Assembly: GCA_965222155.1 (NCBI GenBank)
Contig: CBDCTH010000012.1
Span: forward strand, 1,184,001 to 1,248,000
Direction: 5' to 3'
DNA: 64,000 nt
Source: Gammaproteobacteria bacterium
GTDB lineage: Bacteria > Pseudomonadota > Gammaproteobacteria > Eutrophobiales > Eutrophobiaceae
Shown: piece by piece, positions 1-64,000 of the stretch
Numbering within the stretch: position 1 is the first letter of the stretch
How the letters are laid out: every line of letters begins with the position of its first letter
The notes under the pieces: model-generated
The model's input: the letters and a program-made list of their open reading frames with translations, nothing else
Database searches by the model: none
Told to the model about the DNA's origin: nothing
Translations under genes and position numbers: made by a program

Positions 1-58
1 CGCTGCCGGAAATAATCGCCAAAGCGTAATGGAGAAGGCATACTGATATCTTACACAA

Positions 59-77
59 GTTGTAATTATTTTACAAC
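59..77. promoter_or_regulatory. Perfect inverted repeat GTTGTAA-N5-TTACAAC in AT-rich region upstream of the AbiE operon; candidate operator
   Basis: Palindrome read directly; AbiEi antitoxins are known to autorepress via inverted repeats, but this one lies ~165 bp upstream, so function is inferred. Confidence 0.3.
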
Positions 78-242
78 ATTTTCATATTCTTAAATTATAG
101 TTTATTTTAAACAACGATAAGGGTATGGTATGATTATTTATCATTTACTATTTGCATATGTAAATTTTTGGATAATATAAACTAAATAATCTATTTATTG
201 TTAATACCTGTATTAAGTATTTATTAGAAATATATTACAATT

Positions 243-1040
243 ATGTTTTATTTTTTTAGTGGACTCGAAACTAGGTTTTTCAGTTACATCCAGTTGCGTA
301 AACTGCAGACCGTCGAAATCGGAGAAATCGGACCGGAACTGGGATTAACTCCTGTCCAGGAACGCAAACTGCTAAGCCGACTATCTCGCCGAGGACTCAT
401 TACCAGAGTAAGACGGGGCCTATATCTGGTGCCTCCAACCATACCACCGGGCGGGAAGTGGAGTCCAGGTCAAGCGTTGGCATTATCCACATTAATGGAG
501 GATAAAAAAGGCCAATACCAATTATGTGGACCTAATGCCTTTTATCGGTACAGATGGACTGAACAAGTTCCGAACCGGTTATATGTTTATAATAACCGCC
601 TGTCAGGTGATCGAAAAATCGGGCCTGTTACCTTAACATTGATTAAGGTTGACGATAAGCGTCTTGGATCACTGGAAGCTGTAACAACTTCAGAGGGGAT
701 TGTTTTAAACTACTCCAGTAAAGCTCGTGCGCTAATGGACGCGGTCTATGATTGGTCGAGATTCAACAGTCTGCCTCGCGCCTATGAATGGATAGCCCGA
801 GAAATTGATGCCGACGATGCAATGCTGGCAGATTTGGTGGATGTTTGTATCAGTTATGGAAATCAAGGTACGATACGTCGGGTAGGAAAATTACTCTCTA
901 TGAAGGCGGTAAATAAACTATTATTGCGCAAGTTGGCAAAGCGAATAAATCAATCTTCTAGCCTGATCCCTTGGGTACCGTCAAAACCGAAAAAAGGACA
1001 AATTGATAAACGTTGGGGTGTGATTCTAAATAATGGATAG
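243..1040 (+). CDS. abiEi: Type IV TA antitoxin, AbiEi-like transcriptional regulator
   Basis: N-terminal wHTH-like LSRLSRRGLITRVRRGLYLVP motif; overlaps downstream nucleotidyltransferase gene; low GC. Confidence 0.8.
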   Translation: MFYFFSGLETRFFSYIQLRKLQTVEIGEIGPELGLTPVQERKLLSRLSRRGLITRVRRGLYLVPPTIPPGGKWSPGQALALSTLMEDKKGQYQLCGPNAFYRYRWTEQVPNRLYVYNNRLSGDRKIGPVTLTLIKVDDKRLGSLEAVTTSEGIVLNYSSKARALMDAVYDWSRFNSLPRAYEWIAREIDADDAMLADLVDVCISYGNQGTIRRVGKLLSMKAVNKLLLRKLAKRINQSSSLIPWVPSKPKKGQIDKRWGVILNNG

Positions 1041-1953
1041 CATTGATATTGGAAACAACATCCATGAAGATATAATCTGGCTCCGTAGTGCACTGAATTT
1101 TACAGAACAGCAAACAGGCTTTAGCGCCAGACTAATTGAAAAAGATTATTATTGTTCTTTGGTACTGCATGATTTAACAATACAAAAACAAAATTCACTC
1201 ATCTTCAAAGGCGGCACCTGCCTTTGTAAGGTTCATGGAGATTTCTATCGAATGAGTGAAGACCTGGATTTTCTTATTTCAACTGACGCGCATGCTACCC
1301 GGTCCAATCGTCGAAAATTGATTGAACCACTGAAACCACATTTCAGTGAAATACCTGGACGGTTATCCTGTTTTCAGATTAATGAGAAATTAATGGGTCA
1401 TAATAATTCTAAACAATATACTGGGAGCCTGTCATATCAGTCAGTTATTACAGGTGAACAAGCATACATAAAAATTGAAATCAGTTTGCGAGAGCCGGTA
1501 TTGAATTCGGTTCAAAACAAAGCTGCTCAGACATTACTCATTGACCCGTTTAGCGGAAGCCCTAAGTTTCAAGCAATTCCTGTAAACGTATTGTCTTATA
1601 ATGAGAGCTATGCCGAGAAGTTCCGATCCGCGTTGACACGTATAAATCCAGCGATTCGTGATATTTACGATATTGACGTTGCGATTCGATCAGGCAGCCT
1701 GAATGTAAACGACAGCACGTTTATTGATCTTATTCGTAAAAAATTAGATGTTCCAGAAGCTAATGCCATCGATATGTCAGAAGGTAGAATCAAAATTTTG
1801 AAGCGTCAGCTTGAGACAGAATTAAAGCCTGTTTTACGGAGTAATGATTATGCAAGTTTCAGTATTGACAGGGCGGTAGCAATAATTATCGATGTAATGA
1901 ATAGATTATATTTCACTCCGGAAACAGACCATTATGGTCCTCATCCAGCCTAA
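1033..1953 (+). CDS. abiEii: Type IV TA toxin, AbiEii/AbiGii-family nucleotidyltransferase
   Basis: IEKDY, FKGGT...YRMSEDLDF, AEKFRS and RDIYDI motifs typical of the family. Confidence 0.9.
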   Translation: MDSIDIGNNIHEDIIWLRSALNFTEQQTGFSARLIEKDYYCSLVLHDLTIQKQNSLIFKGGTCLCKVHGDFYRMSEDLDFLISTDAHATRSNRRKLIEPLKPHFSEIPGRLSCFQINEKLMGHNNSKQYTGSLSYQSVITGEQAYIKIEISLREPVLNSVQNKAAQTLLIDPFSGSPKFQAIPVNVLSYNESYAEKFRSALTRINPAIRDIYDIDVAIRSGSLNVNDSTFIDLIRKKLDVPEANAIDMSEGRIKILKRQLETELKPVLRSNDYASFSIDRAVAIIIDVMNRLYFTPETDHYGPHPA

Positions 1954-1961
1954 CAAAAGCC

Positions 1962-2225
1962 CTACAAATCCAGAACTAACATATCACTCTTGGAGCGTGA
2001 ACAGCACAGGGTCATCTGGTCGTTGGCCGCCTTCTCTTCATCGGTTTGAAATACATCGTTGTGCTCTGGTTCTCCCTCCAGAACTCCCGTCAGGCAAGTG
2101 CCACAGATGCCCTGCTCGCAGGACACAGGGATGATGATCCCCTGTTCGCCCAGGGCATCAACTATCCTGACACCGTCTTCGACTGTGATCACTTCGCCAC
2201 TGCTTGCAATCTTTACCTTGAACAT
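1962..2225 (-). CDS. Stand-alone 2Fe-2S ferredoxin resembling the C-terminal domain of VanB/PDR reductases
   Basis: SCEQGICGTC...MTLCCSRSKSDMLVLDL plant-type 2Fe-2S motif, 87 aa. Confidence 0.85.
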   Translation of the reverse strand: MFKVKIASSGEVITVEDGVRIVDALGEQGIIIPVSCEQGICGTCLTGVLEGEPEHNDVFQTDEEKAANDQMTLCCSRSKSDMLVLDL

Positions 2226-2308
2226 TTGAGCTATTACCTATCACAGACTGAATTGAGTTGAGTCGAGCCGGTCGAAATCATCCAAGAATCTTTATCCGGG
2301 CTATAGCA

Positions 2309-2472
2309 GCTCCCGCTAACTCTCCGGATGGAGGGCATCCTGCCCTCGTAGAGGGCGAGACGCCCTCCCTCCCAGGGAAACATGCCCCTTGGGAACTTGG
2401 GGGACAGATTTAAATCTGTCCCCTGTCCGAATCCGGCAAACATCACTGTATTGACCTCAATTTAGCGGGAGC
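2309..2472. repeat. MITE-like element family B, copy 1 (~165 bp)
   Basis: Ends GCTCCCGCTAA/TTAGCGGGAGC; internal GAGGGCATCCTGCCCTC and GGGGACAGATTTAAATCTGTCCCC palindromes; similar copies at 31138 and 52683. Confidence 0.85.
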
Positions 2473-2500
2473 GCCTGTCCTGGCTAAGTATAACTGATTG

Positions 2501-5500
2501 TTATTCCGGAGCAAATACCATTTCAGGCACGACGATCTCCCAAGCGTCACACTTGATGCTGTCCTGGTACTGAGGTTCTGATAGTTCGCGAGTACGCGTG
2601 ACGACAGCCAACACCTTGGCTGACAGACAGATCATTCCCTGCGCGGCTGCGTAACTACCGGCAAGGCGCCCCACTCTGTTCCCGTTCCTGTCAAACAGCT
2701 CCCACCGTTCCTGCCCATTCAAGTGAGCATCAAGCGGATCCCCGGGAACGAGTGCAGATATATCCTTGTGCACTCGATGGCGTATGTGAAAACGTCCCGC
2801 AAAGCCTAAATCAATCTCTCTCAGACTGAGTCGCCGATAAACGTAGTTGAGTTCAGGAACGGGCAGCGGCAGTCTAACGGGATCACGATGCATAACGGAG
2901 GGACATTCATCCAATATGCGCGTGACGTGAACTCCCTTGTCATGGGCGTCATCAAAGCGTGACAATGTAAGCGTCTGTCGCGCCCGCGTCATTGCCACGT
3001 AATATAATCTGCGCGGCGCGTCCCTGTCTTCATTGCGACTGATCCTGTCCCAACCCCCATCCAGCACGACAGCGTGGTTGAGCTCAAGACCTTTGGCGCG
3101 ATGCGCAGTCAACAAGAGAAGTCCATTTTGCCGACGACGGACTTCCCTCCCCCACTCGGCAAGCCATTCGATAAAGTGATCTGCCGGCGCCTCCAATGCG
3201 CCGGTTTCCAGTACGTACTCATCCACTGCTTCCCGTAACAGTTCTACCCAAGGCCCTTCTTGTTGGGCATCAATCTGGCTATACATTTCAGAAGTCTTTA
3301 CCAGACTATTCTCTCTGAGCCAGCGCAACAATGCCTGGGTTTCCCGCAGGCGCCAGAAACCCGGGGGTTCTTCGTTCCCCACCTGCACGGGAATATCATG
3401 GTGTTCACAGAACCCGTGCACCGGATCCAGGTATTTCCACTCACGGGCAATTACCGCGCAGGCTGACCAATCCCAATCCTCAGTGAGCGTGGACAGACGT
3501 TGCAGTTCCAGCATGATCGCTTGCGCCTGGGACACCGGATTTGGCCCTGCCGGTAGTACCTGTACCTTCCCTCGGGTTACCGGGTCTTGTTTGCTCCAGA
3601 TGCCGCCACTGGGTTCTTTTGTCCGGGCCACGTTAATTGTGATGGGGTGTCCTGCTTTCATGCGCTGCCGTGCCGGCTCTATTAACGCATTGGCCGCGTT
3701 GATAATGTGGGTGGTGGAGCGATAGTTTTCAGTGAGATAGACGGGCTTGGCCCCATAGTCGGATTCGAAACGGCGGATAAACTTCACCGAAGCGTCCTTG
3801 AAGGCGTAGATGTTCTGGTCATCATCGCCTACAGCGAACAAGGTCAGCTTGTCATCCTCATTCGGCAGCGTTCGGCCCGCCAGGGCGGAGATCAGCCCAT
3901 ATTCTTCCTGGCCGACGTCCTGGTATTCATCCACCAGGATCCAACGGAAACCGGCAAGCAGCCGTTGCCGCTGTTCGCTTGCATCCTCCGCTGTCAACCC
4001 ATCTCCACGCAACAATGCCACCGCATCCTGCATGAGGACACGAAAAGCATCTTCATCAGGGATATCAGGACGCTCACTAAAACTGGCGCCGACCAGGCGC
4101 ATTGCAAGACCGTGACAGGTCAGCACCATCACACCTCGGGCATCATTGCCGACCAGACCCGCAAGCCGGCGCCGGATCTCGACTGCCGCATGGCGGTTGT
4201 AAGCCAGGGCCAGTATTCCGCGCGGGTTCTCACGTCTTACCCGCAACAGGTACGCGATGCGATGCACCAGCACCCGCGTCTTGCCCGAACCGGGACCGGC
4301 CAGCACCAGCACATTTGTCTGCTCTCGATCGTCGGCTACGATGCGTTGCTGAATGGGACTCTTCAGACTTTCAACGATGTTGTGCCACGATTCCGGCGTG
4401 GTCTGCCGGGAAATTTCCTTGTCTCGGTCCGGTAACCAGCGTTGCAGGAAGTCCTCCTGGTTCAGGCTGAAGTAGTCCATGGCCAGGCGCAACGCGTCGA
4501 CCATGGTTTTCAGTCCACGCCGCGCGTATTCCTTCATCACGTGAATCTGCACGACCTGTTCCTTGTAATGGAGTCCGAGCGGCGCGAAGTCGGTATTGGC
4601 AAAGCCGCGCCGGTCCCGGTTCAAACGGATGGTCATGGCCGGGCGGAATACTGCCAAACCCTTGTTTAGGCGGATGACTTCCTGCTCGTGCAGCCACAAC
4701 AGGGCGCGTTCCAACAGTTTGTCGGGTTTCCTGACGTCGCGGCTCAGCACCAGGTCGGATTGGATGGCCTCCAACAGCTTGCCAAGCGTTGTCTCGGCAA
4801 GCAGGTCCGTGCCTCGACTCCCGGACGGCAGGCTTGCGAGCAAGTGCTCCAGCAAACAACCGGCGGCCGCACGGCGTAACTCGGCGGTCTTCTCCAACGC
4901 TGTCCATTCGCGTTGCAGTGTCACCCGCACCGTCTCTGCATCCAACTTGCGCAACCCCAGGCTGCCTCCACCGCTGCCCTCGCCGCGGCCATCGGAGGCG
5001 AGACTGCGGAGGATGCGCCACAATCGTTCCGGCAGCGCATGATGGTGACCGGCGTCTTTGAGTTGTTGATTGGCCCTGCGCAGGTGAAGCAATGATGTTT
5101 CACCCTTGCCAAGATCAGGCGCCGCCTGTCGTAGATGCTCAATTAGGGAGCGCTCCAGTTCCGCCGCTTCTTCGAGACGTTTCTTCGATGCGCGCGTCAC
5201 TCCCATATGTACGAAGGCGGTCAGCGCCGTGTCGTTGCTGGCGATATCGAACCGCTCCAAATCGTATAATGCGCTGTGCATACGCTTTTCGCGCTCAGGC
5301 CCGCCGCGCCCATCAGCTCGTCGGTGGAGATGCCCTCGTCCGCGTCCGCCTCGATCAATGTCTCGACAATATCCAGCAACTGGCGGCGATAGTCATCCCG
5401 GATGGACGCTTTTTTGAGTTTGGCACGAGCCTCCTCTACCGAGTTCACCCGGAGGGAGGACGGAAACACCTGTACCCGATTCTCTTCCCGGGTCAGCAAC

Positions 5501-7647
5501 ACCGCCTCCTCCAACCAGGCGATGGCGGTGCGTACCCGAGTATCATCGGTTGCGGAATCCCTCTTGAACACTTCGTCTTCGTCCTCGCCCAGGATCTCGC
5601 CGGCGGTGGCCACGACCTCGCCGTCCGTGCTCTTTTTTCGGTCCAGGCGGCGTAACGCCCTCAGGATCCCGTGGATTTCCCGCCGGGTGAGCCGCGAACG
5701 TCTCGACAACCTGAACTGTTGCTCCACGTCGTCCGGCGTGTAAAACAACACGCAGCGCGCTACCTGCCGGTCACGTCCGGCGCGGCCCGCCTCCTGCAGG
5801 TAGTTCTCCAGTGAACCGGGGATGTCGGCATGCACCACCAGTCGCACGTCCGGCTTGTCGATACCCATCCCGAAAGCATTGGTAGCCACGATCACTCGCG
5901 ACGCTCCACCGATGAAACGCTGCTGCACGTTCTTCTTGCTCTCTGGTTGCAAACCGGCGTGAAAGTAGTCCGCGCTGATCTCCTTGGCGTTAAGAAACTC
6001 AGCAATATCTTCGGTCTGCCGGCGTCTCGCGCAATAGACGATGGCGCCGCCGGACTCTTCCCCTGACAAACAGTCGCTTACTACCTGGTGAATATGGAAA
6101 AACTTCTCACCTCCGGTCGTAGGGATCACATCAAACTCCAGATTGGCGCGCTGCGCGCCACCATCAAAGACCTTCATCTTGATATCGAGCCGGTCCTGCA
6201 AGTGTCGCAGGATGTCTACCACCACGTCAGGCTTGGCGGTGGCGGTCAGACATAACACCGGCGGCACCGGCTGCTGCCCCGCCTTCTCGCGGATAAACCG
6301 CGCCACGTAGCGGTAATCGGGGCGGAAGTCGTGTCCCCACTTTGAAATACAATGGGCCTCGTCCAGCACCCAGGCGCCGATCTCCCGTTGTTCCAGTACC
6401 CGGCGCACGGAACGATTGCGGAGTTGCTCCGGCGAGATGAGGAGGATGCCAGCGTCCCCAAGGCGTACCTGGTCCAACGCATCGGCCCGCTCGGGCAGGG
6501 ACAGCAATCCATTGATCGCCACGCAGGAACCGATCCCGTTCGCCTCCAGACCCGCCACCTGGTCAGACATGAGCGCCACCAGGGGTGAGATCACCACCGT
6601 GAGGGCGCCAGTCTTGTCATAGCGTGACAGGGCCGGAATCTGGTAACAAAGCGACTTGCCGGTGCCCGTGGGCAGAATCCCCAGGACGTGCTCCCGCGCC
6701 ATCGCCGTCTCGACGATGGACTGCTGCATGGGTTGCCCGTCCTCGTCTTCCGGCTCCAGCCGGAAGTCAGTGAACCCGAACCAGCGCTTGAGTTCTTTTT
6801 TCGCATCGTGTCTTTCCCGGCACCAGCCGCAGGCAGGGTCGGTACACATGGTATCCCGCAACCGACGTACCAACAGACCCGTCTCGGGGAACTGGTGGCG
6901 AACCCAGGGCGGCATGACCGAATTTCCTCCGGACACCGATAACCAGGCGAGTGCATAAGCCAACGCCCATTTGTACCGCTGAGCATCCGCAATGAGCTTG
7001 CGGTTATAGGTGATACAGCCTTTCTCCTCCAACTGTCTGCGCAACGCCGCTCTGGCTTCCGCATCGGAAGGCAGGGTTGTCCGCCGCAAACCGGAGAAAA
7101 AAGCATCGAAGCCGGCTCCGTTGCCCGCCGAAACACTCAACCAGTGCCAGACGGTCAACAGGTCCGGTGCGGCATTCCGTAACGCCTGGCGCTGGTCAGC
7201 AAAGAGTTGCAGTGTGAGTTGGGAATCCAGGTACGGATCATTCAGCTGTCCCCCCTTAAGCTGTCCGTCCTGGTAATGTTTCACCAGGTGGTGGTAGGGA
7301 TTGCGAGGAAACGCCAGGGGATTCAAGCGTAGGGTATCCACCGGCGGCAACTTCAGCAGTTGTAGTTCAGGTTTTGCGGTGCGCAGGTGGAGCAGGTCGA
7401 AATCGATCAGGTTATGGCCCAACAAAAATGCCGCCCCGGTGGCCAACTCGTCCAGCTTTGATAATGCCTCTGTCAGGTCGCCACGCTTAAGATCCTGGGG
7501 GAAAACCAGGGATTGATTAGTGTCCGAACGCACTGCGGCGAAGGCGTGGATACGCCCGTCCCGCACACCAACCTCAAGGTCCAGCGAAAGACAGCGAGGC
7601 GCAAAGCCTCCACTTTCATTCAGCGCTCGGGACACTCCGTTCTCCAA
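2501..7647 (-). pseudogene. Giant RecQ-family helicase fused to N-terminal DEDD-like exonuclease and C-terminal UvrD/Rep helicase; frameshifted near 5283 (ORFs 5221-7647 and 2501-5281)
   Basis: LDLEV/GHNLIDFD; RecQ motifs LPTGTGKSLCYQIPA, LDEAHCISKWGHDFRPDY, ATNAFGMGIDKPDVR, QEAGRAGRD; UvrD motifs AGPGSGKT, LVDEYQD, VGDDDQNIY, ENYRS, TAHRAKGLE, YVAMTRAR; the frames join if 2 nt are removed from AGC-GTATGCAC. Confidence 0.88.
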
Positions 7648-7874
7648 AAAAGGATAAAAATTTCATAATCGGAATTATCAAAATTCCTTGGGGAAAAAAC
7701 CGATATTATTTATAATAATCGGTGATTAATCCTTGGATGAGGGAATAGCTTATTGATTTTACAGGTAAAGTAAAGAATGGATTTATAATTTTTGAGATTT
7801 AAATATTCATGGAAAGTATCAAACCAATAATCTGCGTCCTGATTTTTTATTGGTGAGTAAGGATGTTTGTTCAA

Positions 7875-7902
7875 CTGGATTCCGGCATCCGCCGGAATGA
7901 CG
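7875..7902. repeat. Family A REP-like palindrome (CGTCATTCCGGC-N4-GCCGGAATCCAG type)
   Basis: CTGGATTCCGGCATCCGCCGGAATGACG; >10 relatives in window. Confidence 0.85.
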
Positions 7903-7942
7903 AGTAAGGTAACCAACAAAACAAAATTGGGGGGATGTTCAA

Positions 7943-9067
7943 GTGGCCAAACCATTTCTGAAAAACGCCTGGTATGTTGCGGCATGGAGCTACGAAGTGA
8001 AGAAGGAACTGTTCGAACGCACTATCATCGGCGAGTCCATCCTGTTCTACCGTAAGGAAAACAACCAGGCAGTCGCCATCAATAACACCTGCCCACACCG
8101 CTATTCGCCGTTGCACATGGGCGTATTGCTGGGAGACGTGGTGGAATGCGCTTATCACGGACTGCGCTACGACAGTAGCGGACGCTGTGTACACAACCCC
8201 CATGGAGACGGCAAAATCCCGGAAAAGATGTGCACGAGGGCTTATCCGCTCGAAGAAACCCATAATATGTTATGGATCTGGATGGGCGACCCGGCACTGG
8301 CCGACCCTGCCACCATCCCTGATTTCAGTTGCCACACCGACCCCAATTATCCTTCCGTCGAGGGCGTGATTGAGATGCACGGCAACCATGAATTGATTAC
8401 CGACAACCTGATGGACCTGTCCCACGTCGAGTTCCTGCATAAAGGCATACTGGGCAGTGACGCCATCAAGCGCGGGCAGCACGAACTCCTGCAGGACGGC
8501 ACTACCGTCTGGTCGAATCGCTGGTGCCCGGACGGACTGGCGCCCCCAGCCTGGGACCACATGTTCAACGACTACGGCAAACCGGTGGATCACTGGCTGT
8601 ACATGCGCTGGGACGCCCCTTCTCACATGTTGCTGGACGTGGGGATTACACCCGCCGGCAGACCGAGAAACGAAGGTATCTGGATGTACGGAACAGATAT
8701 CCTCACACCGAAAAACGAGACATCCACCTATTACTACTGGGGCGTTGCCCGATCCCATGACAAGGATAGCGCCGAGATGGATAAAATCTGGACCACTGCC
8801 ATAGAAATGGCGTTCGGGACCCAGGATAAACCCATGATTGAGGCCCAGCAGAACATGCTGGAATCACTGGACGCCGTGGACCTCGATGAAGTTGACCCGG
8901 TGCTGCTGCCCATGGACAGCGCCACGGTCCGCTGCCGCCGCGTCCTGGAGCGGCTGCGCCGGGAAGATGGCGTCAAGTTGCCCGATCCCCGTAACCCGGC
9001 CCTGACAGACCTGATCCGGAAAGCGGAGGCCGAAGAATATAACGGCAGGATAGTCCCGGTGGTATAA
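7943..9067 (+). CDS. Rieske non-heme iron oxygenase, VanA/DdmC-like O- or N-dealkylase alpha subunit
   Basis: NAWYVAAW, Rieske CPHR...CAYHG, mononuclear Fe motif DNLMDLSHVEFLH, QDKPMIEAQQ; GTG start. Confidence 0.9.
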   Translation: MAKPFLKNAWYVAAWSYEVKKELFERTIIGESILFYRKENNQAVAINNTCPHRYSPLHMGVLLGDVVECAYHGLRYDSSGRCVHNPHGDGKIPEKMCTRAYPLEETHNMLWIWMGDPALADPATIPDFSCHTDPNYPSVEGVIEMHGNHELITDNLMDLSHVEFLHKGILGSDAIKRGQHELLQDGTTVWSNRWCPDGLAPPAWDHMFNDYGKPVDHWLYMRWDAPSHMLLDVGITPAGRPRNEGIWMYGTDILTPKNETSTYYYWGVARSHDKDSAEMDKIWTTAIEMAFGTQDKPMIEAQQNMLESLDAVDLDEVDPVLLPMDSATVRCRRVLERLRREDGVKLPDPRNPALTDLIRKAEAEEYNGRIVPVV

Positions 9068-9078
9068 CTTAAAATTTA

Positions 9079-9150
9079 GGGTCAGAGTAAAAATACTCAA
9101 CAACAAGCCACTACCACTTGCCAAACTGATTGTATTTTTACTCTGACCCC
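9079..9150. repeat. Family C hairpin element (GGGTCAGAGTAAAAATAC...TTTTTACTCTGACCCC), copy 1
   Basis: Inverted ends; near-identical 72-bp copy at 16557-16628. Confidence 0.85.
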
Positions 9151-9495
9151 AAATATCACCCCAAACTCTCATGAGCAGGTCTTTGCACACCCCGACGGCA
9201 TGTAACTAAAACTCTGGAGATGCAGTGTTATCCACAGCCTCCTCAGAGTGACTACTGTCCCGTCCTGATGTAGTCTGCTTAGCACATCGTCCACGCTAGC
9301 GCGTAAGCCCAACCCGGCTACAGGCCCTATGGCGAGGCCGCCTGAAAGACCAGAATGGGTATCCCTGTGGCGTGTCCTTTCCAGTCGGTCAGACCTTGTT
9401 AAGACCGAATGTGTTCGCGTGGCCTGATGCTTAGAACGTCCAAAAATAGTTACACAGCAAAGACGATTCCTTAAAATGAAATGAAAGCTTATCCA

Positions 9496-9676
9496 CTGGA
9501 TTCCGGCAGGCGCCGGAATGACGATAGGGGGGGCGGCAGGCGCCGGAATGACGATGGGGGGGGCCGGCAGGCGCCGGAATGACGATGGGGGGGGCCGGCA
9601 GGCGCCGGAATGACGATGGGGGGGGCCGGCAGGCGCCGGAATGACGATGGGGGGGCCGGCATACGCCGGAATGACG
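9496..9676. repeat. Tandem array of six family A REP-like units separated by G runs
   Basis: Six copies of CGGCA(GG/TA)CGCCGGAATGACGAT plus G-rich linker, period 30-31 nt. Confidence 0.9.
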
Positions 9677-9713
9677 ATAGCCTGAGTATTTTTACACAGC
9701 AAATATCTGCGGC

Positions 9714-11255
9714 TTACTCGCTGAATGCGGGTTTTATCTCTGTTTTTGGAGTCCAGTCCGGACCGTAGAGTCTTTTGAATTTTTCCGGCCGGTCCACTGA
9801 TCCCTTGGCGCCGCCGCCCTGCCATAGATCGTATTTTTCGTCGGAATATTCATCAAAGAATTCCGTAAGCCTTGTATCCAGATCTGTGACGATCTCCCGG
9901 TATGCCGGATCATCATAAACATTCCGGTTTTGTTCAGGGTCTTTTTTGACATCGTACAATGCCGGTTCGCCCGTAGAGTTCAGCCGTTTCCAGTAGGCGT
10001 GAACATCGGTTCGAATGACACGGGTCTCTTCCTGTTCGTAGAATACCGCGTCATTCCACCTGCCGGTTTCGCCCGTTAATGCGAACCTGAAGCTTTTGCC
10101 GGGACTGTTTTCCAGGCTCACATCGCCCATGCCGGCATAATCCAGGATCGTCACCGGGATATCGTACTGGCCTATCAGCAGGTCGCTGGTCCGGCCCGCC
10201 TCGATTTTGTCCGGGTGCCTGATAATCAACGGGATATTCATGGCTGTTTCATACATACTCGATGGCGTCGTTACTATAGTATGTTGCCAGATACCATGCT
10301 GCCCGTAGAAGTTGCCCTGGTCGCTGGAAAATATCACCAGGGTGTTCTTTTCCAGCCCTTTCTCCCTCAACGCGGCAAGCACCCTGCCTACGCCGTCATC
10401 CACCAGGCTGTTCTGGGAAGCGACATTGGCCATGGTTGCCGGATCATTGTGCATGGCCAGTCCTTCACGCAGTTTGTCCCGAAGAAACGGACTGGTGTCT
10501 CCGTCAAGCAACTGCTCCACCAGGTTTTCGTTATAGGCCGTTCGTGGAAAAGACTTGAATTCCCTGCCCACGTAGTCCCGGTAGAACCTGTTCCTGGCAG
10601 GCCCGTAGTTTGTGGGCGGATTGGTATAGGGGCCATCGTAATTCAATTGCAGGTAAAAAGGCTCTTCTCCCGAGTAATCCTGCAAATATTCAACTGCCTT
10701 ATCCGTGAAAAAATCAACAATATGGCGGTTTTTCACCTCATAGGTTCTGTCGTTATCGATGATGGTGTTATCCCAGAAATCGATCGTGTGACCGTAAGGA
10801 AACGTGACCCAGTATTGATAGCCGATGGATGCCTTCCAGGGTTGGCCCAAATGCCACTTCCCGATCATGGCGGTCTGGTAACCGCGGTTTCTCAGCGTAA
10901 GCGGCAGCGTACGATACTCTGCCACGGCAGACCAGTTTTCCGGCCATTGATTCAACAGTTCATCATCCAGCCAACTGTGTATACCGTGCTGTGAGGGCAT
11001 CAATCCGGTCATCAGGGTCGCCCGGGTAGGTGAGCACATGCCGTTAACGGCGTATGCCCGGGTGAACTTCATACCTTCCCTGGCAAGCCGATCGATATGG
11101 GGAGTCCTGATATCCGGGTTGCCGTACGCGCCCAATAGAGAAGCAGCCTGGTTATCGGTCAGGATAAATAATATATTCGGCCGTTGCTCATCGGCACAGG
11201 CAATTTCAACCAACATAACTAATGCAACAAGACGAAACAGGAGTGACGTTTTCAT
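9714..11255 (-). CDS. Secreted sulfatase (formylglycine-dependent)
   Basis: Signal peptide MKTSLLFRLVALVMLVEIACA; RPNILFILTD, CSPTRATLMTG, GKWHLG; start chosen at ATG 11255. Confidence 0.9.
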   Translation of the reverse strand: MKTSLLFRLVALVMLVEIACADEQRPNILFILTDNQAASLLGAYGNPDIRTPHIDRLAREGMKFTRAYAVNGMCSPTRATLMTGLMPSQHGIHSWLDDELLNQWPENWSAVAEYRTLPLTLRNRGYQTAMIGKWHLGQPWKASIGYQYWVTFPYGHTIDFWDNTIIDNDRTYEVKNRHIVDFFTDKAVEYLQDYSGEEPFYLQLNYDGPYTNPPTNYGPARNRFYRDYVGREFKSFPRTAYNENLVEQLLDGDTSPFLRDKLREGLAMHNDPATMANVASQNSLVDDGVGRVLAALREKGLEKNTLVIFSSDQGNFYGQHGIWQHTIVTTPSSMYETAMNIPLIIRHPDKIEAGRTSDLLIGQYDIPVTILDYAGMGDVSLENSPGKSFRFALTGETGRWNDAVFYEQEETRVIRTDVHAYWKRLNSTGEPALYDVKKDPEQNRNVYDDPAYREIVTDLDTRLTEFFDEYSDEKYDLWQGGGAKGSVDRPEKFKRLYGPDWTPKTEIKPAFSE

Positions 11256-11274
11256 AATAAGGATAGTTTTTCTA

Positions 11275-11302
11275 CTGGTTTCCGGCATTCACCGGAATGA
11301 CG
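11275..11302. repeat. Family A REP-like palindrome
   Basis: CTGGTTTCCGGCATTCACCGGAATGACG between divergent genes. Confidence 0.75.
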
Positions 11303-11386
11303 ATTCCTCATCCATCAATATAGGGAAAATTTATCATATCATGTTGTCTGTTTCGTCCCCGCATTAAATCCCTTACACTGCGTGAT

Positions 11387-11875
11387 ATGGCAATTACACG
11401 CAGAGAGTTTGTTCAGTTAAATGTAACTCTGGCGCTCGCATCTTTATGCGGGCGTGCCGGCGCCGGTGAAACCGATGCCCGGAGGTTGAATAGTGATAAA
11501 CAGGCATTGTCCGAGATCATCTATCAGTTATTCCCCCATCTCCGCCTGGACAAGGGCGTATATGGACAGGTTACGCAGCAGGTCAGTGACAGGGTCGCTC
11601 AGTCTGCTGAGTTGACGAACATGATGAAAAACGCAATGGAGAGCCTGTCCGGGAATGCCCATGAAAACGGGACCGCATTGCCGGACCGGGAGAAAATGGA
11701 ACTGCTTGAAAAAATACAACACACGCCTTTCTTTCAATTCGTATTGAATGAAGCCCTGAGCGGGGTCTACCGGCACCCTCTTACCTGGGAGCTACTGGGT
11801 TTTGAGGGTTCCTCTCTTGAGTTCGGCGGCTACATCAACAGGGGGTTTAACGATATTGACTGGCTGCCTGAATAA
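11387..11875 (+). CDS. Tat-exported small subunit (gluconate 2-dehydrogenase subunit 3-like) of a GMC dehydrogenase
   Basis: TRREFV twin-arginine signal; C-terminal WELLGFEGSSLEFGGYINRGFNDIDWL; directly upstream of GMC gene. Confidence 0.75.
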   Translation: MAITRREFVQLNVTLALASLCGRAGAGETDARRLNSDKQALSEIIYQLFPHLRLDKGVYGQVTQQVSDRVAQSAELTNMMKNAMESLSGNAHENGTALPDREKMELLEKIQHTPFFQFVLNEALSGVYRHPLTWELLGFEGSSLEFGGYINRGFNDIDWLPE

Positions 11876-11887
11876 TCTGCGGGTTGT

Positions 11888-13444
11888 ATGACGAAATTCG
11901 CCCTGAATGATCCTTCGGTAGTCGTGGTTATCGGCTCAGGCGCGGGCGGCGGAACGCTGTCCGACGTGCTCTCAAATAACGGTATTAACGTTGTTTGCCT
12001 TGAAGCGGGCAAACGGCTAGACCCTGCGGAAATTGTCACCAACGAAGCCGAGATGTTCGGCAAAATCACCTGGCTGGACGAGAGGCAGGGCAGTGGCATC
12101 GCTCCCCCTCCCTTTCCTGTCTGGAACTGTAAAACGGTGGGCGGCACGACCCTGCACTGGACCGCGACCTGCGTACGATTATCGGAGCACGAATTCAAGG
12201 CGAACACCCATTACGGTGAGACAAAAGGGACGACACTGGCAGACTGGCCTGTCACGCTGGCTGAGCTTGAACCCTTTTATTCCACTGCGGAGGATCGGTT
12301 AGGCGTGACCGGGACAAACGGTATTGAACGGCTGCCGGGCAACAATAATTACCTGGTAATGGAAGCCGGGGCAAAAAAGTGTGGTTATGAAGAAGTCAAT
12401 ACCGGCAACCTGGCTATTAATTCAAACCCGCGCAACGGCAGGGGCAGTTGCCTGCAACTGGGATTTTGTACCAGCGGCTGTGCGGTCGGCGCCAAGTGGT
12501 CAGGCTTGTACACGGATATCCCTGCAGCGGAACGAAGCGACCACTTCGAATTAAGAACCGAGTCGATGGCTGTACAGGTCAACCATAATAATATGGGCAA
12601 AGTGACTGGTGTTGACTACCTGTATAAAAACGGTAACAGGCATACCCAGTCGGCCCGGGCAGTCTGTATCGCCGGCAATGTCGTTGAAACGACCAGGCTG
12701 TTATTACACTCCAAATCTGAACAATTTCCTGACGGACTGGCCAACCACAGTGGCCAGGTAGGTAAGAATTATATGCGGCACGTCATGGCCGGGGTTGTGG
12801 GGATAATGCCCGGGCAAGTCAACCTGCATCGCGGCGCCCACCAGGCGGGAATAATCTATGACGAGCGCTACCATAGCGATCAACGCGGGTTTTTTGGCGG
12901 GCTGTTGCTGGAGACCGTGAATTTTACACCGGAGTCCATGGCCCGGTTTTTGCGGCCGGGCGCCTGGGGTAGGACCTATACAGAATTGCTTGAGAAATAC
13001 GATCGGATGGCGGCCCTGCTGATCGTCGGTGAAGACCCGCCGGTGAGTACAAATTCAATCAGCCTTGACCCTGGACGAAATGATCAATACGGCCTGCCTG
13101 TCCCGGTCGTCCATTATGAACATCATGACAACTCGAAGAAGATGTTGCGCTACGGGCTTGAACGGGGACGGAGAATATATGAAGCGCTAGGGGCAGAACA
13201 GGTGATAGAAATGGTGGATGTGTTCCCGGCCACTCACAATATGGGCACTGCACGCATGGGAAACGACCCGGCCACGAGCGTCTGCAACGGTTGGGGACAG
13301 ACCCACGATCTCGACAACCTGTTCATCAGCGACGGCAGCTTATTCCCCTCTTCAGGCTGCGCCAACCCGACCCTGACTATTATTGCGCTGGCATTGCGCC
13401 AGGCGGACTATCTGACCTCGCGGATACGGTCAAATTCCCTTTGA
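11888..13444 (+). CDS. GMC family oxidoreductase (FAD)
   Basis: VIGSGAGGG, VGGTTLHW, CLQLGFCTSGC, HNMGTARMG, ANPTLTIIALALR. Confidence 0.92.
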   Translation: MTKFALNDPSVVVVIGSGAGGGTLSDVLSNNGINVVCLEAGKRLDPAEIVTNEAEMFGKITWLDERQGSGIAPPPFPVWNCKTVGGTTLHWTATCVRLSEHEFKANTHYGETKGTTLADWPVTLAELEPFYSTAEDRLGVTGTNGIERLPGNNNYLVMEAGAKKCGYEEVNTGNLAINSNPRNGRGSCLQLGFCTSGCAVGAKWSGLYTDIPAAERSDHFELRTESMAVQVNHNNMGKVTGVDYLYKNGNRHTQSARAVCIAGNVVETTRLLLHSKSEQFPDGLANHSGQVGKNYMRHVMAGVVGIMPGQVNLHRGAHQAGIIYDERYHSDQRGFFGGLLLETVNFTPESMARFLRPGAWGRTYTELLEKYDRMAALLIVGEDPPVSTNSISLDPGRNDQYGLPVPVVHYEHHDNSKKMLRYGLERGRRIYEALGAEQVIEMVDVFPATHNMGTARMGNDPATSVCNGWGQTHDLDNLFISDGSLFPSSGCANPTLTIIALALRQADYLTSRIRSNSL

Positions 13445-13507
13445 CTGCGCGCCTGACCTACCTGCCACCGTCGCCATTTCAGGTTTAACAGGCCTGACCC
13501 ATCGTCT

Positions 13508-13656
13508 ATTCCGGGCTTGACCGACACAACCCCCGTATCCATTCCGGGCTTGACCCGGAATCCAGTCTGTTATTGCGTCGCCCCCGGCAACTCGTTATTT
13601 CACTGGATTCCTGCCCCTGCTCAACAGCATACAGGGGTAAACTTTCGCAGGAATGG
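13508..13656. repeat. Inverted doublet of family A palindromes, the right arm interrupted by a CCCCTG...CAGGGG hairpin
   Basis: ATTCCGGGCTTGACCCGGAATCCAG (13541-13565) facing CTGGATTCCTGC[CCCTGCTCAACAGCATACAGGGGTAAAC]TTTCGCAGGAATG. Confidence 0.7.
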
Positions 13657-13676
13657 AATATTTGACCCCAAATATC

Positions 13677-14123
13677 TTATTCTTTTGCTCTCTGTTCCTG
13701 ACGTCGCCTTTCAACGTCTTCCAGCAAGCGCTCGCGTTCGCTGCCGACGGTATTTCCCCCGCGGTATTCCGTGCCGTCTTCCGTTACGATCAATTTCCAG
13801 TCCATCTTGGGACCACCGTCGCGCGCCGGGTTTCCGCTAATCTTGATCACGTCACCGGGTTTCAGGGAATCGTTGCTCCACCCCCTCCGACGCAAAATAG
13901 CCGACGCATTTCCCTCTGCGAACCAGTGCTGAACTTCTCCGTCAGCGGCCGTGACATCGAAATAGATACGGGCATGGGGATTGATCAGACGGAACTTTGT
14001 CACTACGCCGGTAACGGTTATCAGTTCATCGACCAGGTAGTGTGATTCCGGGCTGTGATGCGAGTATGCAGGCGTACAGAAAAGTAAGCCTGCAATCAAT
14101 GATACAGTCAAACGGGTGTTCAT
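13677..14123 (-). CDS. DUF6152-family exported protein
   Basis: Signal peptide followed by AYSHHS...F, TGVVTKFRLINPHARI, LKPGDVIKISGNPARDG pattern. Confidence 0.75.
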   Translation of the reverse strand: MNTRLTVSLIAGLLFCTPAYSHHSPESHYLVDELITVTGVVTKFRLINPHARIYFDVTAADGEVQHWFAEGNASAILRRRGWSNDSLKPGDVIKISGNPARDGGPKMDWKLIVTEDGTEYRGGNTVGSERERLLEDVERRRQEQRAKE

Positions 14124-14149
14124 TTTCAGATCCTCGTAATCAGGGTTCG

Positions 14150-14968
14150 TTAATACTCGCCGGTGATCGCCTCACACACGAATTCTTCCAGCTCCCAATC
14201 CGGCGCAGGTAAGAAACTTCTCTGGTTCTCATAGGGTTTACGAAAATTCACCGGGTCAATGATAGCCAGTTCCAAATCCAGTCTGCCGTTATCGGCATGA
14301 TAGGTATAGCGTTCAATGAAACGCGTGTCTTTATCGGGCGCCAGGGCGCCGCGTCCGGGGACGCCGATGACATTCGGAATAACATGGGTTGTCTCTACTA
14401 TCAGGGTGTCACCCTCGTAACGACCGATTGAATGGCCCAGCCGCGTATGAGGCGCATCGGCTGGATAAGCCCGTCCATCCAGGTATACCGTTCTGGTGGC
14501 ATTCCAGTATTCATAACGGAAGATGACCCTGTCATCGAACTGTTCTACCTGCATCGGGACGGGCGCCAGAATCTGGTGTCGCAAGCTGTCACCCTCGGGG
14601 GTACAATCCAGGGCAGCGTCCTGCGCCGGATCGTATTCAGCCTGTTTTTTCAGGCCGCCAGGGGTAAGCATGTCCTCATTCTGCTGTTTCTCATAGTCCT
14701 GCATCTCGTAGAACAGTTCTTTCACAGACCTGCCGTCGTTTCCGGGGTTCCCTAACAAGGTTTGCAGGTATTTGAATCCTGCCAGGGAACAGCCCGAGCG
14801 GGCACAGGCAAGATCCTCAATGCGCCAGTGTTCATCTTCCGGAGACAGTAGCGCATTGGTCCAGACACCCGCAATATCAGGCCGATTGTCTTCCCGGGCA
14901 TAGCCGTCTCCATAACAGACGATAACAAGTATAAGCACAGCAATAATGCTGATGTTTTTTCCGGACAT
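14150..14968 (-). CDS. Exported hypothetical protein of the type that accompanies DUF6152 genes
   Basis: Signal peptide; PDIAGVW, RTVYLDGR, GHSIGRYEGDTLIVET, C-terminal EFVCE. Confidence 0.7.
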   Translation of the reverse strand: MSGKNISIIAVLILVIVCYGDGYAREDNRPDIAGVWTNALLSPEDEHWRIEDLACARSGCSLAGFKYLQTLLGNPGNDGRSVKELFYEMQDYEKQQNEDMLTPGGLKKQAEYDPAQDAALDCTPEGDSLRHQILAPVPMQVEQFDDRVIFRYEYWNATRTVYLDGRAYPADAPHTRLGHSIGRYEGDTLIVETTHVIPNVIGVPGRGALAPDKDTRFIERYTYHADNGRLDLELAIIDPVNFRKPYENQRSFLPAPDWELEEFVCEAITGEY

Positions 14969-15168
14969 CTTCGTGTTATCCAGTAGCCTCAATAAGTTAC
15001 AGAGTATATATGAAAAAGGCCGAGAGCCACAGTCAGTCCGCTTACCGGATCAGCGATAACGCGGCCGCCGCTGCCTTGCAACAGGCGCGCCGGCAACTCT
15101 TTACCAGCATTTATGAACAGGAGCAGAAACAGGCTTGAGATCGAGTCAGAATCACTCTCTCTTCAGGC

Positions 15169-15411
15169 TCAGTCCGAATTGGAAAACACTCTGACTCCAT
15201 ACCTTGAAGTGCTGATGGCGTTCAGTATATCCTGAGTTGTTGCCTTGGTATTGATGCCCTCAACGTCAAAAGGGGATTTTGTTTTTGTCTGCTTAGTTGT
15301 GACAGAAAAAACAGAGCCATCTTTCCTGCGGATTTCCACTTCTTCCCTTTGAGCAATCCTTAATAGACCGGAAAGATTTTGGCGGGCTTCCGAATAAGTA
15401 AATACTTTCAT
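15169..15411 (-). CDS. Phd/YefM-family antitoxin
   Basis: MKVFTYSEARQNLSGLLRIAQREEVEIRRKDG N-terminus. Confidence 0.85.
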   Translation of the reverse strand: MKVFTYSEARQNLSGLLRIAQREEVEIRRKDGSVFSVTTKQTKTKSPFDVEGINTKATTQDILNAISTSRYGVRVFSNSD

Positions 15412-15417
15412 TTTGTA

Positions 15418-15660
15418 TTACTCCAGCACAGGTATATTGAGTACCCTGGCGACTCGTTGAAGACGTTTATCCAGAGTAATCAGCGGACATAACAAAGATT
15501 TTGCACACTGTAGAAAGTAGGCGTCATAGGCATAGATATTAAATTTAAATGCCAACTGAAGCGCAATTTGGACATCCACCTCCGCGAGTCTTACCGGTAT
15601 TCGACAGGCAATGTCAAAGGCTGATAATGCTTCATTACTTGTCAGTTTTTTCGTTTAACC
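15418..15660 (-). pseudogene. 3' remnant of a PIN (VapC-like) toxin gene
   Basis: Manual translation gives ...ALQLAFKFNIYAYDAYFLQCAKSLLCPLITLDKRLQRVARVLNIPVLE*; 5' half missing; not in ORF track. Confidence 0.8.
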
Positions 15661-15705
15661 AGGGCAGCCACATAATGCCGGAGTATTATCTGTGTTCAAA
15701 GTCAA

Positions 15706-15889
15706 GTAACTTCTCAATAACCTCATGCATAAGGCATCTTGCGTGCCCCGCGAGCTGAAGGCGCCGGGTTATTCAGAAATGACGGCGCTACCATTTATCA
15801 TTTATTTCCCGGAACGAGGGCAGCTTGCCCTCGTCGAGGGCGGGACGCCCTCGCTCCCAGGAACGTGCGCGGGGTGATTGAGAAGTTAC
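15706..15889. repeat. ~185-bp inverted-repeat-bounded element containing a partial family B core
   Basis: GTAACTTCTCAATAACC (15706) versus GGTGATTGAGAAGTTAC (to 15889); third end copy at ~16975-16993; internal GAGGGCAGCTTGCCCTC. Confidence 0.55.
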
Positions 15890-15997
15890 GTCCTAGGCTG
15901 GCAAGGAACGAGAGATTTATGGCAGAATTATTGGCTTTCAAAATCCTGCCTGATGGGCTATAGTTCTATGTATAAATAGAAACAGGGGAACAGGGAT

Positions 15998-16483
15998 ATG
16001 AGTAATACTATTGAGTTCATTGGCGTGGTACTCAGCATCATCATAGCGAGCCTGATGCTGAACAATTCAATTCAAGCACGCATGGATGATCTGGGAGGCG
16101 ATATCGATAGCATCCGAACAGATATGGATGTTTTCCGGTCAGAGATACGCGATGATATGAACGTCTTCCAGTCCGGCATACGCGATGATATGAATATCTT
16201 CCAGTCTGGCATACGCGCTGATATGGATGTTTTCCGGTCAGAGATACGCGATGATATGAAGATCTTCCAATCTGGCATACACGATGATATGAACATCTTT
16301 CAGTCTGGCATACGCGCTGATATGAATATCTTCCAGTCTGGCATACGCGCTGATATGAATGTAATCCGGTCAGATATCAAGGAATTACAAGGTCGGACGT
16401 CGAGCATAGAGGGCAAGCTGGAACTGTTGATTGACGCCTGGGATATAGCGCAACCTTCCCCTCCGGCAATAGCGAAACAGTAA
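15998..16483 (+). CDS. Membrane-anchored coiled-coil protein with 11-aa tandem repeats
   Basis: N-terminal hydrophobic helix; eight DMx(V/I)F(Q/R)S(G/E)IR(D/A)-type units encoded by 33-bp repeats at 16121-16384. Confidence 0.75.
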   Translation: MSNTIEFIGVVLSIIIASLMLNNSIQARMDDLGGDIDSIRTDMDVFRSEIRDDMNVFQSGIRDDMNIFQSGIRADMDVFRSEIRDDMKIFQSGIHDDMNIFQSGIRADMNIFQSGIRADMNVIRSDIKELQGRTSSIEGKLELLIDAWDIAQPSPPAIAKQ

Positions 16484-16556
16484 GCAGGCAACAGGCTGAT
16501 TTGAATACAACCAATTTTCAAAATACTCCAGCGCCGCCAGCGGGCACGGATATTCA

Positions 16557-16628
16557 GGGTCAGAGTAAAAATACTCAATAACAAGCCACTACCACTTGCC
16601 AAACTGACTGTGTTTTTACTCTGACCCC
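16557..16628. repeat. Family C hairpin element, copy 2
   Basis: Near-identical to 9079-9150; followed by GGGGACGGATTTGAAATCCGTCCCC palindrome at ~16669-16693. Confidence 0.85.
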
Positions 16629-17023
16629 AAATATCCATGCTCATCGTCGCAGGCGCCCGTACTGCATAAGGGGACGGATTTGAAATCCGTCCCCGGGGAG
16701 ATGGAAGGCGCACATCACAAATCCGGCGCGCTCATTGCGCCCATCCCCCTGCTCAACTCCATACAGAGCTTGCCCCTGCGGTTGTAAGCAGGGGGGCAGG
16801 CTCTGGGCGCAACCCTACGGGCGGCCTGCGGCCGTGCATAAATTTGTCTGGAGCTGTTGAACAGCGCGAGACTGGCCCCGGAGGGGCAAAGTACAGGATG
16901 TACTTTGTAAATCGGCTATCCTGCCGATTTATCATCGCAGCACCTGGCGAGAAATCCGGGCCAGGAACATGCGCGGGGTTATTGAGAAGTTACAAAGTCA
17001 AGCATTTTTTATGTTGCTGCCTC

Positions 17024-17105
17024 CGTCATCATACCGGGCTTGACCCGGTATCCAGTGGATACCGGCATTCGCCAGAATGGCGACGGGGGCATACGCCGGA
17101 GATGA
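17024..17105. repeat. Cluster of family A-type palindromes
   Basis: CATACCGGGCTTGACCCGGTATCCAG-TGGATACCGGCATTCGCCAGAATG. Confidence 0.65.
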
Positions 17106-17158
17106 ATGAGAGGCGAAAGCGCACAGCGTTTGCTACGCTTCCCGGAATTCGGGAGCCG

Positions 17159-20100
17159 TCAAACAATAAAGTCCGTCGCATCCAGGCTGGCCATAGCAAA
17201 GTCCGCCAGCAGAACCGTGCCACCGCCACTGTCGGTGAGGTCAAGCGCCACACCGTCTGTTGTGGTCGTGGTGGTGAGGTCGTCAATGCCCGCCAGCCCG
17301 AAGGCCGTCAGGTCAATGCGGTCTTCGCCGTCGGTGAAGTCCGTCACGGTGTCCTGCCCCTCCCCGGGGGCCACCACGAACACGTCGGCGCCCGGGCCAC
17401 CCACCAACCGGTCGTCTCCCGCAGCGCCGGCGAGGCGATCCCTCCCCTGCCCGCCGTAGAGCCGGTCGTCGCCCGGCCCACCGTCCAGCCGGTCATCACC
17501 GCCGCCCGGCCCGCCGTACAGGGTGTCGTGGCCGGCGCCACCGTCGATGCTGTTATCCCGGCGGTCCCCAGCCAGCACGTCGTGGTGGGCAGAGCCGCTC
17601 AGGTTCTCGACATCGGGCAGGGATTCGGTCTGCGCAACACCGTCACTATCGGTCCAAGCGACGTCAACCCGGTAAGGGAAGGTATCACCGGTCGCATCGC
17701 CGCCCGTGGCCGAGAGATTGTGCAGGCGCACCGTGACACCGGTGGGGGAATGTGTATAGGAAGCCGTGTCATGCCCGCTGTTGCCAACCAGGCGGTCCGC
17801 GCCCGGCCCACCGATTAATAGATCATCGCCGGCGCTGCCCCAGAGGAGATCATTGCCGGCACGTCCCTCCAGACGATTGGCGGCCGCGTTGCCAGCGATT
17901 ATGTCGTTACCGGACCCGGCGATGAAGTGTTCGATTACAGTCCCTCGGGCGATGACCAGATTGCCGTCCAGGCCGTAGACGTCTGATATACCTTCCGGAC
18001 GTAAGTCGACTCGCTGGTCATATGTATCCGTGCGCAGGTCGAGTGTGTCGCTGCCGCCGTTGTCTAAAGGGTCAGTAGGACCGGTTCGCTAAGAGAATGT
18101 GGGATGAAACTCGCCTCGGTGCGAGTGCCGGTGTTCTCGTAGTAGTACAGATGGCCTTCCCTCTCACCCAGGATCAGGTCCAGGTCGCCGTCCCTGTCCA
18201 GGTCGGCAAAAACAGGAGCACTGGCATAATCCACATCGATGCCATCCAAGGGATTGGCGGCACCGGTGCGCTCTGTGAAGTTCGGCTGACTGCGTGTACC
18301 GGTGTTCTCGTAGTAGTGCAGGGCGCCGTACCACTCACCCACGACCAGGTCCAGGTCGCCATCGTTGTCCAGGTCGGCAAAGGTTGGGGCGCTGTTATAG
18401 TCCACCTCGATACCATCCAGGGGATTGGCAGCGCCGGTACGCTCTGTGAAGCCCGGCTGACTGCGGCTGCCGGTGTTCTCGTAGTAGTGCAGGATGCCTT
18501 CATACTCACCCACGACCAGGTCCAGGTCGCCGTCGTTGTCTAAGTCAGCAAAAGAAGGAACACTATGTGAGTACCACTCGACATTCTCTAGGGGATTCGC
18601 AGTGTCGCTACGCTCCCTGAAGTCCGGCTGACTGCGGCTGCCGGTGTCCTCGTAGTAGTACAGGGCGCCGTCACTCTCGCCCGCGACCAGGTCCAGGTCG
18701 CCGTCGTTGTCCAGGTCGGCAAAGGTTGGCGCGCTGAAATTACCCACATCGATGTCAACGAAGGGATTTAACTCACCGGTCCAGCGTGCAAAGAGCAGAC
18801 CAGGGTAGCCCCCCACATTGCTATTGACGCCATACACGGTGTCGCCGGGGTTGATATCGTTGGGCGCGCCATACAGATTCTGAATGGCGATGATGTCCGC
18901 AAGCATTGGCGTGGCGGGTAAAGCATAGCTGGCATCGATGTAGGTGTTCTCTGTCTGGCCGAAGTAGGACATCACTGTCGCTTGGTAAGAGTCGTTCAGG
19001 AATTTGGCATGGCCACCGTAGGTAAAAATTTCTTCACTACCGTAACTATTGTAAGGTCCCGGGTGCCCGAGCCCCAACGCATGGCCGATTTCGTGGATGT
19101 AGGTGGAAAAGGTATAGCTGTCAATCGTAGCATGGGCGGGGAGGCTGCCTTTCCAGACGTTGACGAATGAGGACTCAATTTCATCGTTCCATGTATTCCA
19201 GTAGGCATAGGCTCCAGTACCTTCACTATCCTCATCGTCGAAGGTTATGTGTGCGTCGCCATCCACGAACTCGAAACCGATGCCGGCGACGGAGGTCCAT
19301 GCCTCAAGCGCCCAACGGGCGAGTTGCTGACCCACAGAGGTCAGAGCAGTTATGTTGGCAGTCAATATGGCGTTGGGACCGACGTCGAAGGCGCGACGGG
19401 ACCCCCCATCCCACTCCGAGTAGCCATCCGTCAGATAATCAGCAATCTCGTCATAGGTGCCCTCGGGGGTCGTGTTCTCAACGACTGAAACTTCGTAGTC
19501 CAACACGTCGGCATCGTCATCCCCACCTTCTACCTTGAGGTAATAAGTACCGGTAGCCGACACCCGATGAATATCAATCACAGCATCAGAACCGTAACTG
19601 GAAACCGTGGACAAGATGTTGTCCCCGCTCGAGTCCAAGAGTGAAAGATGGAGCCGGGTGTCCTTGTCCGCCGCGATGCTTGCAATACTGAACTTGTAAA
19701 TCATCCCGGCGGTCAGCTCGACCCGAATCCAATCCTCATTTAGGGAATATGGGGTGAAATCCACATTGGTGCGGCTGCCAGTGTTCTCGTAGTAGTTCAG
19801 GACGCCGTCCTCCTCACCCATGACCAGGTCCAGGTCGCCGTCATTGTCCAGGTCGGCAAAGGTTGGCACGTTACTATAACCCACATAAATACCATCCAGT
19901 GGGTTGGCAGCGCCGGTGCGCTCTGTGAAGACCGGCTGACTGTCGGTGCCAGTGTTCTCGTAGTAGTTCAGGGTGCCGTAATACTCACCCACGACCAGGT
20001 CCAGGTCGCCGTCGTCATCCAGGTCGGCAAAGGTTGGGGCGCTCTCATCATTCACATCAATATCACCCACATCGATACCATCCAGTGGGTTGTCAGCGCC

Positions 20101-20550
20101 GGTGCGCTCTGTGAAGCCCGGCTGATTGCGGCTGCCGGTGTTCTCGTAGTAGTTCAGAGTGCCTTCATGCTCACCCACGACCAGGTCCAGGTCGCCGTCG
20201 TTGTCTAAGTCAGCAAAAGAATGAACACTAGGCGAGGACCAGTGGAGGCCCGCTAGAGGATTGGCAGCGCCGGTGCGCTCTGTGAAGGCCGGCTGACTGC
20301 CGGTGCCGGTGTTCTCGTAGTAGTGCAGGATACCTTCATACTCACCCACGACCAGGTCCAGGTCGCCGTCGTTATCCAGGTCGGCAAAGGTTGGGGTGCT
20401 GTATTTATCTACTTCGATACCAACGAAGGGATTTTCCTCATCGTCAGTGGTATTGTTGAGCGTACCCCGGAAGACATCACCGATGGACATCGTGTATTGG
20501 GTATTGACACCAGCAACCGCATCGCCGTTGTCTTCTTTCAGAATGGCCAT
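17159..20550 (-). pseudogene. Serralysin-like M10 metalloprotease with two FG-GAP/VCBS blocks and C-terminal RTX Ca-binding repeats; 1-nt frameshift at ~18064
   Basis: HEIGHALGLGH, VMSY Met-turn, 8x FADLDxDGDLDL, GGxGxD repeats; CTT TAG ACA ACG becomes L-Y-D-N-G with one added base and then reads in frame into ORF 17159-17731. Confidence 0.88.
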
Positions 20551-20658
20551 GTTGATCTTCTCGTTGTCATCGTATTAGCGCGCATAGATGCAAGTCACTG
20601 TTTATCATATCTGAACTGGATTTAAATATCCCTTTAAGAGCCACCGGTAAATTTCGGG

Positions 20659-22332
20659 TTAACCCGCAGATTGCAAGTGCCGATTGAGCAGCCCCCTGGC
20701 GATGACGTTGGCCTGGATCTCCGCTGAACCTTCGAATATGTTCAATACTCTGGCATCGCACAATACCCGGGAGATGGCATATTCGATGGCGTAACCATTC
20801 CCCCCGTGGATTTGCAGGGCGTTATCGGCGCAAGACCAAGCCACACGGGCGCCTAACATTTTTGCCATGCCCGCTTCTACGTCACAGCGCCGACCGGTAT
20901 CCACCTGAAGGGCGGCATAATAAACCAGTTGTCTCAACAGCATGATCTCGGCCACCATCCAGCCGATTTTACCGGCCACCCTGGGATAAGACAGGATAGG
21001 TTTGCCGAACTGCACTCGTTGCCTGGCGTAGCGTAAGGCCAACTCCAACGCATTCCGGGCAACGCCGAGACCGCGCGCCGCCGTTTGCAAACGGCCTGTT
21101 TCAAAGGAAGACACGAGCTGCCTGAACCCCTGCCCTTCAACCTCTCCCAGCAGTGCCTTACTGCCTGTCATGAAACGATCAAAACTGACCTCGTACTCTT
21201 TCATGCCGCGGTAGCCCAGCACCGGGATTTCACTGCCGCTCATACCCGCCAGCGGAAAAGGATCAGCGTCCGTACCGGCGGGCTTGTCGATGAGAAACAG
21301 GCTCAGCCCCCTGTGACCTTTGTCCTCGGGGTCCGTACGCGCTAGCAGGACCATCAGGTTGGCCCTGGCAGCATGGGTGCTCCAGGTTTTGTTGCCGGTT
21401 ATTGCATAGCCGTCGGCGGTTTTCACAGCCCTCGTTTTCACTCCCGCCAAGTCAGAGCCGGCATCTGGTTCGGTAACCAGCACCGCCGGCAGCACTTCAG
21501 CGGATGCAATACCTGGCAGGTAACGTCTCTTCTGCTCCTCGGTCCCGGCTTTCAGTATCAACTCAGCAGCTATCTCGGAGCGCGTGGCCAACGAACCCAC
21601 GCCGAGAAACCCCCTGCTGAGTTCTTCCGTGATAACACACATAGACAACTTGCCTGTAGCATGACCGGCATATTCTTCCGGGATACAGACTGCAAATACA
21701 CCCAGTTCAGCAAGTTCGTGAATCAATTCGAACGGGATCAGACTATCCTGACGGTGCCAATCATTCGCTCGCCGACTTATTTCTTCATCGGTAAAACGCC
21801 TGAACTGCTCGCTGACCATGGTTAACGTTTTACCCAGTGCCGGTTCGCCAAATTCACCGGTCTGCTCTGCGTCAGCCACCAACTCGACGATGCGCAAACG
21901 ATTTTCATTGGTGTTCCCGTCTTTTATTAACGCGACGATAGAGGCATCGGCCATGAGCTCGGCCAGTATTGCCGGGGCCGGGAAATCACCCGGACGAATC
22001 ACCTCGTCCTGACTCATTGCAATTCCGTGTAATAATTGCTGCAGGTAAGCGCCTGTTCCAACCTTGAATATCGCCTGCTCCAATTCCGTAAAACTGCCCT
22101 GCACCTGTAACTGCTTCGACCAATTCGTCAGTTGCTTAACCGCTTCCAGGTAAGTGGCGACCCAGGCATAGCCGTGGGCAATGAACTGGTGTCGCTCAAG
22201 CGCTGGCGCATCGATGACATTATCCCTGGTCACTTTCTCTGCCAGGATTTCCAGGTAGCCGGACACCAGTTTTTCAATACCGGCGATGGCGTGTTCTGCT
22301 TGTTGTAACTGTATTTCCATACCAGTTTTCAT
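20659..22332 (-). CDS. mcd: Acyl-CoA dehydrogenase, (2S)-methylsuccinyl-CoA dehydrogenase-like
   Basis: N-terminal extension ...QFIAHGYAWVATYLEAVKQL; TEPDAGSDL, GSEIPVLGYRGMKEYE, ARVLNIFEGSAEIQA; exact start uncertain. Confidence 0.7.
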   Translation of the reverse strand: MKTGMEIQLQQAEHAIAGIEKLVSGYLEILAEKVTRDNVIDAPALERHQFIAHGYAWVATYLEAVKQLTNWSKQLQVQGSFTELEQAIFKVGTGAYLQQLLHGIAMSQDEVIRPGDFPAPAILAELMADASIVALIKDGNTNENRLRIVELVADAEQTGEFGEPALGKTLTMVSEQFRRFTDEEISRRANDWHRQDSLIPFELIHELAELGVFAVCIPEEYAGHATGKLSMCVITEELSRGFLGVGSLATRSEIAAELILKAGTEEQKRRYLPGIASAEVLPAVLVTEPDAGSDLAGVKTRAVKTADGYAITGNKTWSTHAARANLMVLLARTDPEDKGHRGLSLFLIDKPAGTDADPFPLAGMSGSEIPVLGYRGMKEYEVSFDRFMTGSKALLGEVEGQGFRQLVSSFETGRLQTAARGLGVARNALELALRYARQRVQFGKPILSYPRVAGKIGWMVAEIMLLRQLVYYAALQVDTGRRCDVEAGMAKMLGARVAWSCADNALQIHGGNGYAIEYAISRVLCDARVLNIFEGSAEIQANVIARGLLNRHLQSAG

Positions 22333-22368
22333 TGTATCAGCCGCACAGGACACCGAGAAAAACCGCGT

Positions 22369-22947
22369 TCAAATATCTACTAATTCCTGCGCCCATCCGG
22401 GCAAGGGGTCACGCAATTTTTCTATTTTCCCGTTACGTACGGTCACAACCGGGACAAAGGGATTATCAGCGCTGGAATTATCCAGCAGGGTGACGTGGTC
22501 GCAGAGGGGAATGACAGATTTGATGAGATGCAGCAATCTTGGGATTCGAGTTTCGATCTTGTCATCGGGTACATTGTGTCCTCCCTCATCCACGCGTTGC
22601 GCCACGCGGGCTTTGTTGAGACTGCTGGATTCCAAGTGGATCATTACCAGGATAACCTGATAACTCAGGGCCTTGGCCTTACCCAAAAAATCTACCTTGG
22701 TCGGGTGCGAAAAGACGGTTTCGAAACAAAAACTACGCCCTTCCATGAGCAGGTTATTTCGTATCTCCTCGACGATCTGCGCAGCCTCGTAGCTGTGGAC
22801 TTCCGCTGACTCGGGAAATAATTCTCTCGCAATCAGGTCGGCATTCACAAAAGGGATTCCGAACGGAGCCAAGCGGGTACGATAAAAAGTACTCTTACCA
22901 GCGCCGTTACCGCCCGCTAACAGCCAGAGCTGTGTGGCATCACTCAA
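22369..22947 (-). CDS. Zeta-toxin-like P-loop kinase
   Basis: LLAGGNGAGKST, FVNAD, FCFETVFSHPTK, RVAQRVDEGGHNVP. Confidence 0.85.
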   Translation of the reverse strand: MSDATQLWLLAGGNGAGKSTFYRTRLAPFGIPFVNADLIARELFPESAEVHSYEAAQIVEEIRNNLLMEGRSFCFETVFSHPTKVDFLGKAKALSYQVILVMIHLESSSLNKARVAQRVDEGGHNVPDDKIETRIPRLLHLIKSVIPLCDHVTLLDNSSADNPFVPVVTVRNGKIEKLRDPLPGWAQELVDI

Positions 22948-23366
22948 TCAACCGCTTCCGGCAGTGGCGTAAAGACTCCGTCATGGAATTGACCAACGAT
23001 CACCCGCCCATCCGCCAGTATCTGCTCGAGTTGGCCGGGATGGCGAGCCGACACTTGATAACGCAATGAACTGGTTGTCACCGATTCCACTAACCTGCCG
23101 CTTTTTCGATCACGCTCCAGGTCTGAAAATACCTCCTCAGGAGCAATAGCGGTAGCTTCAACCGGCTCAATTTTCAAACGAACCAGACCTGCGCTGAACT
23201 CAAGCAGAGTATCCTTGTTAATTATTTTGGATACGTTGCGACCGATACTCGCCCAGTATTCAATTTGCTCCGCCGCACTACGGTGCTGGCGTTGACCGGC
23301 AGTTGCCGCTGCCTGCATAAGCTCTGATTGCAGTCGTACGGGGGATGCAGCTTTGGGCACAGTCAT
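22944..23366 (-). CDS. ParD-like antitoxin partner of the zeta-like toxin
   Basis: SPVRLQSELM...QHRSAAEQIEYWASIGR motif; 4-nt overlap with toxin. Confidence 0.8.
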   Translation of the reverse strand: MTVPKAASPVRLQSELMQAAATAGQRQHRSAAEQIEYWASIGRNVSKIINKDTLLEFSAGLVRLKIEPVEATAIAPEEVFSDLERDRKSGRLVESVTTSSLRYQVSARHPGQLEQILADGRVIVGQFHDGVFTPLPEAVD

Positions 23367-23389
23367 ACTCCTTTTCCAGTAATGAAGTA

Positions 23390-23409
23390 TAATTGTAGCA
23401 GATTGCTAC
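23390..23409 (-). promoter_or_regulatory. Extended -10 promoter (TGCTACAAT) overlapped by GTAGCA-N3-TGCTAC operator of the TA operon
   Basis: Motifs read on minus strand; AAGGAG RBS precedes ATG 23366. Confidence 0.55.
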
Positions 23410-23421
23410 TTATAAGAAAAT

Positions 23422-24003
23422 CCCAAATCCCGCGTTAGAGATTTGAAACGGGCACTTAAGGCGCATTCTGTCTGTTTGTAGTGCCTTACTCAATAGCGTG
23501 GTCAGGGCGATAAGACAGGCAGGGGTGGCCTGACCGTCTACCGCCTCCCCGTCCCGACACAATGGCTGCCAGACCGTCTCCGCGAGATGCCCCAGCATCG
23601 GCATAGTCCCTTGACGCTTCAAATACGTCCATTGCGCCGCCCGCTTCTCAGCAAACACCGGCGTCGCATCCATGTCCAGCGTCACCCAAAGTCAACTCCA
23701 ACACCCGCCGGTTGACTTCCACCAACGCCTTGATACCGACCTCGTCCTTACCCAGGCGCCGCAACCAGTCCCCCAACATGTCCGCGCTCGGTAGCCGCCG
23801 CAACCCTGATAACTTCCATAATGCCTTGTCTTGCCGGATAGGCCGCACGTCCTCCAAACAACGCGCCCCGTCGTGCAACATCAGCATCCATACGGCCACC
23901 ACCTCAGCAAGCCGATAACCCCGGTTGCTGCCCGTGAAATTGTACAAGTCATTATACAGACAAGGCTTTTTTGATTCCCGCACTTTCTAATGCGGAATTA
24001 GGG
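23422..24003 (-). mobile_element. Internally deleted IS1380-family element (~580 bp)
   Basis: Imperfect TIRs CCCAAATCCCGCGTTAGA / CCCTAATTCCGCATTAGA; transposase fragments GARCLEDVRPIRQD...LGDWLRRLG and TLDMDAT. Confidence 0.75.
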
Positions 24004-24188
24004 ATGGGGGTTGACATTGACATCATCGAGGTACTGCGCTACTCTAAGACACCATGGTGAAGAGACAAGATATGTATTTGCTTCCCGGGATGGAGGCTTG
24101 CGGTAACGGGCTGACCGGTCTGAGGTGGCGCATCTGTGTTATCGCGGCACTGCTGGCCTTCAGCGGCCTATCAGCCAACGCTGCTAAT

Positions 24189-24221
<33 letters not shown>

Positions 24222-24264
24222 TCATAGTTTTTTTGATCAGTCAGGCTATGCTGCCGTGGCTTTG

Positions 24265-24345
24265 GCTGCTGACATCACCGCCCTGACCCCTGTGAGCCAG
24301 CAACTCGCCCGCCGGGTCATCGAGGCCTGGACCTGCGTCACCAAC
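24265..24345 (+). pseudogene. Short fragment of another M10 protease paralog
   Basis: ADITALTPVSQQLARRVIEAWTCVT matches ANITALTSVGQQLARWALEAWTSVA of the 17159-20550 gene. Confidence 0.65.
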
Positions 24346-24454
24346 AGCGGCTTATAAAACCGGGGCGTTGCTGTAGGCGGCCCCGCCTGCTGAGTCTCGT
24401 TGAGATGGAGCCAGGATCCTGGCTCCATCTTTTCAAAGAAGGAGGAAGATAGTC

Positions 24455-27400
24455 ATGCCCATCATCAGAGAGAAATCCCCCGGCGCAACAGCTGACATCA
24501 CCACCCCGGCGGCAATGGCCGTGGGCGATGTGTTTTTCGGGAAGACCGAGGCGGACCACCCCAAAGATTGGATTCGCATTGAGCTTGAGGCCGGCGCCCG
24601 TTATGTGCTTCTCCTCTATAACGACCACGGCACCGAAGCTCGACAGCAGTTAAGCAACTCCTTTCTCGAGGTTTTCGACTCGCAAGGCCACCGTCTCGCG
24701 TTCGACGACGACAGTGGGTCAGGCTATGGATCCATGTTGACTTTCACTGCTCCCACGACCGGCGCCTACTACATCGGGGCCGGTAACCACAACGAGCGCC
24801 GATCAACCCCTCCCTACGGGGATCCGGGAGCCTACCTGCTCTCGGTTGCCACAGACACGGCCCAAGATGAGATGGCCGATTATATGGTGCGCAAGTACCC
24901 ATACCTCGTAGGTGGTTTTAAGCCGCCTCACGCCTTCAATGTCACCCCCGGCGACACCCTGACCGTCGATATCAGCGGCCTGAGCACCACCGGGCAATAC
25001 CTCGCCCGTGCGGCCCTGGAAGCCTGGAGCACCGCCACCGGCCTTAACTTCGAGCTGGTCGAGAGTAACGCCCAGATTACCATCGACGATAACCATCGCG
25101 GCGCTTACGAAGCGACCACCACCTCTGACCAGCCTACCACCGAGATCGTCCAGTCCTCCATCAATATCGGGACGAACGTGCTGGCCAGATACGGCAGCAC
25201 GGTAGGCAGCTATGCGTTTCGGACCTTTATGCACGAAATCGGCCATGCCCTGGGGCTGGGCCATCCCGGCAGCTACAACGGCCCCACTACCTGGTCCGAC
25301 AATATCCTCCACAAGTTCGAGATCGACTCCTTTCAGACCTCGGTGATGTCCTATTTCGACCAGCAGCAGAATACCGATGTCGATGCCAGCTATGCGGTGC
25401 CGGTCACGCCGATGCTAGTCGACCTCCTGGCCATTCAGCGACTCTATGGCGCACCTCCCAGCGTCCATGCCGGTGATACCGTGTATGGCTACCAGTCCAA
25501 TGTAGGGGGCTACCTGGAGCGTGTTTTCTCCTTGCTGACCCGTGTCCCTTCCCCGGACGGTATTGAACAGGCGCGCTTTTATGCACTGGCGCTGGGCGAC
25601 CTGAACGGTGACGGCCACATGGACCTGGTCGCCGGCAATAAGGACACCGACCAGCTGCTCTATTTTGAAGGCGCCGGCGCGCTTTCCTTCGAGGATTTCG
25701 CGCAGTTCGTGGCGCGCAGCGGGGCGGCCAACCCCTTCGAAGGCAGCGCGCTGGATGTTATCGATGCCGCGTTGGTCGATATCGATGGTGATGGCGACCT
25801 GGACGCCGTGTTCAGCACCAACGACAGTAACTCGTACCGTTATTTCGAGAATACGGGGACAGCCACCCTGGCATCGTTCACCGAACGCACGGGGCGGGAC
25901 AATCCTTTTGACGCCGTGTCTTCTTCGAACAACCGTCAGTTCACTCTGGCTGACATCGATGGGGACGGCGACCTGGATATCTTCAATGGGAGTGATGTCG
26001 GGATCTCCTATCTCGTCAAAAACGTTGGCAGTCCTACTGTTGCACGATTCCGTGACTCGATTATACCGGGCGCCACTGATGCGGGCATCGACTCTGCGCC
26101 GGCGCTTGCTGATTTGGATGAGGACGGTGACCTGGACCTCATAGCAGGAAATTCATACGGGATCCTCATTTTCTTCGAGAACGTCGGCAGCCGGAGTGCG
26201 GCGCGCTTCGAGAAACGGTACGGGGAGGAGAACCCGTTTGCTGACATCAACGTGAAGCCGGGCACCGCCCCTGCTTTTGCTGACCTGGACGGGGACGGCG
26301 ACCTGGACGGGATCGCGGTGGGCCCGGCAGGAGTGCCGATATTCATTGAGAACATCGGCACGGCCACCAAGCCGTTCTATTACTCACACAGTGGTATCCG
26401 CCCGGTGGCGTTGACCCTGCACGATACCGACGGTCATGACACGCTGGACGTACGCACGGACCGCGCCGACCAGCACATCGACCTGCGCCCGGAAGGTATC
26501 TCCAGCGTTTACGGGCTGAAGGGCAACTGGGTGATTGCGCGGGGCACAATCATCGAAGATGTAGTGGCCGGTTCGGGCGCTGACCACATTACCGGCAATG
26601 CGGTGGCCAACCGCCTGGAGGGGGGTACGGGTGCGGACACGCTGGAAGGCGGCGCCGGGGCGGATACCTTTGCCTACAGCAACGCGGCGGACTCGACCGT
26701 GGCCAATCCGGACCGCATCCTGGACTTCTCAGGCAGTGGCGGGGACGGTGACCACCTGGACCTGTCCGGCCTGGGCAACGACCTGATCGTTTATTGGGAC
26801 AACGGCCTTCTCCAACAGTGCGGGCGAGGTGCGCTCTGTGCAGCGCGGCGCGGCCACAAGCAACACCGGCGATGATTACACCGACGTGCTGGTGGACCTG
26901 AACGGCGACGGTACAGCGAACGTCAAAGTGACTCTGGCCGGGCTGCACAGCCTGACGCTGGATGACCTGGTGGGCGTACAGGCACCGGCTCCGGTAGTGG
27001 TCAAGGCTCAGGACATCGACGGCACACCGGGCGATGATACGTTGGTGGGCGATGACCAGGCCAACGTCCTGCGCGGCCTGGCCGGGGACGACACCCTTGA
27101 AGGCCAGGCCGGGGCCGATACCCTGGACGGGGGCAGCGGGGCGGACACCGCGGCCTACACCGACTCGGACGCCGCGGTGCAGGTGGACCTGGACGTCGGG
27201 ACGGCCACGGGCGGTCATGCCCAGGGTGACACCCTGACGAGCATTGAGCACCTGCGCGGCTCGGCGCACGCGGATACGTTACGCGGGGACAACAGCGCCA
27301 ACCGGCTGTGGGGCGGCGCCGGGGCGGACAAGCTGGTGGGGCTGGGTGGGGATGACCGCTTGTATGGCGAGGCGGGCGCTGACCGCCTGTTCGGCAGCTG

Positions 27401-28567
27401 GGGGGACGACGTACTGGAGGGCGGCGCCGGCGCGGACGTACTGGACGGTGAAGGCGGTACCGATACGCTGTCCTATGCCGGCTCGGCGTCAGGGGTGGCG
27501 GTCAACCTGGCTACCGGTACGGTATCGGGCGGGGATGCCCAGGGTGACACGATTGCCAGTGTTGAGAACGTGCTCGGCTCGGCGCAGGGCCGATGTGCTG
27601 GTCGGGAACGGCAGCGCCAACCGGCTGGACGGCGGCGGCGGGGCGGATACCTTACGCGGGGCCGGCGGCGCCGATACGCTGGTGGGCGGCGGCGGGGCGG
27701 ACACCTTCCACTACAAGGCGGCGGCGGACTCGACCGTAACCAACCCGGACCGCATCCTGGACTTCTCAGGCAGTAGCGGCGACGGCGACCAACTGGACTT
27801 ATCCGGCCTGGGCAACGACCTGACGTTTATTGGGACAACGGCTTTCTCCAACAGTGCGGGCGAGGTACGCTATGTACAGCGCGGCGCGGACACGAACACT
27901 GATGCGAGCGATGATTACACCGACGTACTGGTGGACCTGGACGGCAACGGCACGGCGAATGTCAAGCTCACCCTGGTCGGATTACACAGCCTGACGCTGG
28001 ATGACCTGCCGGGCGTGCAGGCGCCGCCGGCCCCGGTGGTCAAGCCCCGGGACATCGACGGCACACCGGGGGATGATACGTTGGTGGGCGATGCCCAGGC
28101 CAACGTCCTGCGCGGCCTGGCCGGGGACGACGTGCTAGACGGCCAGGCCGGGGCCGACACCCTGGACGGGGGTAGCGGGGCGGACACCGCGGCCTACACC
28201 GACTCGGACGCCGCGGTGCAGGTGGACTTGGACGCCGGGACGGCCACGGGCGGTCATGCCCAGGGCGACACCCTGACGAGTATTGAGCACCTGCGCGGCT
28301 CGGCGCACGCGGATGTGCTGCGCGGGGACAACAGCGCCAACCGGCTGTGGGGCGGCGCCGGGGCGGACAAGCTGGTGGGGCTGTCAGGTCATGACCGCTT
28401 GTATGGCGAGGCGGGTGCTGACCGCCTGTACGGCAGCTGGGGGGACGACGTACTGGAGGGCGGCGCCGGCGCGGACGTACTGGACGGTGAAGGCGGTACC
28501 GACACGCTGTCCTATGCCGGCTCGGCGTCAGGGGTAACGGTCAACCTGGCTACCGGTGCGGTATCGG
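24455..28567 (+). pseudogene. M10 serralysin-like protease 2 (PPC-like domain, catalytic domain, 5 FG-GAP repeats, duplicated RTX module); +1 frameshifts at ~26787 and ~27588; truncated at 28567
   Basis: HEIGHALGLGH, VMSY; GGxGAD repeats; extra T in ACCTGATCGTTT versus ACCTGACGTTT in the duplicate; GGAGG RBS. Confidence 0.85.
26630..28567 (+). repeat. ~1.04-kb tandem duplication of the RTX module
   Basis: Segments offset by ~1037-1039 nt are near-identical (e.g. GACATCGACGGCACACCGGG at 27012 and 28051). Confidence 0.85.
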
Positions 28568-30814
28568 CCCGGCGCCGCCCACCAGCGTATCGGCGCCGGC
28601 GCCGCCGTCCAGCGTGTCCGCACCCGCACCCCCCTCCAGGCGGTTGGCCGCCGCATTGCCGGTAATGTGGTCAGCGCCCGAACCGGCCACTACATCTTCG
28701 ATGATTGTGCCCCGCGCAATCACCCAGTTGCCCTGCAACCCGTAAACGCTGGAGATACCTTCCGGACGCAGGTCGATGCGTTGGTCGGCCGTGTCCGTGC
28801 GTACGTCCAGCGTGTCGTGACCGTCGGTATCGTGCAGGGTCAACGCCACCGGGCGGATACCACTGTGTGAGTAATACAGCGGCTTGGTGGCCGTGCCGAT
28901 GTTCTCAATGAATATCGGATCCCCGTCCGGGCTGACACCGACCCCGTCCAGGTCGCCGTCCCCGTCCAGGTCGGTAAAAGAGAGCGTCGTCCCCGGCTTT
29001 ATCTCCTTGAAGTCAAAAAACGGGTTGTTTACCGCACGTACATACTCGAATTGCGACGCGGTGCGGCTGCCGATGTTCCTGTAGAAAATGGATGACCCAA
29101 ATGAGTTTCCCGCTATGAGGTCCAGATCACCGTCTCCATCGATGTCAACGAAAACAGGCGCGGAGTCAGAACCCGCATCGAAGATGCTTTCAGAGTCACC
29201 ATATATTATTCTGATGGGACTGGCTCTCGTAAATCGCGGTACAGTGCGACTGCCTGCGTTTTCATGGGGAAAGACGCCCCCCATTTCACTCCCTGCTATG
29301 AAGTCCAGGTCGCCGTCTCCATCGATGTCAGCCAGAGTGAACTTATGGTTGACCGGATAGTTGTCCGAATACATGGCGCCAAAAGGATTGTCCCGCCCCG
29401 TGCGTTCGGTGAACGATGCTACGGTGGCTGTCCCCGTGTTCTCGAAATAACGGTACGAGTTACTGTCGTTGGTGCTGAACACGGCGTCCAGGTCGCCATC
29501 ACCATCGATATCGACCAACGCGGCATCGATAACATCCAGTGCGATGCCTTCGAAGGGGTTGGCCGCCCCGCTGCGCGCCACGAACTGCGCGAAATCCTCG
29601 AAGGAAAGATCGCCGGTGCCTTCAAAATAGAGCAGCTGGTCGGTGTCTTTATTGCCGGCGACCAGGTCCATGTAGCCGTCGCCATTCAGGTCGCCGAGCA
29701 CGGGCGCCTGGAAGCGAGCATGCATGATATTGTCCGCGGCATCGCTACGGGTCAGCGTGAGGAACACGCGCTCCAGGTAGCCCCCTACATTGGACTGGTA
29801 GCCATACACGGTATCACCGGCATGGACGCTGGGAGGTGCGCCATAGAGTCGCTGAATGGCCAGGAGGTCGACCAGCATCGGCGTGACCGGCACCGCATAG
29901 CTGGCATCGACATCGGTATTCTCCTCCTGGTCGAAATAGGACATCAGGGTGAACTGAAAGGAGTCGATCTTATACTTGGCGGAGATGCGGTCGGTATAGG
30001 AAGCGAAGCCGTTGTAGCTGCCGGCATGCCCGAGACCCAGGGCATGGCCGATTTCGTGTATGAAGGTCCGGAACCCATAGCTGCCTACCGTGCTGCCTCT
30101 ACCGACCAGCCAGTCCGTGCCGATATTGATGTGGGACTTAATGATCTCGGTGGGATCCTGGTTAGAGGTGGTGGTCGATTCGTAAGCGCCGCGATAGTTA
30201 TCGTCGATAGTAATCTGGGCGTTACTCTCGACCAGATCGAAGTTAAGGCCGGTGGCGGTGCTCCAGGCATCCAGGGCCGCACGGGCGAGGTATTGCCCGG
30301 TGGTGCTCAGGCCGTCGATATCGACGGTCAGGGTGCCGCCGGGCGCCACGTCAAAGGCAGCAGGGGGGGCACGACTGAACTCGTAGGCTATAAAGTCAGC
30401 CATCCTGTCCTCGGGGGTATCCTGGGAGACTATGAGCTGGTACCAGCCGGGACGTGCGGTAAAGCTGTCGTCTGCGTGGCTGACGCCGAGGTAATAGGTG
30501 TCGGTCGTGGGCGCAGTGAAAGACAACTTGGCTGAAATGCCATGATTTCCGCCTTCGGGAGCGAGTCTGGCCTGGGATGCGAGACGGTGGCCTTGTGCGT
30601 CGAACACCTCGACAACGGGGAGGATCAGTTCCGACTCTGAATAACCAGGCTTGAGAAGAATCACATAGCGGACGCCGGCCTCCAGGTCAATGGCAATCCA
30701 GTCCTTGGGCTGGGCCTTTTCAGTCTTCCCGATGAACATATCGTCCACGGCCATTACAGCCCGGGTGGTGGTGTCAGCTGTTGCGCCGGGGGATTTCTCT
30801 CTGGTGATGGCCAT
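28550..30814 (-). pseudogene. M10 serralysin-like protease 3, truncated after the first RTX repeats at the junction with protease 2
   Basis: MAITREKSPGATAD start like protease 2; HEIGHALGLGH; 5 FG-GAP repeats; ends ...GGAGADTLVGGAG at the junction. Confidence 0.85.
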
Positions 30815-30882
30815 GGTTATTTCCCCCCTTCTTCGATGCCATAGCCCGGCGCACCTAGCTCGTCTGACCCCTGCCTAAAGTA

Positions 30883-30905
30883 CCCCCCCCCCCCCCCCCC
30901 CCCCC
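30883..30905. repeat. C23 homopolymer (G23 on coding strand) ~70 nt upstream of protease 3 start
   Basis: Counted directly. Confidence 0.9.
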
Positions 30906-31137
30906 GATACAGAGGAGAATACGGCTTGCATGAATGCTGAAAGTGGAAAAGCGTCAAGGTAAGACTACCAAAGTTTTGCCTTGCTGCCGAGCAATTATCC
31001 CGGGGTGTTAGCCCAAAGCTGTACTGTTCCCTTTTAACATAATCGGGGGAGAAGATATCGATGAGGAATGCCATTACGATAAGTATAGCAGAATTCGACC
31101 GGTTAGCCCGGATATGTCAGCGGGGGGGCCTGCAGCA

Positions 31138-31293
31138 GCTCCCGCTGACATATCCAGGATCGATGGCATCCTGCCCTCGTGGAGGACGAGACGCCCTCCA
31201 GGGAAACATGCCCCTTTATGATCAGGAACTTGGGGGACAGATTTAAATCTGTCCCCCTTGTCTTAAACTGTATTGACCTCGATTTAGCGGGAA
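31138..31293. repeat. MITE-like element family B, copy 2
   Basis: Same ends and internal palindromes as 2309-2472. Confidence 0.85.
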
Positions 31294-31569
31294 TGGCTGG
31301 GTGGCCTGTAGCCTGCTGCAGGCAGCGGCGACTATCCAGGCTGGACCCAGGGTTCCGGGTGGTGTGCTGTGACGGATAGGATAGGTTGAGGTGATTTGAG
31401 GCGAGCGGGGTCGTTGCCCGCTGGCCTGTCTTCCGCTGGGACGGTTTGCTCGCCTGGCCTGTCATTCCGAATAGTCCGTATTATGGTTCTGTTTAGACCA
31501 AGATTTTCCGCTTTCGCTAACCTAAACTGCACGATCAGGTGTCCATGTGAGTTGATTAGGAGAAATAAA

Positions 31570-33813
31570 ATGTGCTATTTCCGAATAAGGTCTGTCCCGG
31601 CGTTGGCCTGCCAACTGTTGACTTTTTCCCTGTCCATCATGATTGCCGCAACGGGCAGCGCGCAGGCTGTGATAGAAGAGGTGGTGGTGACTGCCAGAAA
31701 GCGTAGCGAAAATTTACAGGATGTTCCTGTTGCGGTCACCGCGTTTCAAGGGACTGCTCTTGAACAACGTGATCTGTCGGATATCTCACAATTAAGTAAT
31801 TTGACGCCCAACGTCACTTTAAGGCCTACGGCAAGTTTGAGCGGCTCGTCCAATTCCTCAGCCTTTTTTATCCGCGGCATAGGCCAGACTGATTTTGCCG
31901 TGACGACTGACCCTGGCGTGGGCGTATATATTGATGGCGTGTATATCGCGCGTTCCGTCGGCGCTGTGCTGGAGACCCTGGATGTAGAAAGTATCGAGGT
32001 GTTGCGCGGGCCGCAGGGAACACTGTTCGGCAGAAATACCATAGGCGGGGCCGTAAACGTCAGGACCAAACGGCCTGGCGATGAGCCGGGTGGTAATATC
32101 AGACTGACCACAGGCCGGTTTGACCGCATCGACCTGGCCGCTGCAGTCGACCTGCCGGTCAATGATAAATTGCAGCTGCGCCTCTCCGGCCTTACGCAGA
32201 ATCGCGATGGTTTCGTGCGGCGTCTGGTCACCGACCCGGCGTTGCAAACGGATGATAATATCGTCGGCAACCGGCAGGGTAACGAGAATTCCGATACGCT
32301 ACGCGGCTCCATTTTGTTTAATGCTACCGATGATCTCGAGTTTCTGGTTAATATCGATTACGCGCGCGTTCGCGAGGAATCAGCCGCGAGCACGGCGGCA
32401 ATCACCAGCGCGGGGATCCCGGGAGCTTCATTACTGGCGCCCGTAACCGCGTCGGGATTTGGTCTGGTTGTGCCAGGTGACCCGCGCTTTATTCCTGATG
32501 ACATCGATACCACATTCGCAACCGGCCCCAACGAAACTACACTGGATATTCTGGGTGCAACCGCTACAGTCACCTGGCGTCTTGACGGGCTGGAATTCAA
32601 ATCGATTACCTCCTACCGGGAGACCGATGGCACATTCAATCGGGATGGGGACGGGACGCCTTTCCCCATCGGCGAACAGACGCGTAGCATTGATTTCGAA
32701 CAGTTCACCCAGGAGCTACAAATAACCGGCGCCGGGTTCGATAACCAATTCGATTGGACGGCAGGCATGTTTTATTTCACCGAAGAGGCGACGGACCTGG
32801 TTCTGGTGCGCTTAGGTAATATCCTGCCGCCGCCGGGTATCGATATCGATAATTTCATCGACAATGAAAGTTTCGCTATATTCGCGCAGGGGACATTCGA
32901 CCTTAACGATAAATTGAGCCTGACCGGCGGCATTCGTTGGACCAGGGATGAGAAGGAGTATACGACGGCGCAAATCATCAGTGGGATACCGGTAACTGTC
33001 GTTAATGGCAGCAGTGATGCAGAGTTCGATGCAGTGACCGGGCGCGCGGGTCTGGAATACCGCTTAAACGAAGATCTGCTCATTTACTTTTCCTCGGCCC
33101 GGGGTTTCAAGAGTGGCGGTTTTACACCGCGTTATGTCGCGCCGGTTGCCGCACCCTTGCCGTTTGACCCGGAAACTGTGTGGTCATACGAAATCGGCGT
33201 TAAATGGCAGGGTCTGGAAGATCGCGCCCGGCTTAACCTGGCCGCGTTTTACACAGACTATACGGACATCCAGTTGGTATTGTTCGATAACTTCGGGGCG
33301 CCTATTAATCAAAACGGGGGTGAAGCGACAATCTGGGGTATAGAAGCGGAAGGGACCTGTATTTTCAGTGACTATTTCAGTCTGGCCACCACATTGGGGT
33401 ATACCAACGCTGAATTCGATGAAGTATTACCTCCTCTACTCGTGCCTTTTCAGCCTATTACAGTGGCTTCGAGGTTTCCCAACACACCGGAATTCCAAGC
33501 GTCGGTATCACCCCGACTTACCTTGCCGGTAGCCACTGGTGAAATTCGGCTGACAGTCGACTGGTTCTACAGTTCCAGCGTCCATCAAACCTTCGAAAAC
33601 GATCCTGAACTGTACCAGAACCCGCACCATCTGCTCGACGCATCGATTGCCTATACCGACTTGCCCGGTGACTGGTCACTGACCCTGGGTGTGCATAACG
33701 CTGCCGACGAGCGCATCATCATAAGTGGCGGTATCGGCAGAGTGCCGGGGTTTGGCGACAGGAACTTTAATCGGCCGCGTGAATGGTATCTGTCACTCAG
33801 CAAAAATTTCTAA
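31570..33813 (+). CDS. TonB-dependent receptor
   Basis: Signal peptide, TonB box IEEVVVTARKR, IEVLRGPQGTLFGRNTIGGAVN, C-terminal Phe; ATG 31570 chosen. Confidence 0.93.
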   Translation: MCYFRIRSVPALACQLLTFSLSIMIAATGSAQAVIEEVVVTARKRSENLQDVPVAVTAFQGTALEQRDLSDISQLSNLTPNVTLRPTASLSGSSNSSAFFIRGIGQTDFAVTTDPGVGVYIDGVYIARSVGAVLETLDVESIEVLRGPQGTLFGRNTIGGAVNVRTKRPGDEPGGNIRLTTGRFDRIDLAAAVDLPVNDKLQLRLSGLTQNRDGFVRRLVTDPALQTDDNIVGNRQGNENSDTLRGSILFNATDDLEFLVNIDYARVREESAASTAAITSAGIPGASLLAPVTASGFGLVVPGDPRFIPDDIDTTFATGPNETTLDILGATATVTWRLDGLEFKSITSYRETDGTFNRDGDGTPFPIGEQTRSIDFEQFTQELQITGAGFDNQFDWTAGMFYFTEEATDLVLVRLGNILPPPGIDIDNFIDNESFAIFAQGTFDLNDKLSLTGGIRWTRDEKEYTTAQIISGIPVTVVNGSSDAEFDAVTGRAGLEYRLNEDLLIYFSSARGFKSGGFTPRYVAPVAAPLPFDPETVWSYEIGVKWQGLEDRARLNLAAFYTDYTDIQLVLFDNFGAPINQNGGEATIWGIEAEGTCIFSDYFSLATTLGYTNAEFDEVLPPLLVPFQPITVASRFPNTPEFQASVSPRLTLPVATGEIRLTVDWFYSSSVHQTFENDPELYQNPHHLLDASIAYTDLPGDWSLTLGVHNAADERIIISGGIGRVPGFGDRNFNRPREWYLSLSKNF

Positions 33814-33831
33814 CACAGCCTGATAAATCCC

Positions 33832-35277
33832 ATGGCGCGTTGCCTTCCGGACCAAGGATTCGTCACGTCGAAAGATGACGAACTCTTCAGCCTTTCTTTG
33901 TCCACACTGCTCCCCCTGCTTGAGCAGGGGGAGATTCACCATGAAGCATACCTGCAGAGTATCCTGCAACGTATTGAACAGTGTAAACACCTGAATATTT
34001 TTACTGCATACGATGAGGCAATCATTGCCCGGCAACTCGGCGGACTGAAAGATGGTTTGTCCCTGCTGCCCCTGCACGGTGTTCCGTTTGCCGTTAAAGA
34101 TAATATCCTTACTGAAGATTACCCTACCTCGAATGGCACGCCGGCGCTCAAAGACTGGCAACCGGGGGTAGATGCCGAAATCGTCAAACAAACGCGACGG
34201 CTGGGCGGCGTATTACTGGGCAAGCTCAACATGTCGGAATTCTGCCAGCATATATCCTGTAACAACGTCACCTTCGGGCCGGTACGCAACCCCCATAACC
34301 CGGACATGATACCGGGCGGCAGCAGTGGCGCTTGCGCAGCCGGTGTAGCCGCGGGGCTGTTTCCGTTTGCCATCGGCACGGATACCGGCGGCTCGGTACG
34401 CATTCCTGCCGCGTTGTGCGGCTGCTGTGGTTATAGACCGACAACCGGTCGCTTCTCCAACACGGGTATTACGCCCGTTGCGCCGATTGCCGACACGCCT
34501 GGTCTGCTGACCCGTTCCGTAGCAGATATTATTCTGCTGGATCAGTTGCTGACAGGCGCAGCCGATAGCGACCCGATTCACTTGTCCGGCCTCCGTTTAG
34601 GCATACCTCGAACCTATTTTTATGATGAGCTGGACCCGGACATCAGCAATGCCATGGAGACGGCTTTTGCAACCCTGTCTGCCCATGGTGTAATCCTGGT
34701 GGAACATGACATGCCGGATCTTGCCGAGCTCATTCCACGGGTCGGCATGCCCATTGTTTTCTATAGTATGCTGCGTGAAATCAGCTTCTTTCTGTTACGC
34801 CACGGTAATCTCACCCCGGTGCGCTCAATCATTGAACAGGTGGCCGGCGAAGTGGAGAAGACGACCCTGTTCAGCCAGCTTAACGAACTGCTGGTCAGCG
34901 CGGACAGTTACCACGATGCCTTGTGCAACAAATTGCCGGCATTGCGACGCAAGTACGACGATTACTTTCACGAGAGTAATAGCGATGTTTTTCTGGTGCC
35001 CACGACGATTGCCCCCGCCAAACCGCACTCGGCCAACGGAACTGACCGTGAAATCGACCATCTCCAGCAAAAGCGCCCAAGCTTTCTGAGCTATATCCAT
35101 AATACGGAGCCAAGCAGCTTTGCCGGTGTCCCATGCGTATCCATCCCTGTCGGGCTGACCGGGACGGACCTGCCGGTAGGGATGGAAATCGTAGGACAAA
35201 GGGGTTATGATGCTCGCTTACTGCAGATTGCAGTGGCGATCGAGGCAATACTCCCGCGATTCCCGAACCAGACATAG
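33832..35277 (+). CDS. Amidase signature family enzyme (indoleacetamide hydrolase-like)
   Basis: LHGVPFAVKDN, PGGSSG, IGTDTGGSVRIPAALCG. Confidence 0.88.
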   Translation: MARCLPDQGFVTSKDDELFSLSLSTLLPLLEQGEIHHEAYLQSILQRIEQCKHLNIFTAYDEAIIARQLGGLKDGLSLLPLHGVPFAVKDNILTEDYPTSNGTPALKDWQPGVDAEIVKQTRRLGGVLLGKLNMSEFCQHISCNNVTFGPVRNPHNPDMIPGGSSGACAAGVAAGLFPFAIGTDTGGSVRIPAALCGCCGYRPTTGRFSNTGITPVAPIADTPGLLTRSVADIILLDQLLTGAADSDPIHLSGLRLGIPRTYFYDELDPDISNAMETAFATLSAHGVILVEHDMPDLAELIPRVGMPIVFYSMLREISFFLLRHGNLTPVRSIIEQVAGEVEKTTLFSQLNELLVSADSYHDALCNKLPALRRKYDDYFHESNSDVFLVPTTIAPAKPHSANGTDREIDHLQQKRPSFLSYIHNTEPSSFAGVPCVSIPVGLTGTDLPVGMEIVGQRGYDARLLQIAVAIEAILPRFPNQT

Positions 35278-35322
35278 CTTGAATCGGGCTGTTTTTGCCA
35301 TTTTTTACGGCGCGGAGGTCCA

Positions 35323-36270
35323 ATGCAATGGTATGAATTCAGCACCAGCCCACGACAAGGACTCGATGACTGGCGACACTTCATCAGTAAAAACCTGATT
35401 GGCGTTGAATGTGAGCCCCTGTCACACGATAATTTCCATGGGGCTGTACGTCAGGCCAAGGTAGGGAGTTTTGGCATAACACAGATCGCGTGCAGCGCTC
35501 ATCGAGTACATCGCTCCGAAAGACAACTCGATGATTCGGCCAAAGATTATCTCGTTGTTCTGCTGCAGAAAAAAGGCGACGTCTACATAGAACACAAGGG
35601 CGTCGACAATGACCTGGGGCCTTCAGGGATTTTCATTTTCGATCCTTCCTATACGCATGAGATGAAATTCCATTCGGATATTGATCAAACACTCTTACGT
35701 TTTCCCAAAGATGCCTTTTCCTTGCGGGGAATTGAACCTTATACGTTGGCAGGCGCAAAAGTCAATTGCAAGAGTGGGCTTGGACGCTGTTTTATGGAGT
35801 TCATAAGTTCCGTCACCAATGAACTCGAACAATGTGCCGAATACGATTGCCAGCGTCTTCTGGAAACCGCCGTCGACCTGTTCAAGCTGACCCTGCAGGA
35901 ACATCATTCCCTGTCGCTGGGGCGCCTCAGCTCAACGCAGCGGCACCTTGTGAGCCGGATAAGAGCTTATATCGAATATAATTTAACTGCCCCGGAATTA
36001 AATGCCGAACGCATCTCGGAGCATTTCGGCATATCCAGACGCTATATCGACCAGTTGTTCAGTTTGACCGGGGAAACCCTGTCCGGATGGATCAAGGCGC
36101 GCAGACTGGAGTTGTGCTGTCGTCTTTTCAGGGGCCGGGATACCAGAACAGTGAGCATATCGGAAGTTGCCTATTTCGCCGGTTTCGGTGATATTTCTTA
36201 TTTTAATCGATCCTTCAAGCAACGCTACCACATCACTCCGCGCCAATACAAAAAACGTTTCAGTATATGA
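35323..36270 (+). CDS. AraC-family regulator (FeaR-like)
   Basis: C-terminal ISEVAYFAGFGDISYFNRSFKQRYHITPRQY. Confidence 0.9.
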   Translation: MQWYEFSTSPRQGLDDWRHFISKNLIGVECEPLSHDNFHGAVRQAKVGSFGITQIACSAHRVHRSERQLDDSAKDYLVVLLQKKGDVYIEHKGVDNDLGPSGIFIFDPSYTHEMKFHSDIDQTLLRFPKDAFSLRGIEPYTLAGAKVNCKSGLGRCFMEFISSVTNELEQCAEYDCQRLLETAVDLFKLTLQEHHSLSLGRLSSTQRHLVSRIRAYIEYNLTAPELNAERISEHFGISRRYIDQLFSLTGETLSGWIKARRLELCCRLFRGRDTRTVSISEVAYFAGFGDISYFNRSFKQRYHITPRQYKKRFSI

Positions 36271-36384
36271 AGCGTTTTTACGTGGATCGTGTCGTCGAAC
36301 TGATATTCGCCAACGCAGCAGCGTTTCCCAGGGAAGTCATCAAGATGTTACGGGACAGGATGGCCGGTGGACACGGCTGGACAG

Positions 36385-38058
36385 CTATTCCTCGCCCCGC
36401 ATACGCCTGCGCCGGTCGATGTCGCCCGGGACAGGGACGGCATCCAGTAGTGTCCGGGTGTATTCGTGTTGCGGGTTGAAGATAACGTCCTCTGTCCTCC
36501 CGCGTTCAATTACTTTACCCCGGTGCATGACCAGTATCTGCTCGGACAGTTGCCTGACGACACTCAGATCATGAGAGATGAACAGGTAGGCAATGCCGTA
36601 GCGCGCTTGCAGCCGGCGTAACAGGTCGATAATCTGCGCCTGTATGGTCACGTCCAGGGCGCTGACGGCCTCGTCACAAACGATGAACTTAGGTTCCAGA
36701 GACAGCGCCCGGGCGATACTGATACGCTGGCGTTCACCGCCGGAAAACTCAAACGGGTAGCGGTTGACCATGTCCGCCCTCAGTTCAACCTCCTCAAGCA
36801 GTTGCACGGCCTTATCCTGTTTCGCCATGTCCAGCAAACCATGCTCCTTGAGTCCCTCCGTCAGTATATCCATGATCGTCATACGCGGGTTCAGCGATGA
36901 ATAGGGGTCCTGGAAGATCATTTGCAGGTTACGGCGCCAGGGTTTCATGCGGCCTTTCTTCAGGCCGCCGATTTCCGTGTCTTCAAAGACTATACTGCCG
37001 TTGTTGATGGCTTGCAGGCCGATAATTGCCCGTCCCAGGGTGGTTTTCCCCGAACCCGATTCCCCCACCAGGCCCACCGTTGACCCCCTGGCAATGGCCA
37101 GGTCAATATCGTCAACGGCCTTGACATGGCCGGTCGTGCGTGCGAACAAGCCCTTTTTGACCGGGAACCAGACGCGCAGGTTCTCCACCCGAATTAATCC
37201 ATCCTTGCCATGCGCGGCTTTCGTTCCCCTGCCATACGCTCTCACTGCGTCTTCCTTCGTATCGTACAGCCGCGGCACCGCTTGCAGCAACGAACGTGTA
37301 TACTCATGGGCAGGCGCACTGAATATGGGTTCGATCGCGCCGCGCTCAACTACCCGGGAGTCTTTCATGACGTAGAGCCGGTCGCATACCTCCCAGACCA
37401 CTGCCAGGTCGTGGGTGATCAGCAGCATAGACGTGTCTTCATCCTTCATGCTCATCAATAACCTGAAAATCTGCGCCTGCACCGTAACGTCCAGGGCGGT
37501 GGAGGGTTCATCAGCGATGATCAGCTGCGGTTTCAGCATCAGGGCCATGGCAATCATGACGCGCTGGCGCATACCGCCGGATAAATGATGGGGATAAAAC
37601 GACATCCGCTGCTCCGGGTCGGGGAGGCCTACCTTCTCCAGCCATTCCGTACCGAATTTCCAGGCCGCTTCCCGGTCCATGTCGGTATGAAGGCGCAACA
37701 TCTCGCTGAGTTGTTGACCGACCTTGTGCAACGGCGACAGCGCGGTCATCGGTTCCTGGAATATCATACTGATTTCCGCCCCGCGGGTTTGTCTGAGGCG
37801 CTCGATGGGCAGCGTCAGCAGGTCTTCACCGTTGAAGACAGCATTACCCTTGACGAAGCGCGCCGGCGGGCGCGGGACAAGCCGCAAAATACTCTGCGCA
37901 GTCACGGTCTTGCCGGAACCGGACTCTCCCACCAGTCCGATAATCTCGCCTCGGCGGATATCCAGGCTGACGTCGTTTACCGCCTCGACAATGCCTTCAT
38001 CGGTGTCGAAATGCACCGTGAGATCGTTGACGGAAAGCAGTTTTCCGGATGTTTTCAT
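36385..38058 (-). CDS. yejF: Peptide ABC transporter, fused dual ATP-binding subunit (YejF-like)
   Basis: Two GESGSGK Walker A, LSGGMRQR/FSGGERQR; last gene of yej-like operon. Confidence 0.8.
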   Translation of the reverse strand: MKTSGKLLSVNDLTVHFDTDEGIVEAVNDVSLDIRRGEIIGLVGESGSGKTVTAQSILRLVPRPPARFVKGNAVFNGEDLLTLPIERLRQTRGAEISMIFQEPMTALSPLHKVGQQLSEMLRLHTDMDREAAWKFGTEWLEKVGLPDPEQRMSFYPHHLSGGMRQRVMIAMALMLKPQLIIADEPSTALDVTVQAQIFRLLMSMKDEDTSMLLITHDLAVVWEVCDRLYVMKDSRVVERGAIEPIFSAPAHEYTRSLLQAVPRLYDTKEDAVRAYGRGTKAAHGKDGLIRVENLRVWFPVKKGLFARTTGHVKAVDDIDLAIARGSTVGLVGESGSGKTTLGRAIIGLQAINNGSIVFEDTEIGGLKKGRMKPWRRNLQMIFQDPYSSLNPRMTIMDILTEGLKEHGLLDMAKQDKAVQLLEEVELRADMVNRYPFEFSGGERQRISIARALSLEPKFIVCDEAVSALDVTIQAQIIDLLRRLQARYGIAYLFISHDLSVVRQLSEQILVMHRGKVIERGRTEDVIFNPQHEYTRTLLDAVPVPGDIDRRRRMRGEE

Positions 38059-38065
38059 AGCCCCG

Positions 38066-39664
38066 TCATTCCAGCCGCGTAAACTTCCTGGGGTCGAAGG
38101 CATTGCGCACACCCTCGCCGATGAAAACACACAGGAGGATCACCAGGAACAGGGCCAGGCTCGGATACAAAATCAGCCACCAGTAGGCCTGTCCCTGCGC
38201 TTGCGCCAGCAATTGTCCCCAACTGGCGGTGGGTGGGGGCAGGCCGAAACCCAGGTAATCCAGCGCCGCCAGGGTACCGATAGCGCCGACCAGGGAAAAG
38301 GGAAAGAACGTTGTCAGCGGTACCAGCGCATTAGGCAGTATGTGCCGGAACAGGATTTTCCGATCCGGCAATCCCAGGCACTGGGCGGCTTCGACGAACT
38401 GCTGGTTGCGCAGGCGCAGGAATTCGGCGCGCATGTAATAGGAAATGCCTATCCAGTTGAACAAACCGTAGACAATGAGTAACAGTGTGAAACTGCTGCC
38501 GTACACCGACCCCAGCAGTATCAGGACGTACAGGAACGGCAGCGCTTCCCAGATCTCAGTCAGACGCTGGCCGGTCAGGTCAAATTTTCCGCCGTAGTAG
38601 CCCTGGACTGCGCCGATGATCGTGCCGATAACCATGGAAGTGACGACCAGCAGCAGGCCGAAATTAAGCGATATTCGCAAGCCGTAAAAGATGCGCGCCA
38701 GCACGTCCCGGCCGGTGTCATCCAGTCCGAACAGGTGGGGGCCGACCGGACGGAATGGAAAGCGCACGTCTTCCTTGATGAATTTTATCCGGTAGTTGAT
38801 GCCGTCATGCTCCAGACGCAGGTCTCCGACGGGAGCCGACAGGCGCGCCCTGGCCCTGTTGCGGATATCGTCTCTGCGTTTTGCCGTGAGATCATTCCAC
38901 AAGCCGTTGCGGGTGCTGACAAGCCCGTCTTCAGGGGTATACAGCCAACTCTCTTCCAGGTTTTCCCCGACGCCTTCCCGCAGCAGCACCCGTACCGTGT
39001 CCGGACTCCTGCTGCGTGGTTTGTAAGGAGAGAGGCTGAGTTCAACCTGCGCCGCTTCCGGAGCCGATGGGAATACCGTTGAATAGGGTACTGCCGGCTT
39101 ATTGGCAAATCTCAGCTTCAGGGCCTCGATGAAAGGCTCAGCGATGGTATAGAAGCTGCGCATACTCAATCCTTCAATGGGCGCCCCAATTGCCGTATCA
39201 CCCTGGCGGAAAAACCACTCCGCCCGCTGCTGACGATGTATGATGAAATTGATATCGATATTGACCGAGGCAACCCGGGGCTCCCGCTGCACATGAATTT
39301 CCACCTGGTTATCAACCGGGATGGAGGAGGCCTTGGTAATCTCCTGGGGACCGAAGGGCACCAGCGGAAAAATCATGAAATTATCCTCACTCCCGGCAAA
39401 CGCGGGAGAGTCATTGATCGTCTTGTAGTCCGGACGGGTTAATAACCCATTGCCTGTAAAGGTGTTCTCCGGGTAAAAGAACAAAACTGGAAAATAGGAT
39501 TTGTCCTCATAATGCACATACAGTGGACGATCATTGCAGATTAACTCTGCCCCCAGGCTCGTTATATACAGGAACACGATGATCAGCAGCGAATAATACG
39601 CGCGCTTGTACTCACGAAACCGTTGCAGGCGCTTACGCGTAATCGGATCAAACCAGTTAACCAT
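38066..39664 (-). CDS. yejE: Peptide ABC permease (YejE-like) with a large insertion
   Basis: HLFGLDDTGRDVLARIFYGLRIS, EAA loop FVEAAQCLG, LDYLGFGLPPPTASWG. Confidence 0.8.
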   Translation of the reverse strand: MVNWFDPITRKRLQRFREYKRAYYSLLIIVFLYITSLGAELICNDRPLYVHYEDKSYFPVLFFYPENTFTGNGLLTRPDYKTINDSPAFAGSEDNFMIFPLVPFGPQEITKASSIPVDNQVEIHVQREPRVASVNIDINFIIHRQQRAEWFFRQGDTAIGAPIEGLSMRSFYTIAEPFIEALKLRFANKPAVPYSTVFPSAPEAAQVELSLSPYKPRSRSPDTVRVLLREGVGENLEESWLYTPEDGLVSTRNGLWNDLTAKRRDDIRNRARARLSAPVGDLRLEHDGINYRIKFIKEDVRFPFRPVGPHLFGLDDTGRDVLARIFYGLRISLNFGLLLVVTSMVIGTIIGAVQGYYGGKFDLTGQRLTEIWEALPFLYVLILLGSVYGSSFTLLLIVYGLFNWIGISYYMRAEFLRLRNQQFVEAAQCLGLPDRKILFRHILPNALVPLTTFFPFSLVGAIGTLAALDYLGFGLPPPTASWGQLLAQAQGQAYWWLILYPSLALFLVILLCVFIGEGVRNAFDPRKFTRLE

Positions 39665-39671
39665 AAAACAC

Positions 39672-39805
39672 CGTCATTCCGGCAAATGCCCCCCTGGTCG
39701 TCACTCCGGCGAATGCCCCTTGGTCGTCACTCCGGCGAATGCCCCTTGGTCATCATTCCGGCGAATGCCCCCTTGGTCGTCATTCCGGCGAATGCCGGAA
39801 TCCAG
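39672..39805. repeat. Tandem array of five family A left arms ending in one complete palindrome
   Basis: CGTCA(T/C)TCCGGC(A/G)AATGCCCC..TGGT x4, then CGTCATTCCGGCGAATGCCGGAATCCAG; period ~26-28. Confidence 0.85.
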
Positions 39806-39833
39806 TGAAACAATAATGCTTCTATCGCAATAC

Positions 39834-40877
39834 TCATGCGTCGAAATGTATCCTTGGATCGATGAACATGTAACACAAGTCGGAGAAGATCCTGCCTATC
39901 AGCCCGAGAATGGAGGTCAGGGCCAGTATGCCCATGAATACCATGTAATCGCGGCTGACGATGGCATCCAGGCTCAACAGGCCCATGCCGGGGATTTCAA
40001 AGACTTTTTCTATCAGCACGGACCCGGCAAAAATCAGGGTGAAGATACTGCCGAAACCGGTGGCAATGGGAATCAGCGAATTGCGGAAGGCATGAGCCCA
40101 GATGGCCCGGTTGAATGTAGCGCCTTTGGCCAGGACCGTGCGAACATAATCCTGGCTGATCTGCTCCAGCAGGCTGTTCTTCATCAGCAGTGTGAGCACT
40201 GCGAAGTTGCCTATCATGTAGCAGGTGACCGGCAAAAACATGTGCATGAACAAGTCTTTGGCCTTGTCTGAGGTGGACAGCTCAATAAAATTTTCCGAAG
40301 TAAAACCGCTGACCGGAAAAATATCCCATAACCCTTCTGTCGTGCCTGACAGAAACATCTTCAACAACATGCCGAAGGCGAATGCGGGGATGGCATAGCC
40401 GATGAATACCAGGATACTGCTGGAGATATCAAACCAGGAGCCGTTTTTGACGGCCTTGGCTATTCCCAGAGGGATGCAGACCAGGTAGGTCAGGAAGAAC
40501 CCGGTCAGTCCGAATATCAGCGATACCGGAAATCGCTCGACAATAAGTTGGATCACCGTTTTGTTCGGGTATTTATAGGAGTCGACCGCCATGCCGACCC
40601 GATCCGTGACCAGCCATTTCCAGTAACGCTGCAGCAGGGGTTTGTCGAAGTTGAAATGCTGCTCCAGGGCCTTGCGCTGGTCCGGGGAGATACCGCTGGG
40701 TCCGGCGGCCGCGGCTGCATCAACCGTTCCCTGGCCAATCCCGCGCATCTGCATAATTGCCTGCTCCACCGGCCCGCCGGGGATAAACTGGCACAGGGCA
40801 AAACAGACGAAGGTGATACCGATGAAGGTGGGAATGACCAGCAGCAGGCGCCTGATGATGTAATGCGTTCGTTCCAT
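39834..40877 (-). CDS. yejB: Peptide ABC permease (YejB-like)
   Basis: YIIRRLLLVIPT, PGGPVEQ, FDKPL, DYVRTVLAKG, DPRIHF. Confidence 0.85.
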   Translation of the reverse strand: MERTHYIIRRLLLVIPTFIGITFVCFALCQFIPGGPVEQAIMQMRGIGQGTVDAAAAAGPSGISPDQRKALEQHFNFDKPLLQRYWKWLVTDRVGMAVDSYKYPNKTVIQLIVERFPVSLIFGLTGFFLTYLVCIPLGIAKAVKNGSWFDISSSILVFIGYAIPAFAFGMLLKMFLSGTTEGLWDIFPVSGFTSENFIELSTSDKAKDLFMHMFLPVTCYMIGNFAVLTLLMKNSLLEQISQDYVRTVLAKGATFNRAIWAHAFRNSLIPIATGFGSIFTLIFAGSVLIEKVFEIPGMGLLSLDAIVSRDYMVFMGILALTSILGLIGRIFSDLCYMFIDPRIHFDA

Positions 40878-40920
40878 TGACTCTATAAAATATCCGCAGG
40901 TTACGTAATTAAAACATATT

Positions 40921-41074
40921 ATCCGCAGATTACGCAGATTAGCGCAGATTAAAAATGATTCTTTTGTGTTGGAGTGATTTTGTTCTGAAATTGATTATAA
41001 GAACAACCATTGCAGCCCCGATAATATGATAAGTCTGCTCATCTTTTATATTTTCATCTGCGTAATCTGCGGAT
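40921..41074 (-). mobile_element. 154-bp internally deleted derivative of the GxxExxY element (family D)
   Basis: TIR ATCCGCAGATTACGCAGAT at both ends; interior encodes the gene start (DEQTYHIIGAAM) fused to the gene end (LIINFRTKSLQHKRIIFNLR*). Confidence 0.8.
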
Positions 41075-41095
41075 AAATAATTTTTCACCCGTGTA

Positions 41096-42859
41096 TTAGT
41101 CCCGTTTGAAGACTTCGTCAAAGCGGACGATTTCATCCCGTCTCGGCAAGGGTTCACCCGTTTCCCGCGCATAGTCAAGATCCGCTGCTGAATCCTCGTC
41201 ATACCACCAGAAGGAATAAGCGCCGTCCTCGTCGGAATATTTAGGCAGCACGGTTTTCGGGATACCGAATTTGTTCCAGTACAACAGGCGCCGATAATTG
41301 AGGTTCCACAACAGGATGTACGGGATATCATTGGTCAGGATGGCGTCAATCTCCCTCACCAGAGCGTGCCGTTTGTTGATATCGAATTCCGTTCTCAGCG
41401 CATCAATCATGGCATCTACTTCAGAATTATTATAGCCGGTGATATTCTGCCCGCCGGCACGATCCGCCTCCCTGGAATGCCACAGGGATTCCGGGTCCTT
41501 ATACAGGGACGCTCCCCAGGCTGCCCAGGTCATGTCAAAGTTGAACTCGTCCATATCCTTCACCCAGGCTGCCCAGTCCTTCCTGATGATCTCCAGGCGT
41601 ATTCCGACATCATTCAAACTTTCCCGGTAGATGGCCAGAAATTTATCCGAGTTCTGGCTGCGGGTCAGGAACTGGATGGTAAACGGTTGCTCGTCCTTCT
41701 CCAGCAGGCCGGTGTTTTCATTCGCCTGCCAGCCCGCCTCTGTTAGCAGACTCCTCGCCAATTCTTTGTCAAAGCGTATTTTTGGCCCCTGACAAGGTGT
41801 TTGCGCGTTATATAAGTCCTCGAAATAACATTGATGCAGGAAGTAAGACTCATGCATGATCGTCTGGTTCATCCTGGTACGATCCAACAGGTAGGCGAGG
41901 GCGAGCCGTACCCGCCGGTCGGCAAACTTGGCCCGCCGCAGGTTCATGGCGAACCCCTGGAAACCGATGGGATTATAGTTATACACCTCCTGCTTGATAA
42001 TCCAGTTGTTATCGTATGCCTCGCCGCTGGTTTCCGTCGCCCAGCGCGAGGCCGTATACACCGGATAAAAATCCAGGTTGCCAGTCTTGAATTCGGCAAA
42101 CGCATTTTCCCGTTCAGTGAAGAAGCGGAACTTGAGCCGGTCAAAATTGGCAGTCCCGCGCACGCTTTCCCGGTCTCTTTGCCACCAGTCCGCCCGGCGT
42201 TTGAGGGTAAGGGCAATCCCTTCTCTCAACGATTCCGGCTTGTAAGGGCCGCCCACGACCGGAAATTCAAAATTGATTTTATTAAAATCCCGGTCCTTGA
42301 AGATATGCGCAGGGAGTATATGGAACGAGCCCAGGGACAGCAGGTTTTTCCAGTGAACTTCCCTGGCCTGGAAGCGTATTGTCTGCTCATCAAGCACTTC
42401 CGGAGGATGAAACCGCTCAAAGGCAATCTTGTGGGGTCCAGTCAGGTTTTTCGGGTCCATGATCGCATTAAATGTCCAGGCAACGTCACGGGCGCTGACG
42501 GGCGTGCCGTCGCTCCATTCAGCCTGTTCATCCAGCCTGAACTCAAAGGTGGCCCGGTCCGTGGAAACAGACCAGGCCGCGGCCAGGTTCGGCTCGAATT
42601 CCAGTGTTAATCCATTGTTGCTGAGCAGGGATTCAAACATCAGCCCGAACAGGCGGCTGGACGTTATGGTCGTATCGAGATAGTAATTTAAACTTTTAGG
42701 GAAAGGCCCCGACCAGAACGACAACTCGCCACCCGGATGGGCGGCAGGGCTGGCAAACGGCGACATTTCTTCCTGCCAGTCAGGGTGCGGAAATTGCTGG
42801 GCAACCGCCGCGGGGAGCAGGCAAACCCATAAGTTCAGCAACAGGAACAGTTTGTACAT
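41096..42859 (-). CDS. yejA: Peptide ABC substrate-binding protein (YejA-like)
   Basis: Signal peptide; WSDGTPVSARDVAWTF, GPYK, QGFAMNLRR..FADRRVRLAL; ATG 42859 chosen. Confidence 0.85.
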   Translation of the reverse strand: MYKLFLLLNLWVCLLPAAVAQQFPHPDWQEEMSPFASPAAHPGGELSFWSGPFPKSLNYYLDTTITSSRLFGLMFESLLSNNGLTLEFEPNLAAAWSVSTDRATFEFRLDEQAEWSDGTPVSARDVAWTFNAIMDPKNLTGPHKIAFERFHPPEVLDEQTIRFQAREVHWKNLLSLGSFHILPAHIFKDRDFNKINFEFPVVGGPYKPESLREGIALTLKRRADWWQRDRESVRGTANFDRLKFRFFTERENAFAEFKTGNLDFYPVYTASRWATETSGEAYDNNWIIKQEVYNYNPIGFQGFAMNLRRAKFADRRVRLALAYLLDRTRMNQTIMHESYFLHQCYFEDLYNAQTPCQGPKIRFDKELARSLLTEAGWQANENTGLLEKDEQPFTIQFLTRSQNSDKFLAIYRESLNDVGIRLEIIRKDWAAWVKDMDEFNFDMTWAAWGASLYKDPESLWHSREADRAGGQNITGYNNSEVDAMIDALRTEFDINKRHALVREIDAILTNDIPYILLWNLNYRRLLYWNKFGIPKTVLPKYSDEDGAYSFWWYDEDSAADLDYARETGEPLPRRDEIVRFDEVFKRD

Positions 42860-42966
42860 ATCACGAGATTCATTCAAATAATAGTCAGGTAATCGAGCTT
42901 TCGGCAAAGTGAAGTGTATTATAGTACCTTGATAAACGACCACCTATTGATGATTTTTCAGAAAAG

Positions 42967-44589
42967 ATGACAGGGAACATACTGCTGGAGGTAAAAGCTC
43001 TAAAAGTTTGGTTTGCCGCTGAAAACCGCCCGGTCAAGGCCGTTGACGGGGTGGATTTCCGGATTCAACAGGGGGAAACTTTCGCACTGCTGGGGGAGTC
43101 GGGCAGCGGCAAATCCGTGACTGCACTGAGTATCACCAGGTTGTTGCCGCGGACGGTCGAAATCAGCGGCGCCATAGTGTTCAACGGCATGGACCTCCTG
43201 GCCCTGCCAAAGAAGAGGATGCGCAGCTTCAGGGGCAGGCATATCGCCATGATATTCCAGGAACCGCAAACCTCGCTCAATCCGGCCCTGACGGTGGGAA
43301 AGCAGGTGGGAGAGACACTTGCGCAGCACAGGAATCTTTTCGGGAGAGTACAAAAGAAAAGAGTAATTGAATTACTGGAAGCGGTGGAAATTCCAGATCC
43401 GGCGCAACGCATGGATGAATATCCCTACCAGTTCTCCGGAGGCATGAAACAACGGGTCATGCTGGCGCTGGCGCTGGCAGGGGAGCCTGATTTACTCATT
43501 GCCGATGAACCCACTACCGCGCTGGACGTCACGACCCAGGCCCGGATACTTGCGCTACTGAAAAAAATACAACGTGATACCGGCATGGCCATGTTGTTTA
43601 TCACCCATGACCTGGCTGTGGCCTCCCAGGTGGCGGACCGGGTTGCCGTCATGAACAAGGGCAAGCTGGTTGAAACTGCCTCCAACCGACGATTTTTCAG
43701 CCGGCCACAACACCCGTATTCAAAAATATTGTTTGATTCCCTGCCGGATGCCTCGAAAAACCGGGTCCGGGAGGCCGGGGAGATGCCGTTGCAGGCTGAA
43801 CCCATGCTCAGGGTGTCTGAATTGAAAGTCCATTTCCCTGTGCAGACGGGTTTTTTCGGTCGCCCGGCAGGCTACCTGCGGGCCGTGGATGGCGTGTCCC
43901 TGGAGTTAGCACAGGGTCGAACCCTGGCCGTAGTAGGTGAATCAGGTTCCGGGAAAACGACCTTGGGTAAAGGTATCCTGCAACTGCTCAAACCTGCCGG
44001 GGGTGCAGTGTTTCTTACGGGTGACAACTTGTCCGACCTGTCAGCGTCACAATTGCGTCAACGCCGTACCGATATGCAGGTGGTATTCCAGGATCCTTTC
44101 TCGTCCATGAACCCGCAGATGATGGTCAAGGATATTATCGAAGAGGGTATGCTGTCTCTGGGAGCAGAAAAAAACAGCAGGGTCAGGCAGGCGCTTGTTG
44201 ATGAACTACTTGACCAGGTCGGCCTGGAACCGGATTTTAAATATCGTTATCCGCATGAGTTTTCCGGCGGACAGAGACAGCGCATCTGTATTGCCCGGGC
44301 GCTGGCCGTCAGGCCGAAACTGCTGATTTGTGATGAACCGACAAGCGCCCTGGATGTAACGGTACAGGCCCGGATACTGGGGTTGCTGGCAAGCTTGCAG
44401 GAGGAACTGGGGCTGGCATACCTGTTTATTACCCACAATATCAGCGTGGTCGCCAGTTTTGCCCATGACGTGGCGGTAATGTACCAGGGCAGGATAGTGG
44501 AGCAGGGCGCAACAGGATCGGTTTTAAGCGCTCCACGGCATGAATATACAAAAACCCTTTTATCAGCCGTACCAGTTATCCGCAGATGA
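42967..44589 (+). CDS. Second fused dual ATP-binding subunit of a peptide ABC transporter
   Basis: Two GESGSGK and two FSGG signatures; stop codon supplied by the GxxExxY element end. Confidence 0.88.
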
Positions 44590-45000
44590 CGCAGATTAAC
44601 GCAGATTAAAGACAAGTCTTTTATACTGAAGCTGTTTTGCGCCGAAATTGATCAATAAACCCCGGTTTAACCCTGAGGCTTTCAGATAGTTAATCAGTTG
44701 AGATTCATCATGGCCGGATAATTTTTGCAGTGCTTTTGTCTCAACAATAACCGAATCATAACAGATAAAATCTGGTAGATAATACGTTTTCAGCTTCTGT
44801 TTTTTGTAATAGACAGGAAGTTTTTTCTCTTTTGAATAGGGAATGCCTTGTAGGTGAAATCCAGGCTAGGGCTTCCTGGTAAATTACTTCGAGAAAACCG
44901 TGACCAAGTTCGTTATGTACAGTCATTGCTGCTCCGATAATAGTATACGTATCTTCATCTCTTCTATTTTTATCTGCGTTCACCTGCGTCATCTGCGGAT
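44578..45000 (-). mobile_element. 423-bp inverted-repeat-bounded element carrying a GxxExxY nuclease gene (family D, full length)
   Basis: ATCCGCAGATGACGCAG at 44578 and its reverse complement ending at 45000; shorter copies at 40921 and 62201. Confidence 0.65.
44596..44992 (-). pseudogene. GxxExxY protein (PD-(D/E)xK nuclease-like), frameshifted near 44860
   Basis: VHNELGHGFLEVIYQEALA, then in another frame FHLQGIPYSKE...PDFICYDSVIVETKA...QLINYLKASGLNRGLLINFG...KRLVFNLR*. Confidence 0.9.
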
Positions 45001-45023
45001 ACTTATCATTATTTTTCGGCGGC

Positions 45024-46127
45024 TCAGGTTTTAGTCATCAGGTGAATGCTATCAGCCAGCAGTGAGACGGTGATAGCGCCGCCTTGTTCGAGGTGGTTGC
45101 GCCGGGCGACGTGGGTTGGCACTGACAAGTAGAGCGCCTGGCCGTTATCAACCGCAATCGTGATTGAGCTTGTCTCTCCCAGGGGGATAAATTCATCGAT
45201 TCGTCCTTTTACGGGGTTCTCTCGTTCACCTTGGGACGGCCTGTCGCGCCGGTGCAGGATAATGCTTTCAGAAGGGATGACCCAGTCTACTTCAGATTGA
45301 GGGTCAAACTCCGGGCGATAGCGGGTCGTCAGGGTGTGGCCATTCCAGTTAATACGGGTTTTTCTACTATCGTGATCATGTCCCTCAATCTGGCCGCTGA
45401 ATATATTATCGTGGCCGACCAGGCCGGCGACGCCGGCATTATCGGGGTGGTTCATGACTTCCTCGGGAGTATTGATTTGCAGGGTTTTGCCGTGGTGGAT
45501 GACGCAAATCCTGTCGGCAATCCGGCGTGCTTCGTTCAGGTCGTGGGTGACGTGAATCACCGGCAAGTTGAAGCGTAGTCTCAAACCGACAAGTTCGCGT
45601 ACCAGTTTTCTGCGGGTCTGTTGATCTACGGAGGAAAAGGGCTCATCCAGCAATAAAACCCGAGGATCACGCGCCAATGCCCGGGCCACGGCAATACGCT
45701 GTTGTTGACCCCCTGATAACTGGTGGGGATAACGGTCTTCCAGACCGCTCATGTTCATGGCGTTCAGCAGGCTTCCAGCGATAAGCCGTTTCTGTTTATT
45801 CCCGATCCGGGTTAACGGTAGCATGATGTTCTGCAACGCCGTCATGTGCGGGAACAGGGCATAGTGCTGGAATACCATGCCGATACGTCGCTGTTGTACG
45901 GGTAGATTAATACCTGTCTCGGTATCCAGCCATTGTTCCCCATGGCAGGAGACCTGGCCGGTATCCGGGGTGTACAGACCGCTGATGGCTCTTAATATGG
46001 TCGTTTTACCGCTCCCGGAAGGCCCCAGGATCACCAGGATTTCACCTGAATCGCAGGTCAGGGACACATCCAGCGGAATCGGCTGAGCCTGTTTCAGTCG
46101 GACGCGAATGCGGTTAGCGTCGGTCAT
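45024..46127 (-). CDS. modC: Molybdate ABC transporter ATP-binding protein
   Basis: GPSGSGKT, LSGGQQQR, LLLDEPF; downstream of modB. Confidence 0.88.
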   Translation of the reverse strand: MTDANRIRVRLKQAQPIPLDVSLTCDSGEILVILGPSGSGKTTILRAISGLYTPDTGQVSCHGEQWLDTETGINLPVQQRRIGMVFQHYALFPHMTALQNIMLPLTRIGNKQKRLIAGSLLNAMNMSGLEDRYPHQLSGGQQQRIAVARALARDPRVLLLDEPFSSVDQQTRRKLVRELVGLRLRFNLPVIHVTHDLNEARRIADRICVIHHGKTLQINTPEEVMNHPDNAGVAGLVGHDNIFSGQIEGHDHDSRKTRINWNGHTLTTRYRPEFDPQSEVDWVIPSESIILHRRDRPSQGERENPVKGRIDEFIPLGETSSITIAVDNGQALYLSVPTHVARRNHLEQGGAITVSLLADSIHLMTKT

Positions 46128-46785
46128 TTTTCCCCAGTCGGTCAGTCAGAAAGTAGATGAGGGTGATGGAGACAAGGGAAATCATGAGTAATACCGCGGA
46201 CATGGTTGCTGCGCCGGTATTGTCGAAGGCCTGGACGCGGTCATAAATGGCGATAGCGATAGTACGCGTCTCACCGGCAAGGTTTCCGCCCACCATCAAT
46301 ACCACTCCGAACTCCCCCAGGGTATGGGCCATGGTCAAAATGGCTGCGGAGACGATCCCGGGCCAGGCCAGGGGTATCTCAATTTTCCAGAAAGTCTGCC
46401 AGGAGGAAAGACCACTGCACCAGGCCGCCTCGCGAACGTTCAGAGGAATGGCTTCAAAGCTGCGCTGTACAGGCTGCACGGCGAAGGGGATATTAAATAT
46501 GATCGATGCCACCAGGATTCCCTCAAACGAGAAAACCAGGGAATTACCCGCTATTTCTTCATAAAATTTACCGAAGATCGAACGCTCACCCAGGCTTACC
46601 ATCAAATAAAACCCCAGGACTGTCGGCGGCAGGATCAGGGGCAGGGCGACCAATGCCTGAATAAGATTCCTCCCCCGGTTGTGCGACCAGGCCAGTTTGC
46701 GCGCGGATATAATTCCGATGGGCGCCAGTATGAGAGCGGTCAGCGCGGCAAGGAGTAATGAAACTTTAAGGGCCTGCCAGTCCAT
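46114..46785 (-). CDS. modB: Molybdate ABC transporter permease
   Basis: LPLILPPTVLGFYL, AHTLGEFGVVLMVGGN. Confidence 0.92.
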   Translation of the reverse strand: MDWQALKVSLLLAALTALILAPIGIISARKLAWSHNRGRNLIQALVALPLILPPTVLGFYLMVSLGERSIFGKFYEEIAGNSLVFSFEGILVASIIFNIPFAVQPVQRSFEAIPLNVREAAWCSGLSSWQTFWKIEIPLAWPGIVSAAILTMAHTLGEFGVVLMVGGNLAGETRTIAIAIYDRVQAFDNTGAATMSAVLLMISLVSITLIYFLTDRLGKNDRR

Positions 46786-46794
46786 ATTGAGTAG

Positions 46795-47550
46795 TCAGTC
46801 GGATAAAGAGTATCCGTATTTTTTAAAAATGGCTCCACTGGAACCGGTTGAAAGATAATTGTAAAACAGAGCACCGTCTTGATTGTCTTTATCGAGTAAT
46901 ACAGCGTATTGGATGATGGGTGTGTGCCAGCTTTCCGGGATGGGGAAGTTTATGCCTCTGCCGGAAAATTGCTTTAGCACTGGGAATGAACTGGGGATGA
47001 TACACAAGTCCACACTACCTGACACGCAAAATTGCATTGCCTGTGCGGCATTCTCTCCCAGCAGCAGTTTATTCCGGCTGACTACCCATACCCCGGCATT
47101 TTTTAATCCTTCCCTGGCCGCCGACCCGTAGGGTGCGTGTTCCGGGTTGGCAATTGCCATTCTTCGAAAATCGCCGTATTGCAGGACTTTTAATACATCA
47201 CTCATTGTCCCGGGCGTTGCTATTTTCGAGGTCTCAGGAACATACAGGCTGAGTCGGCCGCGTACCAGTGTCTTGACACTGTCTATCTCCCGGCCGTTAT
47301 CCCTGATAAAGTCCACGTACTCTTTGCCCGCGGAGATAAAAACCTGGTAGGGCGCGCCCTGTACGATTTGCCGGGCAAAATTACCGGACGAACCAAACGT
47401 CAGATTGACCCTGCTCCCTTCATCCGACTGAAAGGCCTGGCTTACCTCTGTGATAGGATGGGTCAGGTTGGAAGCGACAGCAATGTTCACTGCCTCCGCA
47501 TGCGCTTCCTGGATACAGAGTAACGACAACAGGTAGAATAATTTCCGCAT
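46795..47550 (-). CDS. modA: Molybdate ABC transporter substrate-binding protein
   Basis: AVASNL, GSSGNFARQIVQGAPY, AIANPEHAPYG. Confidence 0.92.
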   Translation of the reverse strand: MRKLFYLLSLLCIQEAHAEAVNIAVASNLTHPITEVSQAFQSDEGSRVNLTFGSSGNFARQIVQGAPYQVFISAGKEYVDFIRDNGREIDSVKTLVRGRLSLYVPETSKIATPGTMSDVLKVLQYGDFRRMAIANPEHAPYGSAAREGLKNAGVWVVSRNKLLLGENAAQAMQFCVSGSVDLCIIPSSFPVLKQFSGRGINFPIPESWHTPIIQYAVLLDKDNQDGALFYNYLSTGSSGAIFKKYGYSLSD

Positions 47551-47571
47551 ACGATAAACTATATCAGGGTA

Positions 47572-47820
47572 TAATCTCCAGGTAAAAAACAGGCCGAATA
47601 ATTAACCGTTCGTCATTGTATAATCTTCAGGTAGAAAACAGGCCGAACAATTAACCGTTCGTCATTCCGGCGAATGCCGGAATCCAGTCACGAAACTATT
47701 CATTATAAGGAAGGTTGGCTTACTGGATTTCCATCCTTTGGTTCGTCAACGGCACATCCCCCTGCTTACAGCATGCAGGGGCAGGCTATGTGCCACTACT
47801 CGGCATTCGCCGGAATGACG
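47572..47820. repeat. 46-bp direct repeat pair followed by an inverted family A doublet with a nested hairpin insertion
   Basis: 47572-47617 and 47621-47666; GTCATTCCGGCGAATGCCGGAATCCAG facing CTGGATTT[insert with CCCCTGC...GCAGGGG]CGGCATTCGCCGGAATGACG. Confidence 0.75.
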
Positions 47821-47860
47821 GGTACGCTTCGAACACGCATACTAAAAGAGGGCTGATGTC

Positions 47861-48721
47861 ATGATTTTATTCACGGGATTGACCGGCGCGGTCGGGACGG
47901 AAATAGTAAAGCTGTTGCCGGAGTTTGGTGTTCAGGCCAGAGGGCTGGTCCGGGACCCGGCCAAGGCGGATCTGATAAAGGTAGCCGGTGTTGAGGTCAT
48001 CCCCGGTGACCTGGGTGATCCGGTCGCCATCAAAGAGGCGCTACAAGGGTGTGACAAGGCTTTCCTGCTCATGGCTAACTCCAGGGAGCAACTGGATCTG
48101 GAAAAAGGTTTCGTCGATGCAGCCTGGGCAGGCGGAGTCCGACGCCTGGTGAAAATGTCGGCCAACGGGGCTAATTCCAATTCAACGTCATTATTGAAGC
48201 GTTATCACGGCGATTCAGAGCAACACATCCGGGAATCAGGCCTGAGCTATACGCTGGTCCGGCCTAATTACTTCATGCAAAACATGTTTCACGTGGCTGC
48301 CAGTATTGTCGAACAGGACAAGTATTTCATGCCCATGCGGGCCGGGCAGGTGGGGATTATCGACGTGCGCGACGTGGCGCGATTTATACTGACCGTCCTG
48401 ACGATCCCCGGACACGAAAACAAGACCTATGAAATCACCGGCCCTGAGCTGGTATCGTTCCATGACATCGCCGGCCAACTGTCCGAGGTGATAGGCCGGG
48501 AGATCCGCTACGTTGACGTCCCCGCGGAAGATTTCAAGGAATCATTATCGCAATGGTTCCCTGATGACTGGTACGTGGAGACCGTCTCAGACATGTTCAA
48601 ACTGACAGCGCAAGGCCGCGGGGCATTGCTTAATGATATTTACAGCCAGGTGACGGGCAGGGCGCCGACGACTCTGAAGCAATTCTTCCAGGATTACGCC
48701 TCGTTTTTTGAGAAGGGTTAA
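47861..48721 (+). CDS. NmrA-like / atypical SDR NAD(P)-binding oxidoreductase
   Basis: ILFTGLTGAVG, VRPNYFMQN, IDVRDVA, YEITGPE. Confidence 0.85.
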   Translation: MILFTGLTGAVGTEIVKLLPEFGVQARGLVRDPAKADLIKVAGVEVIPGDLGDPVAIKEALQGCDKAFLLMANSREQLDLEKGFVDAAWAGGVRRLVKMSANGANSNSTSLLKRYHGDSEQHIRESGLSYTLVRPNYFMQNMFHVAASIVEQDKYFMPMRAGQVGIIDVRDVARFILTVLTIPGHENKTYEITGPELVSFHDIAGQLSEVIGREIRYVDVPAEDFKESLSQWFPDDWYVETVSDMFKLTAQGRGALLNDIYSQVTGRAPTTLKQFFQDYASFFEKG

Positions 48722-48735
48722 TATTCGTGATATTT

Positions 48736-48776
48736 GGGGTCAGTGTAAAAACTTTGTGAATGTTTACACTGACCCC
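48736..48776. repeat. Short family C hairpin between convergent genes, possibly terminator-like
   Basis: GGGGTCAGTGTAAA...TTTACACTGACCCC. Confidence 0.7.
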
Positions 48777-48870
48777 AAACATGGTACAGCCTTACAATTA
48801 TCGGCATCAAGCACGAACATTGCACTCATAAACACTTGTCTTTCATCTGCGTAATCTGTGGACGAATTTC

Positions 48871-50223
48871 TCAGTCGGCCGGTTCGCGCATGGTGACGAA
48901 TTCTTCGGCTGCCGTTGGATGGATGCCGATGGTGGCATCGAATACGGCCTTGGTTGCGCCAGCCTTGAGGGCGATGCCTATGCCCTGGATGATTTCGCCG
49001 GCGTCTGCGCCGACCATGTGTACGCCCAGGACCTTGTCGGTGTCCTTGTCGACGATGATCTTCATCAGCGTCTTTTCGCCGTTGCCTGTCAAGGTGTGCT
49101 TCAGGTTGGTAAAACGGGATTTGTATATCTCTACGTTTGCATACTCCTGGCGGGCCTGTTCCTCGGTGAGGCCTACCGTGCCCAGGTTGGGTTGGCTGAA
49201 GATGCAGGTGGGGATGTCGCGGTAATCGACGCGCCTTGACTGGTTGTTGTAGAGGTTGTGGGCCAGGGCCGTTCCTTCCGCAGTGGCGACGGGCGTCAGG
49301 TTCATACGGTCGGTCACGTCGCCTATGGCGTAAATGGAAGGGATTGAGCTGCGGTATTCGGCATCGACCACTATTGCGCCCTTATCATTGAGCTTCACTC
49401 CGGCATTGTCCAGCCCCAGCCCGTTTGTGTTCGGTCGCCGTCCGGTGGCGTACATAATTAAGTCTGTTGACAGATCCGCAGTATCAGGGGAGTTGACCAG
49501 GTAACGATTGCCCTGTTTGTCTATGCTGTTAATCCGGGTATTGAACAGCAGTTTTATCCCTTTTTGGCGCATTTGTCCGGCAAGAAACTCCCGCATTTCC
49601 TTATCGAAGCCGCGCAGGAACAGGCCGCCGCGATACACCAGGGTGGTGTCCACACCAAGACCGTGAAATATACCGGCAAATTCGACTGCGATATAGCCGC
49701 CCCCCACGATCACCACACTGGCCGGCAGGGACTCGAGGAAAAAGGCTTCGTTGGATGAGATGATGTATTGCTTGCCGGGAATGTCCGGGATATGCGGCCA
49801 GCCACCCGTTGCCACCAGTATCCGCTGCGCGCTGATACTCTTCCCGTTGATCCGAACTGTATTCGGCCCGCCAAGCTCGGCCCTTCCGTTAAACAAGCGC
49901 ACCCCATTACCTTCCAGTAAATTCTTATAAATACCATTTAATCTACTGATTTCGTTATTTTTATTATTTAAAAGCTCATCCCATTTAAAAACAGGTTCGG
50001 CGACTTGCCAGCCGTAACCCGCCGCATCATGAAAATCTTCGGCAAAATGCGAGGCGTAAACAAACAGCTTTTTCGGGATACAGCCGACGTTGACGCAGGT
50101 GCCGCCCAGGTAGCGGTCCTCGGCGATGGCGACTCGTGCGCCGAACCCGCCGGCCATGCGCGCCGCGCGCACGCCGCCGGAACCGGCGCCGATGACAAAC
50201 AGGTCATAATCAAATTCGTTCAT
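48871..50223 (-). CDS. gor: Glutathione-disulfide reductase
   Basis: [43 protein letters not shown]. Confidence 0.95.
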
Positions 50224-50293
50224 ATTCACAGGTAACGCGCCCCTGATGAAAACAGACAAGGGCATAGGTTAACGCAGCTAAAACCACGGGAAA

Positions 50294-50377
50294 GCCACAG
50301 AGTACACAGAGTATACAAAGGAAAACTGAACTGTTAGCCCTTTCGGTTCACTCCGTGATCTCTGTGTCCTCTGTGGC
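50294..50377. repeat. Inverted-repeat element GCCACAGAGTACACAGAG...CTCTGTGTCCTCTGTGGC
   Basis: 17/18-nt inverted match; internal 9-nt periodicity like family D ends. Confidence 0.65.
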
Positions 50378-50392
50378 AATAAAAAATCCGTG

Positions 50393-51079
50393 TCAACTAC
50401 GGATTTTACGTCTTTTCAGGTAATCGACCGTCTTTTTCGCAAGTAATGGGAATATGCCGAGTAACGCAAACGACAGGATCAATCCGGGTGACAGAATATC
50501 CTTGAGGTGTTCAATTTTCGCAATCTGGGTGCCCGCATTCACGTAAACAATGGTGCCGGCCAGCATTCCGACCTGGCTGACGAGAAAAAAGGTTAACGCC
50601 CTGGTGGTGGTCAGACCCATTACCAGGTTGATAATGAAAAACGGGAATATCGGCACCAGTCGCAATGTGAACAAGTAGAATGCGCCTTCCTCTGCCATCC
50701 CCTTGTTGATGGCAATCAGTTTATCGGCAAAGCGTCCCTGAATGGATTCCCTGAACAGGTAACGGGAGAACAGGAACGCGAGAGTCGCACCGATGGTGGA
50801 AGCGAAGGAAGAAATGACCGTTCCCCACAGCAAGCCGAAAATAGCGCCGGCGGCCAGGGTGAGAATCGCCGCACCCGGCAGGGACAGGCCGGTAATGATG
50901 ACATATAGAAAAAAGAAGGAGACAACCGACGTAAACGATTCCCGTTCATAATAGGCATCCATGACCGCTTGCTTTTCCTTCAGATATCCCAGGTTGAAAT
51001 ACTGACCCATGTCAAAAATGAAAAACAATGCCACCAATATGACAACGATTGTCAGCAATATGATTTTGGTTCTGTTCAT
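50393..51079 (-). CDS. TVP38/TMEM64 (DedA/SNARE-associated) membrane protein
   Basis: LSLPGAAILTLAAGAIFG, LFTLRLVPIFPFFIINL; ATG 51079 chosen. Confidence 0.88.
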   Translation of the reverse strand: MNRTKIILLTIVVILVALFFIFDMGQYFNLGYLKEKQAVMDAYYERESFTSVVSFFFLYVIITGLSLPGAAILTLAAGAIFGLLWGTVISSFASTIGATLAFLFSRYLFRESIQGRFADKLIAINKGMAEEGAFYLFTLRLVPIFPFFIINLVMGLTTTRALTFFLVSQVGMLAGTIVYVNAGTQIAKIEHLKDILSPGLILSFALLGIFPLLAKKTVDYLKRRKIRS

Positions 51080-51301
51080 CTTCTGGTGGCCTGGGAAGAT
51101 AACGGAATGGCGGAACTGGAATTTATCGCTGTCGCAGACACGGGCAACATTGAGGACCGGATGGCACTGCTGGGCAGGCAGGCTTCCGAAGACGTGGTCG
51201 AACATGAGATTTCACTCCGGTTACTCCGTCACTTCGCTTCATCGGTGCGCCACCAGCAGTACAGTGATGCGGATACCGTTACTGTCCGGGTCAACGTTTA
51301 G
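51078..51301 (+). pseudogene. Probable orphan 3' fragment of a larger transporter-associated gene
   Basis: LEFIAV..NIEDRMALL...EISLRLLRHFASSVRHQQYSDADTVTVRV* resembles, from recall only, a C-terminal domain of some permeases; no intact 5' part. Confidence 0.35.
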
Positions 51302-52557
51302 TCCAGCTGCTTTACCCTCACCGACTTTACTGCGTTATCCGTCACCTGGGTAATCTCCAGCGTAAAATTGCCAAGCTTCAAGGTAGTGCCCGGCTCCGGC
51401 ATTGTCTCCAGCCGCTCAAGGATCAGGCCATTCAGGGTTTTCGGTCCGCTGGCCGGTAAATCCCAACCCAGTTGCCGGTTAATCTCCCGCAGAGTGGCCC
51501 CGCCGTCGATGATGAATGAAGCGTCATCCTGCTCGACGATATCAACGTTATAGGTCTGGATATCCGTCGTGAACTCGCCGACAATCTCTTCCAGGATATC
51601 CTCCAGCGTAACCAGTCCCTGGATAGTCCCGTATTCATCAACCACAAAGCCCAGACGCTTTTTTGTCCGTTGAAAATTCAGCAGTTGCGCGTTCAGGGAT
51701 GTGCTGAGGGGCACGAAGTGGGGCTCTTCGGCAATCTCATCCAGATCTTCCCGGGTAATTTCATGGGGATCTTTCAATAACCGTATGATACGCCGTACAT
51801 GGATCACACCGATAATCTCATCCAGGTTTTCCCGGTATAGCGGCACACGGGTATGCGAGTTCTGGCTGAGGTAATTCAGGTTCTCGGTCAAATCATCATC
51901 GATATCCACTCCCGTAATTTCGTTACGCGGCACCATGATGTCTTCTACCGTCACCTGCTCCAGATCGAGAATCCCGAGCAGCATTTCCAGATGCCTGGAG
52001 GGCAGCAGCTTACCCGCTTCCGAGAGCACTGTTTTCAATTCCTCCCGCGATAGACTGGTATGTTCTCCAGCTTCGATTTTGAAGCGTAGCAAGGCCAGGA
52101 ACTTATTGGCCAGCCAGTTGATTGTCCAGACGAAAGGATAAAAAATCACTGCCAGGAGCTTCAGGACGTATGATGCAGGAAACGCGAAACGTTCCGGATG
52201 AAACGCAGCCACTGTCTTGGGAGCGGTTTCCGCGAATACCAGAAAAATAATGGTGAGTATCACCGGCCCGATCGCGTAACCGATATTCCCCATTAACCTG
52301 ACCGCAATGACCACACCCAGAGAAGCGGCGTAAAAGTTGACGATATTGTTGCCGAACAGTATCAAGCCAAGCAGGCGGTCAGGACGTTTCAGCAGGTCGG
52401 AAGTGCGGATTGCGCCATTGTGTCCGTCATTGGCGAGATGGCGCAGGCGATAACGATTGACCGCCATCATGCTGGTTTCGGAACCGGCAAAAAATGCAGA
52501 TACGCCGATCATCAGTATAAGAAAACCGGATAACAGGTAAATGGACACGTCATCCAT
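51298..52557 (-). CDS. HlyC/CorC (CNNM) family transporter, YfjD-like
   Basis: SAFFAGSETSMM, CBS pair VEDIMVPR...VVDEYG...LEDILEEIVGEF, CorC tail. Confidence 0.9.
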   Translation of the reverse strand: MDDVSIYLLSGFLILMIGVSAFFAGSETSMMAVNRYRLRHLANDGHNGAIRTSDLLKRPDRLLGLILFGNNIVNFYAASLGVVIAVRLMGNIGYAIGPVILTIIFLVFAETAPKTVAAFHPERFAFPASYVLKLLAVIFYPFVWTINWLANKFLALLRFKIEAGEHTSLSREELKTVLSEAGKLLPSRHLEMLLGILDLEQVTVEDIMVPRNEITGVDIDDDLTENLNYLSQNSHTRVPLYRENLDEIIGVIHVRRIIRLLKDPHEITREDLDEIAEEPHFVPLSTSLNAQLLNFQRTKKRLGFVVDEYGTIQGLVTLEDILEEIVGEFTTDIQTYNVDIVEQDDASFIIDGGATLREINRQLGWDLPASGPKTLNGLILERLETMPEPGTTLKLGNFTLEITQVTDNAVKSVRVKQLD

Positions 52558-52682
52558 AGATATTGCCTCAGTTTGAAGTTGATGGATATTGTCTACTTAA
52601 TTAATGGCAGGACAAAAGTGAGAATTCTTCGAGTGTATCATCTCAGTCATGCACGCGTAAGCGGGAATTCAATGATACAGCA

Positions 52683-52828
52683 GTTCCCGCTAACTCCCGG
52701 GATCGAGGGCATCCTGCCCTCGTGGAGGGCGAGACGCCCTCCTTCCCAGGGAAAAATGCCCCCTTATCTCCTGGGGGACAGATTTAAATCTGTCCCCTGT
52801 GCCTTGTTGACTTCGATTTAGCAGGAGC
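52683..52828. repeat. MITE-like element family B, copy 3
   Basis: Same ends and palindromes as 2309-2472. Confidence 0.85.
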
Positions 52829-52860
52829 ACCTGTCAATGATAAATGTCTGTTATGATCCG

Positions 52861-53676
52861 TTAAACCCGGTGCAGAATGAGTTCCAGAACAAGTTTTGAG
52901 CCGAAATACGCCAACACCAGGGTGAGGAAGCCCCCGAGGGTCCAGTAAATCAGCGTTTTACCGCGCCAGCCCCGGGACCATCTTCCCCAAAGCACAACGG
53001 CAAAGATGAACCAGGCCAGTATGGATAAAACGACTTTATGGGATAGATGTTGGCCCAGCATGTCGTACATGAACATCAGTCCCGTAGCCAGACTGAGACT
53101 CAACAGAAAAAAGCCCATCGTCAGGACTTGAACCAGCAGTTCTTCCATGGTTTGCATGGGAGGCAGGATATTTATCACTGTTACGGGCTGTTTTTTTCGT
53201 AGCTGCGCTTCCTGAAACGCAAGCACTAACGCTTGCACCGCCCCGATAGCCAGCAGTCCATAGGCAGTCACCGATAGCAGGATGTGTATTTTCAGTCCGG
53301 CAGCGATGCCGCCAGGTATAATGCTTGTGCTGGGCAGTGCAATTTCCAGCAGCAGCGCAAGTGCGGCAACGGGGAAAAAGATAACAACCAGGTTACCCAT
53401 GGCTCTGAATAACCCGGTCAGGACGGCAAGGCATGCAATCACCCAGCTTATGAGCGAAAAGGCATGGTAAAAGCCCAGGTTGAACCCTGCCTGGACCAGG
53501 ATTTCCCGGTAAAGTACCAGGCCGTGGCCCGACAGGGCCAGACCCGCAAGAGCGGCAATTGTGTGGTTAAATGCTTCCGTTGTCAGGCGCCGATGAAATA
53601 TTCTGCGCCCCAGCCAGCCTGAGGTCAGCAAATAAAGTAATATTACGGCGATGCTGATAATGGTATTGGTTTCCAT
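52861..53676 (-). CDS. Cytochrome c assembly family inner membrane protein (YpjD/CcsA-like)
   Basis: HILLSVTAYG, LPPMQTME, HKVVLSILAW, GWRG, LAYFGSKLVLE; divergent from ffh. Confidence 0.9.
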   Translation of the reverse strand: METNTIISIAVILLYLLTSGWLGRRIFHRRLTTEAFNHTIAALAGLALSGHGLVLYREILVQAGFNLGFYHAFSLISWVIACLAVLTGLFRAMGNLVVIFFPVAALALLLEIALPSTSIIPGGIAAGLKIHILLSVTAYGLLAIGAVQALVLAFQEAQLRKKQPVTVINILPPMQTMEELLVQVLTMGFFLLSLSLATGLMFMYDMLGQHLSHKVVLSILAWFIFAVVLWGRWSRGWRGKTLIYWTLGGFLTLVLAYFGSKLVLELILHRV

Positions 53677-53729
53677 ATAATATCCGGCTGCGGATGAGGC
53701 ATCTAAATCTACCATAAATAGAGGGCATC

Positions 53730-55088
53730 ATGTTTGAAAATTTAAGCGGACGGTTCAGTCGCATAGTTCAGCAGTTGCGAGGTCATGCGCGCCTCACGGA
53801 AGATAATGTCGCGGCGACCATGCGGGACGTGCGCATGGCCTTGCTGGAGGCAGATGTAGCCTTGCCGGTTGTCAGGGCGTTTATCGAGCGGATTGAAAAC
53901 AAGGCATTGGGCAGGGAAGTATCAACCAGTCTCACCCCGGGACAGGCGGTTGTCAAAATTGTACAGGATGAACTTGTTCACCTGATGGGAGAGCAGCAAT
54001 CATCATTGAATTTAAGCGTTCCACCTCCGGCGGTCATTCTGATGGCGGGATTACAGGGCGCCGGCAAGACCACCAGCGTTGCAAAGCTGGGTAAATGGTG
54101 CAGGGACAAACACGATAAATCCGTAGTGGTGACCAGTTGCGATGTCTATCGGCCGGCGGCCCTGGAACAGTTGCGGGTGCTGGCGGAGGAAAACCAGCTC
54201 GAATATTTCCCGGCCGATGAGCAGCAAAAGCCCGTAGATATTGCCGCGGCAGCACTGAAACACACCCGCTCCCGGTTTGCCGACGTGCTGATTGTCGATA
54301 CTGCCGGCAGGTTGCACATAGACGAGGAAATGATGCTGGAGATTCAACGCATTCATGGCGTGCTCAACCCGTCTGATACCCTGTTTCTGGTGGACAGCAT
54401 GATGGGCCAGGATGCCGTTAACGCAGCCCAGGCTTTTAACGATGCCCTGGACCTGACCGGTGTCATATTGACGAAAGCGGATGGGGATGCCCGGGGCGGG
54501 GCGGCGCTGTCGGTTCGACATGTCACCGGTAAGCCTATCCTGTTCCTGGGTACCGGTGAGAAAACCTCGGAGTTATCCCTGTTTCACTCCGACAGGATTG
54601 CCTCGCGGATACTGGGCATGGGTGACATGTTGAGCCTGATTGAGGAAGTGGAGCAAAAAACGGATCAGGAAAAGGCAAAAAAGATAGCCAGGAAGCTGAA
54701 AAAGGGAAAGGGATTTGACCTGAATGATTTTCGCGACCAGGTACGGCAGATGCAAAGCATGGGAGGACTGAGTAGTCTGATGGACAAGATGCCGGGAATG
54801 CAGCAGATGCCCGCGGGTATTGCAGGCCAGGAGCGGGAACTGGTCAAAATAGAGGCGATCATAAATTCCATGACGCCTGGTGAACGGCGCTTCCCTGCCG
54901 TCATCAACGGCTCCAGGAAAAAACGCATTGCCTCCGGCTCGGGGACTCAGATACAGGATATCAATCGCTTGTTGAAGCAGTTCGACCGTATGCTGAAGAT
55001 GATGAAAAAACTGACCAGGAAAGGCAGCATGGAGAATATGGTGCGCGCAATGGGCGGTAACATGCAGCAGCGTGGTTTCCGCCGTTAA
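53730..55088 (+). CDS. ffh: Signal recognition particle protein
   Basis: ALLEADV, GLQGAGKTT, DTAGR, TKADGDARGGAALS, Met-rich M domain. Confidence 0.97.
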   Translation: MFENLSGRFSRIVQQLRGHARLTEDNVAATMRDVRMALLEADVALPVVRAFIERIENKALGREVSTSLTPGQAVVKIVQDELVHLMGEQQSSLNLSVPPPAVILMAGLQGAGKTTSVAKLGKWCRDKHDKSVVVTSCDVYRPAALEQLRVLAEENQLEYFPADEQQKPVDIAAAALKHTRSRFADVLIVDTAGRLHIDEEMMLEIQRIHGVLNPSDTLFLVDSMMGQDAVNAAQAFNDALDLTGVILTKADGDARGGAALSVRHVTGKPILFLGTGEKTSELSLFHSDRIASRILGMGDMLSLIEEVEQKTDQEKAKKIARKLKKGKGFDLNDFRDQVRQMQSMGGLSSLMDKMPGMQQMPAGIAGQERELVKIEAIINSMTPGERRFPAVINGSRKKRIASGSGTQIQDINRLLKQFDRMLKMMKKLTRKGSMENMVRAMGGNMQQRGFRR

Positions 55089-55098
55089 GCTTAGTTAC

Positions 55099-55123
55099 CA
55101 TTCCGGCGAAGGCCGGAATCCAG
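55099..55123. repeat. Family A REP-like palindrome
   Basis: CATTCCGGCGAAGGCCGGAATCCAG between convergent ffh and dsbB. Confidence 0.8.
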
Positions 55124-55146
55124 ATGTACAATCATCCGTCATCAGA

Positions 55147-55644
55147 CTATCTGACATGCTCAGGTTTTAACAGGAGATACAACAACAGGACTGAAAACGC
55201 GCCAAACCAGAACAGGCTCCACTCTGCGATACTCAGGGACAGGAAAGTCCATACTGTTTCGGCACACTCCCCGGAGCCTGTAAAAATCAGTTTAAGCGCA
55301 TCGAAAATCGGAAATGCCTGCAGGATGAAATCCAGTCCCGGCCCGCATTCAGGCACCCGTTCCGGCGGCAGGTGTTGCAACCATACCTGCCTGCCTGCAA
55401 TGGCGGCGCCTGCCAGCGCGCAAATCAGCGCCAGTGCATTGTAAATACGGGTTGCCGAACCATGAATAAAACACGCGAGGCAGACGAGACCGACTCCCAG
55501 GTAAGCAACCCGTTGCAAAATACACAGCGGGCAGGGGTCCAGATCCTGGACGAATTGCAGGTAGTAGCCGAACCCAAGCAGCGACAGGCAAGCCAGGGCA
55601 ATAAATAAATGAATGAGGCGTCCGGAATGTAACGGTGAGTTCAT
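55147..55644 (-). CDS. dsbB: Disulfide bond formation protein B
   Basis: PCPLCILQR, RQVWLQ, CGP, GSGECA. Confidence 0.93.
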   Translation of the reverse strand: MNSPLHSGRLIHLFIALACLSLLGFGYYLQFVQDLDPCPLCILQRVAYLGVGLVCLACFIHGSATRIYNALALICALAGAAIAGRQVWLQHLPPERVPECGPGLDFILQAFPIFDALKLIFTGSGECAETVWTFLSLSIAEWSLFWFGAFSVLLLYLLLKPEHVR

Positions 55645-55650
55645 AATTTA

Positions 55651-55750
55651 GGGAACCTCTATTTATTCACAAATTGATATATTAGCGGTCAATGATTTCA
55701 ATAAGTTAGCGACCCTGTGTATCGAAAAATGTCTATTATTAGAGGTTCCC
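55651..55750. mobile_element. 100-bp MITE with GGGAACCTCTA terminal inverted repeats (IS5-like ends)
   Basis: GGGAACCTCTA...TAGAGGTTCCC in a TTA/TTTA context, 6 nt upstream of dsbB ATG. Confidence 0.65.
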
Positions 55751-55777
55751 TTTAATCGTTCTTCGTGTCTCAGTCGC

Positions 55778-55802
55778 CATTCCGGCGCAGGCCGGAATCC
55801 AG
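55778..55802. repeat. Family A REP-like palindrome abutting the yheT stop
   Basis: CATTCCGGCGCAGGCCGGAATCCAG. Confidence 0.8.
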
Positions 55803-56774
55803 TCAAAAACATCCGCCTAAAAATTCAACTATCCGCTGTTCCAACCAATACACAGGATACCCCGGCGCCTTGCCGCTGACAAATCCGATGTGCCCGCCGG
55901 TCTGCGCAAGCTCCAGTTGCACATATTCGGACAACTCATCTTCAGCAGGGATGACGTCCTCGGTCATGAGGGGGTCGTCCCGGGCATGGACTAACAAGAC
56001 AGGTACGTTGATGCTGCGTAAATACTGACGCGAGCTGCTGCGCATGTAGTAGTCCTCCACCCCGGCAAAGCCATGCAGCGGAGCCGTTATCTTATCGTCG
56101 AAGCTGAAAAAATCATTCAGCTTAGGAACTTCGCCGATGTCCAGGGGGCAGTCCCTAGCGCTGAATTTATCGATGATTTTACGTTTCAACAAGCGGAGCA
56201 GCCGGCGCTGGTATAGCCTGGAAAACCCTTTATTGAGCCGTCCTGCCCCTTCGGCCAGGGCGTAGGGCACGGAAACAGCGGCCGCTGCATGGACCTGTCC
56301 CTTGCGGTCTGCTTCTCCCAGGTACTTCAACAGCGCATTGCCGCCCAGCGAATAGCCCACAGCCGCTATGGGAACGCCGGGAAACCGCTCATGCAAATGG
56401 TCGATCAGGAACTCGATATCACCGGTCTCTCCGGAATGGTAACTGCGCGCCAAACGGTTATGTTCCCCGCTGCAACCGCGAAAATGCATGAATACCCCGA
56501 GCCAACCCTGTTTTTCAATGCCCGCTAGGAGCGGCTTGACGTAATGGGAGTCTACGCATCCTTCAAGTCCGTGAAATACCGCGACGATCTGGCTTCCTGC
56601 ATTCGCTGTCAGACACAGGTCAACGAAGTCCCCGTCGGGTAACTCAAGCCGCTCACGGGTCAAGTCCACCTCCGCCCTGCGCCGAAAATAATACGGCCAC
56701 AGGGTCTGTAAATTAGCGCCCGGCAACCACCATGCAGGCTCAAACCCGCTCGTTACGATCTTTCCGTGTTTCAT
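55803..56774 (-). CDS. yheT: YheT-family alpha/beta hydrolase
   Basis: RERLELPDGDFVDL, FHGLEG, GYSLGG nucleophile, ARDDP, GGHIGF. Confidence 0.88.
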   Translation of the reverse strand: MKHGKIVTSGFEPAWWLPGANLQTLWPYYFRRRAEVDLTRERLELPDGDFVDLCLTANAGSQIVAVFHGLEGCVDSHYVKPLLAGIEKQGWLGVFMHFRGCSGEHNRLARSYHSGETGDIEFLIDHLHERFPGVPIAAVGYSLGGNALLKYLGEADRKGQVHAAAAVSVPYALAEGAGRLNKGFSRLYQRRLLRLLKRKIIDKFSARDCPLDIGEVPKLNDFFSFDDKITAPLHGFAGVEDYYMRSSSRQYLRSINVPVLLVHARDDPLMTEDVIPAEDELSEYVQLELAQTGGHIGFVSGKAPGYPVYWLEQRIVEFLGGCF

Positions 56775-57073
56775 AAGCAGTCATTATATGATGCTAAATT
56801 GAGAGTTGTGCTTGAAAAAAACCGATGTCGAATTTTTTGTCAGGCTCAGGGGAGCCAGCGGAGCTAGGGTCGGACCTCTGTAATTTCAATCGGGCCTTTT
56901 GGTTTAAGCATAGATATTATTTGTCACCGGGCCTCTTATTTTATTTGACGTATATATCGATATTCGATGCAAACCCATAAAAAAATCGCACCCCTTAAAA
57001 AGGCCGGATAGTAGAAGCCATGGGTCGGACCTCTTATGCTGCCCCTTAAGTATTATTTCCCCGGAATTACCCT

Positions 57074-57101
57074 TTGCGTTATACGGGATTTTGTATAAAA
57101 T
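57074..57101 (+). promoter_or_regulatory. Sigma70 promoter TTGCGT-N16-TAAAAT with overlapping TTATAC-N8-GTATAA operator; probably leaderless transcript
   Basis: Motifs read directly; ATG lies 6 nt after the -10 box and there is no RBS. Confidence 0.55.
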
Positions 57102-57107
57102 AACCGA

Positions 57108-57431
57108 ATGAAACTATTGAAGTTCGCAGGAAGCGCGCTTGCTGATATTCGGGATTTCCCGTTGGAAGCCAGGCGGGAAGCAGGTTACCAGCTCAGCCAA
57201 GTACAGTTCGGGTTTGAACCGTCTGATTGGAAACCGATGAGCAGTATAAGTCCCGGCGTTCGTGAAATACGTATTCATAAGAAAGGAGAATTTCGTGTGA
57301 TATATATCAGTAGGTTTGATGAAGCCATATATGTATTACAGGCGTTTCAGGAGAAAACCAGGAAAATATCGAAAAAAGACAGGGAATTGATCAAGGCTCG
57401 TTTAAAAATGATTTCGGAGGTACGCTTATGA
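57108..57431 (+). CDS. higB: RelE/HigB-like toxin (Gp49/DUF891 type)
   Basis: EAGYQLSQVQ.G.EPSDWKPM...GVREIRI...FRVIY...YVLQAFQEKT. Confidence 0.85.
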   Translation: MKLLKFAGSALADIRDFPLEARREAGYQLSQVQFGFEPSDWKPMSSISPGVREIRIHKKGEFRVIYISRFDEAIYVLQAFQEKTRKISKKDRELIKARLKMISEVRL

Positions 57432-57727
57432 GCAAGAAAGACAGACAAATTATTGACTCCTCAGGCAATGTCTTTGCTGATTTAGGCTTTGAACGATACG
57501 AAGCCGAAAACCTGCTGGTGCGCTCCAGGCTAATGGCGGCGATAAAAGCCTATATCGAGTCTGAAGGCATCACTCAAAGCGAGGCGGCTGAACGCTTCGG
57601 CGTTGCCCAACCCCGCATCAGTGAAATTTACCAGGGTAAAATCGAATTATTTTCTGCGGACAAGCTGATAAATATGTTGGCCCGGGTAGGGCGGCATGTA
57701 GAAATTTCCGTCCATAAGGCCGCCTGA
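57428..57727 (+). CDS. higA: XRE HTH antitoxin (HigA-like)
   Basis: SSGNVFADLG, TQSEAAERFGVAQPRISEI, FSADKL. Confidence 0.88.
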   Translation: MSKKDRQIIDSSGNVFADLGFERYEAENLLVRSRLMAAIKAYIESEGITQSEAAERFGVAQPRISEIYQGKIELFSADKLINMLARVGRHVEISVHKAA

Positions 57728-58096
57728 TCTCATCAGGCATTTCCAAAGCAATGGTGTATCCTAGCGAATTCCGAAACATTAATGGAACAAACGTGACCTC
57801 TACTCGATAAATGGAAAAATTCAACCGACTGAAAGAAATCCTGCGGACGATGTTCCAGCTCGACCGGGGCGACCTGGACTTCGGCCTGTACCGGATCATG
57901 AATCTAAAGGCAGGGGAAATAGAGGAATTTCTCGAAAAAGATTTATTGCCACAGGTGCAGACCGCTTTGGCAGGAAACGTTGCCGACAGGCAGGCCGGAT
58001 TAGAAAAAGAACTGGCTGAGAAAAAGGGCGTCAAGCGCGTGGCCGTGCAGGACTTTGGCGACAACAACCTGGTCCTGGTGGATGAAGGGCACCTAG

Positions 58097-59864
58097 CCCG
58101 CATATCTCACAAACTTTACCAAACAGCGACAAACAGGCTGTCTGTCGTTGATTCACTCACTGCATAGGGTCGATAGAGCAGGCAAACAAGCAAATCGGTG
58201 ACGCGTACGGCCTGTTTATCACGACCCTCCGGTGACAGACCGGCGTTTGCCCTGCCCAGGCGGGTGTGATGCGGTCAGCCGGCCAAGGGAGACCGTTCAC
58301 GGCGGGGCCGCCGCGCGGGTCAGGGGATGAGTGAGGTCCCGCGGGTTAACCGGGTGGGTCGGGCACGGGGCCGTCTCGCAGTTGTTGGCGCACGGTGGCG
58401 AACCTGGCCTGGTGCGGATAGCCGGAGGCGAAGGCCAGCCAGACCCGGCGGGCGCTGATGCGCACCACGGCGGCCAGTTTGAGGATACGGGTGCGGAGCG
58501 TGCCGCATTGCGCCTTGGCCCAACGGGTGCCGGCCAGTCCCAGGCGGCGCAGGCCGTGCAGCAGCAGGCAGGCAAAGGCAGACAGCTACAGGCGCAACTG
58601 GTTGGCGCGCAGGGTGGCCGTGCTGGTACGGTCGGCAAACAGGCCCGGTTGCTGCGCCTTGATGCGATTTTCCAGCTCCCCGCGCATGCAGTATAACTGC
58701 TCGTACAACACCTGGGCGCCGGCGGTTTTGTTATCCAGGTTGGTGACCACAAAACGCGGGTTGGCGCCGTTGGCCAGATGCGCTGCTTTTGCTAGCACCC
58801 GGCGCGTGCGCGACCAACTCTGCAAGGTACGATACCGTAATTCCCGGAAGCGCCGCGCGGCCCGGCCCGTCTGCAGGTAACGCCGGTGCGACTTGCGCAA
58901 GGCCTTGGCAATCTGCTTCTCCAACCGGCCATTGCGCGCCAACCCGAGCAGGTAATCCACATCATTGGCTTCGCACCAGGCCATCAGTTCCTCCCGGCAA
59001 AACCCCGAATCCCCGCGTACCCTGACCTGCACCTCGGGCCAACGCTGCCTTATCTGTCCGATAATCCGGGCCAACTCGTCCACACGGCCTGCCGCCGCAT
59101 CCTCATTGGCCGGGCGCAACCGGGCGCACAACAGGTGCTCCTCACAGAAGATGTACAACGGCAGATAACAATAGGACTTGTAGTAGCCGTGAAAGAAACG
59201 CCCCGCCTGCTCACCGTGCAGCGGGTCGTCCGTCGCAGCGAGGTCCAGCCACAACACCGACGGCGCACGCCGGTACGAGGCCGGAAAGGTCTCCACCAGC
59301 ACGCGGGCCAACCCCGCAGGGTCTGCCACTATCTTCTGGTAACGGTGCTGCGCCGCCTGCTCAGGCACCCCCAACTCCAGCCGGTTCAACGTGCTCGACC
59401 CCGCCAACGGATGCCCCCGGTCACGGGCCCGGCGACGGCTATCCCCCGTCAGGTCCGCCTTGCCCACCAGTAACGCCAGCAGACTGTCACTGCGCAAGGC
59501 ATCCTGGTCATTGAGGTCTTCATACCCCAAGGCCAGCCCATAGATGCGTTGCGCCAACAACGCCTGTACCGGGTGCTCCACCTTCCCCGCCTGACGATAA
59601 TCCGTAAAACACCCCGCCAGCCGGGGCAGCACATTCAAACGCTGCTCCAGCTCACGCAGCAGCAGCCCGCCGGCGTCCGAGGTGCGCCGGCCACCGTCAA
59701 ATCGCCCGGTGACATGGCGCCGACCAAAGGATTGAAATTCAAGTTGGGTTGAAGTACACTGTGTAGCCATGGGGTCTCCTCTCAAGTTTAATGTAAAATA
59801 TTGATAACTCTCACATTATACGCGAAGTTGAGACCCTTTTACAATGGTTTGTGAGATATGCGGG
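58097..59864 (-). mobile_element. IS1380-family insertion sequence, 1768 bp
   Basis: Perfect 18-bp TIR CCCGCATATCTCACAAAC; CTAG duplicated at 58093-58096 and 59865-59868. Confidence 0.95.
58346..59770 (-). pseudogene. IS1380 transposase with in-frame TAG at 58586-58588
   Basis: FDGG..TSDAG, GYEDLND, TDDPLHGEQ, VRGDSGFCRE, ENRIK, RANQLRL*LSAFA... continues in frame to TAA at 58346. Confidence 0.88.
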
Positions 59865-60226
59865 CTAGGCGCGTCCGGCAAGGTATGGCGCGAGCGGCGC
59901 AAGGAATTATCCAGTGGTGGTTTTACCTTTGAATATTCCGCTACCTTAAAAGATACAACTACACCACGTTATTCATGAAACTGAAAAACGGGTTCGCAAA
60001 ACTGACCCTGACCTGCGTCTGAGTGCCTATATACTGTCCGTAACAGCCGTCCAACAGATTGATGGAGGTGTTCGCCATCCAAACGAGTGGAAAGAGGATG
60101 GTGTTTATTTCCTGAACGATCCTGATTGTCTGAAACAAGTTATCACGCACGTATTAGAACGAGAAACTCTACCACACTAAGTTTACGTCCTGGTAGCCTG
60201 TCGGCCTGGGGTGACACGATAATCGA

Positions 60227-60252
60227 CTGGATGCCGGGTCAAGCCCGGCATG
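60227..60252. repeat. Family A REP-like palindrome (GGGTCAAGCCC variant)
   Basis: CTGGATGCCGGGTCAAGCCCGGCATG. Confidence 0.75.
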
Positions 60253-60278
60253 GCGCTCTGGATGGTGACGAGTGAAAT

Positions 60279-61025
60279 TCACGGCCTGAAATCGCAATGC
60301 ACCTGGAACGGGCAGTCAGGGGCGTCTTCAGCGACCACGCGTCCGGACTCAATATACGGTCGTTCCAGGACGATTAACAACTCCTGGCCTGTATCCGTAG
60401 CAGCCGAATTCACCACTGTGCCGATGTTTCTTTCTTCTCCATCCGGCATCAGCGCGGTACCGGGTTCCAGGAGGGTTTTGTTTTCCGTCGTTGCATGGCA
60501 CAGGCGTCGCTTGACTTTGCCGCGGTAGCGCAGGCGCGCGATGATCTCCTGGCCCGGGTAACAACCCTTGGTGAATGACACGGCGTCCAATTCGTCCAGA
60601 TTCAGTTCCTGGGGCAGGAAGCGTCCACTGGTTTCCGGGCGGAGCCAGGGAATGCCTTGTCTGATGGATGTTGTTTCCAAGGAGTCAGCGTCTATTCCGG
60701 ATGGATAAGTTGGTAATTCCGGAATTTTTTCTGTCTCTATCCCCGTATCAACGATATTTACGTCAGCGCGCAATACGTACATTTTCAGACGCTTGCTAAA
60801 TGCCTCTTTTAGTGCGCCCGGCAGCAGCAACCAGAAAGTCTCATCCGAGCGGGCCAGGATGAAGGTGGCGATCACCCTGCCTTTGGGGTCGCACCAGGCG
60901 CTGAGGCCGGCCTGGCCGGGAACGAGTCCGGTAACATCAGTTGTGAATTGTCCGTGGAGAAAGCCGGAGGCGTCAGCGCCGTCAATCTTGATTGGGGTGA
61001 GGAAGTTAATCGAGCCGGGGCTCAT
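60279..61025 (-). CDS. ygfZ: Folate-binding Fe-S repair protein YgfZ (short form)
   Basis: FLHGQFTTDV, DPKGRV, VSFTKGCYPGQEIIAR. Confidence 0.9.
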   Translation of the reverse strand: MSPGSINFLTPIKIDGADASGFLHGQFTTDVTGLVPGQAGLSAWCDPKGRVIATFILARSDETFWLLLPGALKEAFSKRLKMYVLRADVNIVDTGIETEKIPELPTYPSGIDADSLETTSIRQGIPWLRPETSGRFLPQELNLDELDAVSFTKGCYPGQEIIARLRYRGKVKRRLCHATTENKTLLEPGTALMPDGEERNIGTVVNSAATDTGQELLIVLERPYIESGRVVAEDAPDCPFQVHCDFRP

Positions 61026-61399
61026 TGGGTTGCTTCGTGCTCGTTAACATCCGTGTCTCTGGATACCGGACAATCCCCCGGCTTACCGTATGCCGGGGCA
61101 GGCCTGTCCGGTACGACGCTGCTTGCGTCTTTCCCGTATAAGGGATGTTGGTGAGGTATGGCGTTGATTTTTCCTATGAGGGGCAGATAATCGGGGTTGG
61201 CCGGCTGCGCCTGACCGGTGATCCAGGCATACAGATCGGGATCGGCCTCATCCAGCAGGGAGCCGAACAGGGATTGTTCCCTGGAATTCAAGTGGGGATA
61301 ATCCCGTTCCAGAAAACGCAGCAACAGCAAATCCATTTCCCGGGTGCCGCGCCGGCAGCGCCAGCGTAACCGTGCGGTGGAATTAATGGCTGTTCCCAT
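61022..61399 (-). CDS. sdhE: Succinate dehydrogenase assembly factor SdhE with repeat-derived C-terminal extension
   Basis: LRWRCRRGTREMDLLL, LLDEADPDLYAW. Confidence 0.92.
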   Translation of the reverse strand: MGTAINSTARLRWRCRRGTREMDLLLLRFLERDYPHLNSREQSLFGSLLDEADPDLYAWITGQAQPANPDYLPLIGKINAIPHQHPLYGKDASSVVPDRPAPAYGKPGDCPVSRDTDVNEHEATQ

Positions 61400-62181
61400 C
61401 AGAGTATTTTTGTTGCCAGTAATTTCTTGGTTTCAGCAATGGCCTTGGCGGGGTTCAAGCCTTTCGGGCAGGTATTGGTGCAATTCATGATCGTGTGGCA
61501 ACGATACAGGCTGAACGGGTCTTCCAGTTCACCCAGTCGCTCCTCGGTGTTCTCGTCCCGGCTGTCTATTATCCAGCGGTAGGCCTGCAATAAAATCGCC
61601 GGTCCCAGGTAGCGGTCGCTGTTCCACCAGTAACTCGGACAGGCCGTAGAGCAGCAGGCGCACAGGATGCATTCGTATAAACCATCGAGTTTTTCCCGGT
61701 CTTGCTTGGTTTGCAGGCGCTCACTCTGGTCCGGGGCAGGGGAGCGGGTCTGCATCCAGGGTTTGATGGAGGTGTACTGTGCATAGAACTGGCTCAGGTC
61801 AGGGACCAGGTCCTTGACAACCGGAGTATGGGGCAGAGGATATATATTGATGTCGTGTTTAATAGCGCTGATGGTTTTGGTGCATGCCAGCGTGTTGACG
61901 CCGTCGATGTTCATGGCGCAGGAACCGCAGATGCCCTCGCGGCAGGAGCGCCGAAAGGTCAGGGTCGAGTCGATTCCATTCTTGACATGGATAAGCGCAT
62001 CCAGGACCATCTGGCCGCATTTCTCCAGGTCGACCTCATAGGTGTCCATTCTGGGGTTATCGCTCGTATCCGGATCCCAGCGGTAGACCCGCAGGGTTTT
62101 TTTCCGCGTCACGTTGCCGTTCAGCAGAAATGTTTTTCCCTGCTTCACTTTCGAATTTTTCGGCAATGTAAATTGCGCCAC
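61399..62181 (-). CDS. sdhB: Succinate dehydrogenase iron-sulfur subunit
   Basis: [40 protein letters not shown]. Confidence 0.97.
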
Positions 62182-62200
62182 TGTTGTTCTCTTTGGTTAT

Positions 62201-62296
62201 ATCCACAGATTACGCAGATTTTCACAGATTAAAAAGACAGGTCTGTTGTATTTTTTCATCTGCGTGCATCTGCGTGCATCTGCGTAATCTGCGGAT
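62201..62296. mobile_element. 96-bp minimal derivative of the GxxExxY element (family D) between sdhA and sdhB
   Basis: ATCCACAGATTACGCAGATT...ATCTGCGTAATCTGCGGAT inverted ends with extra GCATCTGCGT units. Confidence 0.75.
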
Positions 62297-62309
62297 TTTC
62301 ATTTGCGGA

Positions 62310-64000
62310 TTAATATACTCTCTTTTTCGGCGGCACCGTTTCCACTTCATCCGTCAGGGTGTACAGGTGTACCGGCCGGTAATCAAATTTCACCCTGCCC
62401 GAATCTGGATCCAGCCATGATAAGGTATGCTTCATCCAGCTTTCATCATCCCGTTCCGGGTAATCCTCCCGGGCATGAGCGCCGCGGCTCTCCTTGCGGT
62501 TTGCGGCAGAGCGGATGCTCACCTGTGCGCATTGCAACAGGTTTTCCAGTTCCAGGGTCTCGACCAGGTCGGTATTCCAGACCAGGGAACGATCCGCGGT
62601 GCTGACGTTATTGAATGACTGGTAAACAGTATCCATTTTTTCGACACCTTCCGCAAGTATTTCACCGCTGCGGAAGACTGCGGCATTGGTTTGCATGGTA
62701 CGCTGCATGTTGTTCCTGATTTCGGCGGTACGCATGTCGCCATCGGCATAACGAAGGCGGTCAAACCGTGCTATGGCCTGCTCAGTCGCTGAGGCGCCAA
62801 GGGGTTTGTGGGGGGAGCCGGGTTTGATTTCCCGGGCGGCGCACAGGGCCGCGCCGCGGCCGAACACGATGAGGTCCAGCAGGCTGTTTGAGCCGAGACG
62901 ATTGGCGCCATGGACCGATACACAGGCAGCTTCGCCGATTGCCATGAGGCCGGGGGCGATACTGTCGGGATTGCCGTCCTTCAATGTCACCATCTGCCCG
63001 TGGTAATTAGTCGGGATCCCGCCCATGTTGTAATGCACCGTAGGCAGGACGGGAATGGGCGCCCTGGAAACGTCCACTCCGGCGAAGATGTGGGCCGACT
63101 CTGCGATCCCGGGCAGGCGTTCGTTGATCACATCCGGTCCCAGGTGTTCCAGGTGCAGGTAGAGGTGGTCCCGTTCCGGGCCAATCCCGCGCCCCTCCCG
63201 GATTTCAATAGTCATGGAGCGGCTGACCACGTCCCGCGAAGCCAGGTCCTTGGCATTGGGGGCGTAACGCTCCATGAACCTTTCGCCCTCCGAATTGGTC
63301 AGGTAGCCGCCTTCGCCGCGCACCCCCTCTGTGATCAATACGCCGGCGCCGTAAATGCCGGTAGGGTGGAATTGAATGAATTCCATGTCCTGCAGAGGCA
63401 GGCCGGCGCGCAGTACCATGGCATTGCCGTCACCGGTGCAGGTATGGGCGGAGGTACAGGAGAAATAGGCGCGACCATAGCCTCCCGTAGCCAGGACCAC
63501 GGTGTGGGCGCGGAAGCAGTGCAGGTCGCCCTTCTCCAGGTCCCAGGCCAGGACCCCCCGGCATACGCCTGCGTCATCCATGATCAGGTCGATGGCAAAA
63601 TATTCGATGAAGAACTCGGCGTTATGCTTCAAGGACTGCTGGTACAAAGTATGCAGAATGGCGTGGCCGGTGCGGTCCGCCGCGGCGCAGGTACGTTGCG
63701 CCGTGCCTTCACCATAGTTGGTCGTCATCCCACCGAACGGGCGCTGATAAATTTTACCGTCCGTGGTGCGCGAGAAGGGTACGCCGTAATGCTCCAGTTC
63801 AATCACCGCAGCAGCGGCCTCCTTGCACATATACTCGATGGCGTCCTGGTCGCCCAGCCAGTCCGACCCCTTGATGGTATCGTACATATGCCAGCGCCAG
63901 TCATCCTCGCCCATATTGCCCAGGGCCGCGCTCATGCCCCCCTGGGCCGCAACGGTGTGACTGCGGGTGGGAAAGACCTTGGTGATGCAAGCCGTTTTCA
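62310..64000 (-). CDS. sdhA: Succinate dehydrogenase flavoprotein subunit (5' end outside window)
   Basis: [16 protein letters not shown] at window edge, [31 protein letters not shown]. Confidence 0.97.

Follow-up and report, generated by a model that had tools for sequence, protein, structure and literature searches.

Inverted-repeat cassettes enclosing a GxxExxY nuclease-like gene look like a form of selfish DNA not described before

Inspection of a 64,000-nt stretch of a gammaproteobacterial genome (contig CBDCTH010000012.1, positions 1,184,001 to 1,248,000; here called the window) reveals a 423-bp unit that opens with ATCCGCAGATGACGCAGATTAACGCAGAT, closes with inverted ATCTGCGTTCACCTGCGTCATCTGCGGAT, and encloses a gene of the GxxExxY family (PF13366), together with shorter units bounded by the same ends (Table 1). 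A reading made from the letters alone (the sequence-only reading) had proposed four such features, namely the 423-bp unit, a 154-bp copy, a 96-bp copy, and a half end, and all four are confirmed at the coordinates it gave. Their neighbors are also as it described: the 154-bp copy has a peptide-binding protein gene on one side and a gene for a YejB-like permease on the other; the 423-bp unit lies between convergent genes for a YejF-like ATPase and another ABC ATPase; the half end follows the gene for glutathione reductase (gor); and the 96-bp copy separates the genes for SdhA and SdhB. The start and stop codons of the enclosed gene (minus-strand ATG, 44993-44991, and TAA, 44598-44596) each fall within an arm, as had been noted. 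The stop-side arm also overlaps the flanking YejF-like ORF, supplying its last four codons and its TGA (ORF end, 44589). Stop codons carried by the arms would allow a host gene to tolerate insertion at its extreme end.

Table 1. Positions of repeat-armed units and their parts in the window
Feature	Coordinates	Strand	Basis or remarks
Complete type-1 cassette (arm, disrupted GxxExxY gene, inverted arm)	44578..45000	-	79.5% identity to the intact C9 copy across 425 bp
Stop-side arm, three CGCAGAT cores	44578..44606	+	Gene TAA inside at 44596-44598
Start-side arm	44972..45000	-	Gene ATG inside at 44991-44993; middle core degenerate (CACCTGCG)
GxxExxY/PF13366 coding region, pseudogene	44596..44993	-	2-bp deletion near 44868
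154-bp internal-deletion derivative	40921..41074	-	Initial gene codons fused in frame to final codons
Degenerate extra arm (atccgcaggttacgtaat) adjoining the 154-bp copy, outside, equal orientation	40892..40909	+	
96-bp gene-less arm pair (3 + 4 cores), sdhA/sdhB spacer	62201..62296	.	
Extra 10-mer resembling the outer unit (atttgcggat), immediately outside the 96-bp copy	62301..62310	-	
Solo arm (2 cores), past gor	48845..48863	-	Preceded by ~12 nt resembling the 3' end of the gene
Gene-less 85-bp pair belonging to another arm type, type 4 (GCCACAGAG..CTCTGTGGC), between gor and the following gene	50294..50378	.	

The gene in the 423-bp unit does belong to the GxxExxY family and is a pseudogene, having lost 2 bp relative to the intact copy on contig C9: PF13366 matches it in two pieces, 44861-44956 and 44617-44859 (81.1 and 33.8 bits, two frames). 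The 154-bp copy joins the first codons of the gene in frame to its last codons, as claimed for it; the translation ends in TYHIIGAAMVVLIINFRTKSLQHKRIIFNLR followed by a stop, and the interior aligns with both gene ends. One intact type-1 gene copy in the genome (G000) lies outside the window contig, on contig C9 (24022-24446), in a unit with 79.5% identity to the window cassette across 425 bp. G000 also has a type-3 gene, at C12:134266-134607. This intact paralogue matches TIGR04256 (1.8e-41, 141.2 bits, cut-off 35) and PF13366 (131.7 bits, cut-off 22). The idea that contig C9 is an allele of some stretch of the chromosome was rejected, since the repeats alone match.

The GxxExxY protein, encoded by the sole ORF of the full-length element, comprises 132 residues and carries the family motif as GHGFLEAIY. 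Residues G32, E35, Y38, D75, E85, K87, and Q99 do not vary in any of the 24 sequences compared, and purifying selection on the gene is strong, with a dN/dS of 0.08 at dS 0.76-1.15 (three type-1 genes). The AF2 model (pLDDT 91.2) predicts a PD-(D/E)xK nuclease fold of the Cas4/RecB-like kind. Among solved structures named as nucleases or PD-(D/E)xK folds, the nearest are Cas4 SSO0001 (4ic1; Foldseek E 6.9e-5; VIA Z 7.8, rmsd 3.5, 101 aligned), the nuclease domain of BpuSI, lambda exonuclease, and Hjc. The Z scores (4ic1, 7.8; 3s1s, 7.7; 3ijm, 6.9; 1gef, 6.0) all stay below 8. Most of the leading structural matches carry a nuclease or PD-(D/E)xK name, and a few unrelated entries stand further down. 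A sequence profile search of solved structures returned only chance matches to S100-A8 (E 0.34 and above). The PF13366 family is listed as "Unknown" in PMC3424549.

The intact arm is 29 nt long and consists of three direct 7-bp CGCAGAT cores at a spacing of 9-10 bp. Exact matches to the 17-mer ATCCGCAGATNACGCAG number 56 in the 4.55-Mb genome, rising to 79 when up to two mismatches are allowed; the 19-mer read backwards, as a control for chance, occurs 0 times in each of 23 genus genomes. There are 27 distinct paired copies genome-wide (55-446 bp), plus solo arms. All 28 arm pairs placed relative to ORFs lie between protein-coding ORFs and none within one, most of them 3-60 bp from the neighboring genes on both sides, with the flanking genes codirectional in 21 cases, convergent in 5, and divergent in 2. 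An extra outer unit is present in the same orientation at 16 of 54 outer flanks, versus 1 in the opposite orientation (shuffles: mean 0.16, maximum 2, in 500). Target-site duplication, which a transposon reading would favor, fails to appear: the 27 pairs have no consistent direct repeat, and their flanks read ATTT before the element and AAAT after it.

The sequence-only reading had interpreted this series of full-length and deleted units as an autonomous element with MITEs, an interpretation that is partly supported. Deletion derivatives are present and arise in situ, and gene-derived sequence is kept in 9-10 of 27 gene-less pairs. The interiors of the remaining 17 of 27 are unlike the gene and unlike one another, so the data show no MITE subfamily that has increased in number; apart from an assembly duplicate and one pair 2 kb apart, no interior recurs at another locus. 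Arms and gene also co-occur only weakly from genome to genome. Intact genes number 0-2 per genome versus tens of arms, and four congeners each hold 87-138 near-perfect 19-mers without an intact type-1 gene: PF13366 has no match in G001 and G033, only a fragment in G016, and only a type-3 gene in G007. The near-perfect share of arms is highest in these same four genomes (0.91-0.95), versus 0.72-0.73 in the gene-bearing G000, G004, and G018. The unique interiors, the missing target duplication, and the arm-rich congeners go against a simple reading as autonomous element plus MITEs.

Comparison of orthologous sites reveals empty-site alleles in relatives at the 154-bp, 423-bp, and sdhA-sdhB sites, as the sequence-only reading would lead one to expect. 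At the 154-bp site, the flanking genes are no more than 18 bp apart in 15 of 22 congeners, and type-1 arms are present in 0 of 10 inspected. At the sdhA-sdhB site, the 96-bp element is absent in three of five congeners (G013, G002, G032) and present with other interiors in two (G014, G007). The 423-bp site is empty in G013, retains footprint-like outer-unit remnants of 10-25 bp in G005, G003, and G007, carries in-situ deletion derivatives in G002 and G010, and holds an intact gene in reverse orientation in G004. Interiors at this kind of flipped locus align, at 86% (G014) and 74% (G004), solely when inverted, while the arms are 93-97% identical, which amounts to inversion in place. In four sequencing runs, all consisting of assembled contigs, the joints at the elements come from other genomic copies that map across them. 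In G032, the nearest congener, the type-1 element is missing at five of six sites inspected and the sixth is a decayed remnant. Elements are also shared at the same spacers between species with flanks 71-87% identical, and one spacer can be occupied by different arm types in different species. A core-like motif at empty sites was tried as an insertion target and set aside, being present at two sites and missing at four others.

Arms and gene recur as one unit across phyla. Relatives in Planctomycetota, Spirochaetota, Bacteroidota, Verrucomicrobiota, Kiritimatiellota, and Pseudomonadota have the same inverted arms overlapping both their start and their stop; ends recognizable as inverted are present at 17 of 20 loci, 10 of which have exact tandem cores at both ends (manual reading). 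One example, on a Bacteroides finegoldii plasmid, lies between radA and a gene for an FAD-dependent protein and has CACAGAG-type arms. Arm core type tracks protein clade without exception over 24 sequences: the nine arm labels, mapped on the protein tree, need eight changes, the minimum possible, whereas shuffled labels need a mean of 10.8, with 0 of 200 shuffles as low as 8. Members from six phyla are interspersed on the gene tree, at 54-68% identity and with near-identical arms, and the unit has therefore spread horizontally. Relatives on plasmids number eight records, all predicted non-mobilizable and several larger than 400 kb; a tblastn search of a phage collection gave no relative.

We found no RAYT/IS200-type gene carrying these ends, an outcome that leaves the original proposal standing on this point. 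Genes for Y1_Tnp are absent from the arm-rich genomes G001, G011, and G031, and no cores lie within 900 bp of the three PF01797 (Y1_Tnp) genes in G000. Genes for S23p (PF05635, family name "23S_rRNA_IVP"), the four-helix, non-nuclease protein of rRNA intervening sequences, are packaged likewise, flanked by inverted arrays built of short tandem repeats, in G000, G006, and G014; since they share this packaging, the arms may be handled by something besides the enclosed protein.

The cassettes can be set beside several known systems. The REP/REPIN and RAYT system (Bertels and Rainey; PMC3337134) is alike in having a low-copy gene between inverted copies of a short repeat that is also dispersed gene-less in intergenic spacers, and in having repeat pairs able to form single-strand hairpins. 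It differs in five respects: the gene enclosed here encodes a predicted PD-(D/E)xK nuclease (PF13366), not an HUH Y1 transposase (PF01797); the arm here is made of three direct 9-10-bp units and contains no palindrome, so that pairing is solely between two arms; gene start and stop here sit within the arms; interiors here are long and unique; and the GxxExxY gene is spread over six phyla, in contrast to mostly vertical inheritance. With TIR transposons and MITEs, the cassettes have in common terminal inverted repeats (29-nt arms, 27 distinct pairs) with several subterminal sites, full-length and internally deleted copies, and presence or absence at orthologous sites; unlike them, they have no DDE transposase, no target-site duplication, and no MITE subfamily sharing an interior, and the whole element is just 425 bp. 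The 23S rRNA intervening sequences with an S23p ORF also place a small ORF inside inverted repeats that pair as a long stem, but the cassettes lie in spacers of protein genes rather than in rRNA, enclose a nuclease gene, and have many gene-less copies.

Free-standing homing endonuclease genes are comparable as small selfish nuclease genes that spread horizontally and sit between conserved genes, and a copy made by break repair would lack a target duplication and might face either way. We know of no homing genes with repeat arms or dispersed gene-less copies; GxxExxY cassettes have both. With Cas4/RecB-family nucleases, the GxxExxY protein has in common the predicted fold and its E, D, ExK, and Q..Y residues, which we take to be the motifs of that family. 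Cas4 has four conserved cysteines that bind an Fe-S cluster, whereas the GxxExxY protein has no conserved cysteines among the invariant or nearly invariant columns of 24 sequences. It also differs in being a stand-alone 132-residue domain, without CRISPR or helicase partners.

Taken with the nuclease-like fold, these observations suggest a self-contained selfish cassette of ~425 bp whose nuclease recognizes its own arms, a reading to which we give an even chance and whose binding, cutting, and movement steps we infer. Specifically, the nuclease would recognize its cores either three per arm on one DNA face, the 9-10-bp spacing being about one helical turn, or in a single-strand arm-arm hairpin, and would cut at or near the outer unit. 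Host repair or replication would finish excision, inversion, or copying. Elements would insert into the short AT-rich intervals found at gene ends, or at old footprints, facing either way and with no duplication of the target, and later internal deletion would turn cassettes into gene-less arm pairs and solo arms.

Counting against this reading, a PD-(D/E)xK nuclease cannot, to our knowledge, join strands by itself, Cas4/RecB-type enzymes act mostly on DNA ends or single strands, and palindrome deletion and inversion can occur through the host alone. The arm-rich genomes without a cognate intact gene, the CACAGAG arrays of G000 with no such gene, the unique interiors, the missing target duplication, and the S23p genes packaged alike also weigh against it. 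Three rival explanations draw on the same data. The arms could be part of a long-term partnership of the REPIN/RAYT kind, in which old, mostly vertical intergenic hairpins are tolerated or used by the host (e.g. as terminators or mRNA ends), the nuclease is a low-copy keeper, and true transposition is rare. We judge this unlikely: the spacers held across species, arms more conserved than interiors (74-86%), the scarcity of intact genes relative to arms, the predominance of operon spacers, and hairpins predicted for both DNA and RNA would suit it, but the mixed-phylum gene tree with near-identical arms indicates horizontal spread, the nearest congener has almost none of the inspected elements, arm types differ between species in one spacer, and arm perfection is greatest in genomes without the gene. 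It is similarly doubtful that the gene is a passenger, with the arms moved, copied, or reshaped by host hairpin processes or another enzyme and small genes (GxxExxY, S23p) merely riding inside. The exact match of arm core type to protein clade, the incorporation of start and stop codons into arms even in distant phyla, and the strong selection on catalytic residues speak against it, as does the lack of a candidate enzyme among those sought, Y1 transposases not fitting; in its favor are the many intact arms in genomes without the gene, the S23p genes packaged alike, and two units, of 446 bp on C9 and 145 bp in G016, that hold other, related interiors between type-1 arms (the C9 region with the 446-bp variant has no Rfam match at E up to 1).

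A role of the arms chiefly at the RNA level seems very improbable. Here the ~30-bp arm stem in an operon transcript would undergo RNase III-type processing, which would excise the cassette from mRNA, as with 23S rRNA intervening sequences, and the stem would gate translation of the enclosed gene. The whole-element RNA is predicted to fold with its arms paired and its AUG buried (-124.6 kcal/mol, z -5.2, equalled by none of 100 shuffles), the cassettes lie within operons and are co-oriented with an upstream gene, and the S23p protein of rRNA intervening sequences is similarly packaged, yet such a role leaves unexplained the dispersal, the empty sites, and the flips, as well as conservation of a DNA-nuclease fold with intact catalytic residues.

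In the openly searchable literature, we found no published account of a repeat-armed GxxExxY cassette and nothing on mobility of GxxExxY/TIGR04256 proteins; searches linking PDDEXK nucleases, inverted repeats, and intergenic mobile elements, and joining 23S rRNA intervening sequences with a four-helix bundle, found none either. If the nuclease moves its own arms, the cassettes would form a class of transposable element outside the DDE, HUH, tyrosine/serine recombinase, and Cas1 chemistries, with 425 bp approaching the smallest possible size of an autonomous element; a function would be assigned to the widespread PF13366 family, and the cassettes would account for a common intergenic repeat class as well as for spurious read-through ORFs across many phyla. 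If the nuclease is a passenger, the arms remain an undescribed REP-like repeat family of unusual build. Somewhat short of an even chance, in our estimate, is the broader proposal that GxxExxY cassettes are a new class of prokaryotic mobile element, in which the mover would be a minimal stand-alone PD-(D/E)xK nuclease reading a 7-bp core of which each arm offers three, co-evolution of nuclease and arms would have produced separate specificities, four of them in one genus, in competition for the same gene-end spacers, and S23p cassettes would be a sister design.

Four gene/arm types are present within the genus (CGCAGAT, CACAGAT, CATGGAT/CAGGAT, and CACAGAG), with a core spacing of 9-10 bp in all three arm types checked, and these matched nuclease-arm types provide a natural series for studying how a very small nuclease reads DNA. 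An apparent fifth array family (ACAGAC) is really a CAGA microsatellite. The second arm type in G000, CACAGAG, forms 88 arrays there, for which no cognate gene or remnant was found in that genome. Type-1 and type-4 arrays are co-located at 4 of 38 type-1 loci, versus ~0.6 expected under an even spread over spacers, the numbers being small.

In the genome that holds the window (G000; 4.55 Mb, 12 contigs, C numbers), the 17-mer arm end (an arm being an array of short tandem cores, CGCAGAT in type-1) has 56 exact matches, or 79 at ≤2 mismatches; the reversed 19-mer occurs in none of the 23 genomes sampled for the genus. A strict count gives 61 arrays: 42 of three cores, 17 of two and two of four. 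Besides solo arms, we counted 28 pairs of inverted arms (55–446 bp), of which 27 are distinct, because one is an assembly duplicate (C8 is 99.4% identical to C10:85475-115275, making the assembly redundant there; contamination estimate 7.28%). All 28 pairs lie between ORFs, in codirectional (21), convergent (5) or divergent (2) spacers, most of them 3–60 bp from both neighbouring ORFs. An ORF ends within the adjoining arm at six of the 28; the YejF-like ORF, for example, reaches 12 nt into an arm of the 423-bp unit and stops at the arm's own TGA.

Coordinates of elements and related features, in the window (no contig name) and elsewhere in G000
Feature	Position	Description
423-bp unit	44578-45000	minus-strand ORF; ends ATCCGCAGAT-GA-CGCAGAT-TAA-CGCAGAT and inverted copy
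154-bp copy	40921-41074	first and last gene codons fused in frame
96-bp copy	62201-62296	
Solo arm	48845-48863	
CACAGAG-type gene-less pair, 85 bp	50294-50378	between gor and next gene
Intact type-1 GxxExxY gene, sole one in G000	C9:24022-24446	
Second intact GxxExxY gene	C12:134266-134607	other arms of like build, AACATGGAT-GA-ACAGGAT-ATA-CAGGAT
446-bp unit	C9:26241-26686	type-1 outer units
S23p gene with inverted arrays	C4:517600-518070	
~160-bp repeat	C12:1260523-1260682	
Short intergenic repeat	~47660-47730	80 BLAST matches in genome
Short intergenic repeat	~52670-52800	125 BLAST matches in genome
Short intergenic repeat	~55650-55750	22 BLAST matches in genome

The sequence-only reading took the GxxExxY gene as the core of a candidate mobile-element family, an autonomous element with MITE-like deletion derivatives. 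The window elements that it described, including the fused codons of the 154-bp copy, and the genes flanking them were recovered. The ORF of the 423-bp unit, with its ATG within one arm and its TAA within the other, is a member of PF13366 split over two frames; since 2 bp are missing near 44868 relative to the intact paralogue, the window copy is a pseudogene. In the 446-bp unit, each arm is interrupted by a CCCCTG..CAGGGG hairpin and a CATGGAT unit; the interior is non-coding with long nested inverted repeats, and part of it recurs in a 145-bp element at the yejF site of a congener (G016). An Rfam search of the region gave no match.

The protein appears constrained at its putative active site. 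Specifically, residues E35, Y38, D75, E85, K87 and Q99 are invariant in all 24 sequences, and the three type-1 genes give a dN/dS of 0.08 (dS 0.76–1.15). The AlphaFold model (pLDDT 91.2) best matches Cas4 SSO0001 (Foldseek E 6.9e-5, TM 0.60; VIA Z 7.8, rmsd 3.5, 101 aligned), followed by the BpuSI nuclease domain, CinB, MGME1, lambda exonuclease and Hjc; since all Z are below 8, the predicted fold settles the assignment at superfamily level only.

Four gene/arm types are present in the genus, with cores CGCAGAT, CACAGAT, CATGGAT/CAGGAT and CACAGAG, spaced 9–10 bp apart in the three types checked. CGCAGAT arms also surround relatives 54–68% identical in Planctomycetota, Spirochaetota, Bacteroidota, Verrucomicrobiota, Kiritimatiellota and another gammaproteobacterial genus, and remoter relatives have CACGGAT, CGCGAAT, ACGAATT or other units. 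CACAGAG-type arms also frame a copy on a plasmid of Bacteroides finegoldii, located between radA and the gene of a FAD-dependent protein. In a tree of 24 proteins, where phyla are intermixed, nine arm labels take 8 changes, the minimum, a value reached by none of 200 shuffles. Sequence comparison thus shows arm type to match protein clade, as clustering on the tree and not as independent co-evolution events, because kin share labels. Another arm design is found on the Treponema saccharophilum plasmid pTS1 (331266-331655), where a ~25-bp inverted repeat (ACACGGATTCG..TAACG) marks both ends of an annotated GxxExxY gene that lies directly upstream of a Fic family gene.

Comparison of the same sites in congeners reveals turnover. 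At the 154-bp-copy site, 15 of 22 congeners have at most 18 bp between the flanking genes, and type-1 arms are absent in all 10 inspected. The 423-bp-unit site is empty (G013), or holds one outer unit alone (G005), mini-palindromes of two units (G003, G007), in-situ derivatives of 96 bp (G002) or about 220 bp (G010), a 145-bp pair with a different interior (G016), or an intact gene in opposite orientation (G004). The sdhA-sdhB site lacks an element in G013, G002 and G032 and has pairs with different interiors in G014 and G007. Among three additional loci outside the window, one is empty in G007 and G013 and another in G013; a 251-bp gene remnant with an identical deletion joint is common to G000 and G002, and G014 carries an element of G000 inverted. 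Interiors align at 86% (G014) and 74% (G004) only after inversion, with arms 93–97% identical. In G032, the closest relative (flanks 91–95% identical), CACAGAG-type arms occupy two spacers that hold CGCAGAT-type elements in G000. The ~160-bp repeat is multicopy in each of the five congeners searched, and in G002 one copy is nested within a type-1 element. At the solo-arm spacer after gor (48771-48879), the sequences on either side are 29.5 kb apart in G032, indicating an insertion or rearrangement.

The gene-less copies appear from their sequences to be deletion derivatives only partly. Five G000 pairs align to the gene outside the arms, and 9–10 of 27 keep gene-derived sequence when short inner flanks are included; the other 17 have interiors unrelated to the gene or to one another, and no target duplication was seen at element flanks (ATTT|element|AAAT), both results that speak against a simple autonomous-plus-MITE model. 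The two full copies are 77–80% identical in their interiors and 94–100% in their arms. An extra outer-unit-like 9-mer lies ≤45 bp outside the element in the same orientation at 16 of 54 outer flanks and in the opposite orientation at one (shuffles: mean 0.16, maximum 2 in 500).

Near-perfect type-1 19-mers number 97, 67 and 61 in genomes with an intact PF13366 gene (G004, G000, G018), 138 and 88 with a fragment only (G016, G002), 96 with another type only (G007), and 92, 87, 70 and 62 with none (G001, G033, G014, G034). Arm-rich genomes that have no such gene (G001, G033), a fragment only (G016) or another type only (G007) count against a simple autonomous-plus-MITE model. The near-perfect share of arms is highest (0.91–0.95) in G001, G016, G007 and G033 and is 0.72–0.73 in gene-bearing genomes. 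CACAGAG arrays are most numerous in G032 (390), where the gene is present, and number 124 each in G000 and G002, which lack it; another count in G000 gives 88 arrays and 29 pairs of 54–373 bp, and tblastn found no remnant of the cognate gene there. The CACAGAT type is rare in every genome. Y1 transposases do not fit as arm movers, being missing from arm-rich G001, G011 and G031 and, in G000, absent near arms.

The best reading, to which we give an even chance, is a self-contained selfish cassette, for which we infer binding, cutting and movement. It accounts for the gene–arm unit, the cross-phylum spread, the match of arm type and protein clade, the selection acting on catalytic residues and the turnover seen between orthologous sites. 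A REPIN-like partnership of arms and gene is improbable by comparison, and a gene that is a mere passenger equally so; both are kept in play by the genomes that are rich in arms but lack the gene, by the interiors that copies do not share, and by a parallel in S23p genes (PF05635, four-helix bundle). In G000, G006 and G014, the S23p genes too have inverted arrays on either side, built of short tandem repeats (GTTTTTAG or AATTACG/AATTAGG) that in G000 occur beside the gene only; such packaging is thus not confined to nuclease genes. A literature search for the GxxExxY gene-plus-arms cassette found no description.

In run X4, from another organism, a 418-bp contig differs from window element 44581-44996 by 7 differences and 2 gaps, and contigs over its flanking genes are 3–10% different from the window. 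The three other short intergenic repeats of the window coincide with depth spikes in the assembled contigs of the compared runs.
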